DNA from: a virus
IMG/VR virus record: IMGVR_UViG_3300037010_003043
Span: 6,132-70,131 of that record
Length of the DNA: 64,000 nucleotides
Strand: one strand, 5' to 3'
Of the stretch, positions 1 through 64,000 are shown in pieces. The number at the start of each line of letters is the position of its first letter. Within the stretch, counting starts at the first letter, position 1. Under the pieces are notes generated by a model that made no database searches, had not been told where the DNA came from, and saw only the letters and a program-made list of their open reading frames with translations. Position numbers and translations under genes: made by a program.

Positions 1-103
1 GCTCCTTAATTGCCTTTTCAAAATCAGTTTCAATTACAATCTTTTTTTCAAGTATATTAGATATAGATTCAAGAAGCATATATTCGTCGTAAGTTAAAAT
101 CAT
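1..103 (-). CDS. 5' part of a seventh tandem paralogue (SCM/GYD-tail family), running off the window edge
   Basis: ATG at 103; reads MILTYDEYMLLESISNILEKKIVIETDFEKAIKE, matching the N-termini of the six complete copies. Confidence 0.9.
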   Translation of the reverse strand, partial: MILTYDEYMLLESISNILEKKIVIETDFEKAIKE

Positions 104-156
104 AATTTCTATATTTTATTTATATTTTTTGTTTTTTTATTTTTATCTTTATCGTA

Positions 157-365
157 TCAATCTTCTTCTCTATCATAATCGTATCTTCTATTTCCATATC
201 TATCATATCCATTTTCATCATATCCATCTTGATCATAACCTTCTGAATCATAACCATATTCGTTATGTCCACTTCTATCATATCCATCTCTATCATATCC
301 ATCTCTATCATATCCATCTCTATCATATCCATTACGATCATAACCTTCTTCGTCATATCCTTCTA
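157..365 (-). repeat. 15-bp coding tandem repeat (GYDxx)
   Basis: (tctatcatatccatc)n-like units; boundaries approximate. Confidence 0.9.
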
Positions 366-1314
366 CATCTTCAAATCCACCATTTGCGTTTTCTAATCTA
401 TAAATATCAATAATACCATCCTTTTCTAAAAAAGCAGTTTCTCTATCAGAATGTAAAATAGATTTATTATTATAAATCACTAAATATTTAAAAGTATCCA
501 TATATGGATATTTGAATTTAGGTGCATTTTTTTCATTTATAAATGAAACTTCAACTTGTGCATTAAAATCAAAATTATATTTTTCTTTGAAAAAATCATA
601 TAATTTAAATCTATTTTGTGCTTCTTTAAATAAAGCTAATTGAAGATCATTGTTAATTGCATATCTTCTGTCTAAATATAATCCTTTATTTGTTTTCCAT
701 AACAACGCTCTAGCTATAGTTTTATTTTCTTCATTAGTCTTTAAAAACAATTTAACATTTTCGTTTTTTGCATAAAATTCTAAAAATTTTTGAGTATAAT
801 CACGTGACATACAAGAATCACCTAGTTCTCCAACTTTTATCATATTTTTCGGATTATAATAATACAAAATATCTTCACCTTCAACAAGTTTAAAAGATGG
901 ATCTTCGCCCATTTGAATCATCTTTAAACTATTTGTAAAATCTGCAAGTTCATCAGGCTTTAATCTTAAATTTTTTAATAAAGTTTGTATTAATTTACCA
1001 ATTTTAATTTCTTGTTTAACTTCTTTACCATTAGGTTTCGTTATAATAATCTCTAAAAAACCAGGTTTTTTTGACAAATCAATTGAATTTATATTTTCTA
1101 TTGCTTTATCATCGTCAAGTTCTAAAACCACATCCTCAATATCTCTTTGAATCAATTCAACAATAGAATCAATTATTTTTTTTCTTTTAGGATTTCCTGG
1201 TGATACTTGAAGCTCCTTAATTGCCTTTTCAAAATCAGTTTCAATTACAATCTTTTTTTCAAGTATATTAGATATAGACTCAAGAAGCATATATTCATTG
1301 TAAGTTAAAATCAT
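157..1314 (-). CDS. Tandem paralogue, putative head-packaged protein, about 11 GYDxx repeats
   Basis: 385 aa; core motifs SCMS, ARALLW, YLDRRY, PYMDTF; capsid-targeting-like N-terminus. Confidence 0.85.
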   Translation of the reverse strand: MILTYNEYMLLESISNILEKKIVIETDFEKAIKELQVSPGNPKRKKIIDSIVELIQRDIEDVVLELDDDKAIENINSIDLSKKPGFLEIIITKPNGKEVKQEIKIGKLIQTLLKNLRLKPDELADFTNSLKMIQMGEDPSFKLVEGEDILYYYNPKNMIKVGELGDSCMSRDYTQKFLEFYAKNENVKLFLKTNEENKTIARALLWKTNKGLYLDRRYAINNDLQLALFKEAQNRFKLYDFFKEKYNFDFNAQVEVSFINEKNAPKFKYPYMDTFKYLVIYNNKSILHSDRETAFLEKDGIIDIYRLENANGGFEDVEGYDEEGYDRNGYDRDGYDRDGYDRDGYDRSGHNEYGYDSEGYDQDGYDENGYDRYGNRRYDYDREED

Positions 1315-1354
1315 AATTTTAATTTATTTTTTAACTATCTTTTTTATTTTAATC

Positions 1355-2455
1355 TCAGTCATATTCTTCATCATCATTTTCATCTCTATAATTTCCATCT
1401 CTATCATATCCATCACTATCATAACCTTCCATATCATAACCTTCTCTATCATAACCTTCCATATCATAACCATCTTCATCATAACCTTCATTATCGTATC
1501 CTTCTGTGTCTTTAAATCCTCCTCTTGTATCTTCTAACGTATAAATATCAAAAGCACTATTTTTTTCTAAAAAAGCAGCTTCTTTATTAGAATATAAAAT
1601 AGATTTATTATTATAAATTACTAAATATTTAAAAGTATCCATATATGGGTACTTAAAATTATATGCATTATTTTCATTTATAAACGAAACTTCAACTTGT
1701 GCATCAAAATCAAAATTGTATTTTTCTTTAAAAAAATCATGTAATTTAAATCTATTTTGTACTTCTTTAAATAAAGTTAATTGAAGATCATTGTTAATTG
1801 CATATCTTCTGTCTAAATATAATCCTTTATTTGTTTTCCATAATAACACTCTAGCTATAGTTTTATTTTCTTCATTAGTCTTTAAAAACAATTTAACGTT
1901 TTCATTTTTTGCATAAAATTCTAGAAATTTTTGAGTATTAGGATGCGACATACAAGAATTGCCCAATTCTCCTGTTTTTACCATATTATTTGGATGATAA
2001 TAGTATAAAATATCTTCGCCTTCAACAAGTTTAAAAGATGGATCTTCACCCATTTGAATCATTTTTAAACTATTTGTAAAATCTGCAAGCTCATCAGGTT
2101 TTAATCTTAAATTTTTTAATAAAGTTTGTATTAATTTACCAATTTTAATTTCTTGTTTAACTTCTTTACCATTAGGTTTCGTTATAATAATCTCTAAAAA
2201 ACCAGGCTTTTTTGATAAATCAATTGATTCTATATCACTTATTGATTTATCGTCATCAAGTTCTAAAACTGTAGACTCTATATCTTTTTGAATTAATTCA
2301 ATAATAGAATCAATTATTTTTTTTCTTTTAGGATTTCCTGGTGATACTTGAAGCTCCTTAATTGCCTTTTCAAAATCAGTTTCAATTACAATCCTTTTTT
2401 CAAGTATATTAGATATAGACTCAAGAAGCATATATTCATCGTAAGTTAAAATCAT
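1355..2455 (-). CDS. Tandem paralogue, about 7 GYDxx repeats
   Basis: 366 aa; same core as neighbours. Confidence 0.85.
   Translation of the reverse strand: MILTYDEYMLLESISNILEKRIVIETDFEKAIKELQVSPGNPKRKKIIDSIIELIQKDIESTVLELDDDKSISDIESIDLSKKPGFLEIIITKPNGKEVKQEIKIGKLIQTLLKNLRLKPDELADFTNSLKMIQMGEDPSFKLVEGEDILYYYHPNNMVKTGELGNSCMSHPNTQKFLEFYAKNENVKLFLKTNEENKTIARVLLWKTNKGLYLDRRYAINNDLQLTLFKEVQNRFKLHDFFKEKYNFDFDAQVEVSFINENNAYNFKYPYMDTFKYLVIYNNKSILYSNKEAAFLEKNSAFDIYTLEDTRGGFKDTEGYDNEGYDEDGYDMEGYDREGYDMEGYDSDGYDRDGNYRDENDDEEYD
1385..1505 (-). repeat. 15-bp coding tandem repeat (GYDxx)
   Basis: About 7 units; boundaries approximate. Confidence 0.85.
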
Positions 2456-2470
2456 TGTTTTATATTATTT

Positions 2471-3790
2471 TTAACTATCTTTTTCATTTCCATCTTTATC
2501 GTAACCATCTTCATCGTATCCGTCTTTATCATAACCGTCTCTGTCAAAATCTTCTCTATCATAACCATCTCTATCATAACCATCTCTATCATAACCATCT
2601 CTATCATAACCATTCCAGTTATATCCATCTCTATCATATCCATCTATATCATGACCATCTTCGTTATAACCATCACGATCATAACCACCTAAATCATATC
2701 CATTTTCATCATATCCATCTTCATCAAAACCTTCTCTATCATAACCATCACTATCATAACCAAACATATTATAACCTTCTCTATCATAACCTTCTGCATC
2801 ATAACCTTCTGCATCATAACCTTCATCGTCATATCCTTCTATATCTTCAAATCCACCATTTGTACTTCCTAATATATAAATATTAAAAGCATTCTTTTTT
2901 TCTAAAAAGGCAACTTCTCTATCAGAATGTAAAATAGATTTATTATTATAAATTACTAAATACTTAAAAGTATCCATATATGGGTATTCAAATTTAGATA
3001 TATTTTTTTCATTTATAAATGGAACTTCAACTTGTACATTAAAATGAATATCATCTTTCTCTTTAAAAAAGTCATGTAACTTAAATCTATTTTGTGCTTC
3101 TTTTAATATAGCTAATTGAAGATCATTGTTGATTGCATATCTTCTGTCTAAATACAATCCTTTATTTGTTTTCCATAATAACGCTCTAGCTATAGTTTTA
3201 TTTTCTTCATTAGTCTTTAAAAACAATTTAACATTTTCATTTTTTGCATAAAATTCTAAAAATTTTTGTGTATAATCATGTGACATACAAGAATTACCCA
3301 ATTCTCCAGTTTTTACCATATTCTTTGGATGATAATAATATAAAATATCTTCACCTTCAACAAGTTTAAAAGATGGATCTTCGCCCATTTGAATCATCTT
3401 TAAACTATTTGTAAAATCTGCAAGTTCATCAGGCTTTAATCTTAAATTTTTCAACAGAACTTGTACTAATTTACCAATTTTAATTTCTTGTTTAACTTCT
3501 TTGCCATTAGGTTTAGTTATAATAATCTCTAAGAAACCAGGCTTTTTTGATAAATCAATTGATTCTATATCACTGATTGATTTATCATCATCAAGTTCTA
3601 AAACTGTAGACTCTATATCTTTTTGAATTAATTCAATAATAGAATCAATTATTTTTTTTCTTTTAGGATTTCCTGGTGATACTTGAAGCTCCTTAATTGC
3701 CTTTTCAAAATCAGTTTCAATTACAATCTTTTTTTCAAGTATATTAGATATAGACTCAAGAAGCATATATTCATCGTAAGTTAAAATCAT
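2471..3790 (-). CDS. Tandem paralogue, about 23 GYDxx repeats
   Basis: 439 aa; same core. Confidence 0.85.
   Translation of the reverse strand: MILTYDEYMLLESISNILEKKIVIETDFEKAIKELQVSPGNPKRKKIIDSIIELIQKDIESTVLELDDDKSISDIESIDLSKKPGFLEIIITKPNGKEVKQEIKIGKLVQVLLKNLRLKPDELADFTNSLKMIQMGEDPSFKLVEGEDILYYYHPKNMVKTGELGNSCMSHDYTQKFLEFYAKNENVKLFLKTNEENKTIARALLWKTNKGLYLDRRYAINNDLQLAILKEAQNRFKLHDFFKEKDDIHFNVQVEVPFINEKNISKFEYPYMDTFKYLVIYNNKSILHSDREVAFLEKKNAFNIYILGSTNGGFEDIEGYDDEGYDAEGYDAEGYDREGYNMFGYDSDGYDREGFDEDGYDENGYDLGGYDRDGYNEDGHDIDGYDRDGYNWNGYDRDGYDRDGYDRDGYDREDFDRDGYDKDGYDEDGYDKDGNEKDS
2485..2840 (-). repeat. 15-bp coding tandem repeat (GYDxx)
   Basis: About 23 units; boundaries approximate. Confidence 0.9.
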
Positions 3791-3809
3791 TGTTTTATGT
3801 TATTTTTTT

Positions 3810-3938
3810 TTAACTATCTTTTTTATTTCCATCTTTATCATAATCATATTCGTTGTATCCATTTACTATCATATCCATTTGGATCATATCCATCTCTATT
3901 ATATCCATCTATCTCTATCATAATCATATCTATCATAA
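3810..3938 (-). pseudogene. Frameshifted relic of the GYDxx tail of the 3939..4904 paralogue
   Basis: After the TAG, shifted frames read DSYDRYDYDRD, DGYNRDGYDPNGYDS and NGYNEYDYDKDGNKKDS*. Confidence 0.8.
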
Positions 3939-4904
3939 CTATCTATCAGCTCGTCTAAATTTACCATCTGTATTTCCTAATATATAAATATCAAAAGCAT
4001 CTTCAAGTTTATAAAAAGCATAGTCATCATTAACATGAGAACGTAAAATAGATCTATCTTCATAAATTACTAAATACTTAAAAGTATCCATATATGGATA
4101 TTCAAATTTAGATGCATTTTTTGCATTTATAAATGGAACCTCAACTTGTAGATCAATATTGCGATCTAATTTTTCTTTAAAAAAGTCATACAATTTAAAT
4201 CTATTTTGTGCTTCTTTTAATATAGCTATTTGAAGATCATTGTCTATAGCATATCTTCTATCTAAATATAACCCTTTATCCGTTTTCCATAATAACGCTC
4301 TAGCTATAGTTTTATTTTCTTCATTAGTTTTTAAAAATAGTTTTACATTTTTATTATTTGCATAAAATTCTAGAAATGTTTGAGTATTATCATGTGACAT
4401 ACAAGAATTACCTAAATTACCTGCTTTTACCATATTTTTTGGATGGTAATAATACAAAATGTTTTCACGATCAATAAGTCTAAAAGATGGATCTTCACCT
4501 ATTTGAATTATCTTTAAACTATTTGTAAAATCCTCGAGTTCATCAGGCTTTAATTTTAAACTTTTTAATAAAGTTTGTATTAATTTACCAATCTTAATTT
4601 CTTGTTTAACTTCTTTGCCATTAGGCTTAGTTATAATAATTTCTAAAAAACCAGGTTTTTTTGACAAATCAATTGATTTTATGTCATTTATTGCTTTATC
4701 GTCATCAAGTTCTAAAACTGCAGATTCTATATCTCTTTGAATCAATTCAACAATAGAATCAATTATTTTTTTTCTTTTAGGATTTCCTGGCGAAACTTGA
4801 AGCTCTTTGATTGCTTTTTCAAAATCATCTTCAATTGCAATTTTTTTTTCGAATATATTAGATATAGACTCAAAAAGCATATATTCGTCATAAGTTAAAA
4901 TCAT
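3939..4904 (-). CDS. Tandem paralogue lacking the repeat tail
   Basis: 321 aa; core intact, ends ...GKFRRADR*. Confidence 0.85.
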   Translation of the reverse strand: MILTYDEYMLFESISNIFEKKIAIEDDFEKAIKELQVSPGNPKRKKIIDSIVELIQRDIESAVLELDDDKAINDIKSIDLSKKPGFLEIIITKPNGKEVKQEIKIGKLIQTLLKSLKLKPDELEDFTNSLKIIQIGEDPSFRLIDRENILYYYHPKNMVKAGNLGNSCMSHDNTQTFLEFYANNKNVKLFLKTNEENKTIARALLWKTDKGLYLDRRYAIDNDLQIAILKEAQNRFKLYDFFKEKLDRNIDLQVEVPFINAKNASKFEYPYMDTFKYLVIYEDRSILRSHVNDDYAFYKLEDAFDIYILGNTDGKFRRADR

Positions 4905-4920
4905 AGTTTTATTTTATTTT

Positions 4921-6255
4921 TTAACTATCTTTTTCATTTCCATCTTGATCATATCCGTCTTTATCATACCCATCTTCATCATAACCATCTTCATTGTAAC
5001 CATCTTCGTCGTAGCCATCTTCGTCATATCCATCTTCATTATATCCATTTTTATCGTAACCCTCTCTATCATATCCATATTCGTCATATCCATCTTCATC
5101 ATATCCATCTTCATCATAACCATCTCTATTATAACCTTCTCTATTATAATCACCTTCATCATAACCATCTCTATCATAACCGTTTCTATCATAACCATCT
5201 TCGTTATAACCATCTTCATCATAACCATATCTATCGTAACCATCGTTATCAAATCCATCTTTATTATATCCATCACCGTCATATCCATCTTCATCGAAAC
5301 CATTAGAATCTTCAAATCCTCCTTTTGTACTTTCTAATGTATAAACGTCAAAAATACCGCTTTTTTCGGAATAAGCAGCATATTTACTAGAATATAAAAT
5401 AGAATCATTATCGGAAATCATTAAATATTTAAAAGTATCCATATATGGGTATTCAAATTTAGGTGCATTTTTTTCACTTATAAATGAAACTTCAACTTGC
5501 AAATCAATATTAGGATCTAATTTTTCTTTAAAAAAATCATGTAATTTAAATCTATTTTGTGCTTCTTTTAGTATTACTAATTGAAGATCATTGTCTATAG
5601 CATATCTTCTATCTAAATATAATCCTTTATTTGTTTTCCATAACAGCGCTCTAGCTATAGTTTTATTTTCTTCATTAGTCTTTAAAAATAATTTAACATT
5701 TTTATTTTCTGCATAAAATTTTAAAAATTTTTGTGTATTATCATATGACATACAAGAATTGCCTAAATTACCTGTTTTTACCATATTCTTTGGATGATAA
5801 TAATACAAAATATCTTCACCTTCAACAAGTTTAAAAGATGGATCTTCACCCATTTGAATCATTTTTAAACTATTTGTAAAATCTGCAAGTTCATCAGGCT
5901 TTAATCTTAAATTTTTCAACAGAATTTGTACTAATTTACCAATTTTAATTTCTTGTTTAACTTCTTTGCCATTAGGTTTAGTTATAATAATTTCTAAAAA
6001 ACCAGGTTTTTTAGATAAATTAATTGAATTTATATTTTCTATTGCCTTATCGTCATTAAGTTCTAAAACTGTAGACTCTATATCTCTTTGAATTAATTCA
6101 ACAATAGAATCAATTATTTTTTTTCTTTTAGGATCACCTGGCGAAATTTGAAGCTCCTTAATTGCTTTTTCAAAATCATCTTCAATTATAATCTTTTTTT
6201 CAAATATATTAAATATAGACTCAAGAAGTGTATATTCGCCATAAGTTAAAATCAT
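4921..6255 (-). CDS. Tandem paralogue, about 24 GYDxx repeats
   Basis: 444 aa; same core. Confidence 0.85.
   Translation of the reverse strand: MILTYGEYTLLESIFNIFEKKIIIEDDFEKAIKELQISPGDPKRKKIIDSIVELIQRDIESTVLELNDDKAIENINSINLSKKPGFLEIIITKPNGKEVKQEIKIGKLVQILLKNLRLKPDELADFTNSLKMIQMGEDPSFKLVEGEDILYYYHPKNMVKTGNLGNSCMSYDNTQKFLKFYAENKNVKLFLKTNEENKTIARALLWKTNKGLYLDRRYAIDNDLQLVILKEAQNRFKLHDFFKEKLDPNIDLQVEVSFISEKNAPKFEYPYMDTFKYLMISDNDSILYSSKYAAYSEKSGIFDVYTLESTKGGFEDSNGFDEDGYDGDGYNKDGFDNDGYDRYGYDEDGYNEDGYDRNGYDRDGYDEGDYNREGYNRDGYDEDGYDEDGYDEYGYDREGYDKNGYNEDGYDEDGYDEDGYNEDGYDEDGYDKDGYDQDGNEKDS
4935..5305 (-). repeat. 15-bp coding tandem repeat (GYDxx)
   Basis: About 24 units; boundaries approximate. 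Confidence 0.9.
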
Positions 6256-6272
6256 TATTTTATATTATTTTT

Positions 6273-7547
6273 TTATTGCTTTTTTTTGTTTCCATTTTTA
6301 TCATATCCTTTATAATCATATCCATCTTCGTCATATCCATCTCTATCATACCCATAATCATCATATCCATCTCTATCATATTCATCTCTATCATATCCAT
6401 CAATATCATATCCATCTTTATCATATCCATCTTTATCGTATCCATCTTTATCGTATCCATCTTTATCGTATCCTTTATAATCATATCCATCATCGTCAAA
6501 TCCATCACGATTATGCCCATATTCGTCATAACCATCTCTATCATAACCATCTTTATCATATCCATCAAGATCATAACCATCAGCATCAAAACCATTAGAC
6601 CCTTCAAATCTTCCCTCTGTACTTTCTAATTTATAAATATCATAAGCATAACCTCTTTGTGAATAAGCAACTTCTTTATTAGAATATAAAATAGAATTAT
6701 TATCAAAAATTGTTAAATATTTAAAAGTATCCGTATATGGGTACTTAAATTTAGATGCATTTTTTGCATTTATAAATGAAACTTCAATTTGTAGATCAAC
6801 ATTAGGATCTAATTTTTCTTTAAAAAAATCATATAACTTAAATCTATTTTGTGCTTCTTTTAACATAACCATTTGAAGATTGTTGTCTATAGCATATCTT
6901 CTATCTAAATATAATCCTTTATTTGTTTTCCATAACAACGCTCTAGCTATAGTTTTATTTTCTTCGTTAGTCTTTAAAAACAATTTAACATTTTTATTTT
7001 CTGCATAAAATTCTAGAAATTTTTGTGTATTAAGATGTGACATACAAGAATTACCCAGTTCTCCAGCTTTTACCATATTTTTTGGATGATAATAATATAA
7101 AATATCTTCACCTTCAACAACTTTAAAGGACGGGTCTTCGCCTATTTGAATCATCTTTAAACTATTTGTAAAATCTGCAAGTTCATCAGGTTTTAATCTT
7201 AAATTTTTCAATAAAGTTTGTATCAATTTACCAATCTTAATTTCTTGTTTAACTTCTTTGCCGTTAGGCTTAATTATAATAATTTCTAAAAAACCTGGTT
7301 TTTTAGATAAATTAATTGAATTTATATTTTCTATTGCCTTGTCATCATCAAGTTCTAAAACTGCAGATTCTATATCTCTTTGAATCAATTCAACAATAGA
7401 ATCAATTATTTTTTTTCTTTTAGGATCACCAGGTGAAACTTGAAGCTCCTTGATTGCTTTTTCAAAATCAGCTTCAATTGCAATCTTTTTTTCGAGTATA
7501 TTAGATATAGATTCAAGAAGCATATATTCGTCGTAAGTTAAAATCAT
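6273..7547 (-). CDS. Tandem paralogue (first of the array), about 20 GYDxx repeats
   Basis: 424 aa; same core, with PYTDT in place of PYMDT. Confidence 0.85.
   Translation of the reverse strand: MILTYDEYMLLESISNILEKKIAIEADFEKAIKELQVSPGDPKRKKIIDSIVELIQRDIESAVLELDDDKAIENINSINLSKKPGFLEIIIIKPNGKEVKQEIKIGKLIQTLLKNLRLKPDELADFTNSLKMIQIGEDPSFKVVEGEDILYYYHPKNMVKAGELGNSCMSHLNTQKFLEFYAENKNVKLFLKTNEENKTIARALLWKTNKGLYLDRRYAIDNNLQMVMLKEAQNRFKLYDFFKEKLDPNVDLQIEVSFINAKNASKFKYPYTDTFKYLTIFDNNSILYSNKEVAYSQRGYAYDIYKLESTEGRFEGSNGFDADGYDLDGYDKDGYDRDGYDEYGHNRDGFDDDGYDYKGYDKDGYDKDGYDKDGYDKDGYDIDGYDRDEYDRDGYDDYGYDRDGYDEDGYDYKGYDKNGNKKKQ
6290..6595 (-). repeat. 15-bp coding tandem repeat (GYDxx)
   Basis: About 20 units; boundaries approximate. 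Confidence 0.9.
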
Positions 7548-7702
7548 AATTTTATTTTATTTTTCATTTTTTTGTTTATTTTTTCAATAAAATCATAAAT
7601 TTTATCATCTTTTGCAGGTTCGATGACTCTTTTAGGAGGTTCATAGTTCGAAATTTCAGTTTTTGAATCTACAAATTCTTTAAAATTTTTTAAATCTTCC
7701 AT
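7544..7702 (-). CDS. Small protein (52 aa) absent from the ORF track; possible internal head protein
   Basis: MEDLKNFKEFVDSKTEISNYEPPKRVIEPAKDDKIYDFIEKINKKMKNKIKL; GGAG upstream; ATGA overlap with the first array gene. Confidence 0.7.
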   Translation of the reverse strand: MEDLKNFKEFVDSKTEISNYEPPKRVIEPAKDDKIYDFIEKINKKMKNKIKL

Positions 7703-7784
7703 TTTTAACTCCAATTTTCTATACTTCTTCGTATATTAAAATACAAAATTCAATATATTTTTAAACCTTATTTTTCCATATTTT

Positions 7785-8648
7785 TTACAAATTTTCAGGT
7801 ATCTCTAAATTAAATTCAATTAATTTAGATTTTATATTTTCTTTTATAGTTTCAATTTTCTTTTTAAATTCAAAATTTTTTGAATTTATTATATTAAGAC
7901 ATTTTTCAAACGTAGAAACATCTTCAATTTTTATATTTTTTCCAAATACCATTTCAACAAATTCTTGTGGATTTGACGTTACTATTCTTTTTGAACTTTC
8001 TAAAATAATTGATTTTTTAAGAACACCATTTTTACCTTCAAATGTTTTACTTACAACGCCTACGCCTTCACTGTGACTGTAATAATACTTTTGATATTCT
8101 TTAACTTTTTCATTTGTATCAAAATATGAAATTATTTTTCTATCTAACGACTCAACTAAAGCATGAAAAACTGCTTCTCTATATTTTGAAGTATACTCAG
8201 ATTCATTTTTTCTTAAATTTGGAGAATAACGTGAAAACTTAATCCATTCTAAATTCTCTACTAATTCTAAATGAATATCTACATTATTTTGTTTTTTAAA
8301 ATTTCCATTTATTGGAAATTTAAATATAAACTTATTGTTTTCTTTTACAACTTTTATATTAATTCTTTTAAATTGCAATTGTATAAATTTTTCTAAATCT
8401 TCTAATTCAAGATTATTTTCTTTTAAAACATTATTTAAATCAACAGCGACATTTATATTATTACTTAAATCTTCTGCTAATTTTTTCTTACCAGCAGATC
8501 CTATAAATGCAACATCATTTTCCGTTAATCTTAAAAGATTTAATATATTTTCTATTAATATTTTTTGAGTCTTTGGTACATCTTTTTGTTTAATCCCATT
8601 TGATATACTCAAAGACTCGTTTAAAAATTCAATATATGATTTTAACAT
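7785..8648 (-). CDS. Phage Pol-beta-superfamily nucleotidyltransferase-like protein, apparently inactive
   Basis: IGSAGKK motif followed by SNNINVAVD where GDID is expected; downstream W-x-KF...SP...S-x-Y pattern; N-terminal SYIEFLNES. Confidence 0.55.
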   Translation of the reverse strand: MLKSYIEFLNESLSISNGIKQKDVPKTQKILIENILNLLRLTENDVAFIGSAGKKKLAEDLSNNINVAVDLNNVLKENNLELEDLEKFIQLQFKRINIKVVKENNKFIFKFPINGNFKKQNNVDIHLELVENLEWIKFSRYSPNLRKNESEYTSKYREAVFHALVESLDRKIISYFDTNEKVKEYQKYYYSHSEGVGVVSKTFEGKNGVLKKSIILESSKRIVTSNPQEFVEMVFGKNIKIEDVSTFEKCLNIINSKNFEFKKKIETIKENIKSKLIEFNLEIPENL

Positions 8649-8674
8649 CTTATTGTTTATTTTGTCTTAAAGAA

Positions 8675-9070
8675 CTATTCTTCATCCATCAGTTTTTTAA
8701 ATTCTTCTTTTTTTTCTTTAGCTTTTTCTTCTTTTTGTTTTTCTTTTTCCTCATCTGATAAAGTTGCAGGATTTTGTTTTATTAAATCATTTTCTTTAGC
8801 TTTTTTAATTTTATCAGCAATTTTAGGATCTTTAAAATTACCTGTATCTTTATTCCAGTTATCTTTTAACCAATTAAAAAATTCAGTTTTATCATCTTTT
8901 GACAAATCACCAGGAGATTCTGCACCATATTTAGCTAATCCAAAAAGCATTAAATCTTGGTATCTTTTTTGTTTATCTGACAATTCCTTTTTTCCATCGT
9001 CGTCTTCCTCGAAAATTTCACCATAATAATTTTCGATAAGAAATTCATCATATGTTTTAAATTTTTTCAT
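8675..9070 (-). CDS. Putative internal head protein
   Basis: N-terminus KTYDEFLIE resembles T4 capsid-targeting sequence MKTYQEFIAE; YQ...KYG...SP..L....K.EFF.....W pattern recalled from T4-like phage proteins. Confidence 0.6.
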   Translation of the reverse strand: MKKFKTYDEFLIENYYGEIFEEDDDGKKELSDKQKRYQDLMLFGLAKYGAESPGDLSKDDKTEFFNWLKDNWNKDTGNFKDPKIADKIKKAKENDLIKQNPATLSDEEKEKQKEEKAKEKKEEFKKLMDEE

Positions 9071-9085
9071 ATTGTATTTTTTATT

Positions 9086-10021
9086 TTAATTTTTATAAAT
9101 CATTTTTACTAAATATGTATCTTGTCTTTTTGCACCACGTATTATTTTTAAAATTTTAAATATTTCGTTTATTATATCTATATCAGTTGCTATAAAATTA
9201 ACATTTTTCAAATAATCTGGCTCTATTTGTGTTATAAAATCTAAATTTTTTTTATAAATTATATATTTAGGTTTCTTTTTAAAATTTAATAATAAAAACT
9301 GGAATAATATTTTTGTATTTATTTTTTCCTTTGAACTAAAAATATAAACTCCTGTACTTTTAGGAACTTCATATTGTTTTAATAATTCAAGTGCTTTATC
9401 TAAAGTAATAAAGCTTTTTTCAGTTTCTTTAATTATATAAAATGTTCCAGTTTTTTGATTATTAGTATTAATTTGTTTTAAAGAATATAACATTTGATGC
9501 AAGTAATGATTATAATAATATGCATCTATAATATTATGAAATCTAAAAATCTTCCAATTTTGAAAATTTGCTCTTTTAATTAAATTTTCAAGTTGGAAAG
9601 ACCATTTATACTTTTTTTCTGTATAACTATAATTATTGTCTTTTTTTAAAAATAAATTTAATGGATATGTATTAGAAATGAATATTATTTTTTTAGGTTT
9701 AGCTTTATTAAAATAAAATCTTAAATTTTTATATAATTCAAATGCTTTATCTTCACTTAGTAAAAATGTTTCTTGTGGAAAATAATCAAAATAATATATT
9801 AAATCAAATTTTATTTCAAGAACTTTTTTTAAAGAATCTAAAATATTACCATTTTTTGGAAAAAAAATTTTTTTATATTTTCTTCGATATTTTGATAAAT
9901 AAATTATATCATAACCATAAACTTCATAACTTTTATATAAAGTTTCTAATAATTTTATAGCAAATAAATTATTAATTCCAAGGATTAAAATTTTTTTTAT
10001 TTTTGGTAATTTTTTGTACAA
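9086..10021 (-). CDS. Degenerate NAD-dependent epimerase/dehydratase (extended SDR)-like protein
   Basis: KKILILG Rossmann strand, YEVYGYD, FDLIYYF, KKIIFISN, YxxxK, IFRFHNI; GxxGxxG glycines lost. Confidence 0.5.
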   Translation of the reverse strand: MYKKLPKIKKILILGINNLFAIKLLETLYKSYEVYGYDIIYLSKYRRKYKKIFFPKNGNILDSLKKVLEIKFDLIYYFDYFPQETFLLSEDKAFELYKNLRFYFNKAKPKKIIFISNTYPLNLFLKKDNNYSYTEKKYKWSFQLENLIKRANFQNWKIFRFHNIIDAYYYNHYLHQMLYSLKQINTNNQKTGTFYIIKETEKSFITLDKALELLKQYEVPKSTGVYIFSSKEKINTKILFQFLLLNFKKKPKYIIYKKNLDFITQIEPDYLKNVNFIATDIDIINEIFKILKIIRGAKRQDTYLVKMIYKN

Positions 10022-10023
10022 AT

Positions 10024-10650
10024 TTACACCTTAAACGCTTTTATACTTTTATCGTTTAATTCATTAACCGAATCTACATTAGATTGATCATCGTCATAAA
10101 AAAATATTGTTTTAAATCCATATTTTTCTTTAAAAATATTTTTTAAAATAAACGCCTTTTTTTCTTGATCTGAAATGTTTGATTTTCCAATTACTGTCTT
10201 TATAAATTTTTCAACTGATGAATCATTAACAGCAAAAACATATTTTTCATTAAATATATTTTTTGGTATTTCAACTAGTTCATCTTTTTCATTTCTATAC
10301 AATAATGTATTTTTAAGAGCTTTAAAAATCGCTTTTTGATTACCTCTTGCTGTAATTATACCTATTTTATAATTACTATTTATTGCATGATCCATTATTT
10401 TTAGTACTTTAATATTAGGTTGGCCATTAACTAAAGAAAAATAAATAGAATCATATTGTCTAAAATCACTAAAATCAAATTCAGTTTCTTTAGGTAATTC
10501 GTTTCTAATTTTTGAATATTCTTCTGTACTTACAAATTTAAATTTATCCATTTCAGGTGTTTTATAACCTACTTTTGAAGTAGAAAAAATTAAAGTATCA
10601 TCTATATCAAAAATATAAATTGTATTTGTATTTGCTTCATTTAAGTTCAC
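10024..10650 (-). CDS. HAD-superfamily phosphatase
   Basis: IYIFDIDDTL (motif I), ITAR (II), K (III), FYDDD..N (IV). Confidence 0.8.
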   Translation of the reverse strand: MNLNEANTNTIYIFDIDDTLIFSTSKVGYKTPEMDKFKFVSTEEYSKIRNELPKETEFDFSDFRQYDSIYFSLVNGQPNIKVLKIMDHAINSNYKIGIITARGNQKAIFKALKNTLLYRNEKDELVEIPKNIFNEKYVFAVNDSSVEKFIKTVIGKSNISDQEKKAFILKNIFKEKYGFKTIFFYDDDQSNVDSVNELNDKSIKAFKV

Positions 10651-12209
10651 AATTTAACTTTTATTTTTTTTATATTATAATTTTCATTTTTATATATTTG
10701 TATACGCTCCTTTGAATGTTTATAAATATAATTTTCAAAATTATTTATTCTAAAATCATCTACAAAATCATATATATTTACTATTTTTTTAATTTCATCC
10801 AAACGCATACCTCTGCCAATAGTTTGTTTTATAATAATCTCAGATTTAAAACTTTCTAATAAATAAATATTTTCTATATTTGATATATCAATACCAGTAG
10901 ACATCGTTCCAAAACTTGCTATTATTATATAATTTCCATTTTCATTATTTATAGCTTCGTTTCTATATTCTCCTCTTAAATTTTTATTTACAGAGCCATC
11001 TATATAAAATAAATTAGTATTCTCTGAAATTAAATCTTTCATTTTTTCGTAAATATTTTTACCATATTCATCTTTTACATTATGAAATAAAACCAACGAA
11101 TTTTTTGTAGTTTTAGAAATTACGTTTATTATATAATTTAAGCGTTTTTTATTTTCAATTATTAATTTTTTTTCTAAATTTAATAACTGCGAACCTTCAA
11201 TACCATTTTTATATTTTTTTAAATGTGCTAATTTTTCTCTTATTTCATTTTCTAAATAATCTAATTCTATAACTATTACATTTACAGGTGTTGCATATTT
11301 ATTATTAAATAAAAATTCTGCACTTATTTTATTAACCATTGGTCCTAAAGAAGCTTGAAGAGTAAAAGAATCAGCTGTTTCATCTGCTTTTAAAGTTCCC
11401 GATAAACCAAATCTATATTCTGCGTTAACACATTTTTTTAAAACTTTTTGTACTGAATTTGAATTTGTATAATGTGCTTCATCGACACATAATAACTTTA
11501 CAGTCTCAAAATAATCATCTGTTAAATTTCTAAGTGTATGAAATGTACCTATTATAACATTTGAATTTTTTTTAATTTTTGGAGCAGATCCACCAAACAT
11601 TTGAATTGTTAATTTTAATGGTTCGTTCAGTAATTCATTATATTCTATAAATTTTTCGTATGTTTGAACTACTAAATCTACATTAGGGACTATTACTAAA
11701 AATTGTTCTTTTAAAAAAATATCTTTTATTTGTATTTCTTTAAAAAAATTATTTTTATATAAATATATAAAAATTATAAAAATTATTAATGTTTTACCTG
11801 CTGAAGTTGCAATTTCAGATATTGATCTTTTGTACTTTAAAATAGAAAACGCTGCATCAATCTGATAATCTCTTGGATATATTTTTTCTTTATTAAAATT
11901 TTCTTCTATAAATTTATAAAAATCATTTTTATTTATATTTAAATTTATTAAATATTCTTTATTTATAATTTCTAAATTATATGAATATTTATTACAAACA
12001 TTTTTTAATTCACCCCAAAGTCCAGTTGATAAAGTTAAATTTTTATTTAAAAAACTAATTTCTCCATTCCATAATTTTTTCTTAACCAACGGATTAAATC
12101 TCCAATTCTTAATTTTTCTTGTAAAATATAACTTTAACTGTTCTAATTCTTCGTTAGAACAGTCAACTATTTGCATTTGTCTTTTATCTTCTAAAATTTT
12201 TACTTTCAT
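10647..12209 (-). CDS. uvsW: UvsW-like SF2 DNA helicase
   Basis: PRDYQ, ATSAGKT, DEAH, FGLSGT, STGIDI, QTIGRGMR; N-terminal W-x-G-x-I as in T4 UvsW. Confidence 0.92.
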   Translation of the reverse strand: MKVKILEDKRQMQIVDCSNEELEQLKLYFTRKIKNWRFNPLVKKKLWNGEISFLNKNLTLSTGLWGELKNVCNKYSYNLEIINKEYLINLNINKNDFYKFIEENFNKEKIYPRDYQIDAAFSILKYKRSISEIATSAGKTLIIFIIFIYLYKNNFFKEIQIKDIFLKEQFLVIVPNVDLVVQTYEKFIEYNELLNEPLKLTIQMFGGSAPKIKKNSNVIIGTFHTLRNLTDDYFETVKLLCVDEAHYTNSNSVQKVLKKCVNAEYRFGLSGTLKADETADSFTLQASLGPMVNKISAEFLFNNKYATPVNVIVIELDYLENEIREKLAHLKKYKNGIEGSQLLNLEKKLIIENKKRLNYIINVISKTTKNSLVLFHNVKDEYGKNIYEKMKDLISENTNLFYIDGSVNKNLRGEYRNEAINNENGNYIIIASFGTMSTGIDISNIENIYLLESFKSEIIIKQTIGRGMRLDEIKKIVNIYDFVDDFRINNFENYIYKHSKERIQIYKNENYNIKKIKVKL

Positions 12210-12661
12210 TCCAATAACTTTTTAATTTCTATATAATTTTTTATTCCCCACAATATATCTTTTAAATTTTTGATTATATTATCCATATAATCTATTTGTA
12301 GCAACAAAACTTCTTCTCTTTCTAAAATATCTTTTAAATTATTTTCTATTATATATGTTTGATCATCTTTTGTTTTTACCTTTAAATCTAAATTTGTTTT
12401 AAGTTCAATTAAATTTTCATATTTTTTTTGTCTAAGTATTTTATTTATATTGACTAAATGATTTGAAATAGTAGCTTTATCATTTAACGCATTCGTTATT
12501 TCATTGTAAATTTCAATTTGCAAATCAGTAAATTTTTCATAATTTTTTAACATATCTGTTAATTTAAAAATCTTGTCAGTCCATTTAGATTTTTCCCGTA
12601 AAAAAACTTTTACCATTTCTGTTGTTTTTTCAGAAAATTGTTTTTCTATTTTTTCTTCCAC
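12206..12661 (-). CDS. uvsY: UvsY-like recombination mediator
   Basis: Helical 151 aa ending IIKNLKDILWGIKNYIE; adjacent to uvsW as in T4-like phages. Confidence 0.6.
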   Translation of the reverse strand: MEEKIEKQFSEKTTEMVKVFLREKSKWTDKIFKLTDMLKNYEKFTDLQIEIYNEITNALNDKATISNHLVNINKILRQKKYENLIELKTNLDLKVKTKDDQTYIIENNLKDILEREEVLLLQIDYMDNIIKNLKDILWGIKNYIEIKKLLE

Positions 12662-12776
12662 GTTTAACTTCCTTTATTGTAGTTTTAGATTTTTTTATTT
12701 CATCTACTTTAAGTTCTATATCTTTAAGTTCAATCTCATTACTTTTAATATCAAATTTTATTTTCAATTTTTTCAT
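12630..12776 (-). CDS. Small basic protein (48 aa) absent from the ORF track
   Basis: MKKLKIKFDIKSNEIELKDIELKVDEIKKSKTTIKEVKRGRKNRKTIF; ATGA overlap with the primase stop; fills the gap. Confidence 0.5.
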   Translation of the reverse strand: MKKLKIKFDIKSNEIELKDIELKVDEIKKSKTTIKEVKRGRKNRKTIF

Positions 12777-13804
12777 AGATAAATTAAATCTATTTTTTTA
12801 GAAGAAAAATATTTATCAAATTCAATTTTTTTGTACATTTCGTCAGGTAACTTTATAATCAATTCGTTTAAATCTTTAATTTTTTCATTTATATTTAAAT
12901 CTTTTAATAATTTTTTCCAAAGAAAAACCTCTTCTCCATTTGACAGTAATTCAATTGATTTTTTCAAACCTACTGTATCGTTATCTAAAAAATATCGTTT
13001 ATTTTCAATATCTATTGGTAAAATTTTATTAACTCCACTTATTGCAATCGAATTATTTATAAAAATAGAATCAAATGCACCTTCAAATATTGTTATTTTT
13101 TTATTAAAATCTATATTAAATATGTTAAAAATTGTTGATATATTATTTAAAAATTCAAAATCACTATCTATTTCTATTTTAAGATCTTCTTTAATTTTAG
13201 AAAATTTATAAATATAATATTTTTTAAATTTACCTGTTGTTCTTTTTGAAAAACCTAAAACTTTATCGTTTACTAAATTTAATATAACAATACTTTTTGT
13301 AAATTCATCAAACACAAAATTTTCATATTGAAATATTTTTCTTTTATTTAAATAAGTTTTAAAATTAGTCGTCTCAATATCTTTAAAATTATAAAAATTT
13401 TTTATATCATTTTTTGATGGTAAATTTTTAGATAAAAAATCAAAATCTATTAAATTATATTTAACTTTCTTTTTTTCAAACTTATTTATAGATTCATATT
13501 CAAAAAATTCATTTTCATTTATAGAATTAAAATCTAAAAATAAATTTTTTATATTTTTATAAATACCGCAATTAAAACATTTATATTTTAAAGAATCTAA
13601 ATATAAATTTCCTCTTTTTTTCTTTTCATCATTAGACGAATCACCACAATACGGACAAGCAAAACTTATTCTATCATCATATATTACAATTCTTGTTTTT
13701 TCTCCTTGAAACCTTTTATTTAATATATTTTGTACTTTATCTAATAATTTAGAAAAAGAAGGGGCCGAAGCCCCTTTAAAATCAATTAAATCTATTTTAC
13801 TCAT
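12773..13804 (-). CDS. gp61: T4 gp61-like DNA primase
   Basis: CPYCGDS...CFNCG zinc ribbon, TOPRIM FEGAFDS, DND, KDLN; likely start MSKID at 13804 overlapping the SSB end. Confidence 0.9.
   Translation of the reverse strand: MSKIDLIDFKGASAPSFSKLLDKVQNILNKRFQGEKTRIVIYDDRISFACPYCGDSSNDEKKKRGNLYLDSLKYKCFNCGIYKNIKNLFLDFNSINENEFFEYESINKFEKKKVKYNLIDFDFLSKNLPSKNDIKNFYNFKDIETTNFKTYLNKRKIFQYENFVFDEFTKSIVILNLVNDKVLGFSKRTTGKFKKYYIYKFSKIKEDLKIEIDSDFEFLNNISTIFNIFNIDFNKKITIFEGAFDSIFINNSIAISGVNKILPIDIENKRYFLDNDTVGLKKSIELLSNGEEVFLWKKLLKDLNINEKIKDLNELIIKLPDEMYKKIEFDKYFSSKKIDLIYL
13752..13776 (-). terminator. Intrinsic terminator-like hairpin with C(UUCG)G loop
   Basis: mRNA AAGGGGC-UUCG-GCCCCUU-CUUUUUCU, about 20 nt after the SSB stop. 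Confidence 0.8.
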
Positions 13805-14825
13805 TTTCATCTTCGTTAAACAAATCATCTAAATCATCTAAGTCATCTAAGTCATCTAAATCTTCGTCTATTATTTTTTGTTTATTTTCAACGTCTTCTT
13901 TTTCTTTATTATTATCAAACTTTATATCTTCAAAATCGTCATCATAATTGTCAGGAACAAGTTCATTTTTTTTACCTTTTGATTTAACGTTTACTTTGTC
14001 TATAATTTCAGATTCGTTTAAAGTTTCTTTTGATTTTTTTAGAATTTCATTTATTAAATTTTGTGATGGAATATTTGCTTTAATATATTCAACGACTTTT
14101 TTTCTTGTTTCAGAATCCCATTCTTGATATTGATATGCATCTAAATCTGGTGAATTTTCTTTTAACCAATTTGCCAATTTAAGCATATCGTTTTTTTCTT
14201 TTTTTATTATTTTACCATTAATTTCAAATTGATGTGATTTGTTTAAAAATTTAGATAACTTATAATTTGGAAAATTTCTACCATCTACATTAACTTCATT
14301 AACAACCAATTTAAATATTTTATTATTCATAATATCTAAAAAATTAATAGGCTCATCTGTATCTTGAGCTGCTCCTTCTAAAATATCAAATAACTGTTGT
14401 CCAAATTTGAAAATTTTTATTTTACCTTCCATTTCTGGTTGATGTTGATCTTGAACAATATAAATTAACGCATAAATATCACGTTTTCTTTTAAAAAGAT
14501 TTTGTAATTTTCTTTCGTTAGCATTTTGTGAATTTCTACAAGCAAAAAACGCATCTTGTAATAACGAATGTTTTTTAACCGTCGAAGGACAATCTACACT
14601 CATTTTTTTATTATTTTTTATATCATCGATCCATACCGTCCATTTATCTACAATATGTAAAGAAGGATTTTTTGCATTAGGTAAAAATATAATTTGACTT
14701 GTATAAACTTTATCCACTCCTTTATCGGGCGTAGGTTTATAAAAAACGGTATCTTCAAATATTTCTTTTTTAGTAAAAAGATCACTTGCGTTTGTACTAA
14801 ATATTTTATTTAATTCATCATCCAT
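13797..14825 (-). CDS. gp32: T4 gp32-like single-stranded DNA-binding protein
   Basis: FLP, DCPST, RKR..YALI.I..D...PE.EGK..IFKFG, FKL, NY..SKF; acidic tail DLDDLDDLDDLDDLF; AAGGAG RBS. Confidence 0.88.
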   Translation of the reverse strand: MDDELNKIFSTNASDLFTKKEIFEDTVFYKPTPDKGVDKVYTSQIIFLPNAKNPSLHIVDKWTVWIDDIKNNKKMSVDCPSTVKKHSLLQDAFFACRNSQNANERKLQNLFKRKRDIYALIYIVQDQHQPEMEGKIKIFKFGQQLFDILEGAAQDTDEPINFLDIMNNKIFKLVVNEVNVDGRNFPNYKLSKFLNKSHQFEINGKIIKKEKNDMLKLANWLKENSPDLDAYQYQEWDSETRKKVVEYIKANIPSQNLINEILKKSKETLNESEIIDKVNVKSKGKKNELVPDNYDDDFEDIKFDNNKEKEDVENKQKIIDEDLDDLDDLDDLDDLFNEDENE

Positions 14826-14838
14826 AAAAACTCCTTTT

Positions 14839-14962
14839 AATTTAGTTTAAAATTTAGTTTATCTTATTTTTTGTTTAAATTTAGTTTATCTTATTTTTTA
14901 TTTAAATTTAGTTTAAAATTTAGTTTATCTTATTTTTTGTTTAAATTTAATTTAAAATTTAA
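14839..14962 (-). repeat. Three 27-bp direct repeats plus partial 12-bp units in the SSB leader
   Basis: aatttagtttatcttatttttt(g/a)ttta at 14851, 14878 and 14917, interleaved with aatttagtttaa. Confidence 0.85.
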
Positions 14963-15544
14963 GTATGTTTGTAATACCCAAAAACTATCAACTATATCAT
15001 CTAAAGGTTTGATCAATTTATTCGATTGATAATTTATATAAATTTCCTTTAAAATGTTTAAATTTTTATAATTATTTTCATTTTTTATAAAACTTTCAAC
15101 CATTTGTAATTTATTAAAATTTCCTTTACCTGCTATTTTTTTTATAGTAGCTGGAGAAAAAAGTTTAAATGTTATATTATTTTTTAACAATAAATATCTA
15201 AAAATATATTGGTATCCATATACATCACTTAAAGATCTACCAGTTGAATTAAACGAAAATCCTTCTATTGCTATTTCCTTAATTTCATTTTCATTTATAA
15301 TTTTTATTATTTTTTTTGCAATATTTTCAGCATCTAAAATTTTTAATTCATTAATGTTTTCTACTTTATCAATTATTTCATAAGTAAACATTCCAGTATC
15401 AACTAATTTTTCTAAAATTAATTTTTCTTTTTTTGTAAATTTTTTATCTCTAATTATAGAATAGAATTTTATACTATTTTCCTTTAAAACACAAAATGTG
15501 GAATAATTTATACTATAATCTAAAGCTAAAAAAGTTATTAACAT
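14930..15544 (-). CDS. RuvC-like (RNase H fold) resolvase/endonuclease
   Basis: ALDYS, IAIEGFSF, SPATIKK..GKGN..K..M, DDIVDSF. Confidence 0.8.
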   Translation of the reverse strand: MLITFLALDYSINYSTFCVLKENSIKFYSIIRDKKFTKKEKLILEKLVDTGMFTYEIIDKVENINELKILDAENIAKKIIKIINENEIKEIAIEGFSFNSTGRSLSDVYGYQYIFRYLLLKNNITFKLFSPATIKKIAGKGNFNKLQMVESFIKNENNYKNLNILKEIYINYQSNKLIKPLDDIVDSFWVLQTYLNFKLNLNKK

Positions 15545-15700
15545 TTTTAAACAATTCCGAAAACCGTGATAAAAAATATTATGATGTTTTAATATTGTGT
15601 GTGTAACACATCTATTAATTTATTAAATTAAAAAATAAATAAATAAAATAGAATTAACTTTATTCTAATCTTTTAATGGCTTAAAGTTCTCTCTAAATAT

Positions 15701-15762
15701 TTTAAGAAATTCTAAAAAATTCTAAAAGATTCTAAGAAATTCTAAAAGATTCTAAGAAATTC
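15701..15762. repeat. Six non-coding 10-bp tandem repeats
   Basis: tttaagaaat/tctaaaaaat/tctaaaagat/tctaagaaat/tctaaaagat/tctaagaaat; all minus-strand frames closed. Confidence 0.85.
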
Positions 15763-15779
15763 CATGCCAACTTTTTGAA

Positions 15780-16355
15780 CTAAACTTTTATTTTTCCAAA
15801 GTTATCATATTCTCGAATAGTTTTTACAACATCTGCTTTAAATGAAGCTGTAAAGGTTCTAAATTCTGGAACATTTGAAGCATAAGATAATTCTAATTCA
15901 CTTAATCCAAAGAAAACAATATAATCATACTGAAATGTAACTAATAAATATCCATATCTATCTAATAACATTAAATGAAAACTAGGTAAATGTGAAATAC
16001 TTTCTTTATTTTTGTTCATTTTCCAATAATATTCCAATAAATCATACATAACAAAATAATTAATATAACTTTCTGTTGTTTTAAATGTTACAATTAATTC
16101 TTTAGAAGTATACATTTGCAAATTCCAACCACCTGGAAAATATTTAACCCCATGATCATTAAATTGTTCTACAACTTCAGTTGAAATAGATGGCCAAGAA
16201 ACAGATTGAACTGTAAAATTCATATAATCTACTAAATTATTATATGGCATTTTAAGTCTTTTTATAAAAGGATCGTATTTATCAATTATTTCCTTTGTAA
16301 AAAAATTAGGTGGAAATTTAAAAATAAAATCATTGTATTTACTATTTAGTATCAT
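15780..16355 (-). CDS. Tail tube/terminator-fold protein (gp3/gp19-like)
   Basis: VQSVSWPSI, L.VTF...E.Y.NY, LSELELSY, FTASF pattern; last gene of the structural operon. Confidence 0.55.
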   Translation of the reverse strand: MILNSKYNDFIFKFPPNFFTKEIIDKYDPFIKRLKMPYNNLVDYMNFTVQSVSWPSISTEVVEQFNDHGVKYFPGGWNLQMYTSKELIVTFKTTESYINYFVMYDLLEYYWKMNKNKESISHLPSFHLMLLDRYGYLLVTFQYDYIVFFGLSELELSYASNVPEFRTFTASFKADVVKTIREYDNFGKIKV

Positions 16356-18397
16356 AAATTAATTTTTTTAATAGCTTCTAAAAGATCATTTATTTTTTGT
16401 TTTTCAACCTCTGTTTTAGCATAAGATTTTAAAGTTTCAATTAAAGACTTGTTATCATCTAATAATGCATCCAAATTATTTTTAGTCTTTAAAATTTCAT
16501 TATAATAATTTTGAAGAACTTCATATTTTGAATTATAATTTTTATCTGAAAAATTATTTATTTTGTCATATTTACCTTTATAAATCATATTTGTATGTTC
16601 TACAAAAGAAGTATAATTATTTGTATTAATAAATTCCTCACTTATAGTAAAATCTCCACCAAACATTTTAATAATTTTATTAGAATTTATAGCATCAACT
16701 TTAAAAAATAATTGATTATAATCTAAAGGTATATTATACGAATTATCTTTAGTATTATATATTTTTACAAAAGAACCATCATTTAATACAAAATTAATAA
16801 AATATTTAGCATTATTTGTATCTAAAACTAATTTTGTATTACCATTATTAGTATCATTTTTAAAAAATGAAAATAATAAAAAATTATCATATTCATTTAA
16901 ATAAATAGTCAATTCGTTCTGTCCAAAATAAGAATCAGTTTTCCAAACATCTTGAAAATTATAAGTTTTTATAGATTTTCCATTTATTATAGAATTTTCA
17001 CTTGAACTTATTATTTTAGAATTTACATTTAAAACAATATTGTTTTGATCTATAAAAATATTTGCAGAAGAATTATTTAAATTATTTGTAGCAAATGGAA
17101 GTGAAATATTTTCAGCATAAAAATTATTAACTTGAGTATCATATAAAATTTTATTTACAATTTTAATAGGTTCTAATGTTAAATCTGTATTTAATTTTAC
17201 AAGTTTTCTACCATATTTTTTAGCATCAAAATATGTTAAAGAAGCTTTTCTAACAATCTGAGTATTTGTAACATCGTTTACTAAACGAACTGTATAATCA
17301 ATTGTAAATGTTAATGTGTTTTTACCTTTAATTATCGGTCTAAAAGCAAAAGGCTCAAAAAAATCTTCAGTCTGAACATGAGTAGTTCTATAAGTTGAAT
17401 TTTCATTATAATTACCATCTATAAAAGATTGCTCAAAAATTTCAACTTCATTAATAACGATATAACTTATACCTTTTAACTTTTGTTGTTCTATAAAAGA
17501 ATCCAAATAAGTATCATTATAAGTAGGAAACAACTCAAAATAATCACCATAATTTGATTCTTGAACAATTGCACCTATACTGGAAAATTCATCTATTGGA
17601 TCTAAATTAACTAATATCGAAGTTTGATCTTCTTGAAACAATTGAGTGGGTGCTGTAATATAATAACTACCAAAACTATCTGTTAATAAATCTTGAGCCT
17701 CTATATATAAAAACGAAATACTTGAATTTTCCCATAAAAATGATTTTGTGCCATTAACTAAATATTGCTTTTTAGCTTGATCACTACCATCACCATAAGT
17801 TGCAAAATAATCAGCAATTGAATTTAATCCATCAGTTTGTAAAAAATTTAAACTTGGAATTTTAAATTCGATATAACGATCATATAATCTTTCGCCTAAA
17901 AGAAGAGGACGATAAGAATATTGAATATAATCACTATCTTTTAAAAATGCAATATTTGCAGAATAAATAAAATTTCCATTTATATCACGGTATCCAACTT
18001 TTGTAATAAATCCAGCTAAATTTGGAAAATTCCAACCCGATAACAAATGTATTTTAATATTATCGTAAACGACATTTATATTAGAAGAAATTTCACCTTC
18101 AGAACTTGTAACTGTAAAATGAGGATAGTTTTTTGCAAAATGAAATAATTTATCTCTATCTAATAATAACCAAGTTGAATCAGTAATTTGAACTATAGAA
18201 TTATCTATTATATTCGAAGTTTTTAATTTTGGAATATTATTATCTTTTGCATTATAATTTGTATAACAAATAGAATTATAATACATATTGTCTATCTTTG
18301 CAAATGCAGCATCAGAAGTATTAATAATATCTTTGTTATATTGATATTCTAATAAAGCATATTTATTTAATTGTATAAATTTTGAACTTGTTCTCAT
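16352..18397 (-). CDS. Putative virion structural protein
   Basis: 681 aa, beta-rich, within the tail operon. Confidence 0.45.
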   Translation of the reverse strand: MRTSSKFIQLNKYALLEYQYNKDIINTSDAAFAKIDNMYYNSICYTNYNAKDNNIPKLKTSNIIDNSIVQITDSTWLLLDRDKLFHFAKNYPHFTVTSSEGEISSNINVVYDNIKIHLLSGWNFPNLAGFITKVGYRDINGNFIYSANIAFLKDSDYIQYSYRPLLLGERLYDRYIEFKIPSLNFLQTDGLNSIADYFATYGDGSDQAKKQYLVNGTKSFLWENSSISFLYIEAQDLLTDSFGSYYITAPTQLFQEDQTSILVNLDPIDEFSSIGAIVQESNYGDYFELFPTYNDTYLDSFIEQQKLKGISYIVINEVEIFEQSFIDGNYNENSTYRTTHVQTEDFFEPFAFRPIIKGKNTLTFTIDYTVRLVNDVTNTQIVRKASLTYFDAKKYGRKLVKLNTDLTLEPIKIVNKILYDTQVNNFYAENISLPFATNNLNNSSANIFIDQNNIVLNVNSKIISSSENSIINGKSIKTYNFQDVWKTDSYFGQNELTIYLNEYDNFLLFSFFKNDTNNGNTKLVLDTNNAKYFINFVLNDGSFVKIYNTKDNSYNIPLDYNQLFFKVDAINSNKIIKMFGGDFTISEEFINTNNYTSFVEHTNMIYKGKYDKINNFSDKNYNSKYEVLQNYYNEILKTKNNLDALLDDNKSLIETLKSYAKTEVEKQKINDLLEAIKKINL

Positions 18398-18399
18398 TT

Positions 18400-19221
18400 T
18401 TAAAAATTAAAAATTTTAATCCCGATCTGTAAGCCAATACCAATTTGAAAATTACTAAACCAATAATTATTAAATTTATCTTGTGATAAACCATAACCAA
18501 CATAAGGTCCTAATACTACAGAAAAAAGACTACTTTTTTTGTTATATTTATCCCAAGCATCTTTAATTTTATCATCTACCTCATAAGATTTTAAATTTAA
18601 CGATAATCCCTTTGTTTCCTTTAATGTTTTTACACCCGAAACTATTAAACCATCTTTATCTATTTTTGTATATGAAATTAAATCTAAACTATACTTAAAT
18701 GAACTCATATATGTTTCCATTTTTGAAATTTTACAATTTATTGTGTCCAAATAAGCATCTGTATAACCTTCAATATTTGCATTAAAAGATCCATCATTTA
18801 TATTATTTTTCCAAACATCTGTATAAATTGTACCTTTATCATACTGCTTTATTTTAATTTCACTAACAAGTTTTTTAATTTCATCAATTTCATATTTTAT
18901 ATTATACTCAGAAATTTCTTTTACTTTTCCTGAGATTTTTTGAGTTTCGTTATATAAATCTTTGTTAATATTTTTTAAATTTTCAACATCTGTAATTAAT
19001 GTATACTTTTCATAACTTAATTCTCCAACTTTATTTTTAATAATAAATAAAGAATCTAAAAGTGCTTTTTGATTTTGTTGATATATTTTCTTAAGTGTTG
19101 TATTATCTTCACATTGCTTTACATATAAAGAAAATAATAAAAAAATCATAGCAATTAGCAATACTGTGCGCACTAAACTATTAGATAAAATATTTTTTAA
19201 AAATGCTAATATCATGAACAA
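18400..19221 (-). CDS. Membrane-anchored coiled-coil protein, spanin-like
   Basis: N-terminal TM helix, coiled coil, C-terminal amphipathic strands GPYVGYG...GIGLQIGIKIFNF. Confidence 0.5.
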   Translation of the reverse strand: MFMILAFLKNILSNSLVRTVLLIAMIFLLFSLYVKQCEDNTTLKKIYQQNQKALLDSLFIIKNKVGELSYEKYTLITDVENLKNINKDLYNETQKISGKVKEISEYNIKYEIDEIKKLVSEIKIKQYDKGTIYTDVWKNNINDGSFNANIEGYTDAYLDTINCKISKMETYMSSFKYSLDLISYTKIDKDGLIVSGVKTLKETKGLSLNLKSYEVDDKIKDAWDKYNKKSSLFSVVLGPYVGYGLSQDKFNNYWFSNFQIGIGLQIGIKIFNF

Positions 19222-19991
19222 GTTGTTGTATTATTATATGATGTATTAGGATCGACAATTTTTGTTGTTAAAATTTTATAATCATCACCATTTTTTTCAT
19301 CACAAGAACATAAAATTAATGTTTCAAAAATATGAAATTTAATAAACGAACCTTTAAATGTTGGATCGTTCACTTCAACCAAATATTTTAATGTTAAATT
19401 TGAATCAATATTTGATTCTAAAGCTCCAAAAAATTTAAATGGTGCAAATGTAACAGGTATTAGATTTGTAGATATTCTATAACGTGGTAATGCATGTATC
19501 ACTAATGCTTCATAACCATTTTGTTTATCTAAAGTTACATTATTAAAATGTATAGCTTGTTTACTACCATCTTTATTATTTAAAATATTATTAATTAAAC
19601 TTGCATAATCTGTTCCAAATATAGTTGCCAATGTTTCAACACTGTTAAAACCATTTAAACCAATTAAAAAATCAATTGAAAAATTATTAGTTATATTATT
19701 GAAGTATATACAATTTTGATGATTGCTAGTAGAACTATCTACTATAAATTTTGTTATTTGAAATTCATCTCCTATAATAAATTGAAATTTATTAGATTCT
19801 GGTATAAATGTATAAAACGAATGTAATTGTAGATAAGTTTCGTTTGTAAGAGAATTATTATATTTATATTTATCACAAATAACTGTTGAATTTAATAAAT
19901 TATTACTTGGTAAATTATCAAAATAATTTTTTAAATTATTTTTAACATTTATTGTAATTCCGCCTTCTGATTTAATTAATACTCCACTCAT
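19212..19991 (-). CDS. Putative tail appendage protein, paralogue of 20011..20757
   Basis: Shared YxQLHSFYT, HxLPRY, KFFG, KFxIxET, CxC, DYKIxTT. Confidence 0.55.
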   Translation of the reverse strand: MSGVLIKSEGGITINVKNNLKNYFDNLPSNNLLNSTVICDKYKYNNSLTNETYLQLHSFYTFIPESNKFQFIIGDEFQITKFIVDSSTSNHQNCIYFNNITNNFSIDFLIGLNGFNSVETLATIFGTDYASLINNILNNKDGSKQAIHFNNVTLDKQNGYEALVIHALPRYRISTNLIPVTFAPFKFFGALESNIDSNLTLKYLVEVNDPTFKGSFIKFHIFETLILCSCDEKNGDDYKILTTKIVDPNTSYNNTTTCS

Positions 19992-20010
19992 TTAAATTAA
20001 AATTTTATTT

Positions 20011-20757
20011 TTAGCAATAAATCCAAGGAGTACTTGGAGTTATTATTTCAGTTGTAACAATTTTATAATCATTTTTTGTGCAATCGCACGAAACAACAGT
20101 TTCATAAATATAAAATTTAACATAATTACCACCTTGATAATATGGTGGTACTTCTACTTTAAAATTTAATTCTATATCTGTATATAGATCTGTTTCATTA
20201 TTACCAAAAAATTTATAATGAGCAAAATCATTTGTTGATTCTGTAATATCATATCTTGGTAACGAATGTAATATAATAGCATCGTAACTACTTCCTTTAT
20301 AAAATACAAGCTGTGAATTTGGATAACCAGAATCACTACTAATAAAATGGTTTAATAAATCTTCGTAATCATATTCTTTTAAAACAGTTATTAAACCCAA
20401 AATATTATTACTGTTGTTATTTAAAGCTAATAAACTATCTTTAGAAAAATTATCACTTCCTAAATTTTTATAAGTAAAACTTGTTAAATCTACATTATAT
20501 TGTCCAAATTTAACAAAAGTAGAACATTTAGAAATATGATTATCATCATTTGTAAATGCTGAATTATCATTATATATAAATTTTATATCTTTATCTGTTA
20601 AAATTGTATAAAAAGAATGAAGTTGTATATACTCTGAAGATTTATATTTAGCGCATGCTTTCAAAAAATCATTAGGAAATAAAGATAGATAATAAGAATA
20701 AATATTATTTTTAACATTAAATTTTATACTTCCTTCTATTTTTCTATTATAAGACAT
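20011..20757 (-). CDS. Putative tail appendage protein, paralogue of 19212..19991
   Basis: Same shared motifs. Confidence 0.55.
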   Translation of the reverse strand: MSYNRKIEGSIKFNVKNNIYSYYLSLFPNDFLKACAKYKSSEYIQLHSFYTILTDKDIKFIYNDNSAFTNDDNHISKCSTFVKFGQYNVDLTSFTYKNLGSDNFSKDSLLALNNNSNNILGLITVLKEYDYEDLLNHFISSDSGYPNSQLVFYKGSSYDAIILHSLPRYDITESTNDFAHYKFFGNNETDLYTDIELNFKVEVPPYYQGGNYVKFYIYETVVSCDCTKNDYKIVTTEIITPSTPWIYC

Positions 20758-20778
20758 ATTTTAATTTATTTTTTAAAT

Positions 20779-21327
20779 TTAGTACGAAGGATTAATATCA
20801 TCGCTAATAATTGTTTTTGATGGTGTATCAGGACAATAACTAGCACTATTTACACCCCATAAAGTAACATTACTTAATGCAGGTAATTTAGGATCAAATA
20901 TACCATTAGTATTAATTTCTATATTTAAATTTATACCATTAATAGTACCAAATATACCACCATTTAAAGAAGCAAATTTAACAGAACCATCAGTATTTAT
21001 TATTGCAAAATTAATATACCAAATATAACCAGAATTTGAATCAAGTATTTTACAAATGTTATTAGATGCTATCGACGGATTATCGTTATAAATATTATAA
21101 ACTTTTAAATCATGCAATAATTGATTTTCATCACCTGCACTCATAATCGTATAATAATTAGAATTAATTGATAACAAAGGAATTAAATCATATGTAATAC
21201 CATTAATAGAATTAGTAATTCTATTATTTATAGTTTCAGGTTTTATTCTATAACTAATAGCAATCATTTTATAATTTTGATAACTATTAGAAGTTTTTAT
21301 AAAATTTTTTAAATAATAATTTACCAT
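20779..21327 (-). CDS. Hypothetical protein, probably structural
   Basis: 182 aa in the operon; Asn/Ile/Ser-rich, beta-like composition. Confidence 0.45.
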   Translation of the reverse strand: MVNYYLKNFIKTSNSYQNYKMIAISYRIKPETINNRITNSINGITYDLIPLLSINSNYYTIMSAGDENQLLHDLKVYNIYNDNPSIASNNICKILDSNSGYIWYINFAIINTDGSVKFASLNGGIFGTINGINLNIEINTNGIFDPKLPALSNVTLWGVNSASYCPDTPSKTIISDDINPSY

Positions 21328-21344
21328 TTTATTTTATTTTTTTG

Positions 21345-23213
21345 TTATAATCTGAGTTGTCCTATTCTATATTTTACATCAGTATTTAGATATGATTTGC
21401 CACTATGCCCATAATAAGTTTCACTAGGTAACTTAAACGGATCGCTTATGTCGTAAAACATTGAATTTGTTTTACAGAAATAAATAACATCACCAGTTTT
21501 TATATATTGTTCGTCGAAATGTAAATCCAAATCCATACCTGTATATTCGTAATAATAACCATTTTTTTCCCAATAATTTCTAATATCTTGATAATAATGT
21601 GCATTATTACCTACACAATATAAACGTGAATCACCAATACCAGTTTCTAAACATTTTAACGATTGACATGTTGTTGTCATTGAAGAAATAGAAGTTATTC
21701 CATAACAATTTACAATATCACTAATACATTGATTATTTACTAAATCAAAATGATAACCAGTCTGACATACACAAGTACTTCCATTCCAAGACATATTAGA
21801 TATATTATTACAAGGTCCTGTTGCTCCAAAATTCCAAACACAAGTACCAGAATTACGATTAAAAGTTTTTTCTGGCGGACAAGCAATTGTTATTTGAGGA
21901 ACAAATGAACGATTATTGTTATATTGTGGAGGATCTGGGCATTTTGGAGCTTCAAATGTACGATTACCATCATATTCAACAAATGTATTACAATAACTTA
22001 TTTTTACAGTTTGACTTTGAATATTATCTTTTAAAGCATAACAAGATGTTTCATTATCTGGATCATAAATTTTACCAAAAATCTTTACTTTAAAATGATC
22101 AGGACTTGTACCCGGTTGCCATGATTGTTGAGGGACAAAAACATCAGGAAACGTTAAACTAGTTGAAACTGTATAATATTGTTGATCTTCAAGAGTAATA
22201 CCTGAAACAGTTGCACTATCAAGAGAAATTCTATTAGATTCGCCATTTCGCCAATGTTCACCTATATAATTACTTTCATCTTCTACGTTATTACAACCTA
22301 TACAATTTATTTGTCCTACTTCATAATAAGAATCTATTTTAAACCAACTTGGAATTTCATGAACAAGTGTATACTGATATTTAAAATTCATCGCTGCTTC
22401 ACCTAAAATAATTTCAGATTTGTATGTTGATGTTGGTGATAGTTGAATTGTAACTCCATCTCTTAACAATTTAAATTTTAAATATAGAGGTTCTGAATAA
22501 TTTCTAAAATTATCTAATGCATAAGCTCTTACCCAATAAAAACCATCAGGAAAAGGTTTTTCAAAAAATTTAATAAAAACATTCGCTATACCATTTTTTT
22601 GTGATACATCATATTCGTAAAATCCAACTTGATTATCTGCTAAAACATTCGAAGTAGGATCAGAAGATTCTAAAAAAATTCCATTTGAAAAAGAGCTCAC
22701 AAAACTTGAATCAGATTTATTTTTTAGTTCCACTCTTATATACTTAGTATTAGCATTACCTTTAACAGTAAATTGCATAACATTATCTTGTATATGACAT
22801 TGATCTTTAAATCTAATTTCACCAGTGTTAATATTTACAATATCACCATCATTAATACCTTTAAAATATTCTAAATTTAAATCTAAAGTAGGTACAGTTA
22901 AAGAAACAGATAATCTTAATGCTTCATAACAACCAATAATGTTACCATTAATATCTAATTTTTCTACTTCACAAATTAAAGTTCTATCACTATAAGGTAT
23001 AGTTTCAGTTGGTGCAGGTTGTTTCCAAACAACTTCTACAAATTCATTTGTGTTAGCTCCAATAATACTACCATATATTTCATTGGTTGTATTATTTAAA
23101 ATAGACCATTTAAATGAATATGCAGTTTTATCAATATAGTCACCTGTGAGTTTTTTTACAGAATAAATATTACTTTTACCAACTGTAGCGGTTGCTCTTA
23201 AATTATTAGCCAT
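21345..23213 (-). CDS. Cys-rich putative tail/adhesin protein with Ig-like and EGF/CBM14-like segments
   Basis: CPPEKTFNRNSGTCVW; C.....MSWNGSTCVCQTGYHFDLVNNQC; N-terminal PKD/Ig-like FKWSI...VEVVW. Confidence 0.5.
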   Translation of the reverse strand: MANNLRATATVGKSNIYSVKKLTGDYIDKTAYSFKWSILNNTTNEIYGSIIGANTNEFVEVVWKQPAPTETIPYSDRTLICEVEKLDINGNIIGCYEALRLSVSLTVPTLDLNLEYFKGINDGDIVNINTGEIRFKDQCHIQDNVMQFTVKGNANTKYIRVELKNKSDSSFVSSFSNGIFLESSDPTSNVLADNQVGFYEYDVSQKNGIANVFIKFFEKPFPDGFYWVRAYALDNFRNYSEPLYLKFKLLRDGVTIQLSPTSTYKSEIILGEAAMNFKYQYTLVHEIPSWFKIDSYYEVGQINCIGCNNVEDESNYIGEHWRNGESNRISLDSATVSGITLEDQQYYTVSTSLTFPDVFVPQQSWQPGTSPDHFKVKIFGKIYDPDNETSCYALKDNIQSQTVKISYCNTFVEYDGNRTFEAPKCPDPPQYNNNRSFVPQITIACPPEKTFNRNSGTCVWNFGATGPCNNISNMSWNGSTCVCQTGYHFDLVNNQCISDIVNCYGITSISSMTTTCQSLKCLETGIGDSRLYCVGNNAHYYQDIRNYWEKNGYYYEYTGMDLDLHFDEQYIKTGDVIYFCKTNSMFYDISDPFKLPSETYYGHSGKSYLNTDVKYRIGQLRL

Positions 23214-23221
23214 TATAATTT

Positions 23222-24670
23222 TTAATTTTGTTCACTTATTATTAATTCAGGACATGATGCACATTGTTCAATTGTTAATAAATCGCATAATTCATCGTCT
23301 TTGTCTTTTATAGTAGCCCATACTTGTCCTGTTATATAATACTTTTCACTATATTCTTCGTCATTATTACTAAAAATAACATTAAAAATATTATAATGAA
23401 ATTTATTTAAAATACTAAAACTATTAAAATCTGCATTACTTAATTGTTCTATTTTGAAAAATCCAAATACATCAGCACTATTTTTATCATAATTTAACTC
23501 TTCGTTTTCCATAACAGATGAAATATGCCAACCATTGGTTCTACATTTTAATGTTTCTTTATTAATAACAAAAACAATATTTCTTAATGTAAAATTATTA
23601 TATTTAGAGTTTCTTAATAATCCTATTCTAAAATCAACAAGAACCCAATTATTCATTCTTTTAAATCTTACATAAGAATCAGTTGTTATATCAACCCAAT
23701 GTTCTACATTTTGATCTGTCGGAACCAAAACAATACCTAAATTAATATCTAAATACGAAGAGCTAAAAATTTCAATATTTTTAGCATCAATAATTTCCCA
23801 CTGTTCACTTCGTTCCATTGTATCTTCCCAAATTGGAAGATAACCCTTTCTATCAGGAAAACTAACGTCATTATTTTTAGTTTGAGTATCTAAAACAAAT
23901 CCATTCGAATATTTTGATGCATAAGCATCTTTTGTATCAATAAATAATTGTTGACTAAACGGAGTTTTTCCTATTAATAATTTATCAGCAGACAGTTCAA
24001 TATCTAATAAATGATTGCTTATATCAATATTTTTTTCAGATTTGATTCTTAATCTTTCATGATTATTTGTAAGATAATCGTTTGAAATTGTAAATCCAGA
24101 TCCACATAAAAATCTAGTGTCAAATTCAATTAATTTTGAATTTTGTAAATGTATATGTTCACCCGCATAAGCATTTAATCCGCCATTAAAACCAACTCCA
24201 CAGTTTGAAATTTTTAATTTATAGTTATTAAATGAATCAGAAACCTTTATTAAAGTAAAATTTTCAATTTTACCATCATTAGCTTTAATTTGATCTTGAT
24301 TATCTGAATATAAATTTGAAAGTAATAAAGACGAATAACTATATCTATTTGAAATTACATCATTATTAAAATCAGCTGAACTATAATTTAGAGTACCTGA
24401 ATCACATTTAATAGAATTTAACGCTTGCCAATTTAAATCAGATTCTCCTGGAGGTCCTGGAGGTCCAGGTTCTCCAGGACATCCAGGCTCACCTTGAATA
24501 CCAGGAGGTCCCATAGGACCTCCACCAAATTCAGCTATTTCTTTAAAATTATTGTTTAATTTATTAACCATTATACCAATATCGTCAATATTTATATTAA
24601 TATAACTTAAATTTAATCCATCATAAAGTGGATCGATTTTTATTCTTGTATTTGAGTCGTTATCAATCAT
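23222..24670 (-). CDS. Collagen-repeat tail fibre/baseplate appendage
   Basis: KLNNNF baseplate-attachment-like motif followed by GPMGPPGIQGEPGCPGEPGPPGPPGE. Confidence 0.65.
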   Translation of the reverse strand: MIDNDSNTRIKIDPLYDGLNLSYININIDDIGIMVNKLNNNFKEIAEFGGGPMGPPGIQGEPGCPGEPGPPGPPGESDLNWQALNSIKCDSGTLNYSSADFNNDVISNRYSYSSLLLSNLYSDNQDQIKANDGKIENFTLIKVSDSFNNYKLKISNCGVGFNGGLNAYAGEHIHLQNSKLIEFDTRFLCGSGFTISNDYLTNNHERLRIKSEKNIDISNHLLDIELSADKLLIGKTPFSQQLFIDTKDAYASKYSNGFVLDTQTKNNDVSFPDRKGYLPIWEDTMERSEQWEIIDAKNIEIFSSSYLDINLGIVLVPTDQNVEHWVDITTDSYVRFKRMNNWVLVDFRIGLLRNSKYNNFTLRNIVFVINKETLKCRTNGWHISSVMENEELNYDKNSADVFGFFKIEQLSNADFNSFSILNKFHYNIFNVIFSNNDEEYSEKYYITGQVWATIKDKDDELCDLLTIEQCASCPELIISEQN

Positions 24671-24682
24671 ATTTTTATATAT

Positions 24683-27076
24683 TTAAAAATATTTTGTTGG
24701 AATTAATTTATAAATGTTAGGAAAAAATTCATAATAAAAATCAACTAAACCTGTACTACTTGATTGTGAAAAATTATTATTGTTATCGATGTCTAAAATA
24801 ACGAAATCATTTAAATATTCAAATTCGACAATTTCATTTTTAACTTTAATAGGTTCTTCTAAATAATTAGAATAATTTTTAACCGAAGATCCAAAATTAA
24901 ATAATTTTAATTTTGTCCATTTATTATTATTAAAAATAATCTCATCACCATTTAAATTTTCAATAGCCCAATCTTTTAATATAGAAAATCTTGAAGTATT
25001 ATTTGTTATATTTCCACCAGAAAAATAATACCAATTAGTTCTATTTCTTGAAAATATTGGTTCACCAAAATCATCATAATAAGTAATATTTTGTAAAAAA
25101 ATATCGTTTATTTTAAATTTACTTGAATCAAAATTTAAATTATTAAAATTAAAACGTATTCTTGCAAACGTTTCATTAGGTGTTACTATAATTATTTTAT
25201 TTTGTTGAATATATGCTTTTAGAAAAGTGGTATTAAAGTTATTTATTTCATTTACAATAGAATTTATAACATTATTTAAAGTACCTGTATTGTCAAAATA
25301 TCGATAATTAAATGATTTTTGAATATATTTAATAGATATATTTTTAATAGTTTTACATTTATAAAAAAATTCACCATTATAATCTAAAACATAAATATAA
25401 GAAACGCCATTTTTATATTCATATCTAATAATTTCAAATTCTATATTTTTAAAATATTCTGTTGTTAAATAAACCATATTACCTTCTTCGAGTCGATGAA
25501 AACCATCAACAGCTATTATACCTATTATTGAATTGTGTGATCTTTCAAAATTAAATTTACAACTATCAATTTCTAAAATATAATCTTTTAATTCTCCAGA
25601 AGAATTTCTGGAACAACATTTAGAACTATTTGCAATTAATCTAAATCTTTGATTATAAACATTTATTTCTATATAATCTGATGAATTAAAATATCTATTA
25701 TCGCTTTTTAAATCTTCAAACGAAAATATTATATTATTATCTGAATAAGAATTCAATTCTTTATATTTCGCAGATTTGTTACTGGGTAAAATATCTATAA
25801 AATTATTAAAATCAACAAAAGGCTTTATAATTTCGATATTTTGATTATCAAAATAAAAATTATTTATATTATAAAAATTACCATTTTTGTCACTTATTAC
25901 AAAAAGATCATTTGTTATAAAATTTTTATCTATATTATAGTTTGTAATAAAACCGTATTCGTCAATCCAAGATTTGTATCCAGGTGATATATTATCAATA
26001 GTGTATTTTTTAGGCACCCAATCACCATATACTGTTTCATATTCCGTCTTCATAACATAACTATATTCACCATCTGTATCACTAATTATTTCACTTGGAT
26101 ATATTGTACATTCTTCTAAATTATTATAAAAACCATAATCAGAATCTGTTTCAATTATATTAAAATTAAAATTGTTTTCATTAATGTAACTATATGGTAA
26201 AATTATATGATTATTGTCAGATTTTATTTCATAAGAGTTATTTGAGTTGAAGTCTAAATCTTTTATATTTAGATTAAATCTACTATTTATATCTTCTTTA
26301 TTAAATTTTAATATACTTATTTGATCTTTATTAAAAAAAGCTCCAAATAAATAAGCTGTATTGTATTCTGTATCAAAATAAAATTCAAAATTAAAAATTT
26401 TTGGTGAAATATATTTATTAGTTTTAAAATAATTATAAATAAATGTATCGTCTATAGTATTACTAGGAATGTCAATAGTCTTAATTTCGCGATAACCATT
26501 AAAATTTATAATATTAAACTCTAATTTATTATCTACTTGTTTAAATATCTGTTCAGGTGCATTTGTTGAAATATAGTTTAATAAAGAATTAAAATTTTCA
26601 CCAGAATTAAAAATAATTTCAGAATCTTTTAATGTATATTTTATTAAATTATCATTTAAACCATTTGAGTTTATAACATTACTTAATTTAGGAGAATAAA
26701 ATATTATAAACTGTGAAGGTGGTAAATCGTTAGAAAAAATAAGAGAAGTTTTATATTTAAAACCTTTATTTGTTTTAGAACTTATATTTTTAGATACATT
26801 ATTTAAATATTGAGTAGAATCACTTAATATTTCAAATAATTTTTCACTTTCGTTATTTGCAATAAGTTTATCATAAAAAGAATAAAAAGAAAGATCTAAT
26901 TTATAAAAATTATCTTTGTTTATATTAATAAAAATATCATCTTTAATAGAATCAGAACTATAATTAGATAAATAAATTAAATCATCTATTACTTTAAATG
27001 TGATATTAGCTGTTAGACTATTAATAGATGATTTTAATGTTATATTTTCGTTTTTATTTAAAAATTCAGTAAGCAT
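24683..27076 (-). CDS. Putative structural protein
   Basis: 797 aa in the baseplate operon. Confidence 0.45.
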   Translation of the reverse strand: MLTEFLNKNENITLKSSINSLTANITFKVIDDLIYLSNYSSDSIKDDIFININKDNFYKLDLSFYSFYDKLIANNESEKLFEILSDSTQYLNNVSKNISSKTNKGFKYKTSLIFSNDLPPSQFIIFYSPKLSNVINSNGLNDNLIKYTLKDSEIIFNSGENFNSLLNYISTNAPEQIFKQVDNKLEFNIINFNGYREIKTIDIPSNTIDDTFIYNYFKTNKYISPKIFNFEFYFDTEYNTAYLFGAFFNKDQISILKFNKEDINSRFNLNIKDLDFNSNNSYEIKSDNNHIILPYSYINENNFNFNIIETDSDYGFYNNLEECTIYPSEIISDTDGEYSYVMKTEYETVYGDWVPKKYTIDNISPGYKSWIDEYGFITNYNIDKNFITNDLFVISDKNGNFYNINNFYFDNQNIEIIKPFVDFNNFIDILPSNKSAKYKELNSYSDNNIIFSFEDLKSDNRYFNSSDYIEINVYNQRFRLIANSSKCCSRNSSGELKDYILEIDSCKFNFERSHNSIIGIIAVDGFHRLEEGNMVYLTTEYFKNIEFEIIRYEYKNGVSYIYVLDYNGEFFYKCKTIKNISIKYIQKSFNYRYFDNTGTLNNVINSIVNEINNFNTTFLKAYIQQNKIIIVTPNETFARIRFNFNNLNFDSSKFKINDIFLQNITYYDDFGEPIFSRNRTNWYYFSGGNITNNTSRFSILKDWAIENLNGDEIIFNNNKWTKLKLFNFGSSVKNYSNYLEEPIKVKNEIVEFEYLNDFVILDIDNNNNFSQSSSTGLVDFYYEFFPNIYKLIPTKYF

Positions 27077-27079
27077 TTT

Positions 27080-28921
27080 TTATTGTTTGTTTTGCAAAAC
27101 TAATACTTGTTCTTTTAAACTTTTTATATCGTCATTTAAAGTTTGAATTGTTGGAAGTTGAGAATAAAAAACAATATATTTTAAAACTATAGCTAATAAA
27201 CTATCCAATAATTTAATTTCAGAATTATAATTATCAACATCCGCTTCTATTATAGATACATTTGACCATTCAGAAGCAATATTTTTTTCAAAAATCTTTC
27301 TATATTTAAATTGAATTTCATCACCAATATTAGCATTAACAAAAACAACATTTAATGGATTATCATTATCATTTATATTATCAAAATTATTATCAGCGCC
27401 TGAATATCTTTCGTAAGTTTCAACTATATTCCAATTTGAATAAGTACCATCAATTATTTTATATCTAAAAGCAAATTGATATTTAATTATATTTAATTTA
27501 ATATCTGGTACTGCACCTGCATCTAAAGTAAATTTTATTTTTAATCCAAAATTTAATTTAGATTTTAAGTCAATGATTTTAGCTTGATAACCTTGTAACA
27601 AATTTAATTCGCCTTTTGAATCTGCTGTAATTGTAGAAAAATCACAACTATTATTAGTAACATTTGTAGTAATTTCTTTATTTAATGTATCTATTTCAGA
27701 AAATAAATTAATATTTCCTATTGAAATTATATCATATTTTGGATCAGTTGGTATATGTTTATACACAGCAGAATAATCATTATTTATAGTTGAATTAGTA
27801 TTACTATCTTCTATTTTAACAGTATCAGTTAAAAATTTAGAAAAATCTTTAATATGTGAATTATAAAATTCAGAGACCGTTATAAATGCACTACCATCAC
27901 TATCTTGTATTAATAAATCATCATCATTTAAAAATATACCATAACCAAAATCTTTAGATATTACATTATTAATAGGATCTATAGGTTTAATAAAAATGAA
28001 TGTATATTCCGAAACACCAATTGTTACTTCTAATTCTTTTAAATCAGAAACATCATTAACTAAATTTAAAACACCTTCTATTTTTAAATTAGAAAAACCT
28101 TGAATTTTTAATAATTTTACTATATTATTAGATTGTCCATTTTTTGAACTATTATCGATAGAAAAAATTTTATATAAATTAGAATTGTTATAGACCAATT
28201 GCGAATTTGTATAGATATTGTCAATATTTTTTAATTTAACAACATCGTATGCAATACCTCCTGATATTTCAACAGGTAAAATATCTGTTATTGTAAATTC
28301 AGATTCATTTGTAATTTCAATTGGAGTTAATCGGTTAATTTCAATATTTTCATAATATGTAATCTTGTCATTTTTAAGTTTTTGTATTAAATCATCGTGT
28401 TTTGTAATATTAGAATAAGTATTAATAGAAAAACCTTTTGGTTGATTATCTTTCTTTTTAATTGTTATTTTTTTTACTAAAACTTCTTTTAAATCACTAT
28501 TAATATTTGTATTTTTTATTAATTCATCAATATCTAATTTAACATAAATTAATGGATTTAAAAGATTTTCAAAAAAGTAATTTGGCTTAAAAAACGCATT
28601 ATTTACATCTAAACTTTTTATATTTATTTTATCTAATTTTATAGCTGGTAAAGGTTTATTGTCAAATATTATAGGTCTATTTTTATCACTACTGACAAAG
28701 TTATTAACTATATTTTCTAAACTTTCAATTTTATTATTTATAAATCTAAATGATGGTAATTTAAATGTAAATGAATTTCCATCAACGACGGAACTAAATG
28801 AAGTTTCATTAGAATCTGAAGTCATAGATTCTGTAATACCTAACAAAATATTCAAAGTTTCTTGATGAAGTAATACAAAATCATTTAAAATTTTTGATAT
28901 TGAATTATAAGTGTTGCTCAT
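27080..28921 (-). CDS. Putative structural protein with C-terminal FN3-like segment
   Basis: YQFAFRY...YSNW...IQFKYR...SEWS; terminal coiled coil. Confidence 0.45.
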   Translation of the reverse strand: MSNTYNSISKILNDFVLLHQETLNILLGITESMTSDSNETSFSSVVDGNSFTFKLPSFRFINNKIESLENIVNNFVSSDKNRPIIFDNKPLPAIKLDKINIKSLDVNNAFFKPNYFFENLLNPLIYVKLDIDELIKNTNINSDLKEVLVKKITIKKKDNQPKGFSINTYSNITKHDDLIQKLKNDKITYYENIEINRLTPIEITNESEFTITDILPVEISGGIAYDVVKLKNIDNIYTNSQLVYNNSNLYKIFSIDNSSKNGQSNNIVKLLKIQGFSNLKIEGVLNLVNDVSDLKELEVTIGVSEYTFIFIKPIDPINNVISKDFGYGIFLNDDDLLIQDSDGSAFITVSEFYNSHIKDFSKFLTDTVKIEDSNTNSTINNDYSAVYKHIPTDPKYDIISIGNINLFSEIDTLNKEITTNVTNNSCDFSTITADSKGELNLLQGYQAKIIDLKSKLNFGLKIKFTLDAGAVPDIKLNIIKYQFAFRYKIIDGTYSNWNIVETYERYSGADNNFDNINDNDNPLNVVFVNANIGDEIQFKYRKIFEKNIASEWSNVSIIEADVDNYNSEIKLLDSLLAIVLKYIVFYSQLPTIQTLNDDIKSLKEQVLVLQNKQ

Positions 28922-28928
28922 TTATGTT

Positions 28929-31184
28929 TTATTTTAAAATATCTATTTCAAATACGTTATTAATTGCATCTATACAAATTATTTCAAAAATAGGACTATT
29001 TGAAAAATTTGCTGATGATATTTTTGCTATATTAGTATAAGTATTGTTTAAAAATTTAGTATTAATTATAAACGATTTGTTGTTTGTTTTCAAATCAAAT
29101 ATACCATTAAATACAATTCTAACAACTTGTCCATTAACCCAAGTATTATCAGAATCTTTTATATTTAAAACTATATTTTTTTCTAAAATCCAATTTGATG
29201 TTTTAAGTTTAATATAATTATTAGCCATTAATAAATTATATGTGTAAGTATAATTATTTGTATCTCCAGTTAAACTAGTTAATTTATTTTTTTCATTTGA
29301 ATTTTTATCATAAACAATAGATTGATCTGAAATATTATATGTATTTTTTAAATTTAAAATAAAAGTGCCATTACCCGCTATTCTATTAACGTAAATTCCT
29401 ACATCACTTCTAAATAAATTTTCTGATACTTTTACTGCAGATAAATTACCATTTTTAATATCATTCATAAATGAATTATTATCGGTAATTAATTTATTGA
29501 TGTCATCTAATTTAAGTATATTTAAATCTGTTTGAAATTTTTCTAACAAATCAATTCTTGATTTTAAATTTTCGATAATATTTGAATTTTTGTAAAATTC
29601 ACTTGATTTTAATTCATTTAACAATGTTGTAGAGCTATTTATTTTACCTAAATTTTCTATTAAATAACTTGACATTTTTCTTGTAGTACTTAAAGCATCT
29701 AAGAACATGTCCATTGAAATTGTATTACCATTTGAAATTTCTGTAATTTTATTAACATACGCATCTATAGGTGATGCATCAATTTTAAATTTAATCCGTC
29801 CATTAAATGCATTTCCACTATTTTGAGTAACTTTATTTGGTACACATTTTTGAATACTTGAAATTATCGCAGATCCTAAAGGGACATAAACATGACTACT
29901 TTCTTCTTCAGAAGTTACATTTACATTATCTAAAAAATAAATACCAAATAAATTTGTAGCTAAAACATTTCCATTTATAGTTGTACTGTTATTATTTGAA
30001 TCAGAAGAACTTGTATTTGTAGTTTGTTGTCCATTATCAATCAAATCATAATATATTAATACTGCATTAAATTCAAAATCTTTTGTTTCGGGTGAAGTTG
30101 CTATATCAGTAAAATTAGAATAATTACGTCCAGTATAATCTTTCAAATAATTATTAATATCAAAATTAATATTTATTCCATCTAATGTTGATCTAGTAAA
30201 TATAGTCCAGCCATTAAAAGTACCATTTTCGTTAATTTCTATATTATGTGGAGTTAAAGCGTAAATTTCGTTGTTTGCATGAAAGTATTTATCTTTCTGT
30301 TCTGTTTCATAAGAATAAGAAACACTTTCGCTTGTCCACCAACCAGGTTCAAATGAAGTTTCATTAAAAGAATTTAAACTTGAATTGTACTTATATTTTT
30401 TTACATCACTATAATCATCTTCTATATAATCATAAAAAGCTTTATTACTAAAACCATCTATTGGGTGAATGTCATTAGAAGTTTTACCTAATATATAATA
30501 TTTATCACTTGAAGTATCATTTCTAGTTAAAACCATACCAGGTTTATAATTTTCATCTTGTTGTGATGTAAAATAAATATTTTTAAATTGTCCCGCGTCA
30601 GCTGGAATTCTATAATAAACTTCAAAATAAGAATTTTCAGTACCGAAATAATTATTTGATACATCAAGTTCACCAATATATTTTACAATCCTTTCATATT
30701 TTTTAACCAAATCATCTTCTTCTGTAAATAAATTACTATTAGAATTAGAAATTGATTTAAATCTTATTGCTCCAAGTTCTTTAAGCCATTTCCAAAATGC
30801 ATATTCTGAAACGGTATGAGGATTATTTTGATTATAATTTTCGTTAGATATAATGTTAGTTTCAAAATTTAGCATATAATTTTGTAAACTTTCAGCAAAA
30901 TAAAGATTCATATTTACATTAGAGGTATTTCGCATTTCAATTTCGTTAAACGCACCAGGAATAGCTTTAAGTCTAACCAAATTTTCTTGGTATCTATTAG
31001 GATCATTAGAAAATTCTGGTATTTTAATTAATGCAAATTTTGAAAAAATAAATTTTCTTGTAGAATTATCACTAAAACTTAATCCAAAATCTTCTGAAGC
31101 TGAATTAAATGTATAAAAAGTGCCACCACTTTGAGTTATCGGCCTAATATAAGGTGTAGTTTTTGTAAAATATTTTTCTGCCAT
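28929..31184 (-). CDS. Putative baseplate/virion structural protein
   Basis: 751 aa, in the structural operon, central coiled coil. Confidence 0.5.
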   Translation of the reverse strand: MAEKYFTKTTPYIRPITQSGGTFYTFNSASEDFGLSFSDNSTRKFIFSKFALIKIPEFSNDPNRYQENLVRLKAIPGAFNEIEMRNTSNVNMNLYFAESLQNYMLNFETNIISNENYNQNNPHTVSEYAFWKWLKELGAIRFKSISNSNSNLFTEEDDLVKKYERIVKYIGELDVSNNYFGTENSYFEVYYRIPADAGQFKNIYFTSQQDENYKPGMVLTRNDTSSDKYYILGKTSNDIHPIDGFSNKAFYDYIEDDYSDVKKYKYNSSLNSFNETSFEPGWWTSESVSYSYETEQKDKYFHANNEIYALTPHNIEINENGTFNGWTIFTRSTLDGININFDINNYLKDYTGRNYSNFTDIATSPETKDFEFNAVLIYYDLIDNGQQTTNTSSSDSNNNSTTINGNVLATNLFGIYFLDNVNVTSEEESSHVYVPLGSAIISSIQKCVPNKVTQNSGNAFNGRIKFKIDASPIDAYVNKITEISNGNTISMDMFLDALSTTRKMSSYLIENLGKINSSTTLLNELKSSEFYKNSNIIENLKSRIDLLEKFQTDLNILKLDDINKLITDNNSFMNDIKNGNLSAVKVSENLFRSDVGIYVNRIAGNGTFILNLKNTYNISDQSIVYDKNSNEKNKLTSLTGDTNNYTYTYNLLMANNYIKLKTSNWILEKNIVLNIKDSDNTWVNGQVVRIVFNGIFDLKTNNKSFIINTKFLNNTYTNIAKISSANFSNSPIFEIICIDAINNVFEIDILK

Positions 31185-31206
31185 TATTTTTTACATTTTT
31201 AAAATT

Positions 31207-31983
31207 TTATTCAATCGTTGCACCGTTTAAACTCAGAACAACCCAATTTTTATCATAAGAAATTAATCTTATAGTTTGATAACTCATTGTAAATTTAACT
31301 CCTTTATCTGAAGGCATTTTGTTAGGATATTCTAAAGATGATCCATCAATATAAAAATTATATACTGAGTTTTCAGGTAATTTAACTACAATTTCTAAAA
31401 TTTGTCCATTTATTGAAGGTGATCCCAACATTATAGTGTTAATTATGTTATCATTGTCACTAGGATTATAATCTGTCCAATCGATTAAAAGACTATTTCT
31501 ATTAGGTGTAGGAACAAATCCAACTCCAGAATCCATCATTTGTTGCGTTTGCGAATCTAGTTTTGAATAAAAATCTTTAGAAGAAGTTACAATACCATTA
31601 TTTGTACCAATATCATTTAAATAAAAAGCACCACCAATATTTAAACTACCATTTATATTTAAATTAGTCGTTGAAGAACTCAATATTAAATTTTTTAAAA
31701 CAGTTAAATCTTCACTAATAGTCGCTGTTTTTGCAGTAAAATTTTGTCCAATTGTCAAATTACCTTTAAAAATTCCCGAACTATCACTATTAAAATTTAT
31801 AATACTTAAATCCGAAGATGAAATTGTTATTCCGTTAAGCGTAGGAATTAAACCACCATCTACTTTAAATGTTGAATTTAAAGTATCTAAAAATATTTTT
31901 GTAGTTTGAAAATTTGAATTAATTGTTTCTCTAACAGATTGTAAAGAATCGTATAAATTAATATCTTTAAATGTAATAGCCAT
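31207..31983 (-). CDS. Putative baseplate-attached fibre protein
   Basis: DSL...RETINSNF N-terminal motif (gp9/gp10-like) followed by beta-helix-like repeats. Confidence 0.5.
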   Translation of the reverse strand: MAITFKDINLYDSLQSVRETINSNFQTTKIFLDTLNSTFKVDGGLIPTLNGITISSSDLSIINFNSDSSGIFKGNLTIGQNFTAKTATISEDLTVLKNLILSSSTTNLNINGSLNIGGAFYLNDIGTNNGIVTSSKDFYSKLDSQTQQMMDSGVGFVPTPNRNSLLIDWTDYNPSDNDNIINTIMLGSPSINGQILEIVVKLPENSVYNFYIDGSSLEYPNKMPSDKGVKFTMSYQTIRLISYDKNWVVLSLNGATIE

Positions 31984-32005
31984 TTTTTTATCTTTTTTAT
32001 TTGTT

Positions 32006-35000
32006 TTATATATCGTTAGAAATAATTTCTATAAGATTTTTTTTGACAATAGAAATTATTTGATCATTAATTTTAACTTTCATTATTACTGTATATAATG
32101 AATTTTTTGTAAAGGTCCATATTAAAAAATTTTTCTTTGATTTTGTAAGTAATTTTGAATTATTTTCATCCCAAATTTCCCACTCAAATTCTGTATCATT
32201 ATCAAAATCCATAGACTCTTCAAATGTAAAAAACAAAGTATGACCTGGGTTTAATTTTAATCTATTTTTTGTAATAATAGAATTTTTAGATAAAAACCCA
32301 TTAATTCTTGAGTTATATTTATTTTGAGAAATGTCATATAAATCGTTCCAATTTGGTGGATTGTTGTAACCATCAAAATAAATTTGCTGCCATCTATCAA
32401 TAAATCCATTAGGTAAATTATTTATAGAAACAGTACAACCTTTAATACCTTGTATATCATATATTTCAGATTTTGAATTAATTTTTGCTTTTGCTTTTAT
32501 TTTATTTTCAATTAAATAAAATTCAAAATTTCTAAAATTTGATTGTTTAGAATTTTTAAGAATTTCAAGTGCTTTATTAATTCTAAAGGTTGGGTTTATA
32601 TTAATTAAATCGAAATATTCAATTTGATCCCCTATCTGTAAGCCTGATTGTAATCCTACATCTATTATAGTAAACCCAAAATTAGGAAAATCTTTTAAAT
32701 TAAATTGACTTAAATCAAAATCTACAATATCTTGAAATTTTACATTTTTAAGTTTATTCCAATTGATATTTGAATTATTATAAATATTAGCATAATTATA
32801 AGAAAAATCTTCTATCCATTTTGCATCATAAAAAGGAGTTAATTTACAAATATCGTCATCTAATTTTATGACTGAATTATTATTTATAGAATCTACAGAT
32901 TTAATGTTATAAACTAATTCACCATAAGTAGGTTCAGGTAAAATATACCAATCAACTTCTTTATTTTTAGCATATATTTTTAATATATTAACACTATCTA
33001 TATTTATTATAGTTGAATTGTCAGCATAAGTAAAATCTTTAACATATAATAAAATTGGATTCCGTTGAATTTCTAATTTTTCAAATTTATTAAAACTTGT
33101 AGAAGTTACATTATCGTTGATATAATTAAGTGAACTATCATTTTTTATTTCTAAATAAATATAACCACCAGTTAAATCATAATTTATACTTTGAATTTTA
33201 TATGTATAATATTTATCTTTATACTTTAAATCTACAAAATCGTTTTGTTGAAAAAATGTATAATATTTTGATCTAACTATTATAACATCATCTTTAATAA
33301 AAAAATTAGAACTATCAAATTGTAAAATTTGAGTTAATAAAAATCTTGAATTTTTTTCAATAGGTATTTTTTCATTTATAACTAATTGTTGATTAGTAAA
33401 AGATTCCAATTTATAAAAATTATTATCTAAATAAGATTTTTCAAATACTAAAGTATTTTCGACATACTGATCTTTATATTGATTGTAATTATTATAAAAA
33501 TCATTGTCTTGTAATGTTACTATATTATTTTGTCTATCTATATCAATAATTTTAGAATATTTAACATAATCTTTTAACGCATTTTGATTTAAATAATAAG
33601 AATAATTAAGTTTATTCCAAATTAAATTAGTTTTAAATATATCAAATTCTTGATTTTCTTTTATTAAAGAATAATTATTTAAATTCCCTTCAACATCATT
33701 AAATAATATATTAGAATTGACAGAGTCGAATGAATTATATTTTTTATATTGCTTACTACCTAAAGCGTAAAAATCATAAACACGATTCTTTACTTCAAAA
33801 CATTTTCTTTTTCTTTTTATTCTACGAGTATTTGTTAAATCTACGACTTCACACATAATATCATATTTGCCTATTTTAGGGACGAAGATGACATAGTCTT
33901 TTAATTTCGATATATTACCTTCAATTGTAAATTTAAAGTTACTAGGATCATCAGAATTAACTATAGTCCACCTTAAACCATACCCATTATAGTCCAACAT
34001 TCCACCTAAAGAAAAAACTTTACTACCATCATTGTTTGAAAAATTATCAATATATTTAATAAAATCAAAATTAAATCTTAAATCAGCCCATACCAAATCT
34101 CTTGGAAGCAACTTTAAATTAATAGCAGATCCTTTTATATTATTTAAATCAATTAAATTATAAATATTTTTATCAGAATATTCTTTAGTAAACTTTAAAA
34201 TTTGATCTAAAAAAGCTTGTTTTAATTGTTGTTCTGTTGGGTATGATTTTAAAATTTTATAAATTGGTACTAAATTCGAGTCACCAAATATTTGAACAGT
34301 TGTTAAATTTAAATCTTCTACAAAATTCCAATAACAATCTTTATTAGCATATATTTTATTACAATATTGATTACCATTTTTATAAGATGTAGATTCATAA
34401 AAATAACCTGTTAATTCATCAATATAATAAGAATTACCGTCAGGATACGATGCATTGCAACAAGGTTCACCTTCTCCAAAAAATAATTTATATTCACCTC
34501 TAATTTCTTTATTATTTGATATAGATAAAACTTCGTTTCTTAAAAAATTTAAATTAATATCTTTTAAATTATTTAATTTATTTGTAATTGAAACTTCTTC
34601 AAATTGATGAAATAATCTTTTATAAATAAAAATTAATTTTTTTAAATCTGACAAATAACTATATTCAGGACTACATTCAAAATTTACAGAAGTATCTGGT
34701 TCTAAATTTATCATTTTATCAAAATCATCCCAAGTTAATACTTTATATTTTATAAAGTATACACCTTCTGCTGCAATATCAATTATTTTTACATGATGAG
34801 GTAAAAAATATTTTTCTAAAATTTTCTTTAAACCATATAACTTAATCATGAATTCATCAATAGAATATTCATAATTATCTTCCATTATCGGGTAACCAAA
34901 TTCGTCCCACTGACCAGTAAATTTATTTATAGAATAAGACAAACCAAGTCTTGAAGTTTTTATAAAATTAGGATTTTCTATTAAATCTCCATATACCCAA

Positions 35001-36400
35001 GTTTGCCAATCTACTGTATTTCTTATATTTTTTGGTACTTCAATCTCTTTTGGAATATCGACATATTGAAAACGCGCTTTATTATTAGCTAAATCAGAAA
35101 GTTTTATATTATAAAAATATTCTTTTATATTTAAATCTTGATAACCTAACCATTTTAATGCATTTCTAAAAGCTTTATAACTGCCTAAATAAGGAAAAAT
35201 TTCATCACCTACTAAAAGAAGCTCTTTATATTTATTGTTAATAAATATATTATCTTCAAAATCATCATCTATATCACTTTCTTTAAATATATAAAAATCC
35301 GCTTTTTCTATTTTTCGTCCAAAATTTTCTAATATTTTTGGAAGTCTTTCATCTTCACCAACAGTTTCACCATATAAATTAATTTCAGCAATTTTATAAG
35401 TATTTTCAATATAACTATTTAAATCATCTGGATCTCTATAATTTCTTTTAACAAAAAATAATTCTAAAGTTCTATTAAATGATCCTTCAACATCTGAAGT
35501 TATTGCAAAATTTAATTTAATAGGGTCATGATTTATATCGTTTTCAACTAAAATACGTCTTAATTTATAATTTGGTAAATTTTGAATTATTTGTGGAGTA
35601 AAACTTCCATCCTCGTTTTCGGTATAATATATTTCAAAAGTTGGATCTTCAAAAGCATCACTTATACCATTATCGAATCCATATTTTTCTATAAAAAAAT
35701 TTCTATCTAATACACCATTAGTTATATCTAAATCAGAATTTTTATATTTAATTATATTAGGGTAAGTTTTACCTTTATCTTCGCAAATTGCTTTTTCATT
35801 TCTATAATAAACTGTTTTATCTAAATTTGATATTTCAAAATTAAAAATATTATCTTCATATTTATTATTTACCCATTTAAAATAAAAAAACGATTGATCT
35901 AATTTTGTTTCGAAATTTGATCTTGGTCTAACGAGTTCGGGTATATAACCAAAATTTTTATTTTTTAAATCTAAAACATTTTTTTTATAACTTTCTAAAT
36001 AATTATAACCATCTTGTGTTAAAGAAACATACCAATTACCTGCTTCCCAAAATCTTTCTATATAATTAGGTCTATATGCAACAAATTCTTCTACTGCATC
36101 CGTACCAAGTGTTTGCCAATCAAAAAAATTCAATAATTCTGTTTCATTAACTTTATCTTTATCACTTAAAAAATTCATTATCTTTATTTCTAAAGGTTCA
36201 AATTCACTCATTTTTGAATATAAATCAACTGATCTACCTACATTTTTAAGAATCTCTTCAAATATATAAAGAGTTTCAGTTTCAAAAAGATTAGTAGATA
36301 CCTTTTTAAAATAAAGACTTAATTTAAAAATTCCATCTTCTAATTCTGGAGTAATTTCACTACCTTGTTTATTAAAAAATCTTAAATGTTCTAATGCCAT
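32006..36400 (-). CDS. Large baseplate wedge protein (gp7-like) with PKD-like domains
   Basis: 1464 aa downstream of the gp6-like gene; YLGSYKAF..ALKWLGY; G.YDI..EV.D and FEWEI..WTF....YTV Ig-like segments. Confidence 0.55.
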   Translation of the reverse strand: MALEHLRFFNKQGSEITPELEDGIFKLSLYFKKVSTNLFETETLYIFEEILKNVGRSVDLYSKMSEFEPLEIKIMNFLSDKDKVNETELLNFFDWQTLGTDAVEEFVAYRPNYIERFWEAGNWYVSLTQDGYNYLESYKKNVLDLKNKNFGYIPELVRPRSNFETKLDQSFFYFKWVNNKYEDNIFNFEISNLDKTVYYRNEKAICEDKGKTYPNIIKYKNSDLDITNGVLDRNFFIEKYGFDNGISDAFEDPTFEIYYTENEDGSFTPQIIQNLPNYKLRRILVENDINHDPIKLNFAITSDVEGSFNRTLELFFVKRNYRDPDDLNSYIENTYKIAEINLYGETVGEDERLPKILENFGRKIEKADFYIFKESDIDDDFEDNIFINNKYKELLLVGDEIFPYLGSYKAFRNALKWLGYQDLNIKEYFYNIKLSDLANNKARFQYVDIPKEIEVPKNIRNTVDWQTWVYGDLIENPNFIKTSRLGLSYSINKFTGQWDEFGYPIMEDNYEYSIDEFMIKLYGLKKILEKYFLPHHVKIIDIAAEGVYFIKYKVLTWDDFDKMINLEPDTSVNFECSPEYSYLSDLKKLIFIYKRLFHQFEEVSITNKLNNLKDINLNFLRNEVLSISNNKEIRGEYKLFFGEGEPCCNASYPDGNSYYIDELTGYFYESTSYKNGNQYCNKIYANKDCYWNFVEDLNLTTVQIFGDSNLVPIYKILKSYPTEQQLKQAFLDQILKFTKEYSDKNIYNLIDLNNIKGSAINLKLLPRDLVWADLRFNFDFIKYIDNFSNNDGSKVFSLGGMLDYNGYGLRWTIVNSDDPSNFKFTIEGNISKLKDYVIFVPKIGKYDIMCEVVDLTNTRRIKRKRKCFEVKNRVYDFYALGSKQYKKYNSFDSVNSNILFNDVEGNLNNYSLIKENQEFDIFKTNLIWNKLNYSYYLNQNALKDYVKYSKIIDIDRQNNIVTLQDNDFYNNYNQYKDQYVENTLVFEKSYLDNNFYKLESFTNQQLVINEKIPIEKNSRFLLTQILQFDSSNFFIKDDVIIVRSKYYTFFQQNDFVDLKYKDKYYTYKIQSINYDLTGGYIYLEIKNDSSLNYINDNVTSTSFNKFEKLEIQRNPILLYVKDFTYADNSTIINIDSVNILKIYAKNKEVDWYILPEPTYGELVYNIKSVDSINNNSVIKLDDDICKLTPFYDAKWIEDFSYNYANIYNNSNINWNKLKNVKFQDIVDFDLSQFNLKDFPNFGFTIIDVGLQSGLQIGDQIEYFDLININPTFRINKALEILKNSKQSNFRNFEFYLIENKIKAKAKINSKSEIYDIQGIKGCTVSINNLPNGFIDRWQQIYFDGYNNPPNWNDLYDISQNKYNSRINGFLSKNSIITKNRLKLNPGHTLFFTFEESMDFDNDTEFEWEIWDENNSKLLTKSKKNFLIWTFTKNSLYTVIMKVKINDQIISIVKKNLIEIISNDI

Positions 36401-36406
36401 TAATTT

Positions 36407-36646
36407 TTAATTGAATTTATTGAAATTTTTATCAAAAGTATAATTATAACTTTTTTTAATATTTTTTACATATTCTATCATAAAATAAACTAACCGTTCT
36501 ATTTGATCTAAAATTGAAGCTCTTTTTTCTTCTAAATACATAGCACTTGATAATGTATTTCTAAAAATTTTACCTTTATAATTGAAACCTAAATTTTTTC
36601 TATTATCGTTTCTTGAAAATAAATGATCTTCAAATTTTTTATTCAT
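36407..36646 (-). CDS. Hypothetical baseplate-region protein
   Basis: 79 aa, tightly packed between wedge genes. Confidence 0.55.
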   Translation of the reverse strand: MNKKFEDHLFSRNDNRKNLGFNYKGKIFRNTLSSAMYLEEKRASILDQIERLVYFMIEYVKNIKKSYNYTFDKNFNKFN

Positions 36647-36648
36647 TT

Positions 36649-38490
36649 TTATAAACTTTTATTATAACTATAACGTATTTCAGAATCAGAATTTTGTCTT
36701 GAACTTTCTTTTGTAAAAATAACATTAACTGCACAACTCTGATTTTTACTTAAACCAGAAAGATATGTAGTACCAACTCTGTCTTTCCAACCACCTCTAA
36801 ACAATGGTATTGTTCCATTTTGAATAACAATATCACCATTTATATCTATATAATCAGCTGCAAATTGTCTTATTTCTAATTGAGAAAATATAATTCTAAG
36901 TTTTGTATCTGTATTTAAATCATTGTATTTTTTAAATTCAGTTGTAATATTATTAATAACAGACGGATTACCATTTTTAAACAATTCGGGTATGTCATCA
37001 AGATTTTCATTTGTTGTATTAAGTGTCAATAAAGCAGACATAACTTTTTCAATATCTTCTGAAATAAAAAATAACGAAACAGAATCAAGACCATCAATAC
37101 CTTCTAAAGATGCTATAATATCTGATTTTGGTAGAATATCATTTCTTTTAAATGATGAAAAATATGAACTTAATCTTTCAATAATTGAATTATAAACATT
37201 GTCTTTATTATAACCCTCCCAAGTTTTTACATATAAATATAATACATATTTTTTAAAAATAGGATCAACAAATTTTAAAATAGAATTTATTATTTTTTTA
37301 CCAGATTGTTCGACTAAATTATAAATTTTAATTTTTTCTAAATCAGTTAATTTAAAATACTCCTCAGGTATTGTAAAATAATTTTCACCTTTTCTATATC
37401 TTTTTGAAATATCCGGTATTAATAAACAATATACTATATTGTCTAACCAAGGCCTAACATAATCAAATTTTGTAAAAATATCTATATATGAAAATAATTG
37501 AAATTTTTCAAAAAACGAAAAATAATGAGATGTATTTGCTAAAACAAAAGATCTTGATGTATTAGGAGCGATTAATTTTGTTAAAAATAAAGGTTCTGGG
37601 TTACTTGCAAAATTAACAGGAGTTGCTAAATAAATATTAAAAATTTCATTTAAATCAATTTCTGTTCCTTGTGAATCATAACCGGAATCTAAAAATTCAA
37701 ACGATGCACTATCATTATTTACGATATTACCATCTTCACCATTATTAAGTAAATATTCAACTTTTATTTCAGCTCCAGGAGATGGTGCTAATCCAAAATT
37801 ATTATTACCAAAATATAAATCCAAACCACCATTTATACCAGTTCTAACAATACAAGCTTTTTCATTATAAGTTAAATCTAAAAAAGAATCTTTAATACCC
37901 CACTTTTCACCATTTACATAGACAGAAATCATAAATTGATCTACATATAATCCAAGTTTTGTAAAAATATTAAAACTTTGATATAAATTTCCATTTGATG
38001 TAAATGTTTGTGATTCAGCGTAACCTTGATAAATTTTAAACATTCTTTTTTCACCAGGTTGAAAAAGATTTAATTTAAGTTCTTCTTCTGAAAAAACGGC
38101 GGTATACATTAAACCCGTATCATTATTTTTCAAACGAGATAAATTTTTAATTGTTATTGTAGGTCCTGACATATCAGGAATTATACCATTATGCGAAATC
38201 ATTAAAGATCCAGAAGCTGAAATTGCACGCGTAGGGTTATGTCCTGCTAAAACTGCTAAACCTCTAATCGAATTTGGTCTAGAAGCTGTTGTCATAAACA
38301 TTTCAGTAATAGAATCTTCTATATAGTAAAATATTTTTTGAGACAAATTTATTAAAGTTACCATTATTTGTCCCCAAGGACTTGCCGCAGTAAACATATT
38401 TCGAGTGTTTTTATAAACACTTTGTATAAAATCTGTTACTTCAGTACTTAATTCATCGAACTTAATTTTTGAAAGTTTAAAATAGTTCAT
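36649..38490 (-). CDS. gp6: Baseplate wedge protein gp6-like
   Basis: TASRPNSIRGLA..GHNP.RAISA, LYFGNNNFG..P..GAEI.VEYL..NGEDGN; follows gp25. Confidence 0.8.
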   Translation of the reverse strand: MNYFKLSKIKFDELSTEVTDFIQSVYKNTRNMFTAASPWGQIMVTLINLSQKIFYYIEDSITEMFMTTASRPNSIRGLAVLAGHNPTRAISASGSLMISHNGIIPDMSGPTITIKNLSRLKNNDTGLMYTAVFSEEELKLNLFQPGEKRMFKIYQGYAESQTFTSNGNLYQSFNIFTKLGLYVDQFMISVYVNGEKWGIKDSFLDLTYNEKACIVRTGINGGLDLYFGNNNFGLAPSPGAEIKVEYLLNNGEDGNIVNNDSASFEFLDSGYDSQGTEIDLNEIFNIYLATPVNFASNPEPLFLTKLIAPNTSRSFVLANTSHYFSFFEKFQLFSYIDIFTKFDYVRPWLDNIVYCLLIPDISKRYRKGENYFTIPEEYFKLTDLEKIKIYNLVEQSGKKIINSILKFVDPIFKKYVLYLYVKTWEGYNKDNVYNSIIERLSSYFSSFKRNDILPKSDIIASLEGIDGLDSVSLFFISEDIEKVMSALLTLNTTNENLDDIPELFKNGNPSVINNITTEFKKYNDLNTDTKLRIIFSQLEIRQFAADYIDINGDIVIQNGTIPLFRGGWKDRVGTTYLSGLSKNQSCAVNVIFTKESSRQNSDSEIRYSYNKSL

Positions 38491-38492
38491 GT

Positions 38493-38855
38493 TTACACTT
38501 CAATATCTAATATTTTTACATCATCAATTTTAATATTTAAAACAAGCATATTATGATAACCTTCACTTTTAATACCTACATCATAATCTATTTTAAATTC
38601 AGATGATTCAGGCACAAATTTCGCTAATTGTGTATAAAAATCATCCCTTATTTGTAGTTCATTATATTTTGTTTCAAATAAATAATCATCTAAATTCATT
38701 CCTAACTCAGGTTGTCCAAGAACTTCACCTTTACGAGTATAAAGAATCATTTTAATTTTAGTAATTAAATTTTCTAATTTTGAATCTGATTCTAAAACAT
38801 TTTTTCTATATTTTGGATCAGTAGAATCTCTAAAATAAATTTCATTGTATGACAT
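38493..38855 (-). CDS. gp25: Baseplate wedge/sheath initiator gp25-like
   Basis: IKMIL.T.KGEVLG.P.LG..L..YLFE; likely start MSYNEI at 38855. Confidence 0.8.
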   Translation of the reverse strand: MSYNEIYFRDSTDPKYRKNVLESDSKLENLITKIKMILYTRKGEVLGQPELGMNLDDYLFETKYNELQIRDDFYTQLAKFVPESSEFKIDYDVGIKSEGYHNMLVLNIKIDDVKILDIEV

Positions 38856-38869
38856 TTTGCATTTATTTT

Positions 38870-39601
38870 TTAATGGTACATAAAGAACCAATCTGCAACA
38901 TTTTCTTCGTCAATTTTTTGTAAAACCCATTCAACTTCTGTTTGACCATCTGATTTTAAATCAGCAAAATTAACTTGAACATTACCAGGTAATGGAAAAG
39001 GGTACATACCTAAAATATTTGCCAACGAAATTTTTGATTTACCAATAATAAATCTTAAAAAATAATAATCATCGTATAATTTATCGATAGCAATTTTTGA
39101 ATAACCTTCAATATAAACATCAAATTTAGGATCTCTTCCCAATATTCTTAATTTGTGCGTATTCCTATTATAATTATAAGCAATTTGTTCTAAGAAAAAA
39201 GCTTTCGCTAAATCAAAATATTGATATTGTGCAGTTCTCATAACTAAATCATCACCATGAAAACTTGAAAGAAATATTTCTGATGCTATTAATCTGTCTT
39301 CAGCAAAATCACGATCTATATTACCTAATCTACCAACACCATTAATTTCCTTCACATTATAAACTGAAACTATACATTCTGGTAATAATAAAGTTCTTGT
39401 TTTTTTAAATTGAGGATTGTTAAAATCCTTTTTTTCTATAACATAATGCTGAGGTTCGGCAGCAGCACTATAATTTTCAAAAAACCATCTTGAAGATTGT
39501 AAAATTATTCTTTTTATTTCTTTTTCTTCAAGAACTATTGGTAATGAACCAGAACCTGAAAGTTCATTTTGCACTTCTTGAATAAAAGTAGATTCAGTCA
39601 T
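38870..39601 (-). CDS. gp13: Neck protein gp13-like
   Basis: Y.YNRNTHKL.I, K...ANILG....LPGNV.VN...L..DG..E. Confidence 0.7.
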   Translation of the reverse strand: MTESTFIQEVQNELSGSGSLPIVLEEKEIKRIILQSSRWFFENYSAAAEPQHYVIEKKDFNNPQFKKTRTLLLPECIVSVYNVKEINGVGRLGNIDRDFAEDRLIASEIFLSSFHGDDLVMRTAQYQYFDLAKAFFLEQIAYNYNRNTHKLRILGRDPKFDVYIEGYSKIAIDKLYDDYYFLRFIIGKSKISLANILGMYPFPLPGNVQVNFADLKSDGQTEVEWVLQKIDEENVADWFFMYH

Positions 39602-39617
39602 TTAAGTACTTATTTTT

Positions 39618-40928
39618 TTAATTTTCGACTTTTATACAATTATTTAAAATTGCTAATTGCGATGGTTCACCACTTCTAATTATACATTCATCTAATGTTC
39701 CATTTATTAAATTCTCTTTATTGTCAATATAACATTTAACTAATTTATTATTATACTGGATAGGTGATGTTATAACTTTACAATTATTTATTAAATTTCC
39801 TTGTTGAATTTGACAGTTTTCGATATGCGAATTATTAATTTCACAATCTATAAACATACAATTATTTAAAAATCCTGATATTTTAGAGTTTAAAATTTCA
39901 TATTTAGATATATTATGACAATTAGATAATTTAGCATCTTTTATTTGAATTTGACCCATTTCACTATCATAATTTATATGTCCTTCTTTAATATTAGCAT
40001 TAATTAATAAATCATAAATCCTATCCTTAATATTACCCCAAAATGATTTTATAATTTCTTTATCAAATTTCATATCTATAGTTATAACAATTTCCGGATA
40101 ATTATAAGCAAGTTTTTCTAAACTAAATGTAGATTCTAATATTTTCTTATGATTTTTTAAAATTTTTGACAACTGAAATAAATTTTCTTCTGTATATTGT
40201 GGATATTTCAACGTATTATATAATGTTAATACCCAATTATCTTGTAATTCTAAAATTTTATCAATTTTTTTATTATAATTTTCGCCACCTAAATATCTGA
40301 ACTCTAAATAATTTTTTTCTTGTTTTAAAAAATTTATACCAAAATATTTTGTGTTAGGAACATGAAAATTTTCTGGATTTATAAACTTAATGTTATCTGT
40401 TATTACATAAGGGTTATTTGGTTTAATAGTTTTTACAGATCTAGCATAAGTATTAAATTTTCTATTTGGAAAATATTTATAAATTAAATTTTCATCTATA
40501 TCTAATGCTAATTTTAATCTATCTAAATTTAAAATTGAAATTTTTTCAAATTGTTGTTTCATAGGTAAAAAACTAATATTTAAATGTAATCCTGTTTTTT
40601 CAGTCGTCCATCCATTATCGCTTATCCAATTTAAAATATTTATTAAAGTAATTCTTGCTTCATTATAAAGTAAAGGTCCTGTTACTAATTCCTTCATTTC
40701 ATTACCACCAGAAAAATCAGGAGTTAAAATCCATTTTTTTCTATCAGGCTTTTCTTTAGGCTTTGCAGGAACATACCAATTATCTAAATCTTTTAACTGA
40801 TATGGTATAATAACCTTTTTCTTTAATAATTTACCTATTTCCTTTGCAATTTTTTCATTAGATAATTTTGAAAAAAATTCAAATTCAAATCCAATTTGGC
40901 TTAATTGTAAAATATCAAGTGAAGTCAT
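39618..40928 (-). CDS. Putative amidoligase (COOH-NH2 ligase) with C-terminal beta-helix-like repeats
   Basis: GFEFEF, PD.S, ELVT, GLHLNISF, KY.GINF, LEFR..GG. Confidence 0.75.
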   Translation of the reverse strand: MTSLDILQLSQIGFEFEFFSKLSNEKIAKEIGKLLKKKVIIPYQLKDLDNWYVPAKPKEKPDRKKWILTPDFSGGNEMKELVTGPLLYNEARITLINILNWISDNGWTTEKTGLHLNISFLPMKQQFEKISILNLDRLKLALDIDENLIYKYFPNRKFNTYARSVKTIKPNNPYVITDNIKFINPENFHVPNTKYFGINFLKQEKNYLEFRYLGGENYNKKIDKILELQDNWVLTLYNTLKYPQYTEENLFQLSKILKNHKKILESTFSLEKLAYNYPEIVITIDMKFDKEIIKSFWGNIKDRIYDLLINANIKEGHINYDSEMGQIQIKDAKLSNCHNISKYEILNSKISGFLNNCMFIDCEINNSHIENCQIQQGNLINNCKVITSPIQYNNKLVKCYIDNKENLINGTLDECIIRSGEPSQLAILNNCIKVEN

Positions 40929-40943
40929 TTAAAAAATAATATT

Positions 40944-40955
40944 TATTTATATATT
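40944..40955 (-). promoter_or_regulatory. Putative late promoter AATATATAAATA
   Basis: Contains the T4 late consensus TATAAATA; lies just downstream of a terminator hairpin and upstream of the amidoligase. Confidence 0.55.
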
Positions 40956-40960
40956 TAAAA

Positions 40961-40993
40961 ACTTTTAGGCTCTAAAAATAAGAGCCTAAAAGT
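40961..40993 (-). terminator. Intrinsic terminator after the S1-like gene
   Basis: Perfect 13-bp inverted repeat acttttaggctct-aaaaata-agagcctaaaagt. Confidence 0.75.
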
Positions 40994-41018
40994 GAAATGT
41001 ATAATTCAGATTTAATTT

Positions 41019-42173
41019 CTATTTTTTTAACTTTAAATATATTTTATTAGTTTTAGTATCAACAAAATTAATAAGTAAATTTAACTTATCGTTAATTTTT
41101 GGTTCAAAATTATTTGGATAATCTTTATAATAAAGTAAACCAACAAAAGAATTATTTTCATAATTAAATTTTACAAATGTTCCATAATCTGTAATATTAA
41201 AAATTTTACCTTCTAAATAAGATTTTTCAAATTTATTTTTAAAATCTTCTATTGTAATACTTTTATTTTCTTCTTTATTATTTGTTAAAATTATTTTATT
41301 ATCGTTTGTTATTTGTTTAATGTAAAAAGAAATATCAGAACCAGATTGATAAAATCCTTTATTAAATTTTAATTTTTCTTCTTCTGTCATTTCGCTTAAA
41401 TGTAATAAACCCGTAAAAAGGTCATCCCATTCAATAAATATAGAAAATTTAGAAATACCAGTAACTTTACCAAAATATAATTTTCCTATTTCTAAATTTT
41501 TTAATTTTTCATCAATAACATATAAAATATATTTTTTATTTGAAACAATAAAAGTTTTATCATCTTTTAAATAATCTTCGATCATTACATCAACTGACTT
41601 ACCAATAAAATTATTAAAATCTATAATTTTATTGGCAGCAGCCAAACTTCCAGGTAAAAATGTTTTAATACCATCTATTATAGCAATAAAACCACCTCTA
41701 TTTTTTTCTAAAATTTTAGCTTTATAAATTTTATTAGAATCTTTAATTTGATTAAAAAGTTCTGTTTGCTTATTTAATATAAAATTTTTAAATAATGATC
41801 CTTTTATAACTTCATTTTCCTCTGTAGCAATCAACTTAAAATTGCCTGTTTTAAACCAAGATCGACCATTTTCTGAATCTAACCATTTTAAAGCTTCTTC
41901 TGTAGTAGAAAAAAATAAATTATTAAGTTCAAAAAATTTCTTTTCTTTTTTATATAATAAAGGTATTTCTAATAAATTTTCACATAATACATTAAATTCA
42001 CCTTTTTGTATGTTTACAGAAATTAACTCTAATATCTGTAATTGTTCTTCGTCGACAATATCCTTTTTAATAAATCCCCATTTTAAATAATCATCCATCG
42101 CATCTGGATGATCAAATTTGTATTCGTTATCTTTTAAAAGTTGTAATACTGTTTCATAATTTTTTTCTATCAT
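41019..42173 (-). CDS. Ribosomal protein bS1-like protein (three S1/OB domains)
   Basis: NRGGFIA.IDGIKTFLPGS; G.VTGI.KF..F.E.....GLLHLSEM; GKI.NITDYGTFV. Confidence 0.8.
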   Translation of the reverse strand: MIEKNYETVLQLLKDNEYKFDHPDAMDDYLKWGFIKKDIVDEEQLQILELISVNIQKGEFNVLCENLLEIPLLYKKEKKFFELNNLFFSTTEEALKWLDSENGRSWFKTGNFKLIATEENEVIKGSLFKNFILNKQTELFNQIKDSNKIYKAKILEKNRGGFIAIIDGIKTFLPGSLAAANKIIDFNNFIGKSVDVMIEDYLKDDKTFIVSNKKYILYVIDEKLKNLEIGKLYFGKVTGISKFSIFIEWDDLFTGLLHLSEMTEEEKLKFNKGFYQSGSDISFYIKQITNDNKIILTNNKEENKSITIEDFKNKFEKSYLEGKIFNITDYGTFVKFNYENNSFVGLLYYKDYPNNFEPKINDKLNLLINFVDTKTNKIYLKLKK

Positions 42174-42203
42174 TTTTTAAACCATTTATTTAAAAACAAA
42201 AAT

Positions 42204-42845
42204 TTAAGCTATTTTAACAATTTCACTACAAACATCTTCTTTAGCTGATTGTACTTGCAAAGAACAAGTACTTGGTGCTCCATATTTAGAATCTATTGCA
42301 CTGGCTAATTTATTTAAAAGTTCAAATAATTTATCACATTTCGTATCTGGATGATTAGCTGAATGTCCAACTTGCACATCCGGACAATCTATATAATGAT
42401 GTGGAGATTTTTCTATAATATCTGCACCTCCTGGTGTAATATTAAAAAATGCTGATTTTAACCAAACAAAAAGTCCTTTATTTTTTGTAAAAATTATTTT
42501 CAAATCTTCATCTTCATCGTAAACTAAAACCTGAGCATTTTCATAACTTTCTTTTATTTCACTTTGCATTTTTTCATTTATATCCTCAATAATAGAATAT
42601 TCAGGTGACATTAAATCGCCATTTTGAAAATTAATCCTAACAGGCGTATTTAATTTCGGATATGAAAACGATCCAAAACCCTGAGAACCAGCAAAAATTG
42701 TGCTTTGTTGAGGAAAACACCAAGGTAAATCATCATCAGGAATACCATCAAATATACCAGGAATCATTATTTTACATCTTCCTAAAAATAATGGATCGTC
42801 ACTTTTTTTAATAATTCCTATAAATGTTTTGTTTAAATCCATCAC
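42204..42845 (-). CDS. Baseplate central spike gp5-like (N-terminal OB domain, no lysozyme)
   Basis: DDPL.LGR.KI.IPG.......LPW.FP...PK....V...F..GD...P.Y. Confidence 0.75.
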   Translation of the reverse strand: MMDLNKTFIGIIKKSDDPLFLGRCKIMIPGIFDGIPDDDLPWCFPQQSTIFAGSQGFGSFSYPKLNTPVRINFQNGDLMSPEYSIIEDINEKMQSEIKESYENAQVLVYDEDEDLKIIFTKNKGLFVWLKSAFFNITPGGADIIEKSPHHYIDCPDVQVGHSANHPDTKCDKLFELLNKLASAIDSKYGAPSTCSLQVQSAKEDVCSEIVKIA

Positions 42846-42851
42846 GCATCT

Positions 42852-45302
42852 TTATTTTTCATTATTATATATATTTTTTGGATTTATTCTACTATTTGGT
42901 TTATACCCATCTAAATTAACTCTTCCAAGTTTTATTCTTGTTGGAATATAACCACTAAGATCTGGTTTAGTGATCGAATTATTTACAGGTGTTTCACTAA
43001 GATCTAATTTTGTAATTGAATTATTTACAGGTGTTTCACTAAGATCTAGTTTAGTGATCGAATTATTTACAGGTGTTTCACTAAGATCTAATTTTGTAAT
43101 TGAATTATTTACAGGTGTTTCATTAAGATCTAGTTTAGTGATCGAATTATTTACAGGTGTTTCACTAAGATCTAATTTTGTAATTGAATTATTTACAGAT
43201 GTTTCACTAAGATCTAATTTAGTAATTGATTTATTTATAGATATTTCATTAAGACTCGGTTTAGTGATTGAATTATTTATAGGCGTTTCGCTAAGACTCG
43301 GTTTAGTGATTGAATTATTTACAGGTGTTTCGCTAAGACTCGGTTTAGTGATTGAATTATTTACAGGTGTTTCACTAAGATCTAATTTAGTGATTGAATT
43401 ATTTACAGGTGTTTCGCTAAGACTCGGTTTAGTGATTGAATTATTTATAGGTGTTTCGCTAAGATCTAATTTAGTGATTGAATTATTTACAGGTGTTTCG
43501 CTAAGACTCGGTTTAGTGATTGAATTATTTACAGGTGTTTCTATATTTTCTATAGAAGAAATATTCGTTTTAATATAATTATTTTCAGATTCAACTTTTA
43601 ATGTATTTAATTCATTTTTAGTTTCATCTTTACTTAATTTATAAATATTGTCATTTTTGAATACTTTAACTTTATTTAAATCTAATAATTTTGGAACATC
43701 ATAGATATTTTTATCAATAATTTTTTCAATATCTTCGTTAATATTAGTTTTACTATCATAAATATTTTTCCAACTGCCTTCAGGATAAAATTTATCATTA
43801 CGGATTATTGGTGCTACAATTTTATCTATTTTATCATTTAAATTATTGGCATTATTTTGATTTGAAAATATATTTTTTAATTTTTTTGAAAGACCAAAAA
43901 TATCTTCTAATTCACTTAAACCACCAGTTACACTATCTATTAAATTAGTAATTGACGAAACTGCATTATAAACATCTTTTAAACTACCAATTTTATCTAA
44001 ATTTTTAATTATATTGGTTCCATTTTCGTAAGCTGATAAACCAATATCTTTAACTTTCATTATTCTATTTACTTTGTTCGTTACATTTGATATTTCACTA
44101 CCAAGTTTTTTATCAAGTTTACCAACTAACGCTGCAGCATAAGGTCCTTGCGATGCAATATCTTTAGTAACACTGTCTATACTAAAACCACTATCATCTT
44201 TTGTATCAATAGGATTATTATTTTTATCAAATTTTCCTTTAGACTTTGAAGATAATTTTGTAGACTCGATTGAACCATCTTTTGGATTAAAATAAGCTGT
44301 CCAATTTAAATGTTGATCTTTATATTTATTTAAATTATATTTACCTTTTATATTAGTGTCATCAACACCAATCCAATCTTCGTTATCAGATAAAATCCAA
44401 TTCCATATACCATATTGATGTCTTTCTAAATAATTACCAACTTTTATTTTAAATCTCATATTTGCAGGTGTGTCAGGTTTTTGGTTAGTCAGTGTAGTTG
44501 CCCAAGGAAAATCTTCAAATATAAATTCACAATCTCTTAATTCTATAATGTGAAATGTCATATTGTTATCTATTGCAGATTGTAATATAGACATTTCAGC
44601 TGTTAACGATTTATTGTAATCCGTTGATCCTGAAATTGACGCAACTCTTATATTATCATAAGAAGTTACTCCGCCTTGAATGTCATTTTTCTGTTTTTCA
44701 ATTGCTGTATTTAATACATTTTCAACTGATCCAAGAATTAAATCTAAATTTCTTATTTCTGATATTATTATTTTTGCATTAAATCTTCGTTTATCGTAAG
44801 GTAAAATATCTCTTTTCCATGTTTCGTTATATGTAGCTTTTCTATATAAATTTGCTAAATAAGACATTCTCATATCAACTGTTTCTAATGTATCTATAGT
44901 TAAAATTTTATCTTTACCTCTCCAAGTATTACCAGGTGGTTGAGGTTTAAAAAGTTCTTCTACGCCCGAAATAGATTGGAAATACCAAGGCATTTCCTTT
45001 TCAACATATTTTAATTGAGCAATAAATTCTGTAAGCATTGCAGCTTCATTTTGTTTGCCTACTCGTTCTAAATAATTAATAGCTGATTCTATTTCATTTC
45101 CTTGTAATAACAATCCACCTAAAATTTTATCACCAAGAGTAACACCAGATGCATCGCGATAATCTTCGTTTAAAAAAGAAAATTTAAGTGCAAATCCTAA
45201 AAATGTAGGCTCATCAACGCCTTGCATATAAGTATAATTTCTACTAAGTTTATCAGGACTTAATAAAAATTTTCTAATATTAATTTGATTTGTCTTTATC
45301 AT
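42852..45302 (-). CDS. Tail-tube-fold baseplate protein with a long low-complexity C-terminus
   Basis: PWYFQSISG, LTI.TLE.VD.R...L..LYR; 14 repeats of 14 aa near the C-terminus. Confidence 0.5.
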   Translation of the reverse strand: MIKTNQINIRKFLLSPDKLSRNYTYMQGVDEPTFLGFALKFSFLNEDYRDASGVTLGDKILGGLLLQGNEIESAINYLERVGKQNEAAMLTEFIAQLKYVEKEMPWYFQSISGVEELFKPQPPGNTWRGKDKILTIDTLETVDMRMSYLANLYRKATYNETWKRDILPYDKRRFNAKIIISEIRNLDLILGSVENVLNTAIEKQKNDIQGGVTSYDNIRVASISGSTDYNKSLTAEMSILQSAIDNNMTFHIIELRDCEFIFEDFPWATTLTNQKPDTPANMRFKIKVGNYLERHQYGIWNWILSDNEDWIGVDDTNIKGKYNLNKYKDQHLNWTAYFNPKDGSIESTKLSSKSKGKFDKNNNPIDTKDDSGFSIDSVTKDIASQGPYAAALVGKLDKKLGSEISNVTNKVNRIMKVKDIGLSAYENGTNIIKNLDKIGSLKDVYNAVSSITNLIDSVTGGLSELEDIFGLSKKLKNIFSNQNNANNLNDKIDKIVAPIIRNDKFYPEGSWKNIYDSKTNINEDIEKIIDKNIYDVPKLLDLNKVKVFKNDNIYKLSKDETKNELNTLKVESENNYIKTNISSIENIETPVNNSITKPSLSETPVNNSITKLDLSETPINNSITKPSLSETPVNNSITKLDLSETPVNNSITKPSLSETPVNNSITKPSLSETPINNSITKPSLNEISINKSITKLDLSETSVNNSITKLDLSETPVNNSITKLDLNETPVNNSITKLDLSETPVNNSITKLDLSETPVNNSITKLDLSETPVNNSITKPDLSGYIPTRIKLGRVNLDGYKPNSRINPKNIYNNEK
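42954..43541 (-). repeat. 14 x 42-bp in-frame tandem repeat
   Basis: Encodes ETPVNNSITK(P/L)(S/D)L(S/N) x14; no spacers. Confidence 0.95.
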
Positions 45303-46689
45303 CTTCTTTTTTATTTTTCACATCAGGCATAGACCATTCTCTTCTACGTAAATTTAACGAAACTGTCCAAATACCATCTGTAGCCGCATTAGGACGAGCA
45401 AATTTTTCTAAACTATCTTGTTTATATTCTATAGTTAAACCGTATATAACATATCTACCAGTTAAAAATCTATCTACAGTCCATCCTAATTTTTGACTTT
45501 TATCATCAACAGCTTTACCTGCAACTTTACCTCTATTGTCGTCATTAGTTACCATAAACTGAACTGGTATATTTTGACATCTATATAAATTAAAATTAAA
45601 TAAAGGTAAATGTACATCAATTTGCATTTTTGACGCAAATTCTAAATTATATTCATTTTGTAAAGGCGCTTGTTTATAATAAGCATGGCAATTATGCTCA
45701 GGATATAAATATTGAACTCCTAAATAAAAAGGCTTTTTATTATCTTTATAATAATCTTCGTTAGATCTTCCTAACATTACAACATTTTCTTTTTCAGATC
45801 CTTGTGTAATTAATGGAGATATATCAAAATTCCAAAATTTTTTTTCTTTTTTATCATAAAAAGAAATATTTGGAAAATGACCGAAATCTTCATTAATAAG
45901 TCCAGACTTATTAATGATATTAAAACTATTAAAATAATAATTAGAAGTTTTTAATTCTTTTGCATTTGATAATATAATAGGTTGTTTAGAAACTACAAAA
46001 TTATCAGTAAGTGAATCATCTATATTAAATGCACCTCTCATTATACCATCTTCCATTTCATAATCCGATGGTACTGAAAATAATGGTCCTAGATTTATAA
46101 AATTTAAATTATAATAATAATCAATAAATGAAATATAAAACGAATCTAAATTAGAAAATGAATATTCGGTCACATATTCTATCATTTTTAAGTATGTATA
46201 ATTTGGACTTAACCAAATCTGTTGATCTTTTAAATCACTTACTTTTTCGTTAGAAGCAAATCCTAATTTTAATTTTGTTGCTATATCAAATAATACTTCG
46301 AATGAAGTTTTTCCATTCCAAGATTTAATAAACATAGAATTTAAATTTGGAACATATAGTTCACCTGAAATATATAATATTAATCGGTCACCTTCTGAGT
46401 CTTGAGAACGGTTAGAACTTACATTTGTAATTACATAATCGTTACGTATAGGTTTATGTTTATCATTTAAAGATCTAATATAAACATTAATTACATCGTT
46501 ATCTTTAGGAAAAGATGTACTTAAAAAAATACCTTCTTTTAACTGTAATTTAAAACTACATTTAGGTAAAAAACCTGTTTGATAAATAGTAAATTCAAGA
46601 ATTTCATCTTTAGAAAAAGGACCATAACCATTTATTTTAATTAAAGGATATGCGGATCCAAATTGAGCAATATGTTTACCAGCAGACAT
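45280..46689 (-). CDS. Baseplate hub-like protein (gp27/contractile-tail hub family)
   Basis: TSFEVL..IA..L.LGFASN, F...ID.YYNLNF, LTGRY.I..L.I.Y; lies between gp53-like and gp5-like genes. Confidence 0.55.
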   Translation of the reverse strand: MSAGKHIAQFGSAYPLIKINGYGPFSKDEILEFTIYQTGFLPKCSFKLQLKEGIFLSTSFPKDNDVINVYIRSLNDKHKPIRNDYVITNVSSNRSQDSEGDRLILYISGELYVPNLNSMFIKSWNGKTSFEVLFDIATKLKLGFASNEKVSDLKDQQIWLSPNYTYLKMIEYVTEYSFSNLDSFYISFIDYYYNLNFINLGPLFSVPSDYEMEDGIMRGAFNIDDSLTDNFVVSKQPIILSNAKELKTSNYYFNSFNIINKSGLINEDFGHFPNISFYDKKEKKFWNFDISPLITQGSEKENVVMLGRSNEDYYKDNKKPFYLGVQYLYPEHNCHAYYKQAPLQNEYNLEFASKMQIDVHLPLFNFNLYRCQNIPVQFMVTNDDNRGKVAGKAVDDKSQKLGWTVDRFLTGRYVIYGLTIEYKQDSLEKFARPNAATDGIWTVSLNLRRREWSMPDVKNKKEDDKDKSN

Positions 46690-46926
46690 TTAGCTATTAT
46701 AGTTATATTTTGTTAAAGTCAAAGTATCTTTTGTAATAGTAGATTCTGAAATACTATTTATTTTTAATTTACTTACATCACAACTTACTACTTTGCCTAT
46801 TTTTTTTGAAATTTTAGGCATATCCGTATTTTTTTTCGTTAAATCTGAATCTACTCCATCTTGTGTTCCTGATTGATCGGAATTATTTTTAATATCTTCT
46901 GAAACAGCACTTGAATTATCTGCCAT
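46690..46926 (-). CDS. Hypothetical protein
   Basis: 78 aa, abuts both neighbours. Confidence 0.55.
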   Translation of the reverse strand: MADNSSAVSEDIKNNSDQSGTQDGVDSDLTKKNTDMPKISKKIGKVVSCDVSKLKINSISESTITKDTLTLTKYNYNS

Positions 46927-46928
46927 AA

Positions 46929-47450
46929 TTATAAATAAATTTTACTATCAACAATTGTTATTTCTGAACTTCCTGATTTAGCCATATTTGGACTTAAATC
47001 TTCCTTTGTTAAAACTGCATTTTTATTGATAGATAATAATTGTTTTGCATAATTATCATATTCTAATCTTTTTTGATCAATTTCAGCATTTTTAGTAGAA
47101 TCTATAGCTGAATTTAAACTATAATCCAAATCAGCTAACCCTGAATTATCGACAATTTGATTTTCCATCCAAAATAAATCAGGAATATAAATTAAATCAC
47201 CTTGAGCTATTGAAAATGGATTTGAAATACCATTAAATTTTAATATTTTATCCCAATCATCTTGATTACTGTAAGAAACATACGAAATTAAATCAGGACG
47301 CATTTCCATATCATCTCCAACATAAAAATAATCAATAATATTATATTGAGTATTATCGTATCTAACAGATGGATTGATTAAATCAACTATTTCAACACCA
47401 TCTTTTAAATTTGTAATTATAGGTTTAGTTTCTAAAAGTTTAAATTCCAT
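46929..47450 (-). CDS. gp53: Baseplate wedge gp53-like (LysM-like) protein
   Basis: MRPDLISY..Y...D.WD.ILKFNGISNPFSI..GD.IYIP. Confidence 0.75.
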   Translation of the reverse strand: MEFKLLETKPIITNLKDGVEIVDLINPSVRYDNTQYNIIDYFYVGDDMEMRPDLISYVSYSNQDDWDKILKFNGISNPFSIAQGDLIYIPDLFWMENQIVDNSGLADLDYSLNSAIDSTKNAEIDQKRLEYDNYAKQLLSINKNAVLTKEDLSPNMAKSGSSEITIVDSKIYL

Positions 47451-50035
47451 TATTTAAAAAATAATTTTCCAAGTTTTGCTGCATTTTCAGTATTTGTATT
47501 ATAAAACTTTTTAGCTGTATTAGATACTTTGTTTATTGTATCACTGTTGTTATCGTTTGATTTTGATTTTGATTTTCCTTTAGATTTCCAAGAAGTATCA
47601 ATTCTTGAATCTTTCGTTGCACTTGAAACATTCCATTTTTCATCCTTTACACCAAATGGAGCATAATGAAGACGACCTTCGCCTCGATTAAACATTGATT
47701 CAATATCACCTTTGTCTCTTGGCTTTCCATGTTCTAATGTAATTTCAAACGAAATATCTGTTGGAAAATCATCAATACCAAAATTTTCACTTAATTTTAT
47801 TTTTGCATTTGTAACTATCAAATTACCTATAGTTAAAAGCGGATTAAATGGATTTCCAACCATTAAATGCCATTCTCCAACAGGATCACCTGTTAAAGTA
47901 GCTTTAAAACCTAAAATACCGGGTCTTTTATCTTTTTGTTTAACAGCCATCCAAGTTTTGGCAGCACCAGAAAGTAAAGTATTTAATGCTTCTCTTGGAT
48001 TTGTCATTAAACCTCTGATTAAATCCATAACTTGACCGCCTACATTTGCAATTTGTTCACCTAAAGAATCTATAAATCCTGTAAAATCTCCAGAATACCA
48101 TTGTTCAAATCCTTTTTTTCCACCAGGAAATGGATAACTCGGTTTATTAGGAAAATATCTATTTGCTCCACCCCAAAAATCAGCATTGCTATATGTCAAA
48201 GCTAACATATTAGCTATAACGTCAATTAATGCAGCTTTAGGATTAACACCACCAATACTTTTTAAACTATAATGAAAATTTACAGTAATAGAATTTTCAA
48301 ATTCTAAACCTCTTTCTCGAGCTTTAGTTTTAGCAATAACATTAACAGGTCCATAAATTCTATTTGCATACATACCATCTTTATATGGATCAAATTTAGC
48401 TCGTTGTTCATCCCAACCTGAAATTTTTGAAAATCCTGCGCCACCAGAAGCAATAGAAGAAATTATACCAAGAGCTTTTCCAAGACCTCCAAATGGTGTA
48501 TTCTCTGGACCTTGCTCGTTACCTTGAACTTCATTTATCGAAGAACCTATTTCTCTCCAATTATATTTCCAACCAAACCCTGCTATATTTTCTAATTTAT
48601 TACCTGTGTCTTCACCTAACCAAGTAATTGCCTTTGCAATAGGTGATGTAAAATTTCCAGAACTTGATTGTCCAAATATCATGGCATTATCTGTAACAGG
48701 ATTAGGAAAACGTCTTAAAGTAACTAAATAATTATTTGGTATTAATCCAAAATAAGTTGCATATAAAAAATCATAATAATTATATAAATATTGTTCTTTA
48801 CCACTCCAATTATTAGGATCGCATAAATTATCAACTGTAGGTTCTAAAGCAGTTTCTAAAACTTGATCAAAATCGTCTGTTAAAATATATTGTTTATTAT
48901 AAGAATCTTTTATTGCCCAAGCATCACCATCAGACGGTACGTTTTTATTTATATTGTTAAAAACACTAGCAGCTTCATCTATTTTTGCAATTTTAACTCT
49001 ATTTTTGTCATCTGCTATACTTTTCTTGACAGCAGTACAACTTCCTTCACCATCGTTGTCATCTCCATAATAATCAAAATCTTTTTTTAAAATATCACCA
49101 CAATTTTTAAGATTATTCTTTTTTAACCAATAATCAAGTGTATTAGGTTTATAATCAATGTCTTTACCATAATCATCTTTAGTAGGTACTTGAAATTCTG
49201 TTACATCAGGATTTATTTGAACTTCTGTTATTTCATAATTATCACTATTTTTAACGACCTTTTGACATTTAGCATCTTTATCTTTTAAATATATAGTTTT
49301 TTGTGTTACGTCTAAAACTAAATTATAAATTGCACCTGTATTAGCATCTTGCCATAAATTATCGTTATCTGTTAAATTATATTTTTGTTTTGTTTCAGAA
49401 TCTGAAATTGTTACTTTTTTATCTCCTTCACCAACACCTTTTTCTTTAACATCATTTTCAGTTGCATCTGAACCAACTTGTATTTTATCGTTATCTTTTC
49501 CATTAGCTGTTAAATTCCTTCTAACTACACCACCAGAACGAAAATTAGTTCTACCTTTTTGATCAATTAAATCAATATTTTGTTTTAAAGAAGCAACGTG
49601 TCCAAATCTAATTAAAGCATAAGGATTCATTATAGATGGAGATCCAACCCATTCTGGACCTGCAGGCATACTATTACCAACAGATTGTGTATTTGTATAA
49701 GCAACACCAAGACGCCAATCCCAAGGTGTATTTATTAAATCACCTTTTGTAGCTGCATTTATAATACGAGATGCATTTAATTTTATTATTGAATCTTCAT
49801 AACTAACTTGTCCGTCTATTAAATAACCTGAAAAATAAGATTCAGATTGTTTTTCGGAAGATGCTTGTCCTATAGCTGATGTTGTTAAATTGCCAGCTTC
49901 GTCATATGTATTAACATAAGTAACTTGATCATTATACTTTAATCCTTGTGGTTTTGTTGTTTCACTGTTACTTGTGTCAGTATCATTAACGGTATTATTA
50001 GTTCCTGTATTTACAGAATTAGAATTATTATCCAT
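47450..50035 (-). CDS. Baseplate/tail-tube initiator (gp48/gp54-like) with a long N-terminal extension
   Basis: C-terminal WHL.VGNP.NP...IGNL...........G.DDFP..I.F.ITL.H; immediately upstream of gp53. Confidence 0.5.
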   Translation of the reverse strand: MDNNSNSVNTGTNNTVNDTDTSNSETTKPQGLKYNDQVTYVNTYDEAGNLTTSAIGQASSEKQSESYFSGYLIDGQVSYEDSIIKLNASRIINAATKGDLINTPWDWRLGVAYTNTQSVGNSMPAGPEWVGSPSIMNPYALIRFGHVASLKQNIDLIDQKGRTNFRSGGVVRRNLTANGKDNDKIQVGSDATENDVKEKGVGEGDKKVTISDSETKQKYNLTDNDNLWQDANTGAIYNLVLDVTQKTIYLKDKDAKCQKVVKNSDNYEITEVQINPDVTEFQVPTKDDYGKDIDYKPNTLDYWLKKNNLKNCGDILKKDFDYYGDDNDGEGSCTAVKKSIADDKNRVKIAKIDEAASVFNNINKNVPSDGDAWAIKDSYNKQYILTDDFDQVLETALEPTVDNLCDPNNWSGKEQYLYNYYDFLYATYFGLIPNNYLVTLRRFPNPVTDNAMIFGQSSSGNFTSPIAKAITWLGEDTGNKLENIAGFGWKYNWREIGSSINEVQGNEQGPENTPFGGLGKALGIISSIASGGAGFSKISGWDEQRAKFDPYKDGMYANRIYGPVNVIAKTKARERGLEFENSITVNFHYSLKSIGGVNPKAALIDVIANMLALTYSNADFWGGANRYFPNKPSYPFPGGKKGFEQWYSGDFTGFIDSLGEQIANVGGQVMDLIRGLMTNPREALNTLLSGAAKTWMAVKQKDKRPGILGFKATLTGDPVGEWHLMVGNPFNPLLTIGNLIVTNAKIKLSENFGIDDFPTDISFEITLEHGKPRDKGDIESMFNRGEGRLHYAPFGVKDEKWNVSSATKDSRIDTSWKSKGKSKSKSNDNNSDTINKVSNTAKKFYNTNTENAAKLGKLFFK

Positions 50036-50082
50036 AAATTATATAAAATTATTGAAAATTAAAATAATTTTAATATATATTT

Positions 50083-50445
50083 TTAAATAAACTTGTCAAA
50101 AAATTTATAAATTGTTTCATCTGCTTTAAGTTCAAAATCTATTAAATTAAACGACGATACATATAAATTTAATTCTTTAAACAACATTCTTATATTATAA
50201 ATCGATTCTCTATTAATTTGATTCAAAAAATAAATAATAGTTTTGTATCTTTTGCGTTTATAAGCTAAAAGAATTTCATTAATTAAAATATTTTTTAAAA
50301 TAAATAAATCGTATTTATTAGTTGTATCTAATTTATTTTTTTCTATAATTTCACTTGGATTTATATAGTAAACCTCTTTTTTCAAAGAGGTTAAATAATG
50401 TTTTCTAATAATAGATTTGTTATTTTCTGTAATAAAAATTTCCAT
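50083..50445 (-). CDS. Hypothetical protein
   Basis: 120 aa ORF in a gene run. Confidence 0.55.
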   Translation of the reverse strand: MEIFITENNKSIIRKHYLTSLKKEVYYINPSEIIEKNKLDTTNKYDLFILKNILINEILLAYKRKRYKTIIYFLNQINRESIYNIRMLFKELNLYVSSFNLIDFELKADETIYKFFDKFI

Positions 50446-50447
50446 TT

Positions 50448-50888
50448 TTATTTATTTAAAATTTTATTGGCTCTTTTTTCAACTCTTTTCATATATTTAT
50501 TATACTCAATTTCGGCTTGCTCTTTACCAAAAATTTCATCTAATAAATTTCTGTATCTTGCATCATATATCTCCATTTGATGTCTATAATTATTATAATT
50601 ATTTTCATCATTATATCTTTTAATACTCCTACCAGCTTCAATTGCTTTGTTGACACGTTCAGACCAAACTTTAAAACTATGTCGTTCTTTATTATGTTGA
50701 ACTCTATATTTATTTGTAACTTTTATAGTGCCAATAAGCGTTTTAATTTCTATTTTTTCATCTTTTAATAACTGCTTTATAATTTTTCTACGTTCAGAAT
50801 GATTATAATGTTTTAAATCTTCTTCAGACGTGTTACCTGCATAATTTTCATTTTTAAAATATTGCTTTTGTTGTTTAAATTGTTTCAT
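50448..50888 (-). CDS. Hypothetical basic protein
   Basis: 146 aa; AAGGT upstream. Confidence 0.6.
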   Translation of the reverse strand: MKQFKQQKQYFKNENYAGNTSEEDLKHYNHSERRKIIKQLLKDEKIEIKTLIGTIKVTNKYRVQHNKERHSFKVWSERVNKAIEAGRSIKRYNDENNYNNYRHQMEIYDARYRNLLDEIFGKEQAEIEYNKYMKRVEKRANKILNK

Positions 50889-50899
50889 TTTAATACCTT

Positions 50900-51304
50900 T
50901 TAAAATTGTTTAAAAAATTTTTCATAATAAGCTAAAAAAATACCTTTAAGTAAAATATCCTTATAATTTTTTATTTCTGATATATTAATTAAATCTATAT
51001 TTTTAAAATAATCTTCATTTTTTGTAGACATCGAATAAAAATGAAAAATATTTTCAGTTTTAGATAAAAAATCTAAATTTAAATCAAATGTACCTAAAAA
51101 TTCTATTTCATCTAAATTTACAGGTATTTTATTTTTTTCTAAATATGATATTAATATATCAAATGAAATTTCAGAATCCTCAGGTTTTAATAAAATTGCA
51201 TTTTTTAATTTTACACCAATTTTATTAGGATTATCAAATTCATCTAATAATACTGGTAAAAAAATTACAAATTCTCTTTGAATATCAATTTTCTGTTGGC
51301 TCAT
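50900..51304 (-). CDS. Hypothetical protein
   Basis: 134 aa, overlaps the upstream gene. Confidence 0.55.
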   Translation of the reverse strand: MSQQKIDIQREFVIFLPVLLDEFDNPNKIGVKLKNAILLKPEDSEISFDILISYLEKNKIPVNLDEIEFLGTFDLNLDFLSKTENIFHFYSMSTKNEDYFKNIDLINISEIKNYKDILLKGIFLAYYEKFFKQF

Positions 51305-52076
51305 CTTGTTGTTTTATTTTATAGTACTCCGTAATAGCATCTTTTATGCTATTTTTAATATCTTCTAAATTATTAATTATTATAAAATTATATATTTTAT
51401 CTTCTAAATTTTCAAATTCAAAATTTTCTAAAATTGAATTTAAAACTATATTTTTAGGAATATTAAATAAAACATTCAAGTAAACTTCACTTTTTTTAAT
51501 TTTGCTAAATATTAAATTAAATGGATCATCTTTAAATTGATCATTTTTGATATTTTTATTTGTATTTATTGTTTTATTTTTTGATATATCTTCGATATTA
51601 GAAATATCTTTTTTATTTAAAACTTGTACATCATCTCCTAAAAAACCTAATCCCATTTTTCCAAATACTTCATGATATTCTGGTGCTTTATCTAATACTT
51701 TAAAATCTGTATTTTGTTTTATAACCTCGGATATAGGTTTATTTAAAATATCATCTTCAAGACCTTTTGTTTTATCGATAAAAGTATCGAATTCTTTCAT
51801 TTCTGTAACTAAAGTTTCTGTTGGCATTACAACTCCAGATTTAAAAACAACATAATATTTACTATTCTGTTCGGCTGTATGATCTACGACTTCAACAATA
51901 CCATATTTTTTTTCATCTAAATAAATAAATTTTTTATCTTTTAAACTATCTTCGTTTGGATCTAATTTTCTTACTTTTGTTTTTCCCGAAAAAGATGAAT
52001 TATTAAAACTATTATTTTCACTTGAAGCAGAAGAAGATAAATTTTTTAATGCATTTACTAAATTATTAAATTCCAA
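51285..52076 (-). CDS. Hypothetical protein
   Basis: 263 aa; TTG start with AGGAG RBS. Confidence 0.65.
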   Translation of the reverse strand: MEFNNLVNALKNLSSSASSENNSFNNSSFSGKTKVRKLDPNEDSLKDKKFIYLDEKKYGIVEVVDHTAEQNSKYYVVFKSGVVMPTETLVTEMKEFDTFIDKTKGLEDDILNKPISEVIKQNTDFKVLDKAPEYHEVFGKMGLGFLGDDVQVLNKKDISNIEDISKNKTINTNKNIKNDQFKDDPFNLIFSKIKKSEVYLNVLFNIPKNIVLNSILENFEFENLEDKIYNFIIINNLEDIKNSIKDAITEYYKIKQQDEPTEN

Positions 52077-52091
52077 TTTATACTCCTAAAA

Positions 52092-52111
52092 TTTAAATAT
52101 ATATATTTAAA
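52092..52111. promoter_or_regulatory. 20-bp perfect palindrome between divergent genes; putative bidirectional late promoter
   Basis: tttaaatatatatatttaaa, containing the AATATATA motif on both strands. Confidence 0.5.
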
Positions 52112-52127
52112 ATAAAAAACACTCATT

Positions 52128-53051
52128 ATGTGCACAATTGTAGCAGCAACTCAAAATAATAAACATTTTTTATTTAAAAATAGAGACAAAAAAAATTATG
52201 GAACATTAAAAATAAAGCATGAAATAGTTAAAAATGTTGAAATTGCTTATTTAACTGATCAAACAGGCTGGGTAGAAGGTATGAACGAATTTGGTATTGG
52301 ATTTATTTTTGCTTATTTAGAAAAAAAGGATTTTTCTAACGAAATGTATAAAATGGACTGGACTGTTACAGAAACACCCAAAACTCATATAAATAAAAAT
52401 TATAAATCTAAAATAGAAGATTTTAAAAAAATATTAACTTCTAAAACGTTAGAAGAAGCTAAAAATGTTATAATATCAAATAAATGGAATGGTAATTATT
52501 TTGTATCAGATAGTGAAAAAACATATGAAATAGAATGTTTTTTAGGTGAAATAAAATATCAAGAAGTAACATTTGATAAATTTATAAAATATAAAGTTAA
52601 AACAAATCATGGTATTTTAATACCTAACGCAGGCCATAAAAAAAATAGTCAATCTGTTGCTAGAGCTTCAACTGAAATAAGAAAACTGCAAGCTGAACAA
52701 CAATTAATGGGATTTAAAAATTTTTCCGATTTGATTCAAAGAATGGGCCAACAAACATACGATCAAAGAAGTTCATTAAATATGTTTAGAACAGATGATT
52801 ATGAAAGAACAGTAAGCCAAATGTTATTAAATTTAGATCAAAAAATATTAAATGTAATTATATATGAAGAAAACTCTGATTTTTTTGGTATAGAAAAACA
52901 AATACCCGAAAATAGAAATCCTAAAATCAAAATTATTATTAGAAAAAAGGAAGAATTTGAAAAAGATGAATTTTTAAACTTTAAAATGAAAGAAGAAGAT
53001 TTATTTTTTCAATGGAAAAATTTAAAACATTCAAAAGGTGAAAATTTTTAA
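52128..53051 (+). CDS. Ntn-hydrolase (N-terminal Cys; C45/choloylglycine hydrolase-like)
   Basis: M-C-T start, KNRD, GW.EGMNE.GI, TNHG. Confidence 0.75.
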   Translation: MCTIVAATQNNKHFLFKNRDKKNYGTLKIKHEIVKNVEIAYLTDQTGWVEGMNEFGIGFIFAYLEKKDFSNEMYKMDWTVTETPKTHINKNYKSKIEDFKKILTSKTLEEAKNVIISNKWNGNYFVSDSEKTYEIECFLGEIKYQEVTFDKFIKYKVKTNHGILIPNAGHKKNSQSVARASTEIRKLQAEQQLMGFKNFSDLIQRMGQQTYDQRSSLNMFRTDDYERTVSQMLLNLDQKILNVIIYEENSDFFGIEKQIPENRNPKIKIIIRKKEEFEKDEFLNFKMKEEDLFFQWKNLKHSKGENF

Positions 53052-53362
53052 AATATTATGTAAGGTTTAAATAAATCAATGTACTTGATCATCCAATTTT
53101 CTTTTTCATCAGTATAGTACCAATCAACTATATCTAATCTTAATTGTATTAATACTTTTTGAAATTGAATTTTATAATCAGAACCAGTATCCGATAAAAC
53201 TATTTTATAAGGAATTTTAAATTTATAAGATTCTACATTTTTTAAATACCAAACTAAATAATTTTCATTATATAGTTTAACTATAGCATATAAAATAGTA
53301 ATAGGATTTTTCCAACCAGACACAATTATATCAACTTTTTTATATAGATGATCATCGATCAT
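53048..53362 (-). CDS. Hypothetical protein
   Basis: 104 aa, downstream of the CHAP gene. Confidence 0.6.
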   Translation of the reverse strand: MIDDHLYKKVDIIVSGWKNPITILYAIVKLYNENYLVWYLKNVESYKFKIPYKIVLSDTGSDYKIQFQKVLIQLRLDIVDWYYTDEKENWMIKYIDLFKPYIIF

Positions 53363-53365
53363 ATT

Positions 53366-53932
53366 TTATTTGTTTGTTTGTGCTTTAAAACCAACTAATC
53401 CTCTTACTTTTAATCGTCCTATAGGATTTGTTATAGAACGAGATTTTTTTGCAACCATACCACCGGTTCTAATTGTATTAGAACCGGTATTACCTTCAAT
53501 TGTAATTACTCCTGTTTGCCATACTCCAACGACTAATCCAATATGTCCGTATACTTCATTTGCAACTTTCCAAATGATATAGTCACCTTCTTGGACATTA
53601 TATTTTGTTTTAATACCGTTTTTTATTGCATAATTATATAAATAATTAGCGATAGCAGAATTAGGATATGGATTTTTTTGTTTTAATCTTTTAGATGCTT
53701 GATTGGAAACATAATATTGAAAAGCACTACACCAAGCATCATGTCTCGATATTCCAACAGATTTTTGATATTCATATATTCTATCTGGATTATTTTCTTC
53801 TGTTATTCCAATTTCTTTATTAGCAATATCAATTCTTAATTGTACACTTGAATATAATTCAGGTAATTCATATCGTTGCTGCGAATAACTTGTTGATATT
53901 ATTAAAAATAAAAATATAAATAAATATTTCAT
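53366..53932 (-). CDS. CHAP-domain amidase (putative endolysin) with signal peptide
   Basis: AWCSAF (Cys), GD..IW, GHIGLV (His), TIEGNT; MKYLFIFLFLIISTSYS-Q leader. Confidence 0.85.
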   Translation of the reverse strand: MKYLFIFLFLIISTSYSQQRYELPELYSSVQLRIDIANKEIGITEENNPDRIYEYQKSVGISRHDAWCSAFQYYVSNQASKRLKQKNPYPNSAIANYLYNYAIKNGIKTKYNVQEGDYIIWKVANEVYGHIGLVVGVWQTGVITIEGNTGSNTIRTGGMVAKKSRSITNPIGRLKVRGLVGFKAQTNK

Positions 53933-53946
53933 TTTTAAATGTTTTT

Positions 53947-54285
53947 TTATAAAACTTCTAATTGTAATATGAAAAATGTGCCTGCAACTAATACATGAAC
54001 ACCTAAAAATATTAATCCTGTTATAATCGACGCTCCTAATTGTTCAGATGTATTTACTGTTCCATCATCACCGCTATACATTTTTTTAATAAAATTTACT
54101 TTAGTATACGCAAACAATGCTAATCCAGACATACCTACAGCCATACCTTCAAGTACAGTAATAATAAGAAATTTACCAATCAATTCACGTGTAGGTTGAA
54201 TAAAATAACCTGCAACCAAAATTAAAGCAACCCATACTAAATGCCTTAATAACCAATTTCCAACTATTTTTAATTGTTCTTTCAT
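53947..54285 (-). CDS. Holin-like membrane protein (3 TM)
   Basis: Three hydrophobic segments; directly upstream of the CHAP amidase. Confidence 0.55.
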   Translation of the reverse strand: MKEQLKIVGNWLLRHLVWVALILVAGYFIQPTRELIGKFLIITVLEGMAVGMSGLALFAYTKVNFIKKMYSGDDGTVNTSEQLGASIITGLIFLGVHVLVAGTFFILQLEVL

Positions 54286-54310
54286 TTTAATTCCTTAATT
54301 TTTAAAAAAA

Positions 54311-54481
54311 TTATTTAGTTTCATTTGTTTTTTCATCTGTATTTGTTTCAATTATGAAAAAATCAACAGCATCTGAAACAAGTCTTGCTTCTTTTAAATT
54401 AAAAACACCAGCTTTTTGCGCCAATTGAACAGCTTGTATTAAAACTTCTAATGCAGTTTTTGCATCTTTTATTTCTGACAT
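54311..54481 (-). CDS. Small helical protein (56 aa) absent from the ORF track
   Basis: MSEIKDAKTALEVLIQAVQLAQKAGVFNLKEARLVSDAVDFFIIETNTDEKTNETK; GGAG RBS. Confidence 0.75.
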   Translation of the reverse strand: MSEIKDAKTALEVLIQAVQLAQKAGVFNLKEARLVSDAVDFFIIETNTDEKTNETK

Positions 54482-54511
54482 AAAAAATTCTCCATTTAAA
54501 TTTAAATACTT

Positions 54512-55534
54512 TTATTTATTTATGTTTAAAATTCGTTTAATAGCATCAGCGATTTCATTTTCATTTTTTAATTCCATAAATTCATCACCTAAAAAACCAT
54601 CAGAAGATTCTAAACTAAAGATAAATGAATCATCATATCCAAAAATTTTCTTTGCTTCTACAGAATTTAAAATTGCTACTAATTTTAATGGAGTTCCTTT
54701 AATAGATGTATAAACGTAAATTGATGTAGCGTTAGGTTTTCTATCAGTAAAATAATCTAATAACACTCCAGTTTTTTGTCCAGCTAAATTTATAGCAGCA
54801 TCTGAAATTTTCCAAATCATTTCTAAATCCTTTTGATAATTTGCATATGTTGAATAAATAGATTGTCCAAGTTCAATATTAACAGAAGCAACTTTTATTG
54901 CCTCGCCTTCAATTAAATTATCTTCTGACTCTAAAACTTTATCGATATTTCCTTTAGGAACTGGTAATATAACTAACTCAGTTTTATTAATAAATTCTAA
55001 AAGAATATAAATATAAGAACCTATTTTTTCTAATAAATAATTTAAATATTCTGTAAAAATTGCTTTACCTTCCGGTGATAATTTATCTTCTTCGTTTTCA
55101 AAAAACATATTTTCAATCGAACTAGAAGCTTGATAAGCATCTTCTTTAGAAGCTCCTAAATAAATCATCATTTTATTACAATCATTCAATAAAGTTCCTT
55201 CGACTATTTCAAATATATCTACTGAAGATGCTTCAACTATTACCTTTAATTTAGATAACAATTCAGAATTATTTCTAGCTAAAATAGCATTTTGATATAT
55301 TCTTGTCAAATAAGACAATCTTGCAGAATTAATTTTATAATCCTTGGCATATTTTTTAATTAAATCGTAATCTAACCAAAGAATATCAGAATTTGATGCT
55401 TGAATTTCAAATTCATTATTTTTTAAAATAGCACTAACTTTATGAAAACCTGGAATATCAAATATATCATAATTTAATTTTTCTAATAAATTTTGATATT
55501 CTTTAAGTTCATCAACATTTTTAACATAATTCAT
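54512..55534 (-). CDS. Hypothetical protein, possibly head-packaged
   Basis: 340 aa; N-terminal LKEYQNLLE; AATATATAAA at 55566..55575 upstream. Confidence 0.6.
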   Translation of the reverse strand: MNYVKNVDELKEYQNLLEKLNYDIFDIPGFHKVSAILKNNEFEIQASNSDILWLDYDLIKKYAKDYKINSARLSYLTRIYQNAILARNNSELLSKLKVIVEASSVDIFEIVEGTLLNDCNKMMIYLGASKEDAYQASSSIENMFFENEEDKLSPEGKAIFTEYLNYLLEKIGSYIYILLEFINKTELVILPVPKGNIDKVLESEDNLIEGEAIKVASVNIELGQSIYSTYANYQKDLEMIWKISDAAINLAGQKTGVLLDYFTDRKPNATSIYVYTSIKGTPLKLVAILNSVEAKKIFGYDDSFIFSLESSDGFLGDEFMELKNENEIADAIKRILNINK

Positions 55535-55688
55535 AATTTTTCCAAATTTTTTTTAATATTCTTAATTTATATATTGTTTTTAAATGAAACGAAATTAACT
55601 ACTTTTTATATCATTTTCAAAAAATTCTTGAAAAGTTTTTATTTCAGTTATTTGCATTTGTATTTTATTTTTGTATTTTATTTATATT

Positions 55689-56225
55689 TTATTTTTCATC
55701 TTCCTTTTTTTTACCCTTTTTTAATTCTTTCATATGTTTTTCAAATTCAGCTAAAGCAGCTTTCATAGCTAAATTTTTTGCTTCAGCTGCCATTTCAGTA
55801 GCTTTTAAAGTTAATTTATCACTAGCTGCCGCAGCTGCTAACATTTGTTGTTCTATTGTATCTGCTCTTAATTGAGCATTAGCAACTTGTATTGCAGAAC
55901 TTGCTGTAAATGTCGCTATACTAGGATTATTTGGATCGTCGTTTGTCATTTTATCAATAACTTTATCAACTTCAGTTTGCATCATAAGTGCTTTATATTG
56001 AGCATTATATAATTCTTTTGCTAATCCATTAACAATAGCTTCTTTAGATAATTGCGATTTATCAATTGTTTTTTCACCAGTTTTTTTATCTTTTTCTGGA
56101 TATATAGTAACTTTATCTTCTTTTGAATCAGAAAAATCAGAACTTGTGTCTATAGTAATTTTACCTTTTTTTGAATTAGAATCTTCAAAAACATTTATAA
56201 ATTCATTAAAATTTAATATTTTCAT
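55689..56225 (-). CDS. Putative internal head protein
   Basis: MKILNFNEFINVFE leader; Ala-rich coiled coil; late-promoter-like motif upstream. Confidence 0.55.
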   Translation of the reverse strand: MKILNFNEFINVFEDSNSKKGKITIDTSSDFSDSKEDKVTIYPEKDKKTGEKTIDKSQLSKEAIVNGLAKELYNAQYKALMMQTEVDKVIDKMTNDDPNNPSIATFTASSAIQVANAQLRADTIEQQMLAAAAASDKLTLKATEMAAEAKNLAMKAALAEFEKHMKELKKGKKKEDEK

Positions 56226-56241
56226 TGATAAAAAAATTCTT

Positions 56242-56253
56242 TATTTATATATC
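56242..56253 (-). promoter_or_regulatory. Putative late promoter GATATATAAATA
   Basis: Contains TATAAATA; abuts a terminator; 16 nt before the ATG. Confidence 0.55.
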
Positions 56254-56285
56254 AAAAAAATAGAGGATATTTTTATCCTCTATTT
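56254..56285 (-). terminator. Intrinsic terminator
   Basis: aaatagaggata-tttt-tatcctctattt 12-bp stem, followed by a U-run on the minus strand. Confidence 0.75.
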
Positions 56286-56327
56286 ATAATGACTAAAATA
56301 CAAATCTAGTATTTTAAAAAAATACTT

Positions 56328-56543
56328 TTATTTCTCTACTTTTTCTTTAGATTTTTTAAAAGTTTTTGCAATTTCTACTGATTTCTTTTTATAATCAGTA
56401 ATTATTTTTTTTAATTGATTAATCGCACCTCTTGCACGAACACCTGCTGCAGCATTAGATTTTTCTACAAATTTTTCATGTTCAGTTTTAAAAGTTTCAA
56501 TCAACTCTGTCATTTCATCGTAAAGATTATTAAAATCTTTCAT
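56328..56543 (-). CDS. Histone H1-like (Hc1-family) nucleoid protein
   Basis: KFVEKSNAAAGVRARGAINQLKKIITDYKKKSVE matches the N-x-AAG-x-RAR pattern of Hc1-type proteins. Confidence 0.75.
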   Translation of the reverse strand: MKDFNNLYDEMTELIETFKTEHEKFVEKSNAAAGVRARGAINQLKKIITDYKKKSVEIAKTFKKSKEKVEK

Positions 56544-56609
56544 TTTTAACTCCCAAGAATTTTAAATTTAAAAATAGTTTAATAATTTAATATTTTATAT
56601 ATATTGAAT

Positions 56610-56921
56610 TTATTTTTGTTTTTGTTCTTTTTTATTCTTTTTTTGTTCTTTTAGTTTAATTTTTAATTCTTTTTTTTCTTCTATAAGATTTTTTAAAATT
56701 AATTCATCAGCGGGTGTTTTTTTGTAATTAATGTAAAATTCAAACATTCCTGATATAGGATTGTTTATAGCAACTAATTTAAAATGATTTGACACTTCAT
56801 TTATTTCTTTAATTTCAGATTCTGACATATAAGCAACTTGTTGTTTCGAATCTGCATTTTTTGAAATATAAATTTTATAACCTTTTTCTTTTTCTATTTT
56901 AAATGCATCGTTTATAATCAT
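56610..56921 (-). CDS. Hypothetical protein
   Basis: 103 aa, Lys-rich C-terminus; start overlaps the upstream stop. Confidence 0.55.
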   Translation of the reverse strand: MIINDAFKIEKEKGYKIYISKNADSKQQVAYMSESEIKEINEVSNHFKLVAINNPISGMFEFYINYKKTPADELILKNLIEEKKELKIKLKEQKKNKKEQKQK

Positions 56922-58264
56922 AAATTTGCCTCTTTTAGTTTATCTTTTAAAAAATTACTTATTGTTCCTAAAATTTTTAATTCTGATAGCAAACCAAAAT
57001 TACCTTTAAATCTTATTCGAATATCCGCTAATTGATTATCGTCTAAAAACAATCCAACTTTTATTGACGATGTGTTATCTTTAATTTTATCGACATCTTC
57101 AACATTATCATCTAATTCAACATTTAAAAATTTTATATCTAATTTACTTTTATTTATTTTATTTAAAAATTCAAAAATTGTTCTATATTTTATTATATTA
57201 CCTATTTTTATTTTTTCATTAGTAGTATTATAACTTGTTAACAATATAAAATCAAAATCAAATCCTTTTTTACTAAAATCTTCAGCCGCTATTTTTATTT
57301 TAAATATAGCATTATATATTGTTTCTAAAAAAGAAATTTTTATATTTTCATCTTCAAATACTTTAAATAATTTATCATAAAATATATTTTTTTTATTACT
57401 TAATGCTTTATTTATTAATATTCTAATTAATGAAACTATATAATAATTACTATCTTTATTAGGTTTTTTAAAAAACTTATTTAATTCATCTTTTTTATTA
57501 CTAAATTTATCTTCAAATTCTTTTTTATAATCTATAGGAAATATTACTTTTTTACCTTTTTCGGTAAAGAAATATTTAAAATTATTTATTTTATTAGATT
57601 CTGGTAATATTGTTTTTAAATAATCTATTATTTCTTTAGTTTCTTGTTCAAAAAACTCCAACATAATATTTTGTAAATCATCTTTAACATCCTTTGTTAA
57701 TATTTTTGAAAAACTTTGATTTATAGCTGTAGGATCTACTGATAATTCATGAGGTTTTATTTTTAAAGATATACCAAGAAATTTATTTTCAGAATATTCG
57801 ATAACCAAATCAGATGAATTATAATTTTTTCCGCCTATTTTGTCTAAACCAAACTCTTTTAATCTTGTAGGCCAAATTCTACCCGTTCTCCAAATATTAA
57901 TAAAATTTTTATTTTTATATTCGTCCTTTAAATATTTTTCGATTGCTTTAGCTGCAGAAAAAGCAGCAATTATCGAAGATTCTTTTTTAAGAAGCTCATC
58001 GCTATCACCTTTTTGATATAACATTGTATCGGTTTGAGATTTTAGTAATTCAATAATTTCTTTAATTTCTTTTATTTTAAAAGCATCAAAGTTTTTTTGT
58101 TTTACTTCAAATGGAAGTTTATCTGGTATTTTAGATTTTTTATAATATAGTAATATAGCTCCAGTTAAACCCTCTATTACTTCTCCTGCAGAAATCATTT
58201 CTTCTTCCAATTTATTGTTATTGTTAGATTTTTCAATTAAAAACTTTTTGAACGAAAGTAACAC
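56918..58264 (-). CDS. Putative PD-(D/E)xK-variant nuclease with capsid-targeting-like leader
   Basis: YNSSDLV...FLGISLK...PTAIN, IRFKG; N-terminus LSFKKFLIE. Confidence 0.5.
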   Translation of the reverse strand: MLLSFKKFLIEKSNNNNKLEEEMISAGEVIEGLTGAILLYYKKSKIPDKLPFEVKQKNFDAFKIKEIKEIIELLKSQTDTMLYQKGDSDELLKKESSIIAAFSAAKAIEKYLKDEYKNKNFINIWRTGRIWPTRLKEFGLDKIGGKNYNSSDLVIEYSENKFLGISLKIKPHELSVDPTAINQSFSKILTKDVKDDLQNIMLEFFEQETKEIIDYLKTILPESNKINNFKYFFTEKGKKVIFPIDYKKEFEDKFSNKKDELNKFFKKPNKDSNYYIVSLIRILINKALSNKKNIFYDKLFKVFEDENIKISFLETIYNAIFKIKIAAEDFSKKGFDFDFILLTSYNTTNEKIKIGNIIKYRTIFEFLNKINKSKLDIKFLNVELDDNVEDVDKIKDNTSSIKVGLFLDDNQLADIRIRFKGNFGLLSELKILGTISNFLKDKLKEANL

Positions 58265-58331
58265 ATTTTTTTTTATTTTATATATTATATTTTAAAATTG
58301 TTTAAAAACAAAAGGAAGTATAAATCTTCTT

Positions 58332-58454
58332 TTAAAAAAAATCTATTTCAAAATCTGAATTTGAAGTAAAATTTAGTAATAATTGTTTCATATCATCTTT
58401 TAATTGACCAATAAATAATTTCTTTCTGTATTTACATATAAATATTAAATATTT
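58332..58454 (-). pseudogene. tnpA: Relic of an IS200/IS605-family Y1 transposase (N-terminal fragment)
   Basis: Frame reads KYLIFICKYRKKLFIGQLKDDMKQLLLNFTSNSDFEIDFF*; no start; stops before the HUH motif. Confidence 0.7.
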
Positions 58455-60142
58455 TTTACGTATTTAAAATTTCCAGGTGTTTCAACTCTTAAATAATTTA
58501 GTTCTTCCATTATTTGTCTTTCAGTTTTATTTTCATCAAATCCTTTTTTAATTAAATTAGATTTTGTAAACTTAAATCTATTGAAAACCTCACCATCTTT
58601 AAAATAAAAATATCCTTTGTATATTTTATTCATTTTTTGAAAACCTAATTTTTCATATAAAGAACCATTTGATATTAAAATGTCAGAATAAGAAATTATT
58701 TTATCAATATTGTATTTTTTTATAAAATTACTTAATAATCTACTTGCTGCACCCGGTATTGAATAATTTTTTAAAATAGCAAAACGATTTATTTCCCAAT
58801 CAGAATTATTTTTAAACATTACTCTGCCTTTAGAAAATGTCATAACAGCGAAAATTTTATTATTAAGAGTTAATGTTATTGATTTTTGATATTTAGCAAA
58901 TCCTTGTAAATGATTTTCGTTTAAAAAGTTTTTTATATCTTCATATTTAGGATTAAAATCTACTTCTAGTTTTCTTGCAAATAATCTATTCATTTTAAAA
59001 TTAAGTTTATTTTTTATCATAGATTTTATTAATTCTGTTTTATTAAATAAATCATTTTGCCAAAAAAACATTAATTCGTAATTTGAAAATTTTTCTTTAA
59101 TTATTTTAAAATCGTTAAAATTAAGGTAAGGCATAAAAACAAACATATATTGTTTATTTTTATCATATACTGCTAAAATTAATGTAAAATTATCACTAAT
59201 AACAGAAATAAATTTATTAAAATTATTTTCTAAATCATAAAAAAGTGTATAAATTGATTTTACTTCAAATATAAATTTTTCATTTTTTAAGTATAAATCT
59301 GGTCTATATAAATGTTGCTTTTCATTTATTGTATATTCAAAAATAGGACAATTCCATTCAGTTGCTATATTTTCAAAATTTTCATTATTATTTTTTAAAT
59401 CGTCTAATAATTTATTACCGTAACCTTGATATAAAATTTTATTATTTTTATCCCATTGATAAAATTTTGAATTTTTAGAACTTTTTACCATTTTTTCATA
59501 AATTTCTGGTACAGAATATGGATTTTTGTTTCCGTATTTTTCTAACATTGTATTTTCAAATTTTTCTCTAATTTCTGGACATTGAAAAGAATTTCTAACA
59601 CCATATTTTTTAATCATAGTGTTGGCTAATTTTTCTTTTACTTCTGGATTTTTCATCCAATGGTTATAACCTGTTTTTTCTTTATAGTTATTTTTTCTTT
59701 TTTCTATAACTTCAGGAATTTTACTATTATAAGGCGTATCTATACCATATTTTTTAATATTACCTTGTCTAAATTTTTCTTTATATAAATTTCTATATTC
59801 ATTTTTTTTATCATCACTTAACGAAAGCCACCAATTTTTAGCAATTTTTGATTTGTTTTTATTTAAGCATTTTATTGAACAATATTTTTTAGGTCTTTTT
59901 GTTATTTTTATTAATTTACCACACTCTAAACATATTAATGGATTTTTTACATCTAATTTTGCATATAAATATTTTTCATCATAAGATAAATCAATATTGA
60001 AATTTTTGCAATGTTCTTCGATATACTCTTGTGCTTCCTTGTTATTTTTTATAAAGTAATAAATTTTAGCATTAATAGATTGTTTACTTGAATTTGAATT
60101 TTCTTTATAAAAATTTTCAATGATGGTTTGTAATTTATTCAT
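58445..60142 (-). CDS. Free-standing homing-endonuclease-like protein (Zn finger, KYG repeats, PD-(D/E)xK, Hef-like/GNAT-like C-terminus)
   Basis: CLECG..YCSIKC; T..KKYGV.N repeats; YRPDLY...FEVKS; FARK..FLNENHLQG..INRFA..GAASRLL..ISYSD..LYEKLGF. Confidence 0.75.
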   Translation of the reverse strand: MNKLQTIIENFYKENSNSSKQSINAKIYYFIKNNKEAQEYIEEHCKNFNIDLSYDEKYLYAKLDVKNPLICLECGKLIKITKRPKKYCSIKCLNKNKSKIAKNWWLSLSDDKKNEYRNLYKEKFRQGNIKKYGIDTPYNSKIPEVIEKRKNNYKEKTGYNHWMKNPEVKEKLANTMIKKYGVRNSFQCPEIREKFENTMLEKYGNKNPYSVPEIYEKMVKSSKNSKFYQWDKNNKILYQGYGNKLLDDLKNNNENFENIATEWNCPIFEYTINEKQHLYRPDLYLKNEKFIFEVKSIYTLFYDLENNFNKFISVISDNFTLILAVYDKNKQYMFVFMPYLNFNDFKIIKEKFSNYELMFFWQNDLFNKTELIKSMIKNKLNFKMNRLFARKLEVDFNPKYEDIKNFLNENHLQGFAKYQKSITLTLNNKIFAVMTFSKGRVMFKNNSDWEINRFAILKNYSIPGAASRLLSNFIKKYNIDKIISYSDILISNGSLYEKLGFQKMNKIYKGYFYFKDGEVFNRFKFTKSNLIKKGFDENKTERQIMEELNYLRVETPGNFKYVKNI

Positions 60143-60212
60143 TATAACCTTATAATTTTATATTTTATATATTATATTAACTCAATGTTTTGCTTTTATG
60201 AAAAATATAAAT

Positions 60213-60240
60213 AAAAAAAAACCTCCCATTGGGGAGGTTT
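60213..60240 (-). terminator. Intrinsic terminator after the major capsid gene
   Basis: aaacctccc-attg-gggaggttt stem with a long U-run on the minus strand. Confidence 0.85.
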
Positions 60241-60264
60241 ATAAGAATTATATTTAACTATCTA

Positions 60265-62028
60265 TTAGAAAATAGTTGTAACATTTCCTGTATGAACATA
60301 AAATGTGTAATATTGTGTTTGTGGCCATTGACCAGCCTCTACTAATGCATATCTTGATTTAACAGCAATTTTTGGAGCCATTGTACCTTCTGCGATAGTT
60401 TGAATAGATTCAGCCATTAAATAAGGCATAAATTTTAAACCAGGTTCTTGATCCTCACCTTTTCTACCTACCAAAATTCTATTATCAGTATATGTCATAT
60501 TAGGATCAACATATATTGTCATACCAGCTAAAGTTCCAATTGGATATAAAGAGCCGTTTGATTGATTAATTGTATTTTGCATTGGTGCAAAAGTGAATTG
60601 AGCAGAATCTTGTAAAGCAGTTGCTAATTGTAAATTTGTAACTGCAAAATTAGCAGGACCACGTCTACCTCTTTGAGCAATAATATTACCTGCCGCAATT
60701 AATTTAGATTGAATCCTACGTTGAATAGTATGCATATTCTCAAAGCTTCCAAAATCAGCGAATGGATTTACAGGAATTCTTTCAGTAAATCCAACTTTAT
60801 TTAAATAATAAGGAGATTGTAAAGCATTAACTTGTGTATGGTCAACTGTAAAGTTTAATGTTGCACCTTCAACTTTTAAAAATTCTGCATTATTTGTCCA
60901 ACCTAATGCAAAAGCTCTTGATAAAATATGTTTATTTATAGCTTGACTAATTTCATTAACTAAAGCATTTTCAATCATACTTACAACATCTAAACCAAAT
61001 TGCTTATTTAAATCTTGAATTTGTTCAGTTGTTACTGTTGCACTTACTTGATAAGTTTCAGCTTCAATAAATTTAGTATAAGCTTGAATATTCATTGGTC
61101 TATAGTAAGTAGATTCTCCTGTACCTCTTCCCATTGGAGTCATTGGAGTAGCACCATCAGTAAATGGACCTGTCCAATTATCTTGATCATAAGTACCAGC
61201 TCCAGAATAGCCTTGAATATGATCTTCTAACCCTCTTACTAAACCTGCTTTAGCTGTACAAGCAATACTATTTGTAGTTGCTAATGATGCATAAACAATA
61301 GGTTTTCCATTATTATCAGTAGTAATTATTGCATCTGTATCAAATATTTCAGAAATTGCAATCGATTCATCAACTGTCCAATTTGAATTATCAGCAGCTG
61401 CAGTATATGTATTACCAATTCTAAAAATTGGATAACCAGTAATTCTTGAGTAACCAATAAATAACATTTCAATTACTTTTTTATCAGCATTTGCAGATGT
61501 ACTAACACCCCAATATTTTGTACCAACTGTGTATTTATTTGAATTAATATTATCTACATCAACTGAAATTACTAAAGGTTGTTCGGTAGTTCCAGGTTTT
61601 CCACCGCCATAAACATAATCTAAATATGTTAATACGCCTGTTGGACCTGGCATAGGAATTACAGATACTATATCAAATCCTACAGTTCTTGCAGCAACTT
61701 GAATTGCTAAAGGTAATAATGAAGGGAATTTATCACCAGAACCAGTTGTGCCAGTATAAAATGACGCAGGACCACCAGGAGCGGCACCAGGTCTTACAGC
61801 ACCCATACCTGGAACATTACCTAAAGTTGCTGCCGTTCCATAAGCAAAAGATTCATTTAATGTATTAGAGTTATCATACATAGCATGATTATGACAATAT
61901 TCAGCCAACCATTGTTCTTTACCAGAGTTTACAAGACCAAAGGTATTTTTTAATTTTTCAGCGGGTATTTGCTGTTCTAACAGTCCATACCATTCACTTA
62001 AAACATTCTCATTTAAATAATTTTTCAT
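60265..62028 (-). CDS. gp23: Major capsid protein, T4 gp23-like
   Basis: V.VIPM.GPTG, T.EQIQDL....GLD....I.N.L..EI...IN..I, RRG.ANF, G.L.G...YVDP, PK..VKSRYAL. Confidence 0.95.
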   Translation of the reverse strand: MKNYLNENVLSEWYGLLEQQIPAEKLKNTFGLVNSGKEQWLAEYCHNHAMYDNSNTLNESFAYGTAATLGNVPGMGAVRPGAAPGGPASFYTGTTGSGDKFPSLLPLAIQVAARTVGFDIVSVIPMPGPTGVLTYLDYVYGGGKPGTTEQPLVISVDVDNINSNKYTVGTKYWGVSTSANADKKVIEMLFIGYSRITGYPIFRIGNTYTAAADNSNWTVDESIAISEIFDTDAIITTDNNGKPIVYASLATTNSIACTAKAGLVRGLEDHIQGYSGAGTYDQDNWTGPFTDGATPMTPMGRGTGESTYYRPMNIQAYTKFIEAETYQVSATVTTEQIQDLNKQFGLDVVSMIENALVNEISQAINKHILSRAFALGWTNNAEFLKVEGATLNFTVDHTQVNALQSPYYLNKVGFTERIPVNPFADFGSFENMHTIQRRIQSKLIAAGNIIAQRGRRGPANFAVTNLQLATALQDSAQFTFAPMQNTINQSNGSLYPIGTLAGMTIYVDPNMTYTDNRILVGRKGEDQEPGLKFMPYLMAESIQTIAEGTMAPKIAVKSRYALVEAGQWPQTQYYTFYVHTGNVTTIF

Positions 62029-62049
62029 ATTTTTAATATTTTTTATTTT

Positions 62050-63855
62050 CTACGATAATCTTTTTAAACCTAAAGCCAATTGATTCATATAAGAACTTCC
62101 ATAAGTACTTTTTACTTTTTCGGAATATTCAACTGTTTCGTTTAGCTTTACAAATTCAACAGCTTCATTTAATTTAGGACGAGTTTCCCAAAATGCTTTA
62201 ATTTGATATGGCGTTGATAAATTATAATATGTTGCTTGAGCAAAAATTCTATTTTTAGAATTTTCATCTAATTTTTCCCAAATAGATTTATAATTTTCAG
62301 GCATCATTGAAACTAAATATTCTTTTTGTTTTGATTCGTCTATCGGATTTAGAGTTTCGTTCCAAATTGAAATAAAATCTGCTTCATTCATAGGTTTTGA
62401 TTTAATAACTTCTTCAATAATTTTTGTTTTTTGATTATTTGGAAGTAATAAAAATTCTCTTTGTTTTGATTCGTTTAAAAGCTTAAAATAAGGAAAGTTA
62501 GCTTTTGATACTACATCTTCTGTCTTTTGTTTTTTGACAGATTCGATTAGAGAATCTATTTTTGAAATTAAATTTTCAGAATTGTTAAAGTTTTCATTTA
62601 AAGATACATTTAAATTATTTGATTGTGATTCTATAACTTTATTAGTAGAAATATTAGATTCGTTAATTCCATCTTTAATATATTCTACATATTCAATTAC
62701 ATTATTCATATTTTCAGTCAAATAATTATTATGTTCATAAATATTATTTACATTTTCAGTTAAATAATCAGTAAATTTAATAAGATTATTAATGTTTTCA
62801 ACCAAATAATTATTATGTTTTATTAAATTATTAACATAATTAGATTGATATTCTGTATAATCAGTCAAATTATTTACATTTTCATTAACATGATTTAAAT
62901 AACCTTCTACATTACTTACATTTTCATGAACATGATCTAAATAACCTTCTACATTACTTACATTTTCACGAACATGATCTAAATAACCTTCTACGTTATT
63001 CTTATCTTTATTATAAGATTCGACATTTGAATCGTTATAATCTATAAATTTTTTATAATTACTTGAGAATTCGGATAAATAATGATTAATGTTATCTAAG
63101 TTTTCTTTAATATCTTTATTAATAGTATAAGGTGTTTCTTTATTATTATTAATTTTTTCCATTAATGACTCATATTGCTCTTTAATATGAGTAGTATATT
63201 TTTCCATCATCTCGGTTGTCACAAGATTTGTATTATTCATATTTTTTATATTTTTTTCTTCATTGTCACTATAAAAATCAAATTTATTTTCATACAAATT
63301 AGAAACATCATAAATAGCAATATTTTCGTCATCATTACTAAGTCCAAAACTTTCATTAATTTTATTTAATTGAGCATTTGAAAATCCAGGTTCAGCTACT
63401 AAATCATAAGCAAATATTTTTTTAATTTCTACTGTATTATTTTCCTTTACGATACCAGCCGCTCTTGAAGATATTGATAATTGAAATCCTGCATCAACCA
63501 AAGCCATTGCATTTTTACCAGCTTCAGTATTAACAAGTCTAATTTTACCTCTAATTTGACGATTTTCTTTATCATATTCTAAACTTTCTACGGCATGGGA
63601 AACGTTTTTTAATGATATATCAAATTCTTTTGGATGATCTAATTCACCAAATAACATTCGTTTCTTAATTTTATCTTGTAAATAATCTAAATGAGGAAGA
63701 TATTCTTTTTCTTCGTAGATTCTTTTATTATTATTAAGAACTCCAAATTGCGCAAATATACCTTCTAAAACATATCCACCAGAATCTTTATCTTTAACTT
63801 CTAAAGTAGAACCTGTTTTTTCAAGGATCATTACTAATTTTTCACTGTCTTTCAT
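62050..63855 (-). CDS. gp21: Prohead protease gp21-like fused to a scaffold-like region
   Basis: LEGIF, N.N.RIY, GELDHP, VSH, ISSRAAG, D.V.EPGF..A; about 430-aa helical C-terminus with many L/I-x-E sites. Confidence 0.9.
   Translation of the reverse strand: MKDSEKLVMILEKTGSTLEVKDKDSGGYVLEGIFAQFGVLNNNKRIYEEKEYLPHLDYLQDKIKKRMLFGELDHPKEFDISLKNVSHAVESLEYDKENRQIRGKIRLVNTEAGKNAMALVDAGFQLSISSRAAGIVKENNTVEIKKIFAYDLVAEPGFSNAQLNKINESFGLSNDDENIAIYDVSNLYENKFDFYSDNEEKNIKNMNNTNLVTTEMMEKYTTHIKEQYESLMEKINNNKETPYTINKDIKENLDNINHYLSEFSSNYKKFIDYNDSNVESYNKDKNNVEGYLDHVRENVSNVEGYLDHVHENVSNVEGYLNHVNENVNNLTDYTEYQSNYVNNLIKHNNYLVENINNLIKFTDYLTENVNNIYEHNNYLTENMNNVIEYVEYIKDGINESNISTNKVIESQSNNLNVSLNENFNNSENLISKIDSLIESVKKQKTEDVVSKANFPYFKLLNESKQREFLLLPNNQKTKIIEEVIKSKPMNEADFISIWNETLNPIDESKQKEYLVSMMPENYKSIWEKLDENSKNRIFAQATYYNLSTPYQIKAFWETRPKLNEAVEFVKLNETVEYSEKVKSTYGSSYMNQLALGLKRLS
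62662..62997 (-). repeat. Eight 14-aa (42-bp) repeats in the scaffold region
   Basis: NVEGYLDHVRENVS, NVEGYLDHVHENVS, NVEGYLNHVNENVN and five diverged units. Confidence 0.85.
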
Positions 63856-63885
63856 TTATTATATTTTTATGTTTTTCGTTATAAA

Positions 63886-63894
63886 TTATATATT
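63886..63894 (-). promoter_or_regulatory. Putative late promoter AATATATAA upstream of the protease-capsid operon
   Basis: Same motif as before several other late genes; 30 nt from the ATG. Confidence 0.45.
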
Positions 63895-64000
63895 AAATTT
63901 TTTTGCTCAATTTGAACAAAATTACCAAAAACCTCTATGGGTTCTAAACTTTTCCAATAAATTTTATTTTTATTTAAAATAATATCATTTTTTTTAGCAA

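Follow-up and report, generated by a model that had tools for sequence, protein, structure and literature searches.

About a dozen unrelated proteins encoded in a 64,000-nt stretch of viral DNA (positions 6,132 to 70,131 of the IMG/VR record IMGVR_UViG_3300037010_003043, hereafter the window) begin with a T4-like tag, and this tag therefore probably tells which proteins travel inside the particle. The source is an uncultured, very AT-rich jumbo-type myophage with a T4-type head (23% G+C), and we put at roughly 0.75 the probability that the tag is a capsid-targeting propeptide whose carriers are packed in that head and cut by a gp21-type protease. The original prediction had proposed that a capsid-targeting and protease leader of this kind is common to unrelated proteins, and the motif, its T4 spacing, its modularity and its recurrence in relatives bear this out. 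A leader readable from sequence would reveal which proteins an uncultivated giant phage brings into the cell; this would be valuable, as most of them belong to no family and offer no other hint of their function. Such a leader would also make the contents of huge-phage heads a testable question.

The leader motif reads aromatic-x-acidic-aromatic-aliphatic, then [LIVM]-x-E. In the form proposed to be functional, the tag would comprise Met plus 2-5 residues, two aromatics at i and i+3 that flank a charged (acidic or basic) residue, then an aliphatic one and, within a few residues, [LIVM]-x-Glu. The cores SYIEFLNE↓S (7785-8648), TYDEFLIE↓N (8675-9070), SFKKFLIE↓K (56918-58264), NFNEFINVFE↓D (55689-56225) and TYDEYMLLE↓S (seven-copy array) belong to the five firm families, whose leaders end in LNE, LIE, LIE, VFE and LLE, respectively; Phe or Tyr is spaced i, i+3 in all five and in the small protein at 7544-7702, and the first aromatic of the window leaders falls at residue 5-7 (Table 1). 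In an unbiased scan of 2072 five-residue patterns, aromatic-x-acidic-aromatic-aliphatic came top for N-terminal enrichment, with 6 of its 19 occurrences within the first 16 residues versus 0.70 expected (P=4.4e-5; about 0.09 after Bonferroni correction for the 2072 patterns). The window holds 67 ORFs, or 61 once the seven array paralogues are collapsed to one, and in this collapsed set aromatic-x-[DE]-aromatic-[LIVM] occurs in the first 20 residues of 6 N-termini, as against 0.32 expected when each N-terminus is shuffled and 0.39 from interior windows; the excess over shuffled controls that had been anticipated is thus present, and 6 was reached in 0 of 2000 shuffles and in 0 of 2000 interior-window draws. 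A Met-anchored looser pattern is modestly enriched in the window contig (6 of 61 genes vs 6 of 208 interior Met, p=0.03). One of the six matches, YNDFI in the tail tube (15780-16355), is probably due to chance, because no x-E site follows it and it is not conserved in the relative; apart from this match, replication, tail and lysis genes lack the leader, as foreseen. It is very improbable that the whole pattern is a compositional artefact of a proteome rich in F, Y, E, L and I, compounded by array paralogy, and this reading is already disfavoured: [LI]-x-E sites are indeed common (1.5% of positions), a loose T4-derived leader definition matches 1.4% of interior positions and the seven array copies count as one event, but no control reaches the observed count with the array collapsed, a matrix trained on another phage places window N-termini at the top of the contig (see below) and the leader is kept in homologues of three cargo families.

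Table 1. Tagged, candidate and head-assembly genes of the window (↓, putative cut after Glu).
Feature	Position (strand)	Length (aa)	Leader or N-terminus	Other features
Array copy 7	1..103 (-)		MILTYDEYMLLE↓S	first 34 residues; remaining gene upstream of window, contig 4939-6234
Array copy	157..1314 (-)	385	MILTYNEYMLLE↓SISNILE↓K	GNAT-like core; 11 G(Y/F/H)(D/N) units
Array copy	1355..2455 (-)	366	as in 157..1314	7 repeat units
Array copy	2471..3790 (-)	439	as in 157..1314	22 repeat units; tail net charge -38; structure modelled
Array copy	3939..4904 (-)	321	MILTYDEYMLFE↓S	without repeat tail
Array copy	4921..6255 (-)	444	MILTYGEYTLLE↓S (variant)	23 repeat units
Array copy	6273..7547 (-)	424	MILTYDEYMLLE↓S	19 repeat units
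Small protein	7544..7702 (-)	52 (from ATG 7702)	MEDLKNFKEFVDSKTE...	aromatic core like T4 IPI, without [LI]-x-E
Nucleotidyltransferase-like	7785..8648 (-)	287	MLKSYIEFLNE↓S	
K/E-rich protein	8675..9070 (-)	131	MKKFKTYDEFLIE↓N	
HAD / PNK-3'-phosphatase-like	10024..10650 (-)		MNLNE↓A	GTG start at 10650
Acidic protein	54512..55534 (-)	340	MNYVKNVDELKEYQNLLE↓K	weak candidate
Head-module protein	55689..56225 (-)	178	MKILNFNEFINVFE↓D	Ala-rich helical C-terminus
Restriction-endonuclease-fold protein	56918..58264 (-)	448	MLLSFKKFLIE↓K	GTG start
gp23-type major capsid protein	60265..62028 (-)			PF07068 Gp23, 136 bits
Protease-scaffold	62050..63855 (-)			scaffold-like part preceded in one polypeptide by gp21-type (S77) prohead protease (residues 1 to ~235)

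All N-termini that had been quoted are present on the minus strand at the given starts, among them MLKSYIEFLNES (8648), MKKFKTYDEFLIEN (9070), MNYVKNVDELKEYQNLLEK (55534), MKILNFNEFINVFED (56225), MLLSFKKFLIEK (58264, GTG) and MEDLKNFKEF, which starts at ATG 7702 with GGAG upstream, the longest ORF starting at TTG 7714. The predicted set of about 14 members is reduced in part: 11 genes in five families are firm and the small protein at 7544-7702, whose homologue in the related phage G001 (43% identity) begins MKNLISYEEFKGNKSE, is intermediate, whereas 54512-55534 and the MNLNEA protein (10024-10650) are weak. The leader of 54512-55534 resembles distant array orthologues (..SSYYQALLE↓K). The MNLNEA protein is a weak candidate because its possible propeptide has only 5 residues and no aromatic core; its homologue in LR756500, a 462-kb relative, begins MELLE↓M. 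A promoter-like motif, ATATATAAA, occurs in 10 minus-strand copies, 9 of them at most 80 nt upstream of minus-strand starts (such zones make up 7.25% of the window), and stands before tail and baseplate genes as well as before 56918, 55689, 54512 and the HAD gene.

The cargo families of the window have no similarity to one another, and in both modelled cargo structures the N-terminus is of low confidence (pLDDT <50 over residues 1-44 and 1-22) with a confident core behind it. The array comprises six complete copies and a partial seventh, with the N-terminus MILTY(D/N/G)EY(M/T)L(L/F)ES, one extra residue ahead of the Glu and strongly acidic tails (net -12 to -43) of G-Y-D pentapeptide repeats; orthologues at 35-43% identity retain an aromatic-rich 20-residue leader ending LLE↓(K/N). 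The array proteins have no Pfam match, and their residues 132-243 resemble GNAT-type acyltransferases in most of the 50 structure matches listed, with coverage of the fold limited to its first two thirds or so (best GNAT match listed: Z 8.9, 90 residues, rmsd 2.6). The functional labels of the original prediction (dead nucleotidyltransferase, nuclease-like protein, HAD phosphatase) largely hold. Specifically, 7785-8648, which has no Pfam match, aligns as a pol-beta-type nucleotidyltransferase that retains G50 and S51 and in which the metal-binding carboxylates [DE]-h-[DE]-h are absent, the position being N64-x-N66 in 9 of 10 aligned rows and D-L-D in P0244; judged by this alignment, it would be a pol-beta relative without catalytic residues, hence presumably dead. 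Its atlas look-alikes, NTP_transf_2 / SMODS at 0.90-0.92, serve as a lead only, and in 9 of 10 rows its family keeps [LIVF]-(N/D)-E in one shared alignment column. The HAD motif DxDx(T/V) is found in 10024-10650 as IFDIDDTLIF at residues 13-22, together with matches to PF11019 (25.1 bits; cut-off 22.6) and PHROG 415 (polynucleotide kinase; E 5e-7). The model of 56918-58264 suggests a restriction-endonuclease fold: it aligns with HinP1I (Z 7.6, 210 residues, rmsd 4.5) and MspI (Z 6.5) in VIA-align, nucleases make up most of the 50 structure matches listed and Foldseek gave no match at E<=0.001. Its invariant residues are D152 ... S166-L-K168, and HinP1I and MspI presumably likewise lack the second acid of PD-(D/E)xK. 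The leader of this protein is modular, as residues 1 to about 24 are missing in most homologues: among the 91 of at least 370 aa, 14 carry a strict leader, 19 are classed as other and 58 are leaderless, their first residue aligning with residue ~25 of the window protein.

The machinery that would read such a tag is encoded on the contig. The protease-scaffold protein matches PF03420 Peptidase_S77 (50.7 bits; cut-off 27) and PHROG 207 (E 3e-40), and in alignment with T4 gp21 the GELxHP, SSR and downstream Asp columns line up, as does an N-terminal site (LIE-9 / ILE-12). Its scaffold part contains 17 [LI]-x-E sites vs 5.5 expected (P=6e-5), and the same holds in G001 (18 vs 4.5) and LR756500 (13 vs 6.2). 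In the capsid protein, five [LI]-x-E sites fall within the first 59 residues, as against three over the remaining 528; the site LLE-18 has its aligned counterpart in T4 LLE-18, and LNE-59↓S sits where T4 has LTE-65↓A. The L-N-E sites originally noted in both proteins were recovered as LNE-7 and LNE-59 in the capsid and as six [LI]NE sites in the protease-scaffold. In the proposed pathway, the tag would bind the assembling scaffold core, so that the gp23-type shell forms around the tagged protein; the gp21-type protease, here fused to the scaffold, would then cut after the Glu, and would also trim the capsid propeptide and shred the scaffold; lastly, the mature protein would remain in the head and most likely exit with the DNA at infection.

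The N-terminus might instead be kept for another purpose, for example as a feature of the mRNA or of translation initiation in very AT-rich genes, as a degradation or localisation tag that has nothing to do with the capsid, or as a handle for cassette recombination. In favour of this, every residue of the leader (F, Y, K, N, I, E, D, L) has AT-rich codons in a genome of this composition, and array leader DNA is slightly better conserved than the gene body (93% identity in the first 60 nt vs 88% in nt 61-900). We hold this alternative to be quite improbable, since composition-keeping shuffles predict 0.32 matches where 6 occur, and since the motif at the leader end also clusters in the phage's own capsid propeptide and scaffold. 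Moreover, selection on the peptide is indicated both by the substitutions, which keep the residue class (Y/F, E/D, L/I/V/M) and not the nucleotides, and by the spacing to the ATG, which ranges over 3 to 6 residues.

The leader recurs in LR756500 (687 ORFs), where the pattern stands at 27 N-termini vs 4.0 expected, a count reached in 0 of 2000 shuffles; 24 of the 27 fit MK(Y/F)Ixx(Y/F)x(E/D)F(L/I/V/M), with x-E next in most, so that at least 24 genes are counted as tagged. A matrix built from these 24 leaders alone ranks 8675-9070 first and 7785-8648 second among 21,861 positions of the contig. Replication, tail and head genes of the window are syntenic with LR756500 and G001, and BLAST found no match to the tagged window proteins in either genome. 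In G001, the closer relative (66% capsid identity), the strict pattern is not enriched (1 of 118 vs 0.5-1.4 expected) and the looser one is so weakly (5 of 118 vs 5 of 505, p=0.025), one of the five, a HAD N-terminus, being probably false. In Lak-A1 (42% capsid identity) no enrichment was found (2 of 618 vs 3.2 expected), so that the leader does not extend to the capsid clade as a whole. Even T4 fails the test (3 of 275 vs 1.09 expected; 170 of 2000 shuffles reach 3), which means that the test says little where cargo is sparse.

A real leader need not mark injected cargo, as most tagged proteins could be core or scaffold accessories that are degraded or expelled in maturation. The head-module protein 55689-56225 fits this description: it lies among head genes, has an Ala-rich helical C-terminus and is kept with its leader in G001, where the homologue begins MLKQHILDYEIFRLLE↓D, and it looks more like a conserved head-core protein than an injected one. 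The very acidic array tails would point the same way, being more reminiscent of acidic core fragments than of basic internal proteins bound to DNA, and in T4 the core proteins gp67, gp68 and gp22 are gp21 substrates (PMC5694885). We nevertheless regard this explanation as unlikely for the set at large, because the other tagged proteins are non-conserved and enzyme- or binder-like (dead nucleotidyltransferase, nuclease fold, GNAT-like fold), lie in variable clusters as T-even internal proteins do, unlike scaffold parts, and beyond the leader are not enriched in [LI]-x-E as the scaffold is. Likewise, the 36 tagged LR756500 proteins that were scanned include 6 leucine-rich-repeat (LRR) proteins, 1 ATP-grasp protein and 1 PNK phosphatase. 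The injected proteome that had been predicted is an extrapolation from the tagged set, of which at least 55689-56225 probably belongs to the head core.

A broader reading of the capsid-targeting propeptide, to which we give slightly less than an even chance, is that an AT-rich jumbo lineage turned the ten-residue T4 label into a general loader of a large, fast-turnover arsenal. About one sixth of the contig genes carry the label, and at least two dozen do in the 462-kb relative, leucine-rich-repeat binders among them. On this reading, the sequence of an uncultivated phage would suffice to tell, from the leader alone, which first-strike and counter-defence proteins it injects, and the tandem array would work as a gene-dosage 'accordion' for an effector packed in the head. 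The T4 internal proteins are described as first-response anti-defence factors in PMC3012670 and bioRxiv 10.1101/2022.04.14.488369, in which IPI blocks GmrSD and growth on E. coli strain ECOR17 requires IPIII. Full-text searches, limited to papers readable without subscription, found none that connects metagenomic, huge or mega-phages with a capsid targeting sequence; work on the long propeptides of phiKZ/SPN3US and T4 reviews are the exceptions.

The closest known system is the capsid targeting sequence (CTS) of T4, in which IPII and IPIII begin MKTYQEFIAE↓A and IPI begins MKTFKEF...ITE↓A. The CTS and the putative window propeptide are both N-terminal, span 10-20 residues, end in [LI]-x-E, have aromatics three apart around an acidic residue (Y-Q-E-F in T4; Y-I-E-F, Y-D-E-F, F-N-E-F and Y-D-E-Y in the window) and are carried by unrelated, poorly conserved proteins in variable gene clusters. 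Targeting in T4 depends on CTS residues 4 and 7, whereas residues 8 and 10 govern processing (PMC9026906); the two pairs correspond to the aromatic pair and the [LI]-x-E present in the window leaders. The CTS of IPI, IPII and IPIII is removed by the prohead protease gp21 (Mullaney and Black 1996, as cited in PMC9026906 and PMC5694885). Each of the two phages also encodes a protease of the S77 type, a scaffold in which the same sites abound, and a gp23-type capsid protein whose N-terminus is, in the window by prediction, cleavable. They differ in that the first aromatic is at residue 4 in T4 and at 5-7 here, that P1' is Ala in T4 and often Ser, Asn or Lys here, and that protease and scaffold form one polypeptide in the window. 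Moreover, tagged genes account for 11-12 of 67 ORFs in the window and at least 24 of 687 in LR756500, vs 4 of 275 in T4, and the window cargo counts among its members a tandem family of seven copies whose repeat tails are acidic, unlike the small internal proteins of T4, which the review PMC9026906 calls basic. T4 Alt, an ADP-ribosyltransferase whose N-terminal propeptide of 6 residues is cut at ITE-6, may offer a precedent for the way the HAD phosphatase begins (MNLNE↓A, 5 residues), although chance alone should place a 3-residue motif near the start of a few of ~60 proteins and this one lacks the aromatic core. A further parallel is found in phiKZ-like giants (PMC5694885), where many proteins inside the head, including ejection and inner-body proteins, are cut after Glu by a relative of gp21 (phiKZ gp175, SPN3US gp245), with redundant cleavage sites in the propeptides and identical N-termini among paralogues; these propeptides are mostly longer than 100 residues with the motif (S/A/G)-x-E, whereas the window leaders are short and T4-like and the window protease, unlike the phiKZ-like ones, matches Pfam S77 directly.

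Eleven genes in five families of the window firmly carry an N-terminal leader that is best read as a capsid-targeting and protease leader of the T4 type, a reading to which we give a probability of about three in four. The original prediction had proposed about 14 tagged proteins, and all the N-termini it quoted are present in the window; beyond the eleven genes, 7544-7702 is an intermediate case, and the HAD-type gene and 54512-55534 are weak ones. The family it counted seven times indeed comprises six full tandem genes and a seventh that is split by the window edge, together called the array. The leaders share their build, an aromatic pair followed by an x-E site, with those of the T4 internal proteins: IPII and IPIII start MKTYQEFIAE/A in the translated T4 record (slash, predicted cut) and IPI starts MKTFKEFTSTTTPVSTITE/A. 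According to PMC9026906, residues 4 and 7 of the T4 capsid targeting sequence (CTS) chiefly set targeting, and residues 8 and 10 set processing; the former are the two aromatics and the latter belong to I-x-E. The same source gives Asp at position 10 as blocking processing in T4. The start of 7544-7714 is best placed at an ATG preceded by GGAG, and both 56918-58264 and the HAD-type gene start with GTG.

Table. Features of the window and of two external sequences, with predicted leaders (slash, predicted cut) or matches
Feature	Coordinates	Strand	Leader or match
Array, seven tandem copies	157-7547 (six full copies); 1-103 (34 residues of the seventh), body at contig 4939-6234	minus	MILTYDEYMLLE/S
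Tagged gene	7544-7714, ATG at 7702		
Tagged gene	7785-8648		MLKSYIEFLNE/S
Tagged gene	8675-9070		MKKFKTYDEFLIE/N
HAD / PNK-phosphatase-like gene	10024-10650		MNLNE/A
S1 RNA-binding domain protein	41019-42173	minus	PF00575, 50 bits
Plus-strand gene	52128-53051	plus	
Weakly tagged gene	54512-55534		..KEYQNLLE/K
Tagged gene	55689-56225		MKILNFNEFINVFE/D
Hc1-type histone-like protein, 71 aa	56328-56543	minus	PF07432, 55 bits
Tagged gene	56918-58264		MLLSFKKFLIE/K
HNH/homing-endonuclease-like gene, 565 aa	58445-60142	minus	PHROG 3339; DUF7487
gp23-type major capsid protein	60265-62028	minus	PF07068, 136 bits
gp21-type prohead protease (first ~235 of 601 residues) with scaffold-like remainder	62050-63855		PF03420, 50.7 bits (cut-off 27); PHROG 207, E 3e-40
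Upstream motif ATATATAAA, nine sites	60172, 58285, 56602, 56252, 55574, 40954, 32013, 24682, 10697	minus	
Internal leader match, 301-aa ORF outside the window	G000:C1:1723-2628 (full contig)	minus	MEKNEFLTYSQFVNE/S
T4 gp61.1, 54 aa	NC_000866 18966-19130		MKTFKEFIKE

The source is a single virus record of 70,131 bases, of which bases 6132-70131 form the window; its G+C content is 20-27%, and the minus strand holds nearly all genes. PHROGs and Pfam identify a UvsW-type helicase, a primase, a gp32-like single-strand-binding protein, a RuvC-like resolvase, a long tail/baseplate block and a CHAP endolysin, and the protease-scaffold gene lies directly upstream of the capsid gene. Among GenBank phages, the nearest capsid proteins are those of the 462-kb metagenomic phage LR756500 (45% identity) and of the Lak megaphages (~42%), and two IMG/VR contigs of ~100 kb, G001 and G002, are closer (66%) and about one third complete by CheckV. 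By these comparisons, the phage is a jumbo-type myophage whose head is of the T4 type, and the window is a fragment of its genome, possibly one quarter.

Several further genes of the window deserve mention in their own right. A single gene of appreciable length lies on the plus strand; it starts MCTIVAA..., is conserved in G001 (41% identity) and gave no family match; the Cys at residue 2 of its product presumably recalls N-terminal-nucleophile hydrolases. The S1-domain gene sits within the baseplate block and is kept in LR756500, and LR756500 also has at least five paralogues of the HNH/homing-endonuclease-like gene, which in the window separates the capsid gene from 56918-58264. Lastly, the Hc1-like protein, whose head-module gene has a tagged gene on either side, may be a DNA-condensing virion protein; it has no leader, and it was rejected as a tagged protein (MKDFNNLYDEMTELIE), as the Pfam Hc1 domain begins at residue 5.

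The [LI]-x-E site alone is common in the contig (1.5% of positions), and a loose definition taken from T4 (any two F/Y residues spaced i, i+3, with any [LIVM]-x-E within 12 residues) was dropped as too permissive, since 1.4% of interior positions fit it, as do 7 of 227 interior Met; three sharper tests were therefore run. An unbiased scan compared every pattern of five residues, written in a 7-class alphabet, between the first 16 residues and the rest of 61 ORFs, the seven paralogues being collapsed to one. Aromatic-x-acidic-aromatic-aliphatic comes out on top of 2072 patterns, with 6 of its 19 occurrences N-terminal against 0.70 expected (P=4.4e-5, or ~0.09 after Bonferroni correction), and it is what one would expect a priori from T4. 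In controls for composition, shuffled N-termini yield 0.32 matches and random interior windows 0.39, and 0 of 2000 trials reach the observed 6 in either. One of the six, the tail tube (YNDFIFKF), was counted as chance, because no x-E follows and the LR756500 orthologue does not have the pattern. When a matrix built solely from 24 LR756500 leaders was scanned over all 21,861 contig positions, the N-terminus of 8675-9070 ranked first (19.7) and that of 7785-8648 second (18.0). Scores of the array leaders are lower (6.2 to 7.6) because they hold one extra residue. The third-best match is internal, at residue ~163 of its ORF just after a Met, and may mark a second gene start or a protease-cut junction of two modules. 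A looser Met-anchored pattern gave a weaker result in the contig (6/61 genes against 6/208 interior Met, p=0.03).

As a positive control, the same test was applied to T4, where it picks out IPII, IPIII and gp61.1, or 3 of 275 against 1.09 expected, a count reached by 170 of 2000 shuffles; IPI comes up solely in the loose form. The shuffle enrichment test is blind where cargo is sparse. The run also brought up, beside the three known internal proteins, the full CTS-like leader of gp61.1, which is annotated as hypothetical.

LR756500 gives the clearest result among the relatives. The strict pattern is found on 27 N-termini of its 687 ORFs (standard code) against 4.0 from shuffles, none of 2000 of which reaches 27, and 24 of these leaders fit MK(Y/F)Ixx(Y/F)x(E/D)F(L/I/V/M), most of them continuing with x-E/(A/N/S); the looser Met-anchored form agrees (37/687 genes against 15/1700 interior Met, p=2e-10). 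The tagged genes of this phage are clustered, and a cluster at 264-269 kb, just upstream of the UvsW helicase, occupies the same syntenic slot as the array and genes 7544 to 9070 of the window. A Pfam scan of 36 of its tagged proteins identified six with leucine-rich repeats, one ATP-grasp, one PNK-3'-phosphatase/HAD and one DUF5661, whereas 26 have no Pfam family and one more has a sub-threshold match. In G001, the strict pattern is not enriched (1/118) and the looser one weakly so (5/118 against 5/505, p=0.025), one of the five being probably false; leader-like starts picked by eye, some from internal Met alone, are MNYLISFEEYKYVISE, MDYLINFSEYKNQKLNE, MKNLISYEEFKGNKSE, MKHLQEYDNYINE, MLKQHILDYEIFRLLE and MKYVLNINDFYKLYE. 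Lak-A1 (MK250016.1, 541,643 bases) shows no strict-pattern enrichment (2/618 against 3.2 expected). With TAG read as Gln, its coding cover is 0.91 instead of 0.66, in agreement with the recoding for which Lak phages are known, and no recoding is needed for LR756500 or the phage of the window. The leader is therefore not shared by every phage of the capsid clade.

As a module, the leader is portable. When all contig proteins were compared with LR756500 and G001 by BLAST, the replication, tail and head genes were recovered in synteny, and nothing was recovered for the array, 7785, 8675, 54512 and 56918; the array protein also has no match in G002. The tagged proteins conserved along with a leader are 7544-7702, at 43% identity with a protein of G001, and 55689-56225, at 28%. 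For 56918-58264, a word-index search gave 2 proteins and an exhaustive HMMER search was required, which returned 113 cluster representatives. Among the 91 homologues of at least 370 residues, 14 have a strict leader (such as MKRFKEFIIE/S, MKSFKQYILE/S, MKRFKTFLFE/N and MLLSFKEFLTE/K), 58 have none and 19 have other starts, several of them leader-like; the 58 leaderless proteins (MAYEASEIMTA...) begin at the point aligned to residue ~25 of the window protein. The [LIVF]-(N/D)-E site is present in 9 of 10 aligned rows of 7785-8648 and all its nine homologues (30-69% identity). Array orthologues with 35-43% identity have a 20-residue aromatic-rich leader whose end, LLE/(K/N), aligns with a second site of the window copies, NILE/K, so that the array propeptide, judging from this alignment, probably has two cut sites. 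Three closer homologues (P0017, P0019 and P0020; 56-68% identity in alignment A1) have starts without a leader, which may be mis-called, as their contigs measure 2.1-2.4 kb. In both folded cargo models, the array and 56918-58264, the N-termini (residues 1-44 and 1-22) have a pLDDT below 50 and confident cores follow.

The processing machinery fits the same reading. In an alignment to T4 gp21, GELxHP, SSR and an Asp column, which we take to be the catalytic residues, are conserved in the protease domains of the contig, G001 and LR756500. In the capsid protein, five [LI]-x-E sites fall within the first 59 residues and three in the other 528; LLE-18 aligns with LLE-18 of T4 gp23, and LNE-59/S stands at the place of LTE-65/A, Glu65 being presumably where gp23 matures. 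The scaffold part holds 17 [LI]-x-E sites against 5.5 expected (P=6e-5), with 18 against 4.5 in G001 and 13 against 6.2 in LR756500. Ser is at P1' of the capsid site, the array and 7785 leaders and five scaffold sites. The mature N-termini predicted from these sites are S13 or K20 in the array proteins, S12 in 7785-8648, N14 in 8675-9070, D15 in 55689-56225, K12 in 56918-58264 and S60 in the capsid protein. All three protease domains also have an N-terminal site (ILE-12 in the contig) aligned with LIE-9 of T4 gp21, which fits the cleavage logo according to PMC9026906.

The cargo itself is mostly without family matches. PHROGs and Pfam give nothing for the array, 7785, 8675, 54512, 55689 and 7544, except a sub-threshold Pfam Rotavirus_VP7 on 54512; NCBIfam adds sub-threshold rows at most, PDB sequence searches nothing meaningful, and Pfam across 35 members of alignment A2 scattered noise at most. 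The array model has a mean pLDDT of 72, and residues 132-243 resemble acyltransferases of the GNAT type in most of the 50 VIA-align matches listed (best Z 8.9, 90 residues, rmsd 2.6); Foldseek retrieves many proteins, with E as low as 9e-13, that are uncharacterised and come from uncultured marine phages. The tandem copies differ in their C-termini, which hold 0-23 (D/N)-G-(Y/F)-(D/N)-x units with a net charge of -12 to -43, one copy being tailless, and the repeat tail is modelled at pLDDT ~80-86. A search with one copy found 668 proteins at E<=0.001, many of which match the repeat alone (26-31% of the query) and are otherwise unrelated. For 7785-8648, the Atlas look-alikes, a lead only, are NTP_transf_2 / SMODS (0.90-0.92); G-S is kept, and N-x-N stands in 9 of 10 rows at the place where the most distant homologue has D-L-D. 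The proposed dead nucleotidyltransferase is a fair description. The sole PHROGs/Pfam match of 56918-58264 is PHROG 3060, a family of unassigned function. The best matches listed for its model (pLDDT 76.7, pTM 0.79) are HinP1I, with Z 7.6 over 210 residues, and MspI, with Z 6.5, then mostly other PD-(D/E)xK nucleases; these Z values are middling. Foldseek gives nothing at E<=0.001, and the family keeps D152 ... S166-L-K168 invariant.

Two genes are possible, not established, members of the set. In the HAD / PNK-phosphatase-like gene (PHROGs, Pfam), DxDxT follows the start almost at once, leaving a propeptide of merely 5 residues. In favour of its tag count the cleavage of T4 Alt at ITE-6 (as given in PMC5694885), an LR756500 homologue starting MELLE/M, the full leader on another LR756500 PNK phosphatase, and a copy of ATATATAAA that precedes the gene by 47 nt and falls within the 3' end of the helicase gene. 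The second, 54512-55534, has no correctly spaced aromatic pair; its start resembles distant array leaders and it too has ATATATAAA upstream.

This motif has 10 minus-strand occurrences, of which nine fall within 80 nt upstream of minus-strand starts (12-59 nt before them); such 80-nt zones cover 7.25% of the window. The genes that follow are three tail/baseplate genes, HNH, Hc1-like, 56918, 55689, 54512 and HAD; the closely packed array and genes 7544 to 9070 have none. From its placement, ATATATAAA looks like a candidate promoter common to structural (tail, head-module) and some tagged genes, which would fit co-expression with head assembly. As for TATAAATA, which we take to be the T4 late promoter, it was rejected as a promoter here, not being enriched upstream of starts (4/27 sites).

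The variable, enzyme-like tagged proteins are likely retained and injected rather than parts used in assembly, and this is less likely for 55689-56225. Full-text searches of the literature outside subscription journals found no paper reporting such leaders in metagenomic or huge phages. Compared with the CTS system of T4, the one described here is the same in kind, placed in a new and distant host lineage, and differs in the scale and nature of its cargo.

Follow-up and report, generated by a model that had tools for sequence, protein, structure and literature searches.

Proteins of the ribosome encoded by phages are among the few hints of viral re-programming of the ribosome itself, and to our knowledge no phage ribosomal protein of the S1 type has been tested so far. 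The occurrence of rpS1 in huge phages and its link to genomes poor in SD motifs are already published; Al-Shayeb et al. (2020) report that huge phages carrying rpS1 rarely have SD motifs, and propose a role in initiation (PMC7162821). The jumbo cyanophage PhiMa05 also encodes a bS1 homologue, and its authors regard the phage ribosomal proteins as possibly acquired from a Vampirovibrio-like host (PMC13157829). For another small-subunit protein, bS21, it has been proposed that the phage copy substitutes into host ribosomes late in infection (Chen et al. 2022).

We analysed a DNA stretch of 64,000 nt (the window), part of a 70-kb fragment of a probable huge phage. Synteny links this fragment to LR756500.1 (462 kb) and to IMG/VR genomes of 373-425 kb, for which completeness is put at 97-100%. 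One gene of the window encodes an S1 homologue (Table 1). Its product matched Pfam S1 with E 3.3e-13, the best stretch being residues 228-296, and in a search of PDB sequences residues 154-383 aligned in one piece with residues 112-347 (D2-D4) of E. coli-type bS1 (E 1.5e-15). This colinear match bears out the earlier note, which had described three S1 domains like bS1 D2-D4. The protein carries the D2 signature GGF..G..FLPGS of bS1, and among 46 sequences of the family G160, G161, F172, P174 and G175 of D2 are invariant or nearly so. The canonical S1 motif is kept in D3, where the same 46 sequences all have F246 and show little or no variation at G235, G239, G244, T254 and G255.

Table 1. Positions of the features discussed, numbered from the first nucleotide of the window.
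Feature	Position	Strand	Description	Basis
S1-homologue gene	41019..42173	-	384 aa; N-terminal helices and four OB/S1 domains	ORF, Pfam S1, PDB bS1, AF2 model
Residues 1-40	42054..42173	-	helices 6-14 and 25-30	AF2, pLDDT 64-75, weaker than the rest
Residues 43-126	41796..42047	-	divergent D1-like OB barrel, helical insert 74-110	AF2, superposition, profile matches
Residues 150-211	41541..41726	-	D2-like S1 domain, GGF...FLPGS	PDB alignments, family consensus
Residues 232-297	41283..41480	-	D3-like canonical S1, G.VTG..kFgiF.E....TGLLH.SEM	Pfam, family consensus
Residues 319-382	41028..41219	-	D4-like S1 domain	PDB alignment, AF2, superposition
Terminator-like hairpin	40961..40993	-	just past the S1 stop codon; 13-bp stem, loop 7, T-run
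Partner gene	39618..40928	-	436 aa; glutamine-synthetase-fold amidoligase-like domain and C-terminal beta-helix	AF2 pLDDT 92.3, structural matches
Baseplate wedge genes	36649..38891	-	gp25-like 38493-38891, gp6-like 36649-38490	phrog_219, phrog_261, phrog_43
Upstream neighbour	42204..42845	-	gp5-like baseplate hub OB domain	phrog_430 E 1.7e-11; PF04717 E 3.6e-4, below curated cut-off
Major capsid and prohead protease genes	60265..63855	-	A/U-only leaders	phrog_138, phrog_28442, phrog_207
SSB gene	13797..14825	-	strongest SD AAGGAG, spacer 5	phrog_224
Hc1 histone-like gene	56328..56543	-	GGGAG, spacer 6	PF07432 E 6.5e-15
SD-led ORF	51285..52076	-	no assigned function; AGGAG, TTG start	SD scoring
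Two small SD-led ORFs	53947..54481	-	54311-54481 (GGAG), 53947-54285 (AAGGA)	SD scoring
Small ORF	7544..7702	-	GGAG upstream	leader sequence

Sequence searches of Pfam and PDB sequences with the 384-aa protein alone missed D1, and PHROGs gave the protein no family, a result shared by 28 of 50 further products. The N-terminal part had been taken for an unrelated stretch of ~140 aa, a description which the predicted structure overturns. In the AF2 model (pLDDT 90.8), which reveals a fourth OB barrel behind two short helices, residues 43-126 fold as this barrel, and VIA-align placed residues 25-217 on residues 3-174 of chain B of 9guq, a 30S pre-initiation complex (Z 13.7, rmsd 3.9, 168 of 172 residues); the overlaid region is the ribosome-bound helix-D1-D2 of bS1. 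The second N-terminal helix region overlays the N-terminal helix of bS1, where the alignments begin (model residues 21-25, chain residues 1-3), and model residues 22-384 overlay bS1 chain residues 1-350 (Z 12.9). Profile alignments of the family agree with this order: alignment A1, covering the D1 region, is colinear with 28jw_a over positions 14-302, and A4 is colinear over positions 63-405 with residues 29-362 of the short cellular bS1 of M. smegmatis (8wi7_b), whose residues 18-186 are overlaid by model residues 23-211 (VIA-align, Z 10.0). D5-D6 are absent, as the protein stops two residues past the D4-like barrel (strands 363-372 and 377-382). The gene thus encodes a real bS1 homologue comprising D1-D4 without D5-D6, in which the N-terminus, judged from the model, appears to be a divergent D1 rather than a foreign domain. 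The family would in that case retain the ribosome-docking half of bS1, that is the N-terminal helix region and D1-D2. A complex prediction for residues 1-220 (alignment A1) with the Swiss-Prot entry RS2_FLAJ1 scored 0.06 (mark 0.32), a value that speaks neither for binding nor for its absence.

With about as much doubt as confidence, we suggest that the protein is a shortened, phage-adapted bS1 paralogue acting at the host 30S on the A-rich, SD-less leaders of the phage. The same domains could serve an RNA-binding protein off the ribosome, which might be a chaperone, stabilise late mRNAs or assist a nuclease or polymerase of the phage as cofactor, in the way that host bS1 serves T4 RegB and Q-beta replicase. 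D3-D4 are canonical RNA-binding S1 domains, extraribosomal use of bS1 by phages is documented (PMC13157829), and Al-Shayeb et al. keep a role 'on or off the ribosome' open (PMC7162821). Moreover, the best score against the NCBIfam rpsA equivalogs was 80.3 bits with cut-offs of 368-918 bits, and since this is so far below the cut-offs the protein is not bS1 by curated standards. On the other hand the D1-D2 half and the D2 signature are kept, which in bS1 dock to the ribosome and not to RNA, and about a quarter of the family shows an N-terminal aromatic motif like a ribosome anchor. We consider the off-ribosome role unlikely, though worth keeping in mind.

The motif in question, of the F[DN]WxxY type, stands near the N-terminus in 29 of 119 family members, compared to 0.008 per 90 aa elsewhere in these proteins. 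In Flavobacterium johnsoniae an aromatic helix of bS1, FLANFNWHNF, anchors the protein to uS2/uS8 (PMC13000457), and at the level of sequence the F[DN]W motif resembles this anchor helix. A profile of the F[DN]W-bearing members aligned no N-terminal segment with solved bS1 chains, so that the likeness lies in the motif itself. The protein of the window has no F[DN]W; its N-terminus reads YKFDH and falls in the least confident part of the model.

Relatives of the S1 homologue, viral proteins of ~390 aa, were found on at least 580 IMG/VR contigs. The family counts 87 cluster representatives at E<1e-30 and has a length of 340-450 aa in 119 of 155 collected proteins; complete phages of 373-462 kb carry members, and viral UniProt members of the same fold bear the name '30S ribosomal protein S1'. 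The closest relatives by tblastn were LR756500-LR756504, LR745206 and Lak phages, and all 31 tblastn records were uncultured, Lak or doubtful, with none from a cultured phage. We conclude that the family is large, uniform in length, viral, long-diverged and virus-specific. A search for bS21 (PF01165) as a possible partner found it absent in all five S1-bearing relatives searched.

As the earlier note had stated, the S1 gene lies inside the baseplate module; it stands between the gp5-like hub gene and the gp25-/gp6-like wedge genes. The amidoligase-like gene follows it downstream on the same strand in 73 of 78 loci (68 of 69 in a second count), gp25/gp6-like genes follow the two in 65 of the 78, and in 3 further loci the S1 gene directly adjoins the gp25-like gene. 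In several relatives the S1 and amidoligase-like genes overlap by 11 nt, while a hairpin comparable to that of the window is found between them in 27 of 76 related loci. The S1 gene has a fixed place in the baseplate module, its linkage to the partner is near-obligate, and the conserved position suggests late co-expression. A look-up of RNA sequencing runs for positions 38000-45000 listed none.

This near-constant position also speaks for a protein which, perhaps together with its amidoligase-like partner, is borne by the baseplate or tail, enters with the DNA and, already in the first minutes of infection, acts on ribosomes or RNA of the host. Encapsidation has been raised for phage bS21, which is located among head genes (Chen et al. 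2022). Gene position alone is nevertheless weak evidence, the homologues of Lak-C1 and LR756502 have no detectable baseplate genes adjoining them, and the family occurs in no cultured phage among the tblastn records; virion delivery seems rather improbable to us. It should be noted that it is compatible with ribosome binding, and differs from a bS1 paralogue made late in infection in timing and location.

The model of the partner protein matched E. coli GS (Z 11.7, rmsd 3.1, 183 residues) as well as Dop and PafA, and its C-terminal part a pentapeptide-repeat structure (Z 8.7). Viral 'amidoligase enzyme' models matched it at E 4e-14 and weaker, and no Pfam family, PF12224 included, did so at E<=0.01; a lead came from the Atlas, where 12-29% of the proteins in the nearest clusters carry PF12224. 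All 10 sequences compared have ExE, H115 and E209/R211 unchanged, and by these the partner has the look of a working enzyme, not of a structural protein. This bears on whether the S1 homologue could be an exapted baseplate building block of four OB barrels that has lost its RNA function. Baseplate hubs often contain OB folds, the gp5-like product of the gene upstream is itself an OB protein and the position in the module is conserved, but the canonical S1 RNA-binding motif is kept in 46 diverse members, as is the D1-D4 colinearity with bS1, linkers included, and the partner looks enzymatic; such an exaptation is very improbable.

Further, we speculate by analogy that the two genes form a cassette whose products jointly target the host ribosome, perhaps after entering with the virion, the S1 copy taking the bS1 site and the ligase covalently modifying a ribosomal or translation protein and thereby altering which leaders are read. 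Analogous modifications are made by RimK, which glutamylates bS6, and PafA, which ligates Pup. We regard the cassette as a long shot; if true, it could explain the small SD-led gene set in an otherwise SD-blind setting.

To describe the leaders of the window, SD motifs were scored at a spacer of 3-12 before 67 ORFs, with 1645 other ATGs as background. An SD motif preceded 11 of the 67 ORFs compared to 3.5% in the background (P 2e-5), and the remaining 56 had none. The earlier note had proposed a split between SD-less structural genes and SD-led non-structural genes. The first half stands, as none of 27 virion-block genes has an SD motif (Fisher P 0.002), but 29 of the 40 others are SD-less too, among them the helicase, primase, PNK-like, RuvC-like and endolysin genes, and the split loses significance once the count is restricted to annotated genes (0 of 7 vs 3 of 8, P 0.2). 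The SD-led ORFs are shorter, with a median of 131 aa vs 307 aa. Every SD string quoted earlier was found in place, for SSB, Hc1, the ORFs at 52076, 54481 and 54285, and the 12206 ORF (AAGGA); the GGAG of the 7702 ORF sits 7 nt ahead of its ATG, and the capsid leader is identical to the one given before. The labels 'uvsY' and 'holin' were not supported, as neither product matched a family. The 54285 product has three hydrophobic segments, and its gene adjoins the endolysin gene.

The leaders of the window are rich in A, with 61-74% at -18..-10 and 69% at -3 vs 42% in the background, and the A-rich tendency is seen also in a relative of 50% GC. Leaders of Bacteroidia likewise carry A at -18..-10 and at -3 (PMC13000457); in F. 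johnsoniae adenines at -3, -6, -12 and -13 promote initiation, and added bS1 raised initiation on an SD-less mRNA ~2-fold (PMC13000457, PMC9976891). In two complete relatives there was no enrichment: SD motifs precede 16 of the 670 ORFs of LR756500.1 (background 3.8%) and 51 of 472 in the 374-kb relative of 50% GC (background 9.3%). The lineage as a whole is SD-poor. Because these relatives are unenriched and the leaders are A-rich as in Bacteroidia, SD-less initiation is the default and not a speciality of late genes, and since the leaders match the Bacteroidia pattern, 'retuning' toward SD-less messages need not be invoked. The proposal that the phage S1 may retune ribosomes toward SD-less late mRNAs is not supported in the form given, the SD-less state being the rule across the window, replication genes included. 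The oddity is the small SD-led minority; G001, the closest relative, also keeps a small SD-led gene set. A deeply conserved SD of the SSB gene was rejected, as among the orthologues examined it is strong in G001 only, weak in LR756500.1 and absent in 3 others.

The relatives of the capsid and S1 proteins belong to Lak phages (Prevotella) and to huge phages predicted by Al-Shayeb et al. to infect Bacteroidetes, from which we infer a probable host among the Bacteroidota. Hc1 had no relative among the genome contigs searched, and the sole hits of S1 alignment A2 there were a phage contig of 425 kb, filed under the name of an archaeal MAG, and a contig of 2 kb, so these searches gave no host clue. 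The -7 motif of Bacteroidota type, TANNTTTG, was not enriched in the window (150 vs 135 +/- 12), and the T4 late-promoter motif TATAAATA was only marginally so (53 vs 39.8 +/- 6.1, reached by 4 of 100 shuffles).

For the suggested bS1 paralogue we infer ribosome binding, expression timing and leader preference as follows. The protein would be made along with the baseplate (late) genes and would occupy or supplement the bS1 site on the host 30S, where D3-D4, as two canonical RNA-binding S1 domains, may capture the A-rich SD-less leaders of nearly all phage genes. This could sustain initiation on phage messages at times of heavy demand for structural proteins or of a shortage of host bS1. The probable host group, the Bacteroidota, has SD-independent, bS1-stimulated initiation as its norm. 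If SD-less initiation is already the host norm, however, it is not evident what a copy of its own brings the phage; the baseplate-module position fits a virion-associated role equally well, and the SD-led 11 of 67 ORFs are left unexplained. The results supply constructs and leader pairs for the existing F. johnsoniae in vitro translation system.

Compared with bacterial bS1 (rpsA), the phage protein keeps the same order of N-terminal helix, D1, D2, D3 and D4, and its model superposes on ribosome-bound bS1. Bacterial bS1 has 550-600 aa with D5-D6, whereas the phage protein is shorter, lacks these domains, is encoded within a baseplate module and has a very divergent D1 with a helical insert of ~37 residues. 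Affinity of the family to M. smegmatis 8wi7_b, a cellular ribosomal protein of 479 aa, is one of general bS1 homology only. The bS1 of PhiMa05 is one of six ribosomal proteins that cluster with Vampirovibrio in trees (PMC13157829), while here we find a single virus-specific family. Phage bS21 (Mizuno et al. 2019; Chen et al. 2022) is likewise a homologue of a small-subunit initiation protein encoded among virion genes of large phages with predicted Bacteroidetes hosts, but it is a different protein with a different ribosome site, and lies by head genes on the opposite strand, whereas S1 lies by baseplate genes on the same strand. PMC10286715, considered as a precedent for S1 with baseplate genes, concerns S16, and PMC12880540 on Jug phages does not mention S1. 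Closest is the 'possible rpS1' of huge phages (PMC7162821): our homologue is a multi-S1-domain protein of the huge-phage kind in an SD-poor genome, and the association reported there was reproduced here on LR756500.1. The D1-D4 architecture, the baseplate position and the amidoligase-like partner are not described in the part of that paper dealing with rpS1, and compared with the rpS1 phages reported there the window phage and G001 keep a small SD-led gene set. What is added here is a sharper anatomy and context of the phage S1 family and not a new principle: a viral family of bS1 D1-D4 type, large and uniform in length, fixed in the baseplate module beside a putative ligase, in SD-poor genomes with A-rich leaders.

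The 384-aa product of the phage bS1 homologue (here the S1 protein) is encoded on a virus contig of 70,131 bp, whose bases 6132-70131 are the window; the G+C content is 23%, and nearly every gene lies on the minus strand. Pfam detected an S1 domain (E 3.3e-13), and residues 154-383 gave one continuous alignment to residues 112-347 of E. coli-type bS1 among the solved structures, i.e. D2-D4 (E 1.5e-15), in accordance with the three domains recognised in the earlier note. The top solved-structure match was 9zcd_A, a bS1 of 591 aa (E 9e-20). PHROGs returned no family for the protein, and the top NCBIfam models were all '30S ribosomal protein S1' equivalogs, reached at 80 bits against cut-offs of 368-918. 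The structure-chain matches, and NCBIfam scores below these cut-offs, show a genuine yet far-diverged bS1 homologue which by curated standards is not an rpsA. In alignment A1 (45 family proteins and the window protein) D2 retains the GGF..G..FLPGS signature and D3 the canonical S1 motif, with F246 invariant and G235, G239, G244, T254 and G255 invariant or nearly so.

A1 also served as AlphaFold2 input, and the resulting model (mean pLDDT 90.8, pTM 0.71; local pLDDT just 64-75 in helices 6-14 and 25-30) shows four barrels of five strands each: residues 43-126, into which a helical segment (74-110) is inserted, 150-211, 232-297 and 319-382. Its top Foldseek matches in the PDB were ribosome-bound bS1 chains (9gut_B, E 2.6e-19). 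By VIA-align, model residues 25-217 superposed on residues 3-174 of 9guq chain B, a 30S pre-initiation complex (Z 13.7, rmsd 3.9 A, 168/172 residues), residues 22-384 on 1-350 of 9gut_B, with the entry title 'bS1 resolved' (Z 12.9), and residues 23-211 on 18-186 of M. smegmatis bS1 (Z 10.0). At the profile level, A1 positions 14-302 matched a plastid 'S1 homologue', and the sub-family profile A4 was colinear with M. smegmatis bS1 over 29-362. The N-terminus of about 140 aa, previously taken as unrelated, was thus misread; the model superpositions and profile matches point to a helix region followed by a divergent D1. As a whole, the protein is bS1 helix-D1-D2-D3-D4 without D5-D6.

According to PMC13000457, residues 4-40 of F. 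johnsoniae bS1 form a helix-loop-helix that binds uS2 and uS8 and contains the aromatic helix FLANFNWHNF. We found [FYW][DNE]W within the first 90 residues of 29 of the 119 family members of 340-450 aa, 28 of them with the form F[DN]W, often followed by xxY; the background rate in the rest of the same proteins was 0.008 per 90 residues. The Lak-C1 homologue also bears the motif (SFNWTPYE), while in A1 only degenerate versions (YKFDH, DFDxE) are seen in the window protein and the sequences closest to it. Profile comparison gave no alignment of the F[DN]W region to a solved bS1 chain. The resemblance to the F. johnsoniae anchor helix is one of motif, and the segment is a possible ribosome anchor.

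In an exhaustive HMMER search the S1 protein matched 2753 cluster representatives at E<=1e-3, 87 of them at E<=1e-30; of the 155 relatives collected, 119 were 340-450 aa long. Three viral proteins of ~373-385 aa in BFVD share the fold, two of them named '30S ribosomal protein S1'. By tblastn 31 of 50,697 phage records were matched, the best being LR756500-LR756504, LR745206 and 15 Lak phages of Prevotella, and relatives occur in at least 580 IMG/VR contigs. Four S1-bearing relatives that were checked measure 373-462 kb, three being rated 97-100% complete. The nearest capsid-protein relatives came from the same genomes, followed by Sphingomonas phage PAU, Flavobacterium phage MaF61 and Tenacibaculum phage pT24. 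Al-Shayeb et al. 2020 (PMC7162821) place Lak and the largest genomes of their study in a single clade and predict Bacteroidetes hosts for the five genomes >634 kb. From the S1 and capsid relatives and these predictions, a huge-phage fragment is the most likely identity of the window, and we infer a host among the Bacteroidota.

Two homologues deserve separate mention. That of Lak-C1 (L002 14539-15648, 369 aa) has an acidic tail in place of the window D4, and its tblastn match ends at query residue 308. Another lies on a 425,361-bp contig (L090 / L036) filed as a 'Candidatus Pacearchaeota archaeon' MAG in a species-representative genome set; as the contig carries an S1 homologue and has the same length as an IMG/VR huge-phage contig, a phage genome has probably been assigned to an archaeal bin.

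Features of the window considered in this part
Feature	Position	Strand	Basis or remark
Phage bS1 homologue	41019-42173	-	ORF, 384 aa
Amidoligase-like/beta-helix protein, 436 aa (partner)	39618-40928	-	AF2 model, fold matches
Terminator-like hairpin, strong, 13-bp stem then T-run	40993-40961	-	between S1 gene and partner
gp6-like wedge gene	36649-38490	-	PHROGs/Pfam
gp25-like wedge gene	38493-38891	-	PHROGs/Pfam
gp5-like hub OB domain	42204-42845	-	PHROGs/Pfam
Fibre-like repeat-rich protein	42852-45302	-	PHROGs/Pfam
Tail tube	15780-16355		PHROGs/Pfam
Major capsid	60265-62028	-	PHROGs/Pfam
Prohead protease	62050-63855	-	PHROGs/Pfam
HNH homing endonuclease	58445-60142	-	phrog_3339, E 1e-67; inserted between head genes
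Hc1, histone H1-like, SD-led	56328-56543	-	PF07432, E 6.5e-15

The S1 gene does lie inside the baseplate module, as had been noted, with the gp5-like gene upstream and the gp25- and gp6-like genes downstream. Every window product was compared by tblastn with 83 related loci, and downstream counts refer to the 78 whose sequence extends for 3 kb or more downstream of the S1 gene. Among these best matches a homologue of the partner gene follows the S1 gene on the same strand in 73/78 loci (the tblastn match lies at a median of 177 nt from it); a homologue of 38870-39601 is likewise present in 73/78, and the gp25-like and gp6-like genes in 65/78 each. In three further loci the gp25-like gene directly adjoins the S1 gene. 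Of the 63 loci whose upstream sequence measures 3 kb or more, 31 have the gp5-like gene. Only Lak-C1 and LR756502 lacked the module context in this tblastn comparison. In the reverse search from the partner gene, 69 loci extended 1.5 kb or more in the upstream direction, and in 68 of them an S1 homologue precedes the partner on its strand; it should be noted that the two locus sets, each the best 80 matches, overlap. The S1-partner gap is <40 nt in 26/76 loci, several overlapping by 11 nt, and 27/76 have a terminator-like hairpin between the two genes. After the window hairpin stands TATAAATA (40944-40951), 16 nt ahead of the partner ATG.

Scans of the partner product against Pfam, NCBIfam and PHROG gave no match. 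Its AlphaFold2 model (pLDDT 92.3, pTM 0.88) has a glutamine-synthetase catalytic fold in residues 1-258 (8pvg_A, Z 11.7, rmsd 3.1, 183 residues), which also matches Dop (Z 8.6) and PafA (Z 7.7), and a beta-helix in residues ~300-436, with the pentapeptide-repeat protein 2j8k_A as best low-rmsd match (Z 8.7, rmsd 3.3) and a profile match to MfpA (E 2e-4). Matches to the model include many viral proteins that bear the name 'amidoligase enzyme', and in the protein atlas PF12224 occurs in 12-29% of members of the nearest clusters, which we take as a lead only. Across 10 sequences residues E15, E17, H115, E209 and R211 do not vary, and they may form a live active site.

Some other features of the window were also observed. 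An 'array', so labelled in the earlier note, of ORFs of 321-444 aa occupies 157-7547(-) and part of the contig before the first base of the window; several of its leaders are near-identical (AAAAAGATAGTTAAAAAATAA...ATG), and a PHROG scan of three of the ORFs gave no family. The fibre-like product (816 aa; weak PHROG tail-fibre match) repeats a 14-residue unit, SETPVNNSITKPSL/KLDL, about 17 times in tandem, and the repeats create a spurious 202-aa ORF on the opposite strand. In LR756500.1 a copy of the HNH gene lies close to the baseplate module (L001 20081-21148). No close relative of the window Hc1 homologue was found in a scan of genome contigs.

For the Shine-Dalgarno statistics we chose the longest ORFs of at least 45 aa greedily, which leaves small ORFs and start codons uncertain. 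A strict SD (GGAG, GAGG, AAGGA or AGGAG ending 3-12 nt ahead of the start) precedes 10/67 ORFs of the window contig, with spacers of 5-8 nt, against 3.5% of 1645 other sense-strand ATGs (P 1e-4). Restarting the 7544-7714 ORF at ATG 7702, the acknowledged exception to the earlier split, confirms its SD as an eleventh (GGAG, spacer 7; P becomes 2e-5). The strict-motif SDs are predicted to pair only modestly (-5.1 to -8.4 kcal/mol) with a generic 10-nt anti-SD. An SD is absent from all 27 virion-block genes (those in 15780-50035 together with capsid and protease) and precedes 11/40 other ORFs (Fisher P 0.002); for family-annotated genes only, the counts are 0/7 and 3/8 (P 0.2). The proposed division into structural genes without and non-structural genes with SD holds for the virion block, but the helicase, primase, PNK-like, RuvC-like and endolysin genes of the window also lack one. 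SD-led ORFs are shorter (median 131 vs 307 aa, P 0.025) and sit behind longer intergenic gaps. The leaders of 54 ATG-started minus-strand genes contain 61-74% A at -18..-10 and 69% at -3, against a background of 42%.

LR756500.1 (462 kb, 24% GC) has an SD at 16/670 ORFs vs 3.8% background, with a flat spacer distribution, and G004 (374 kb, 50% GC), a further related phage genome, at 51/472 vs 9.3% (P 0.14), its leaders having 49-53% A at -14..-11 vs 25% background. The closest colinear relative, G001 (97 kb), has 8/98 vs 2.2% (P 0.0015), and its SSB orthologue retains AAGGAG; three more distant SSB orthologues have no SD. From the window contig, these genomes and the SSB orthologues, the phage lineage is therefore SD-poor throughout; the window sub-lineage retains a small SD-led minority, none of it within the virion block. 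The SSB genes of the window (13797-14825(-)) and of locus L086 both have a strong AAGGAG at just 37% protein identity, and nearly all other genes of these two phages lack an SD. The SSB motif may have a regulatory role and not serve simply for ribosome binding.

Overall the earlier observation was largely right, apart from its reading of the N-terminus. The suggestion that the phage S1 retunes ribosomes toward one gene class needs inverting, as SD-less, A-rich initiation is the default of the phage lineage, and probably of its host too. PMC13000457 and PMC9976891 describe F. johnsoniae ribosomes as SD-blind, adenines at -3, -6, -12 and -13 as initiation determinants, and a ~2-fold stimulation of SD-less mRNA by added bS1. 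We consider it more likely that the phage bS1 D1-D4 protein would strengthen host bS1 or take its place in this default mode than that it would retune ribosomes toward a single gene class.

Phage bS1 homologues are already known as a kind of element. Al-Shayeb et al. 2020 linked rpS1 in huge phages to a scarcity of SD sequences and proposed that it acts in initiation. Mizuno et al. 2019 left S1-domain proteins aside as ambiguous, and Chen et al. 2022 described phage bS21 among head genes, with late expression and possible encapsidation. Neither the baseplate-module position nor an S1-amidoligase pair was described in the literature covered (partial full texts, main articles). New here are the architecture of the S1 protein, the size and uniformity of its family, the fixed location of the gene among the baseplate genes, the near-obligate pairing of this gene with that of a predicted glutamine-synthetase-fold ligase, and the SD-led minority in the window sub-lineage.
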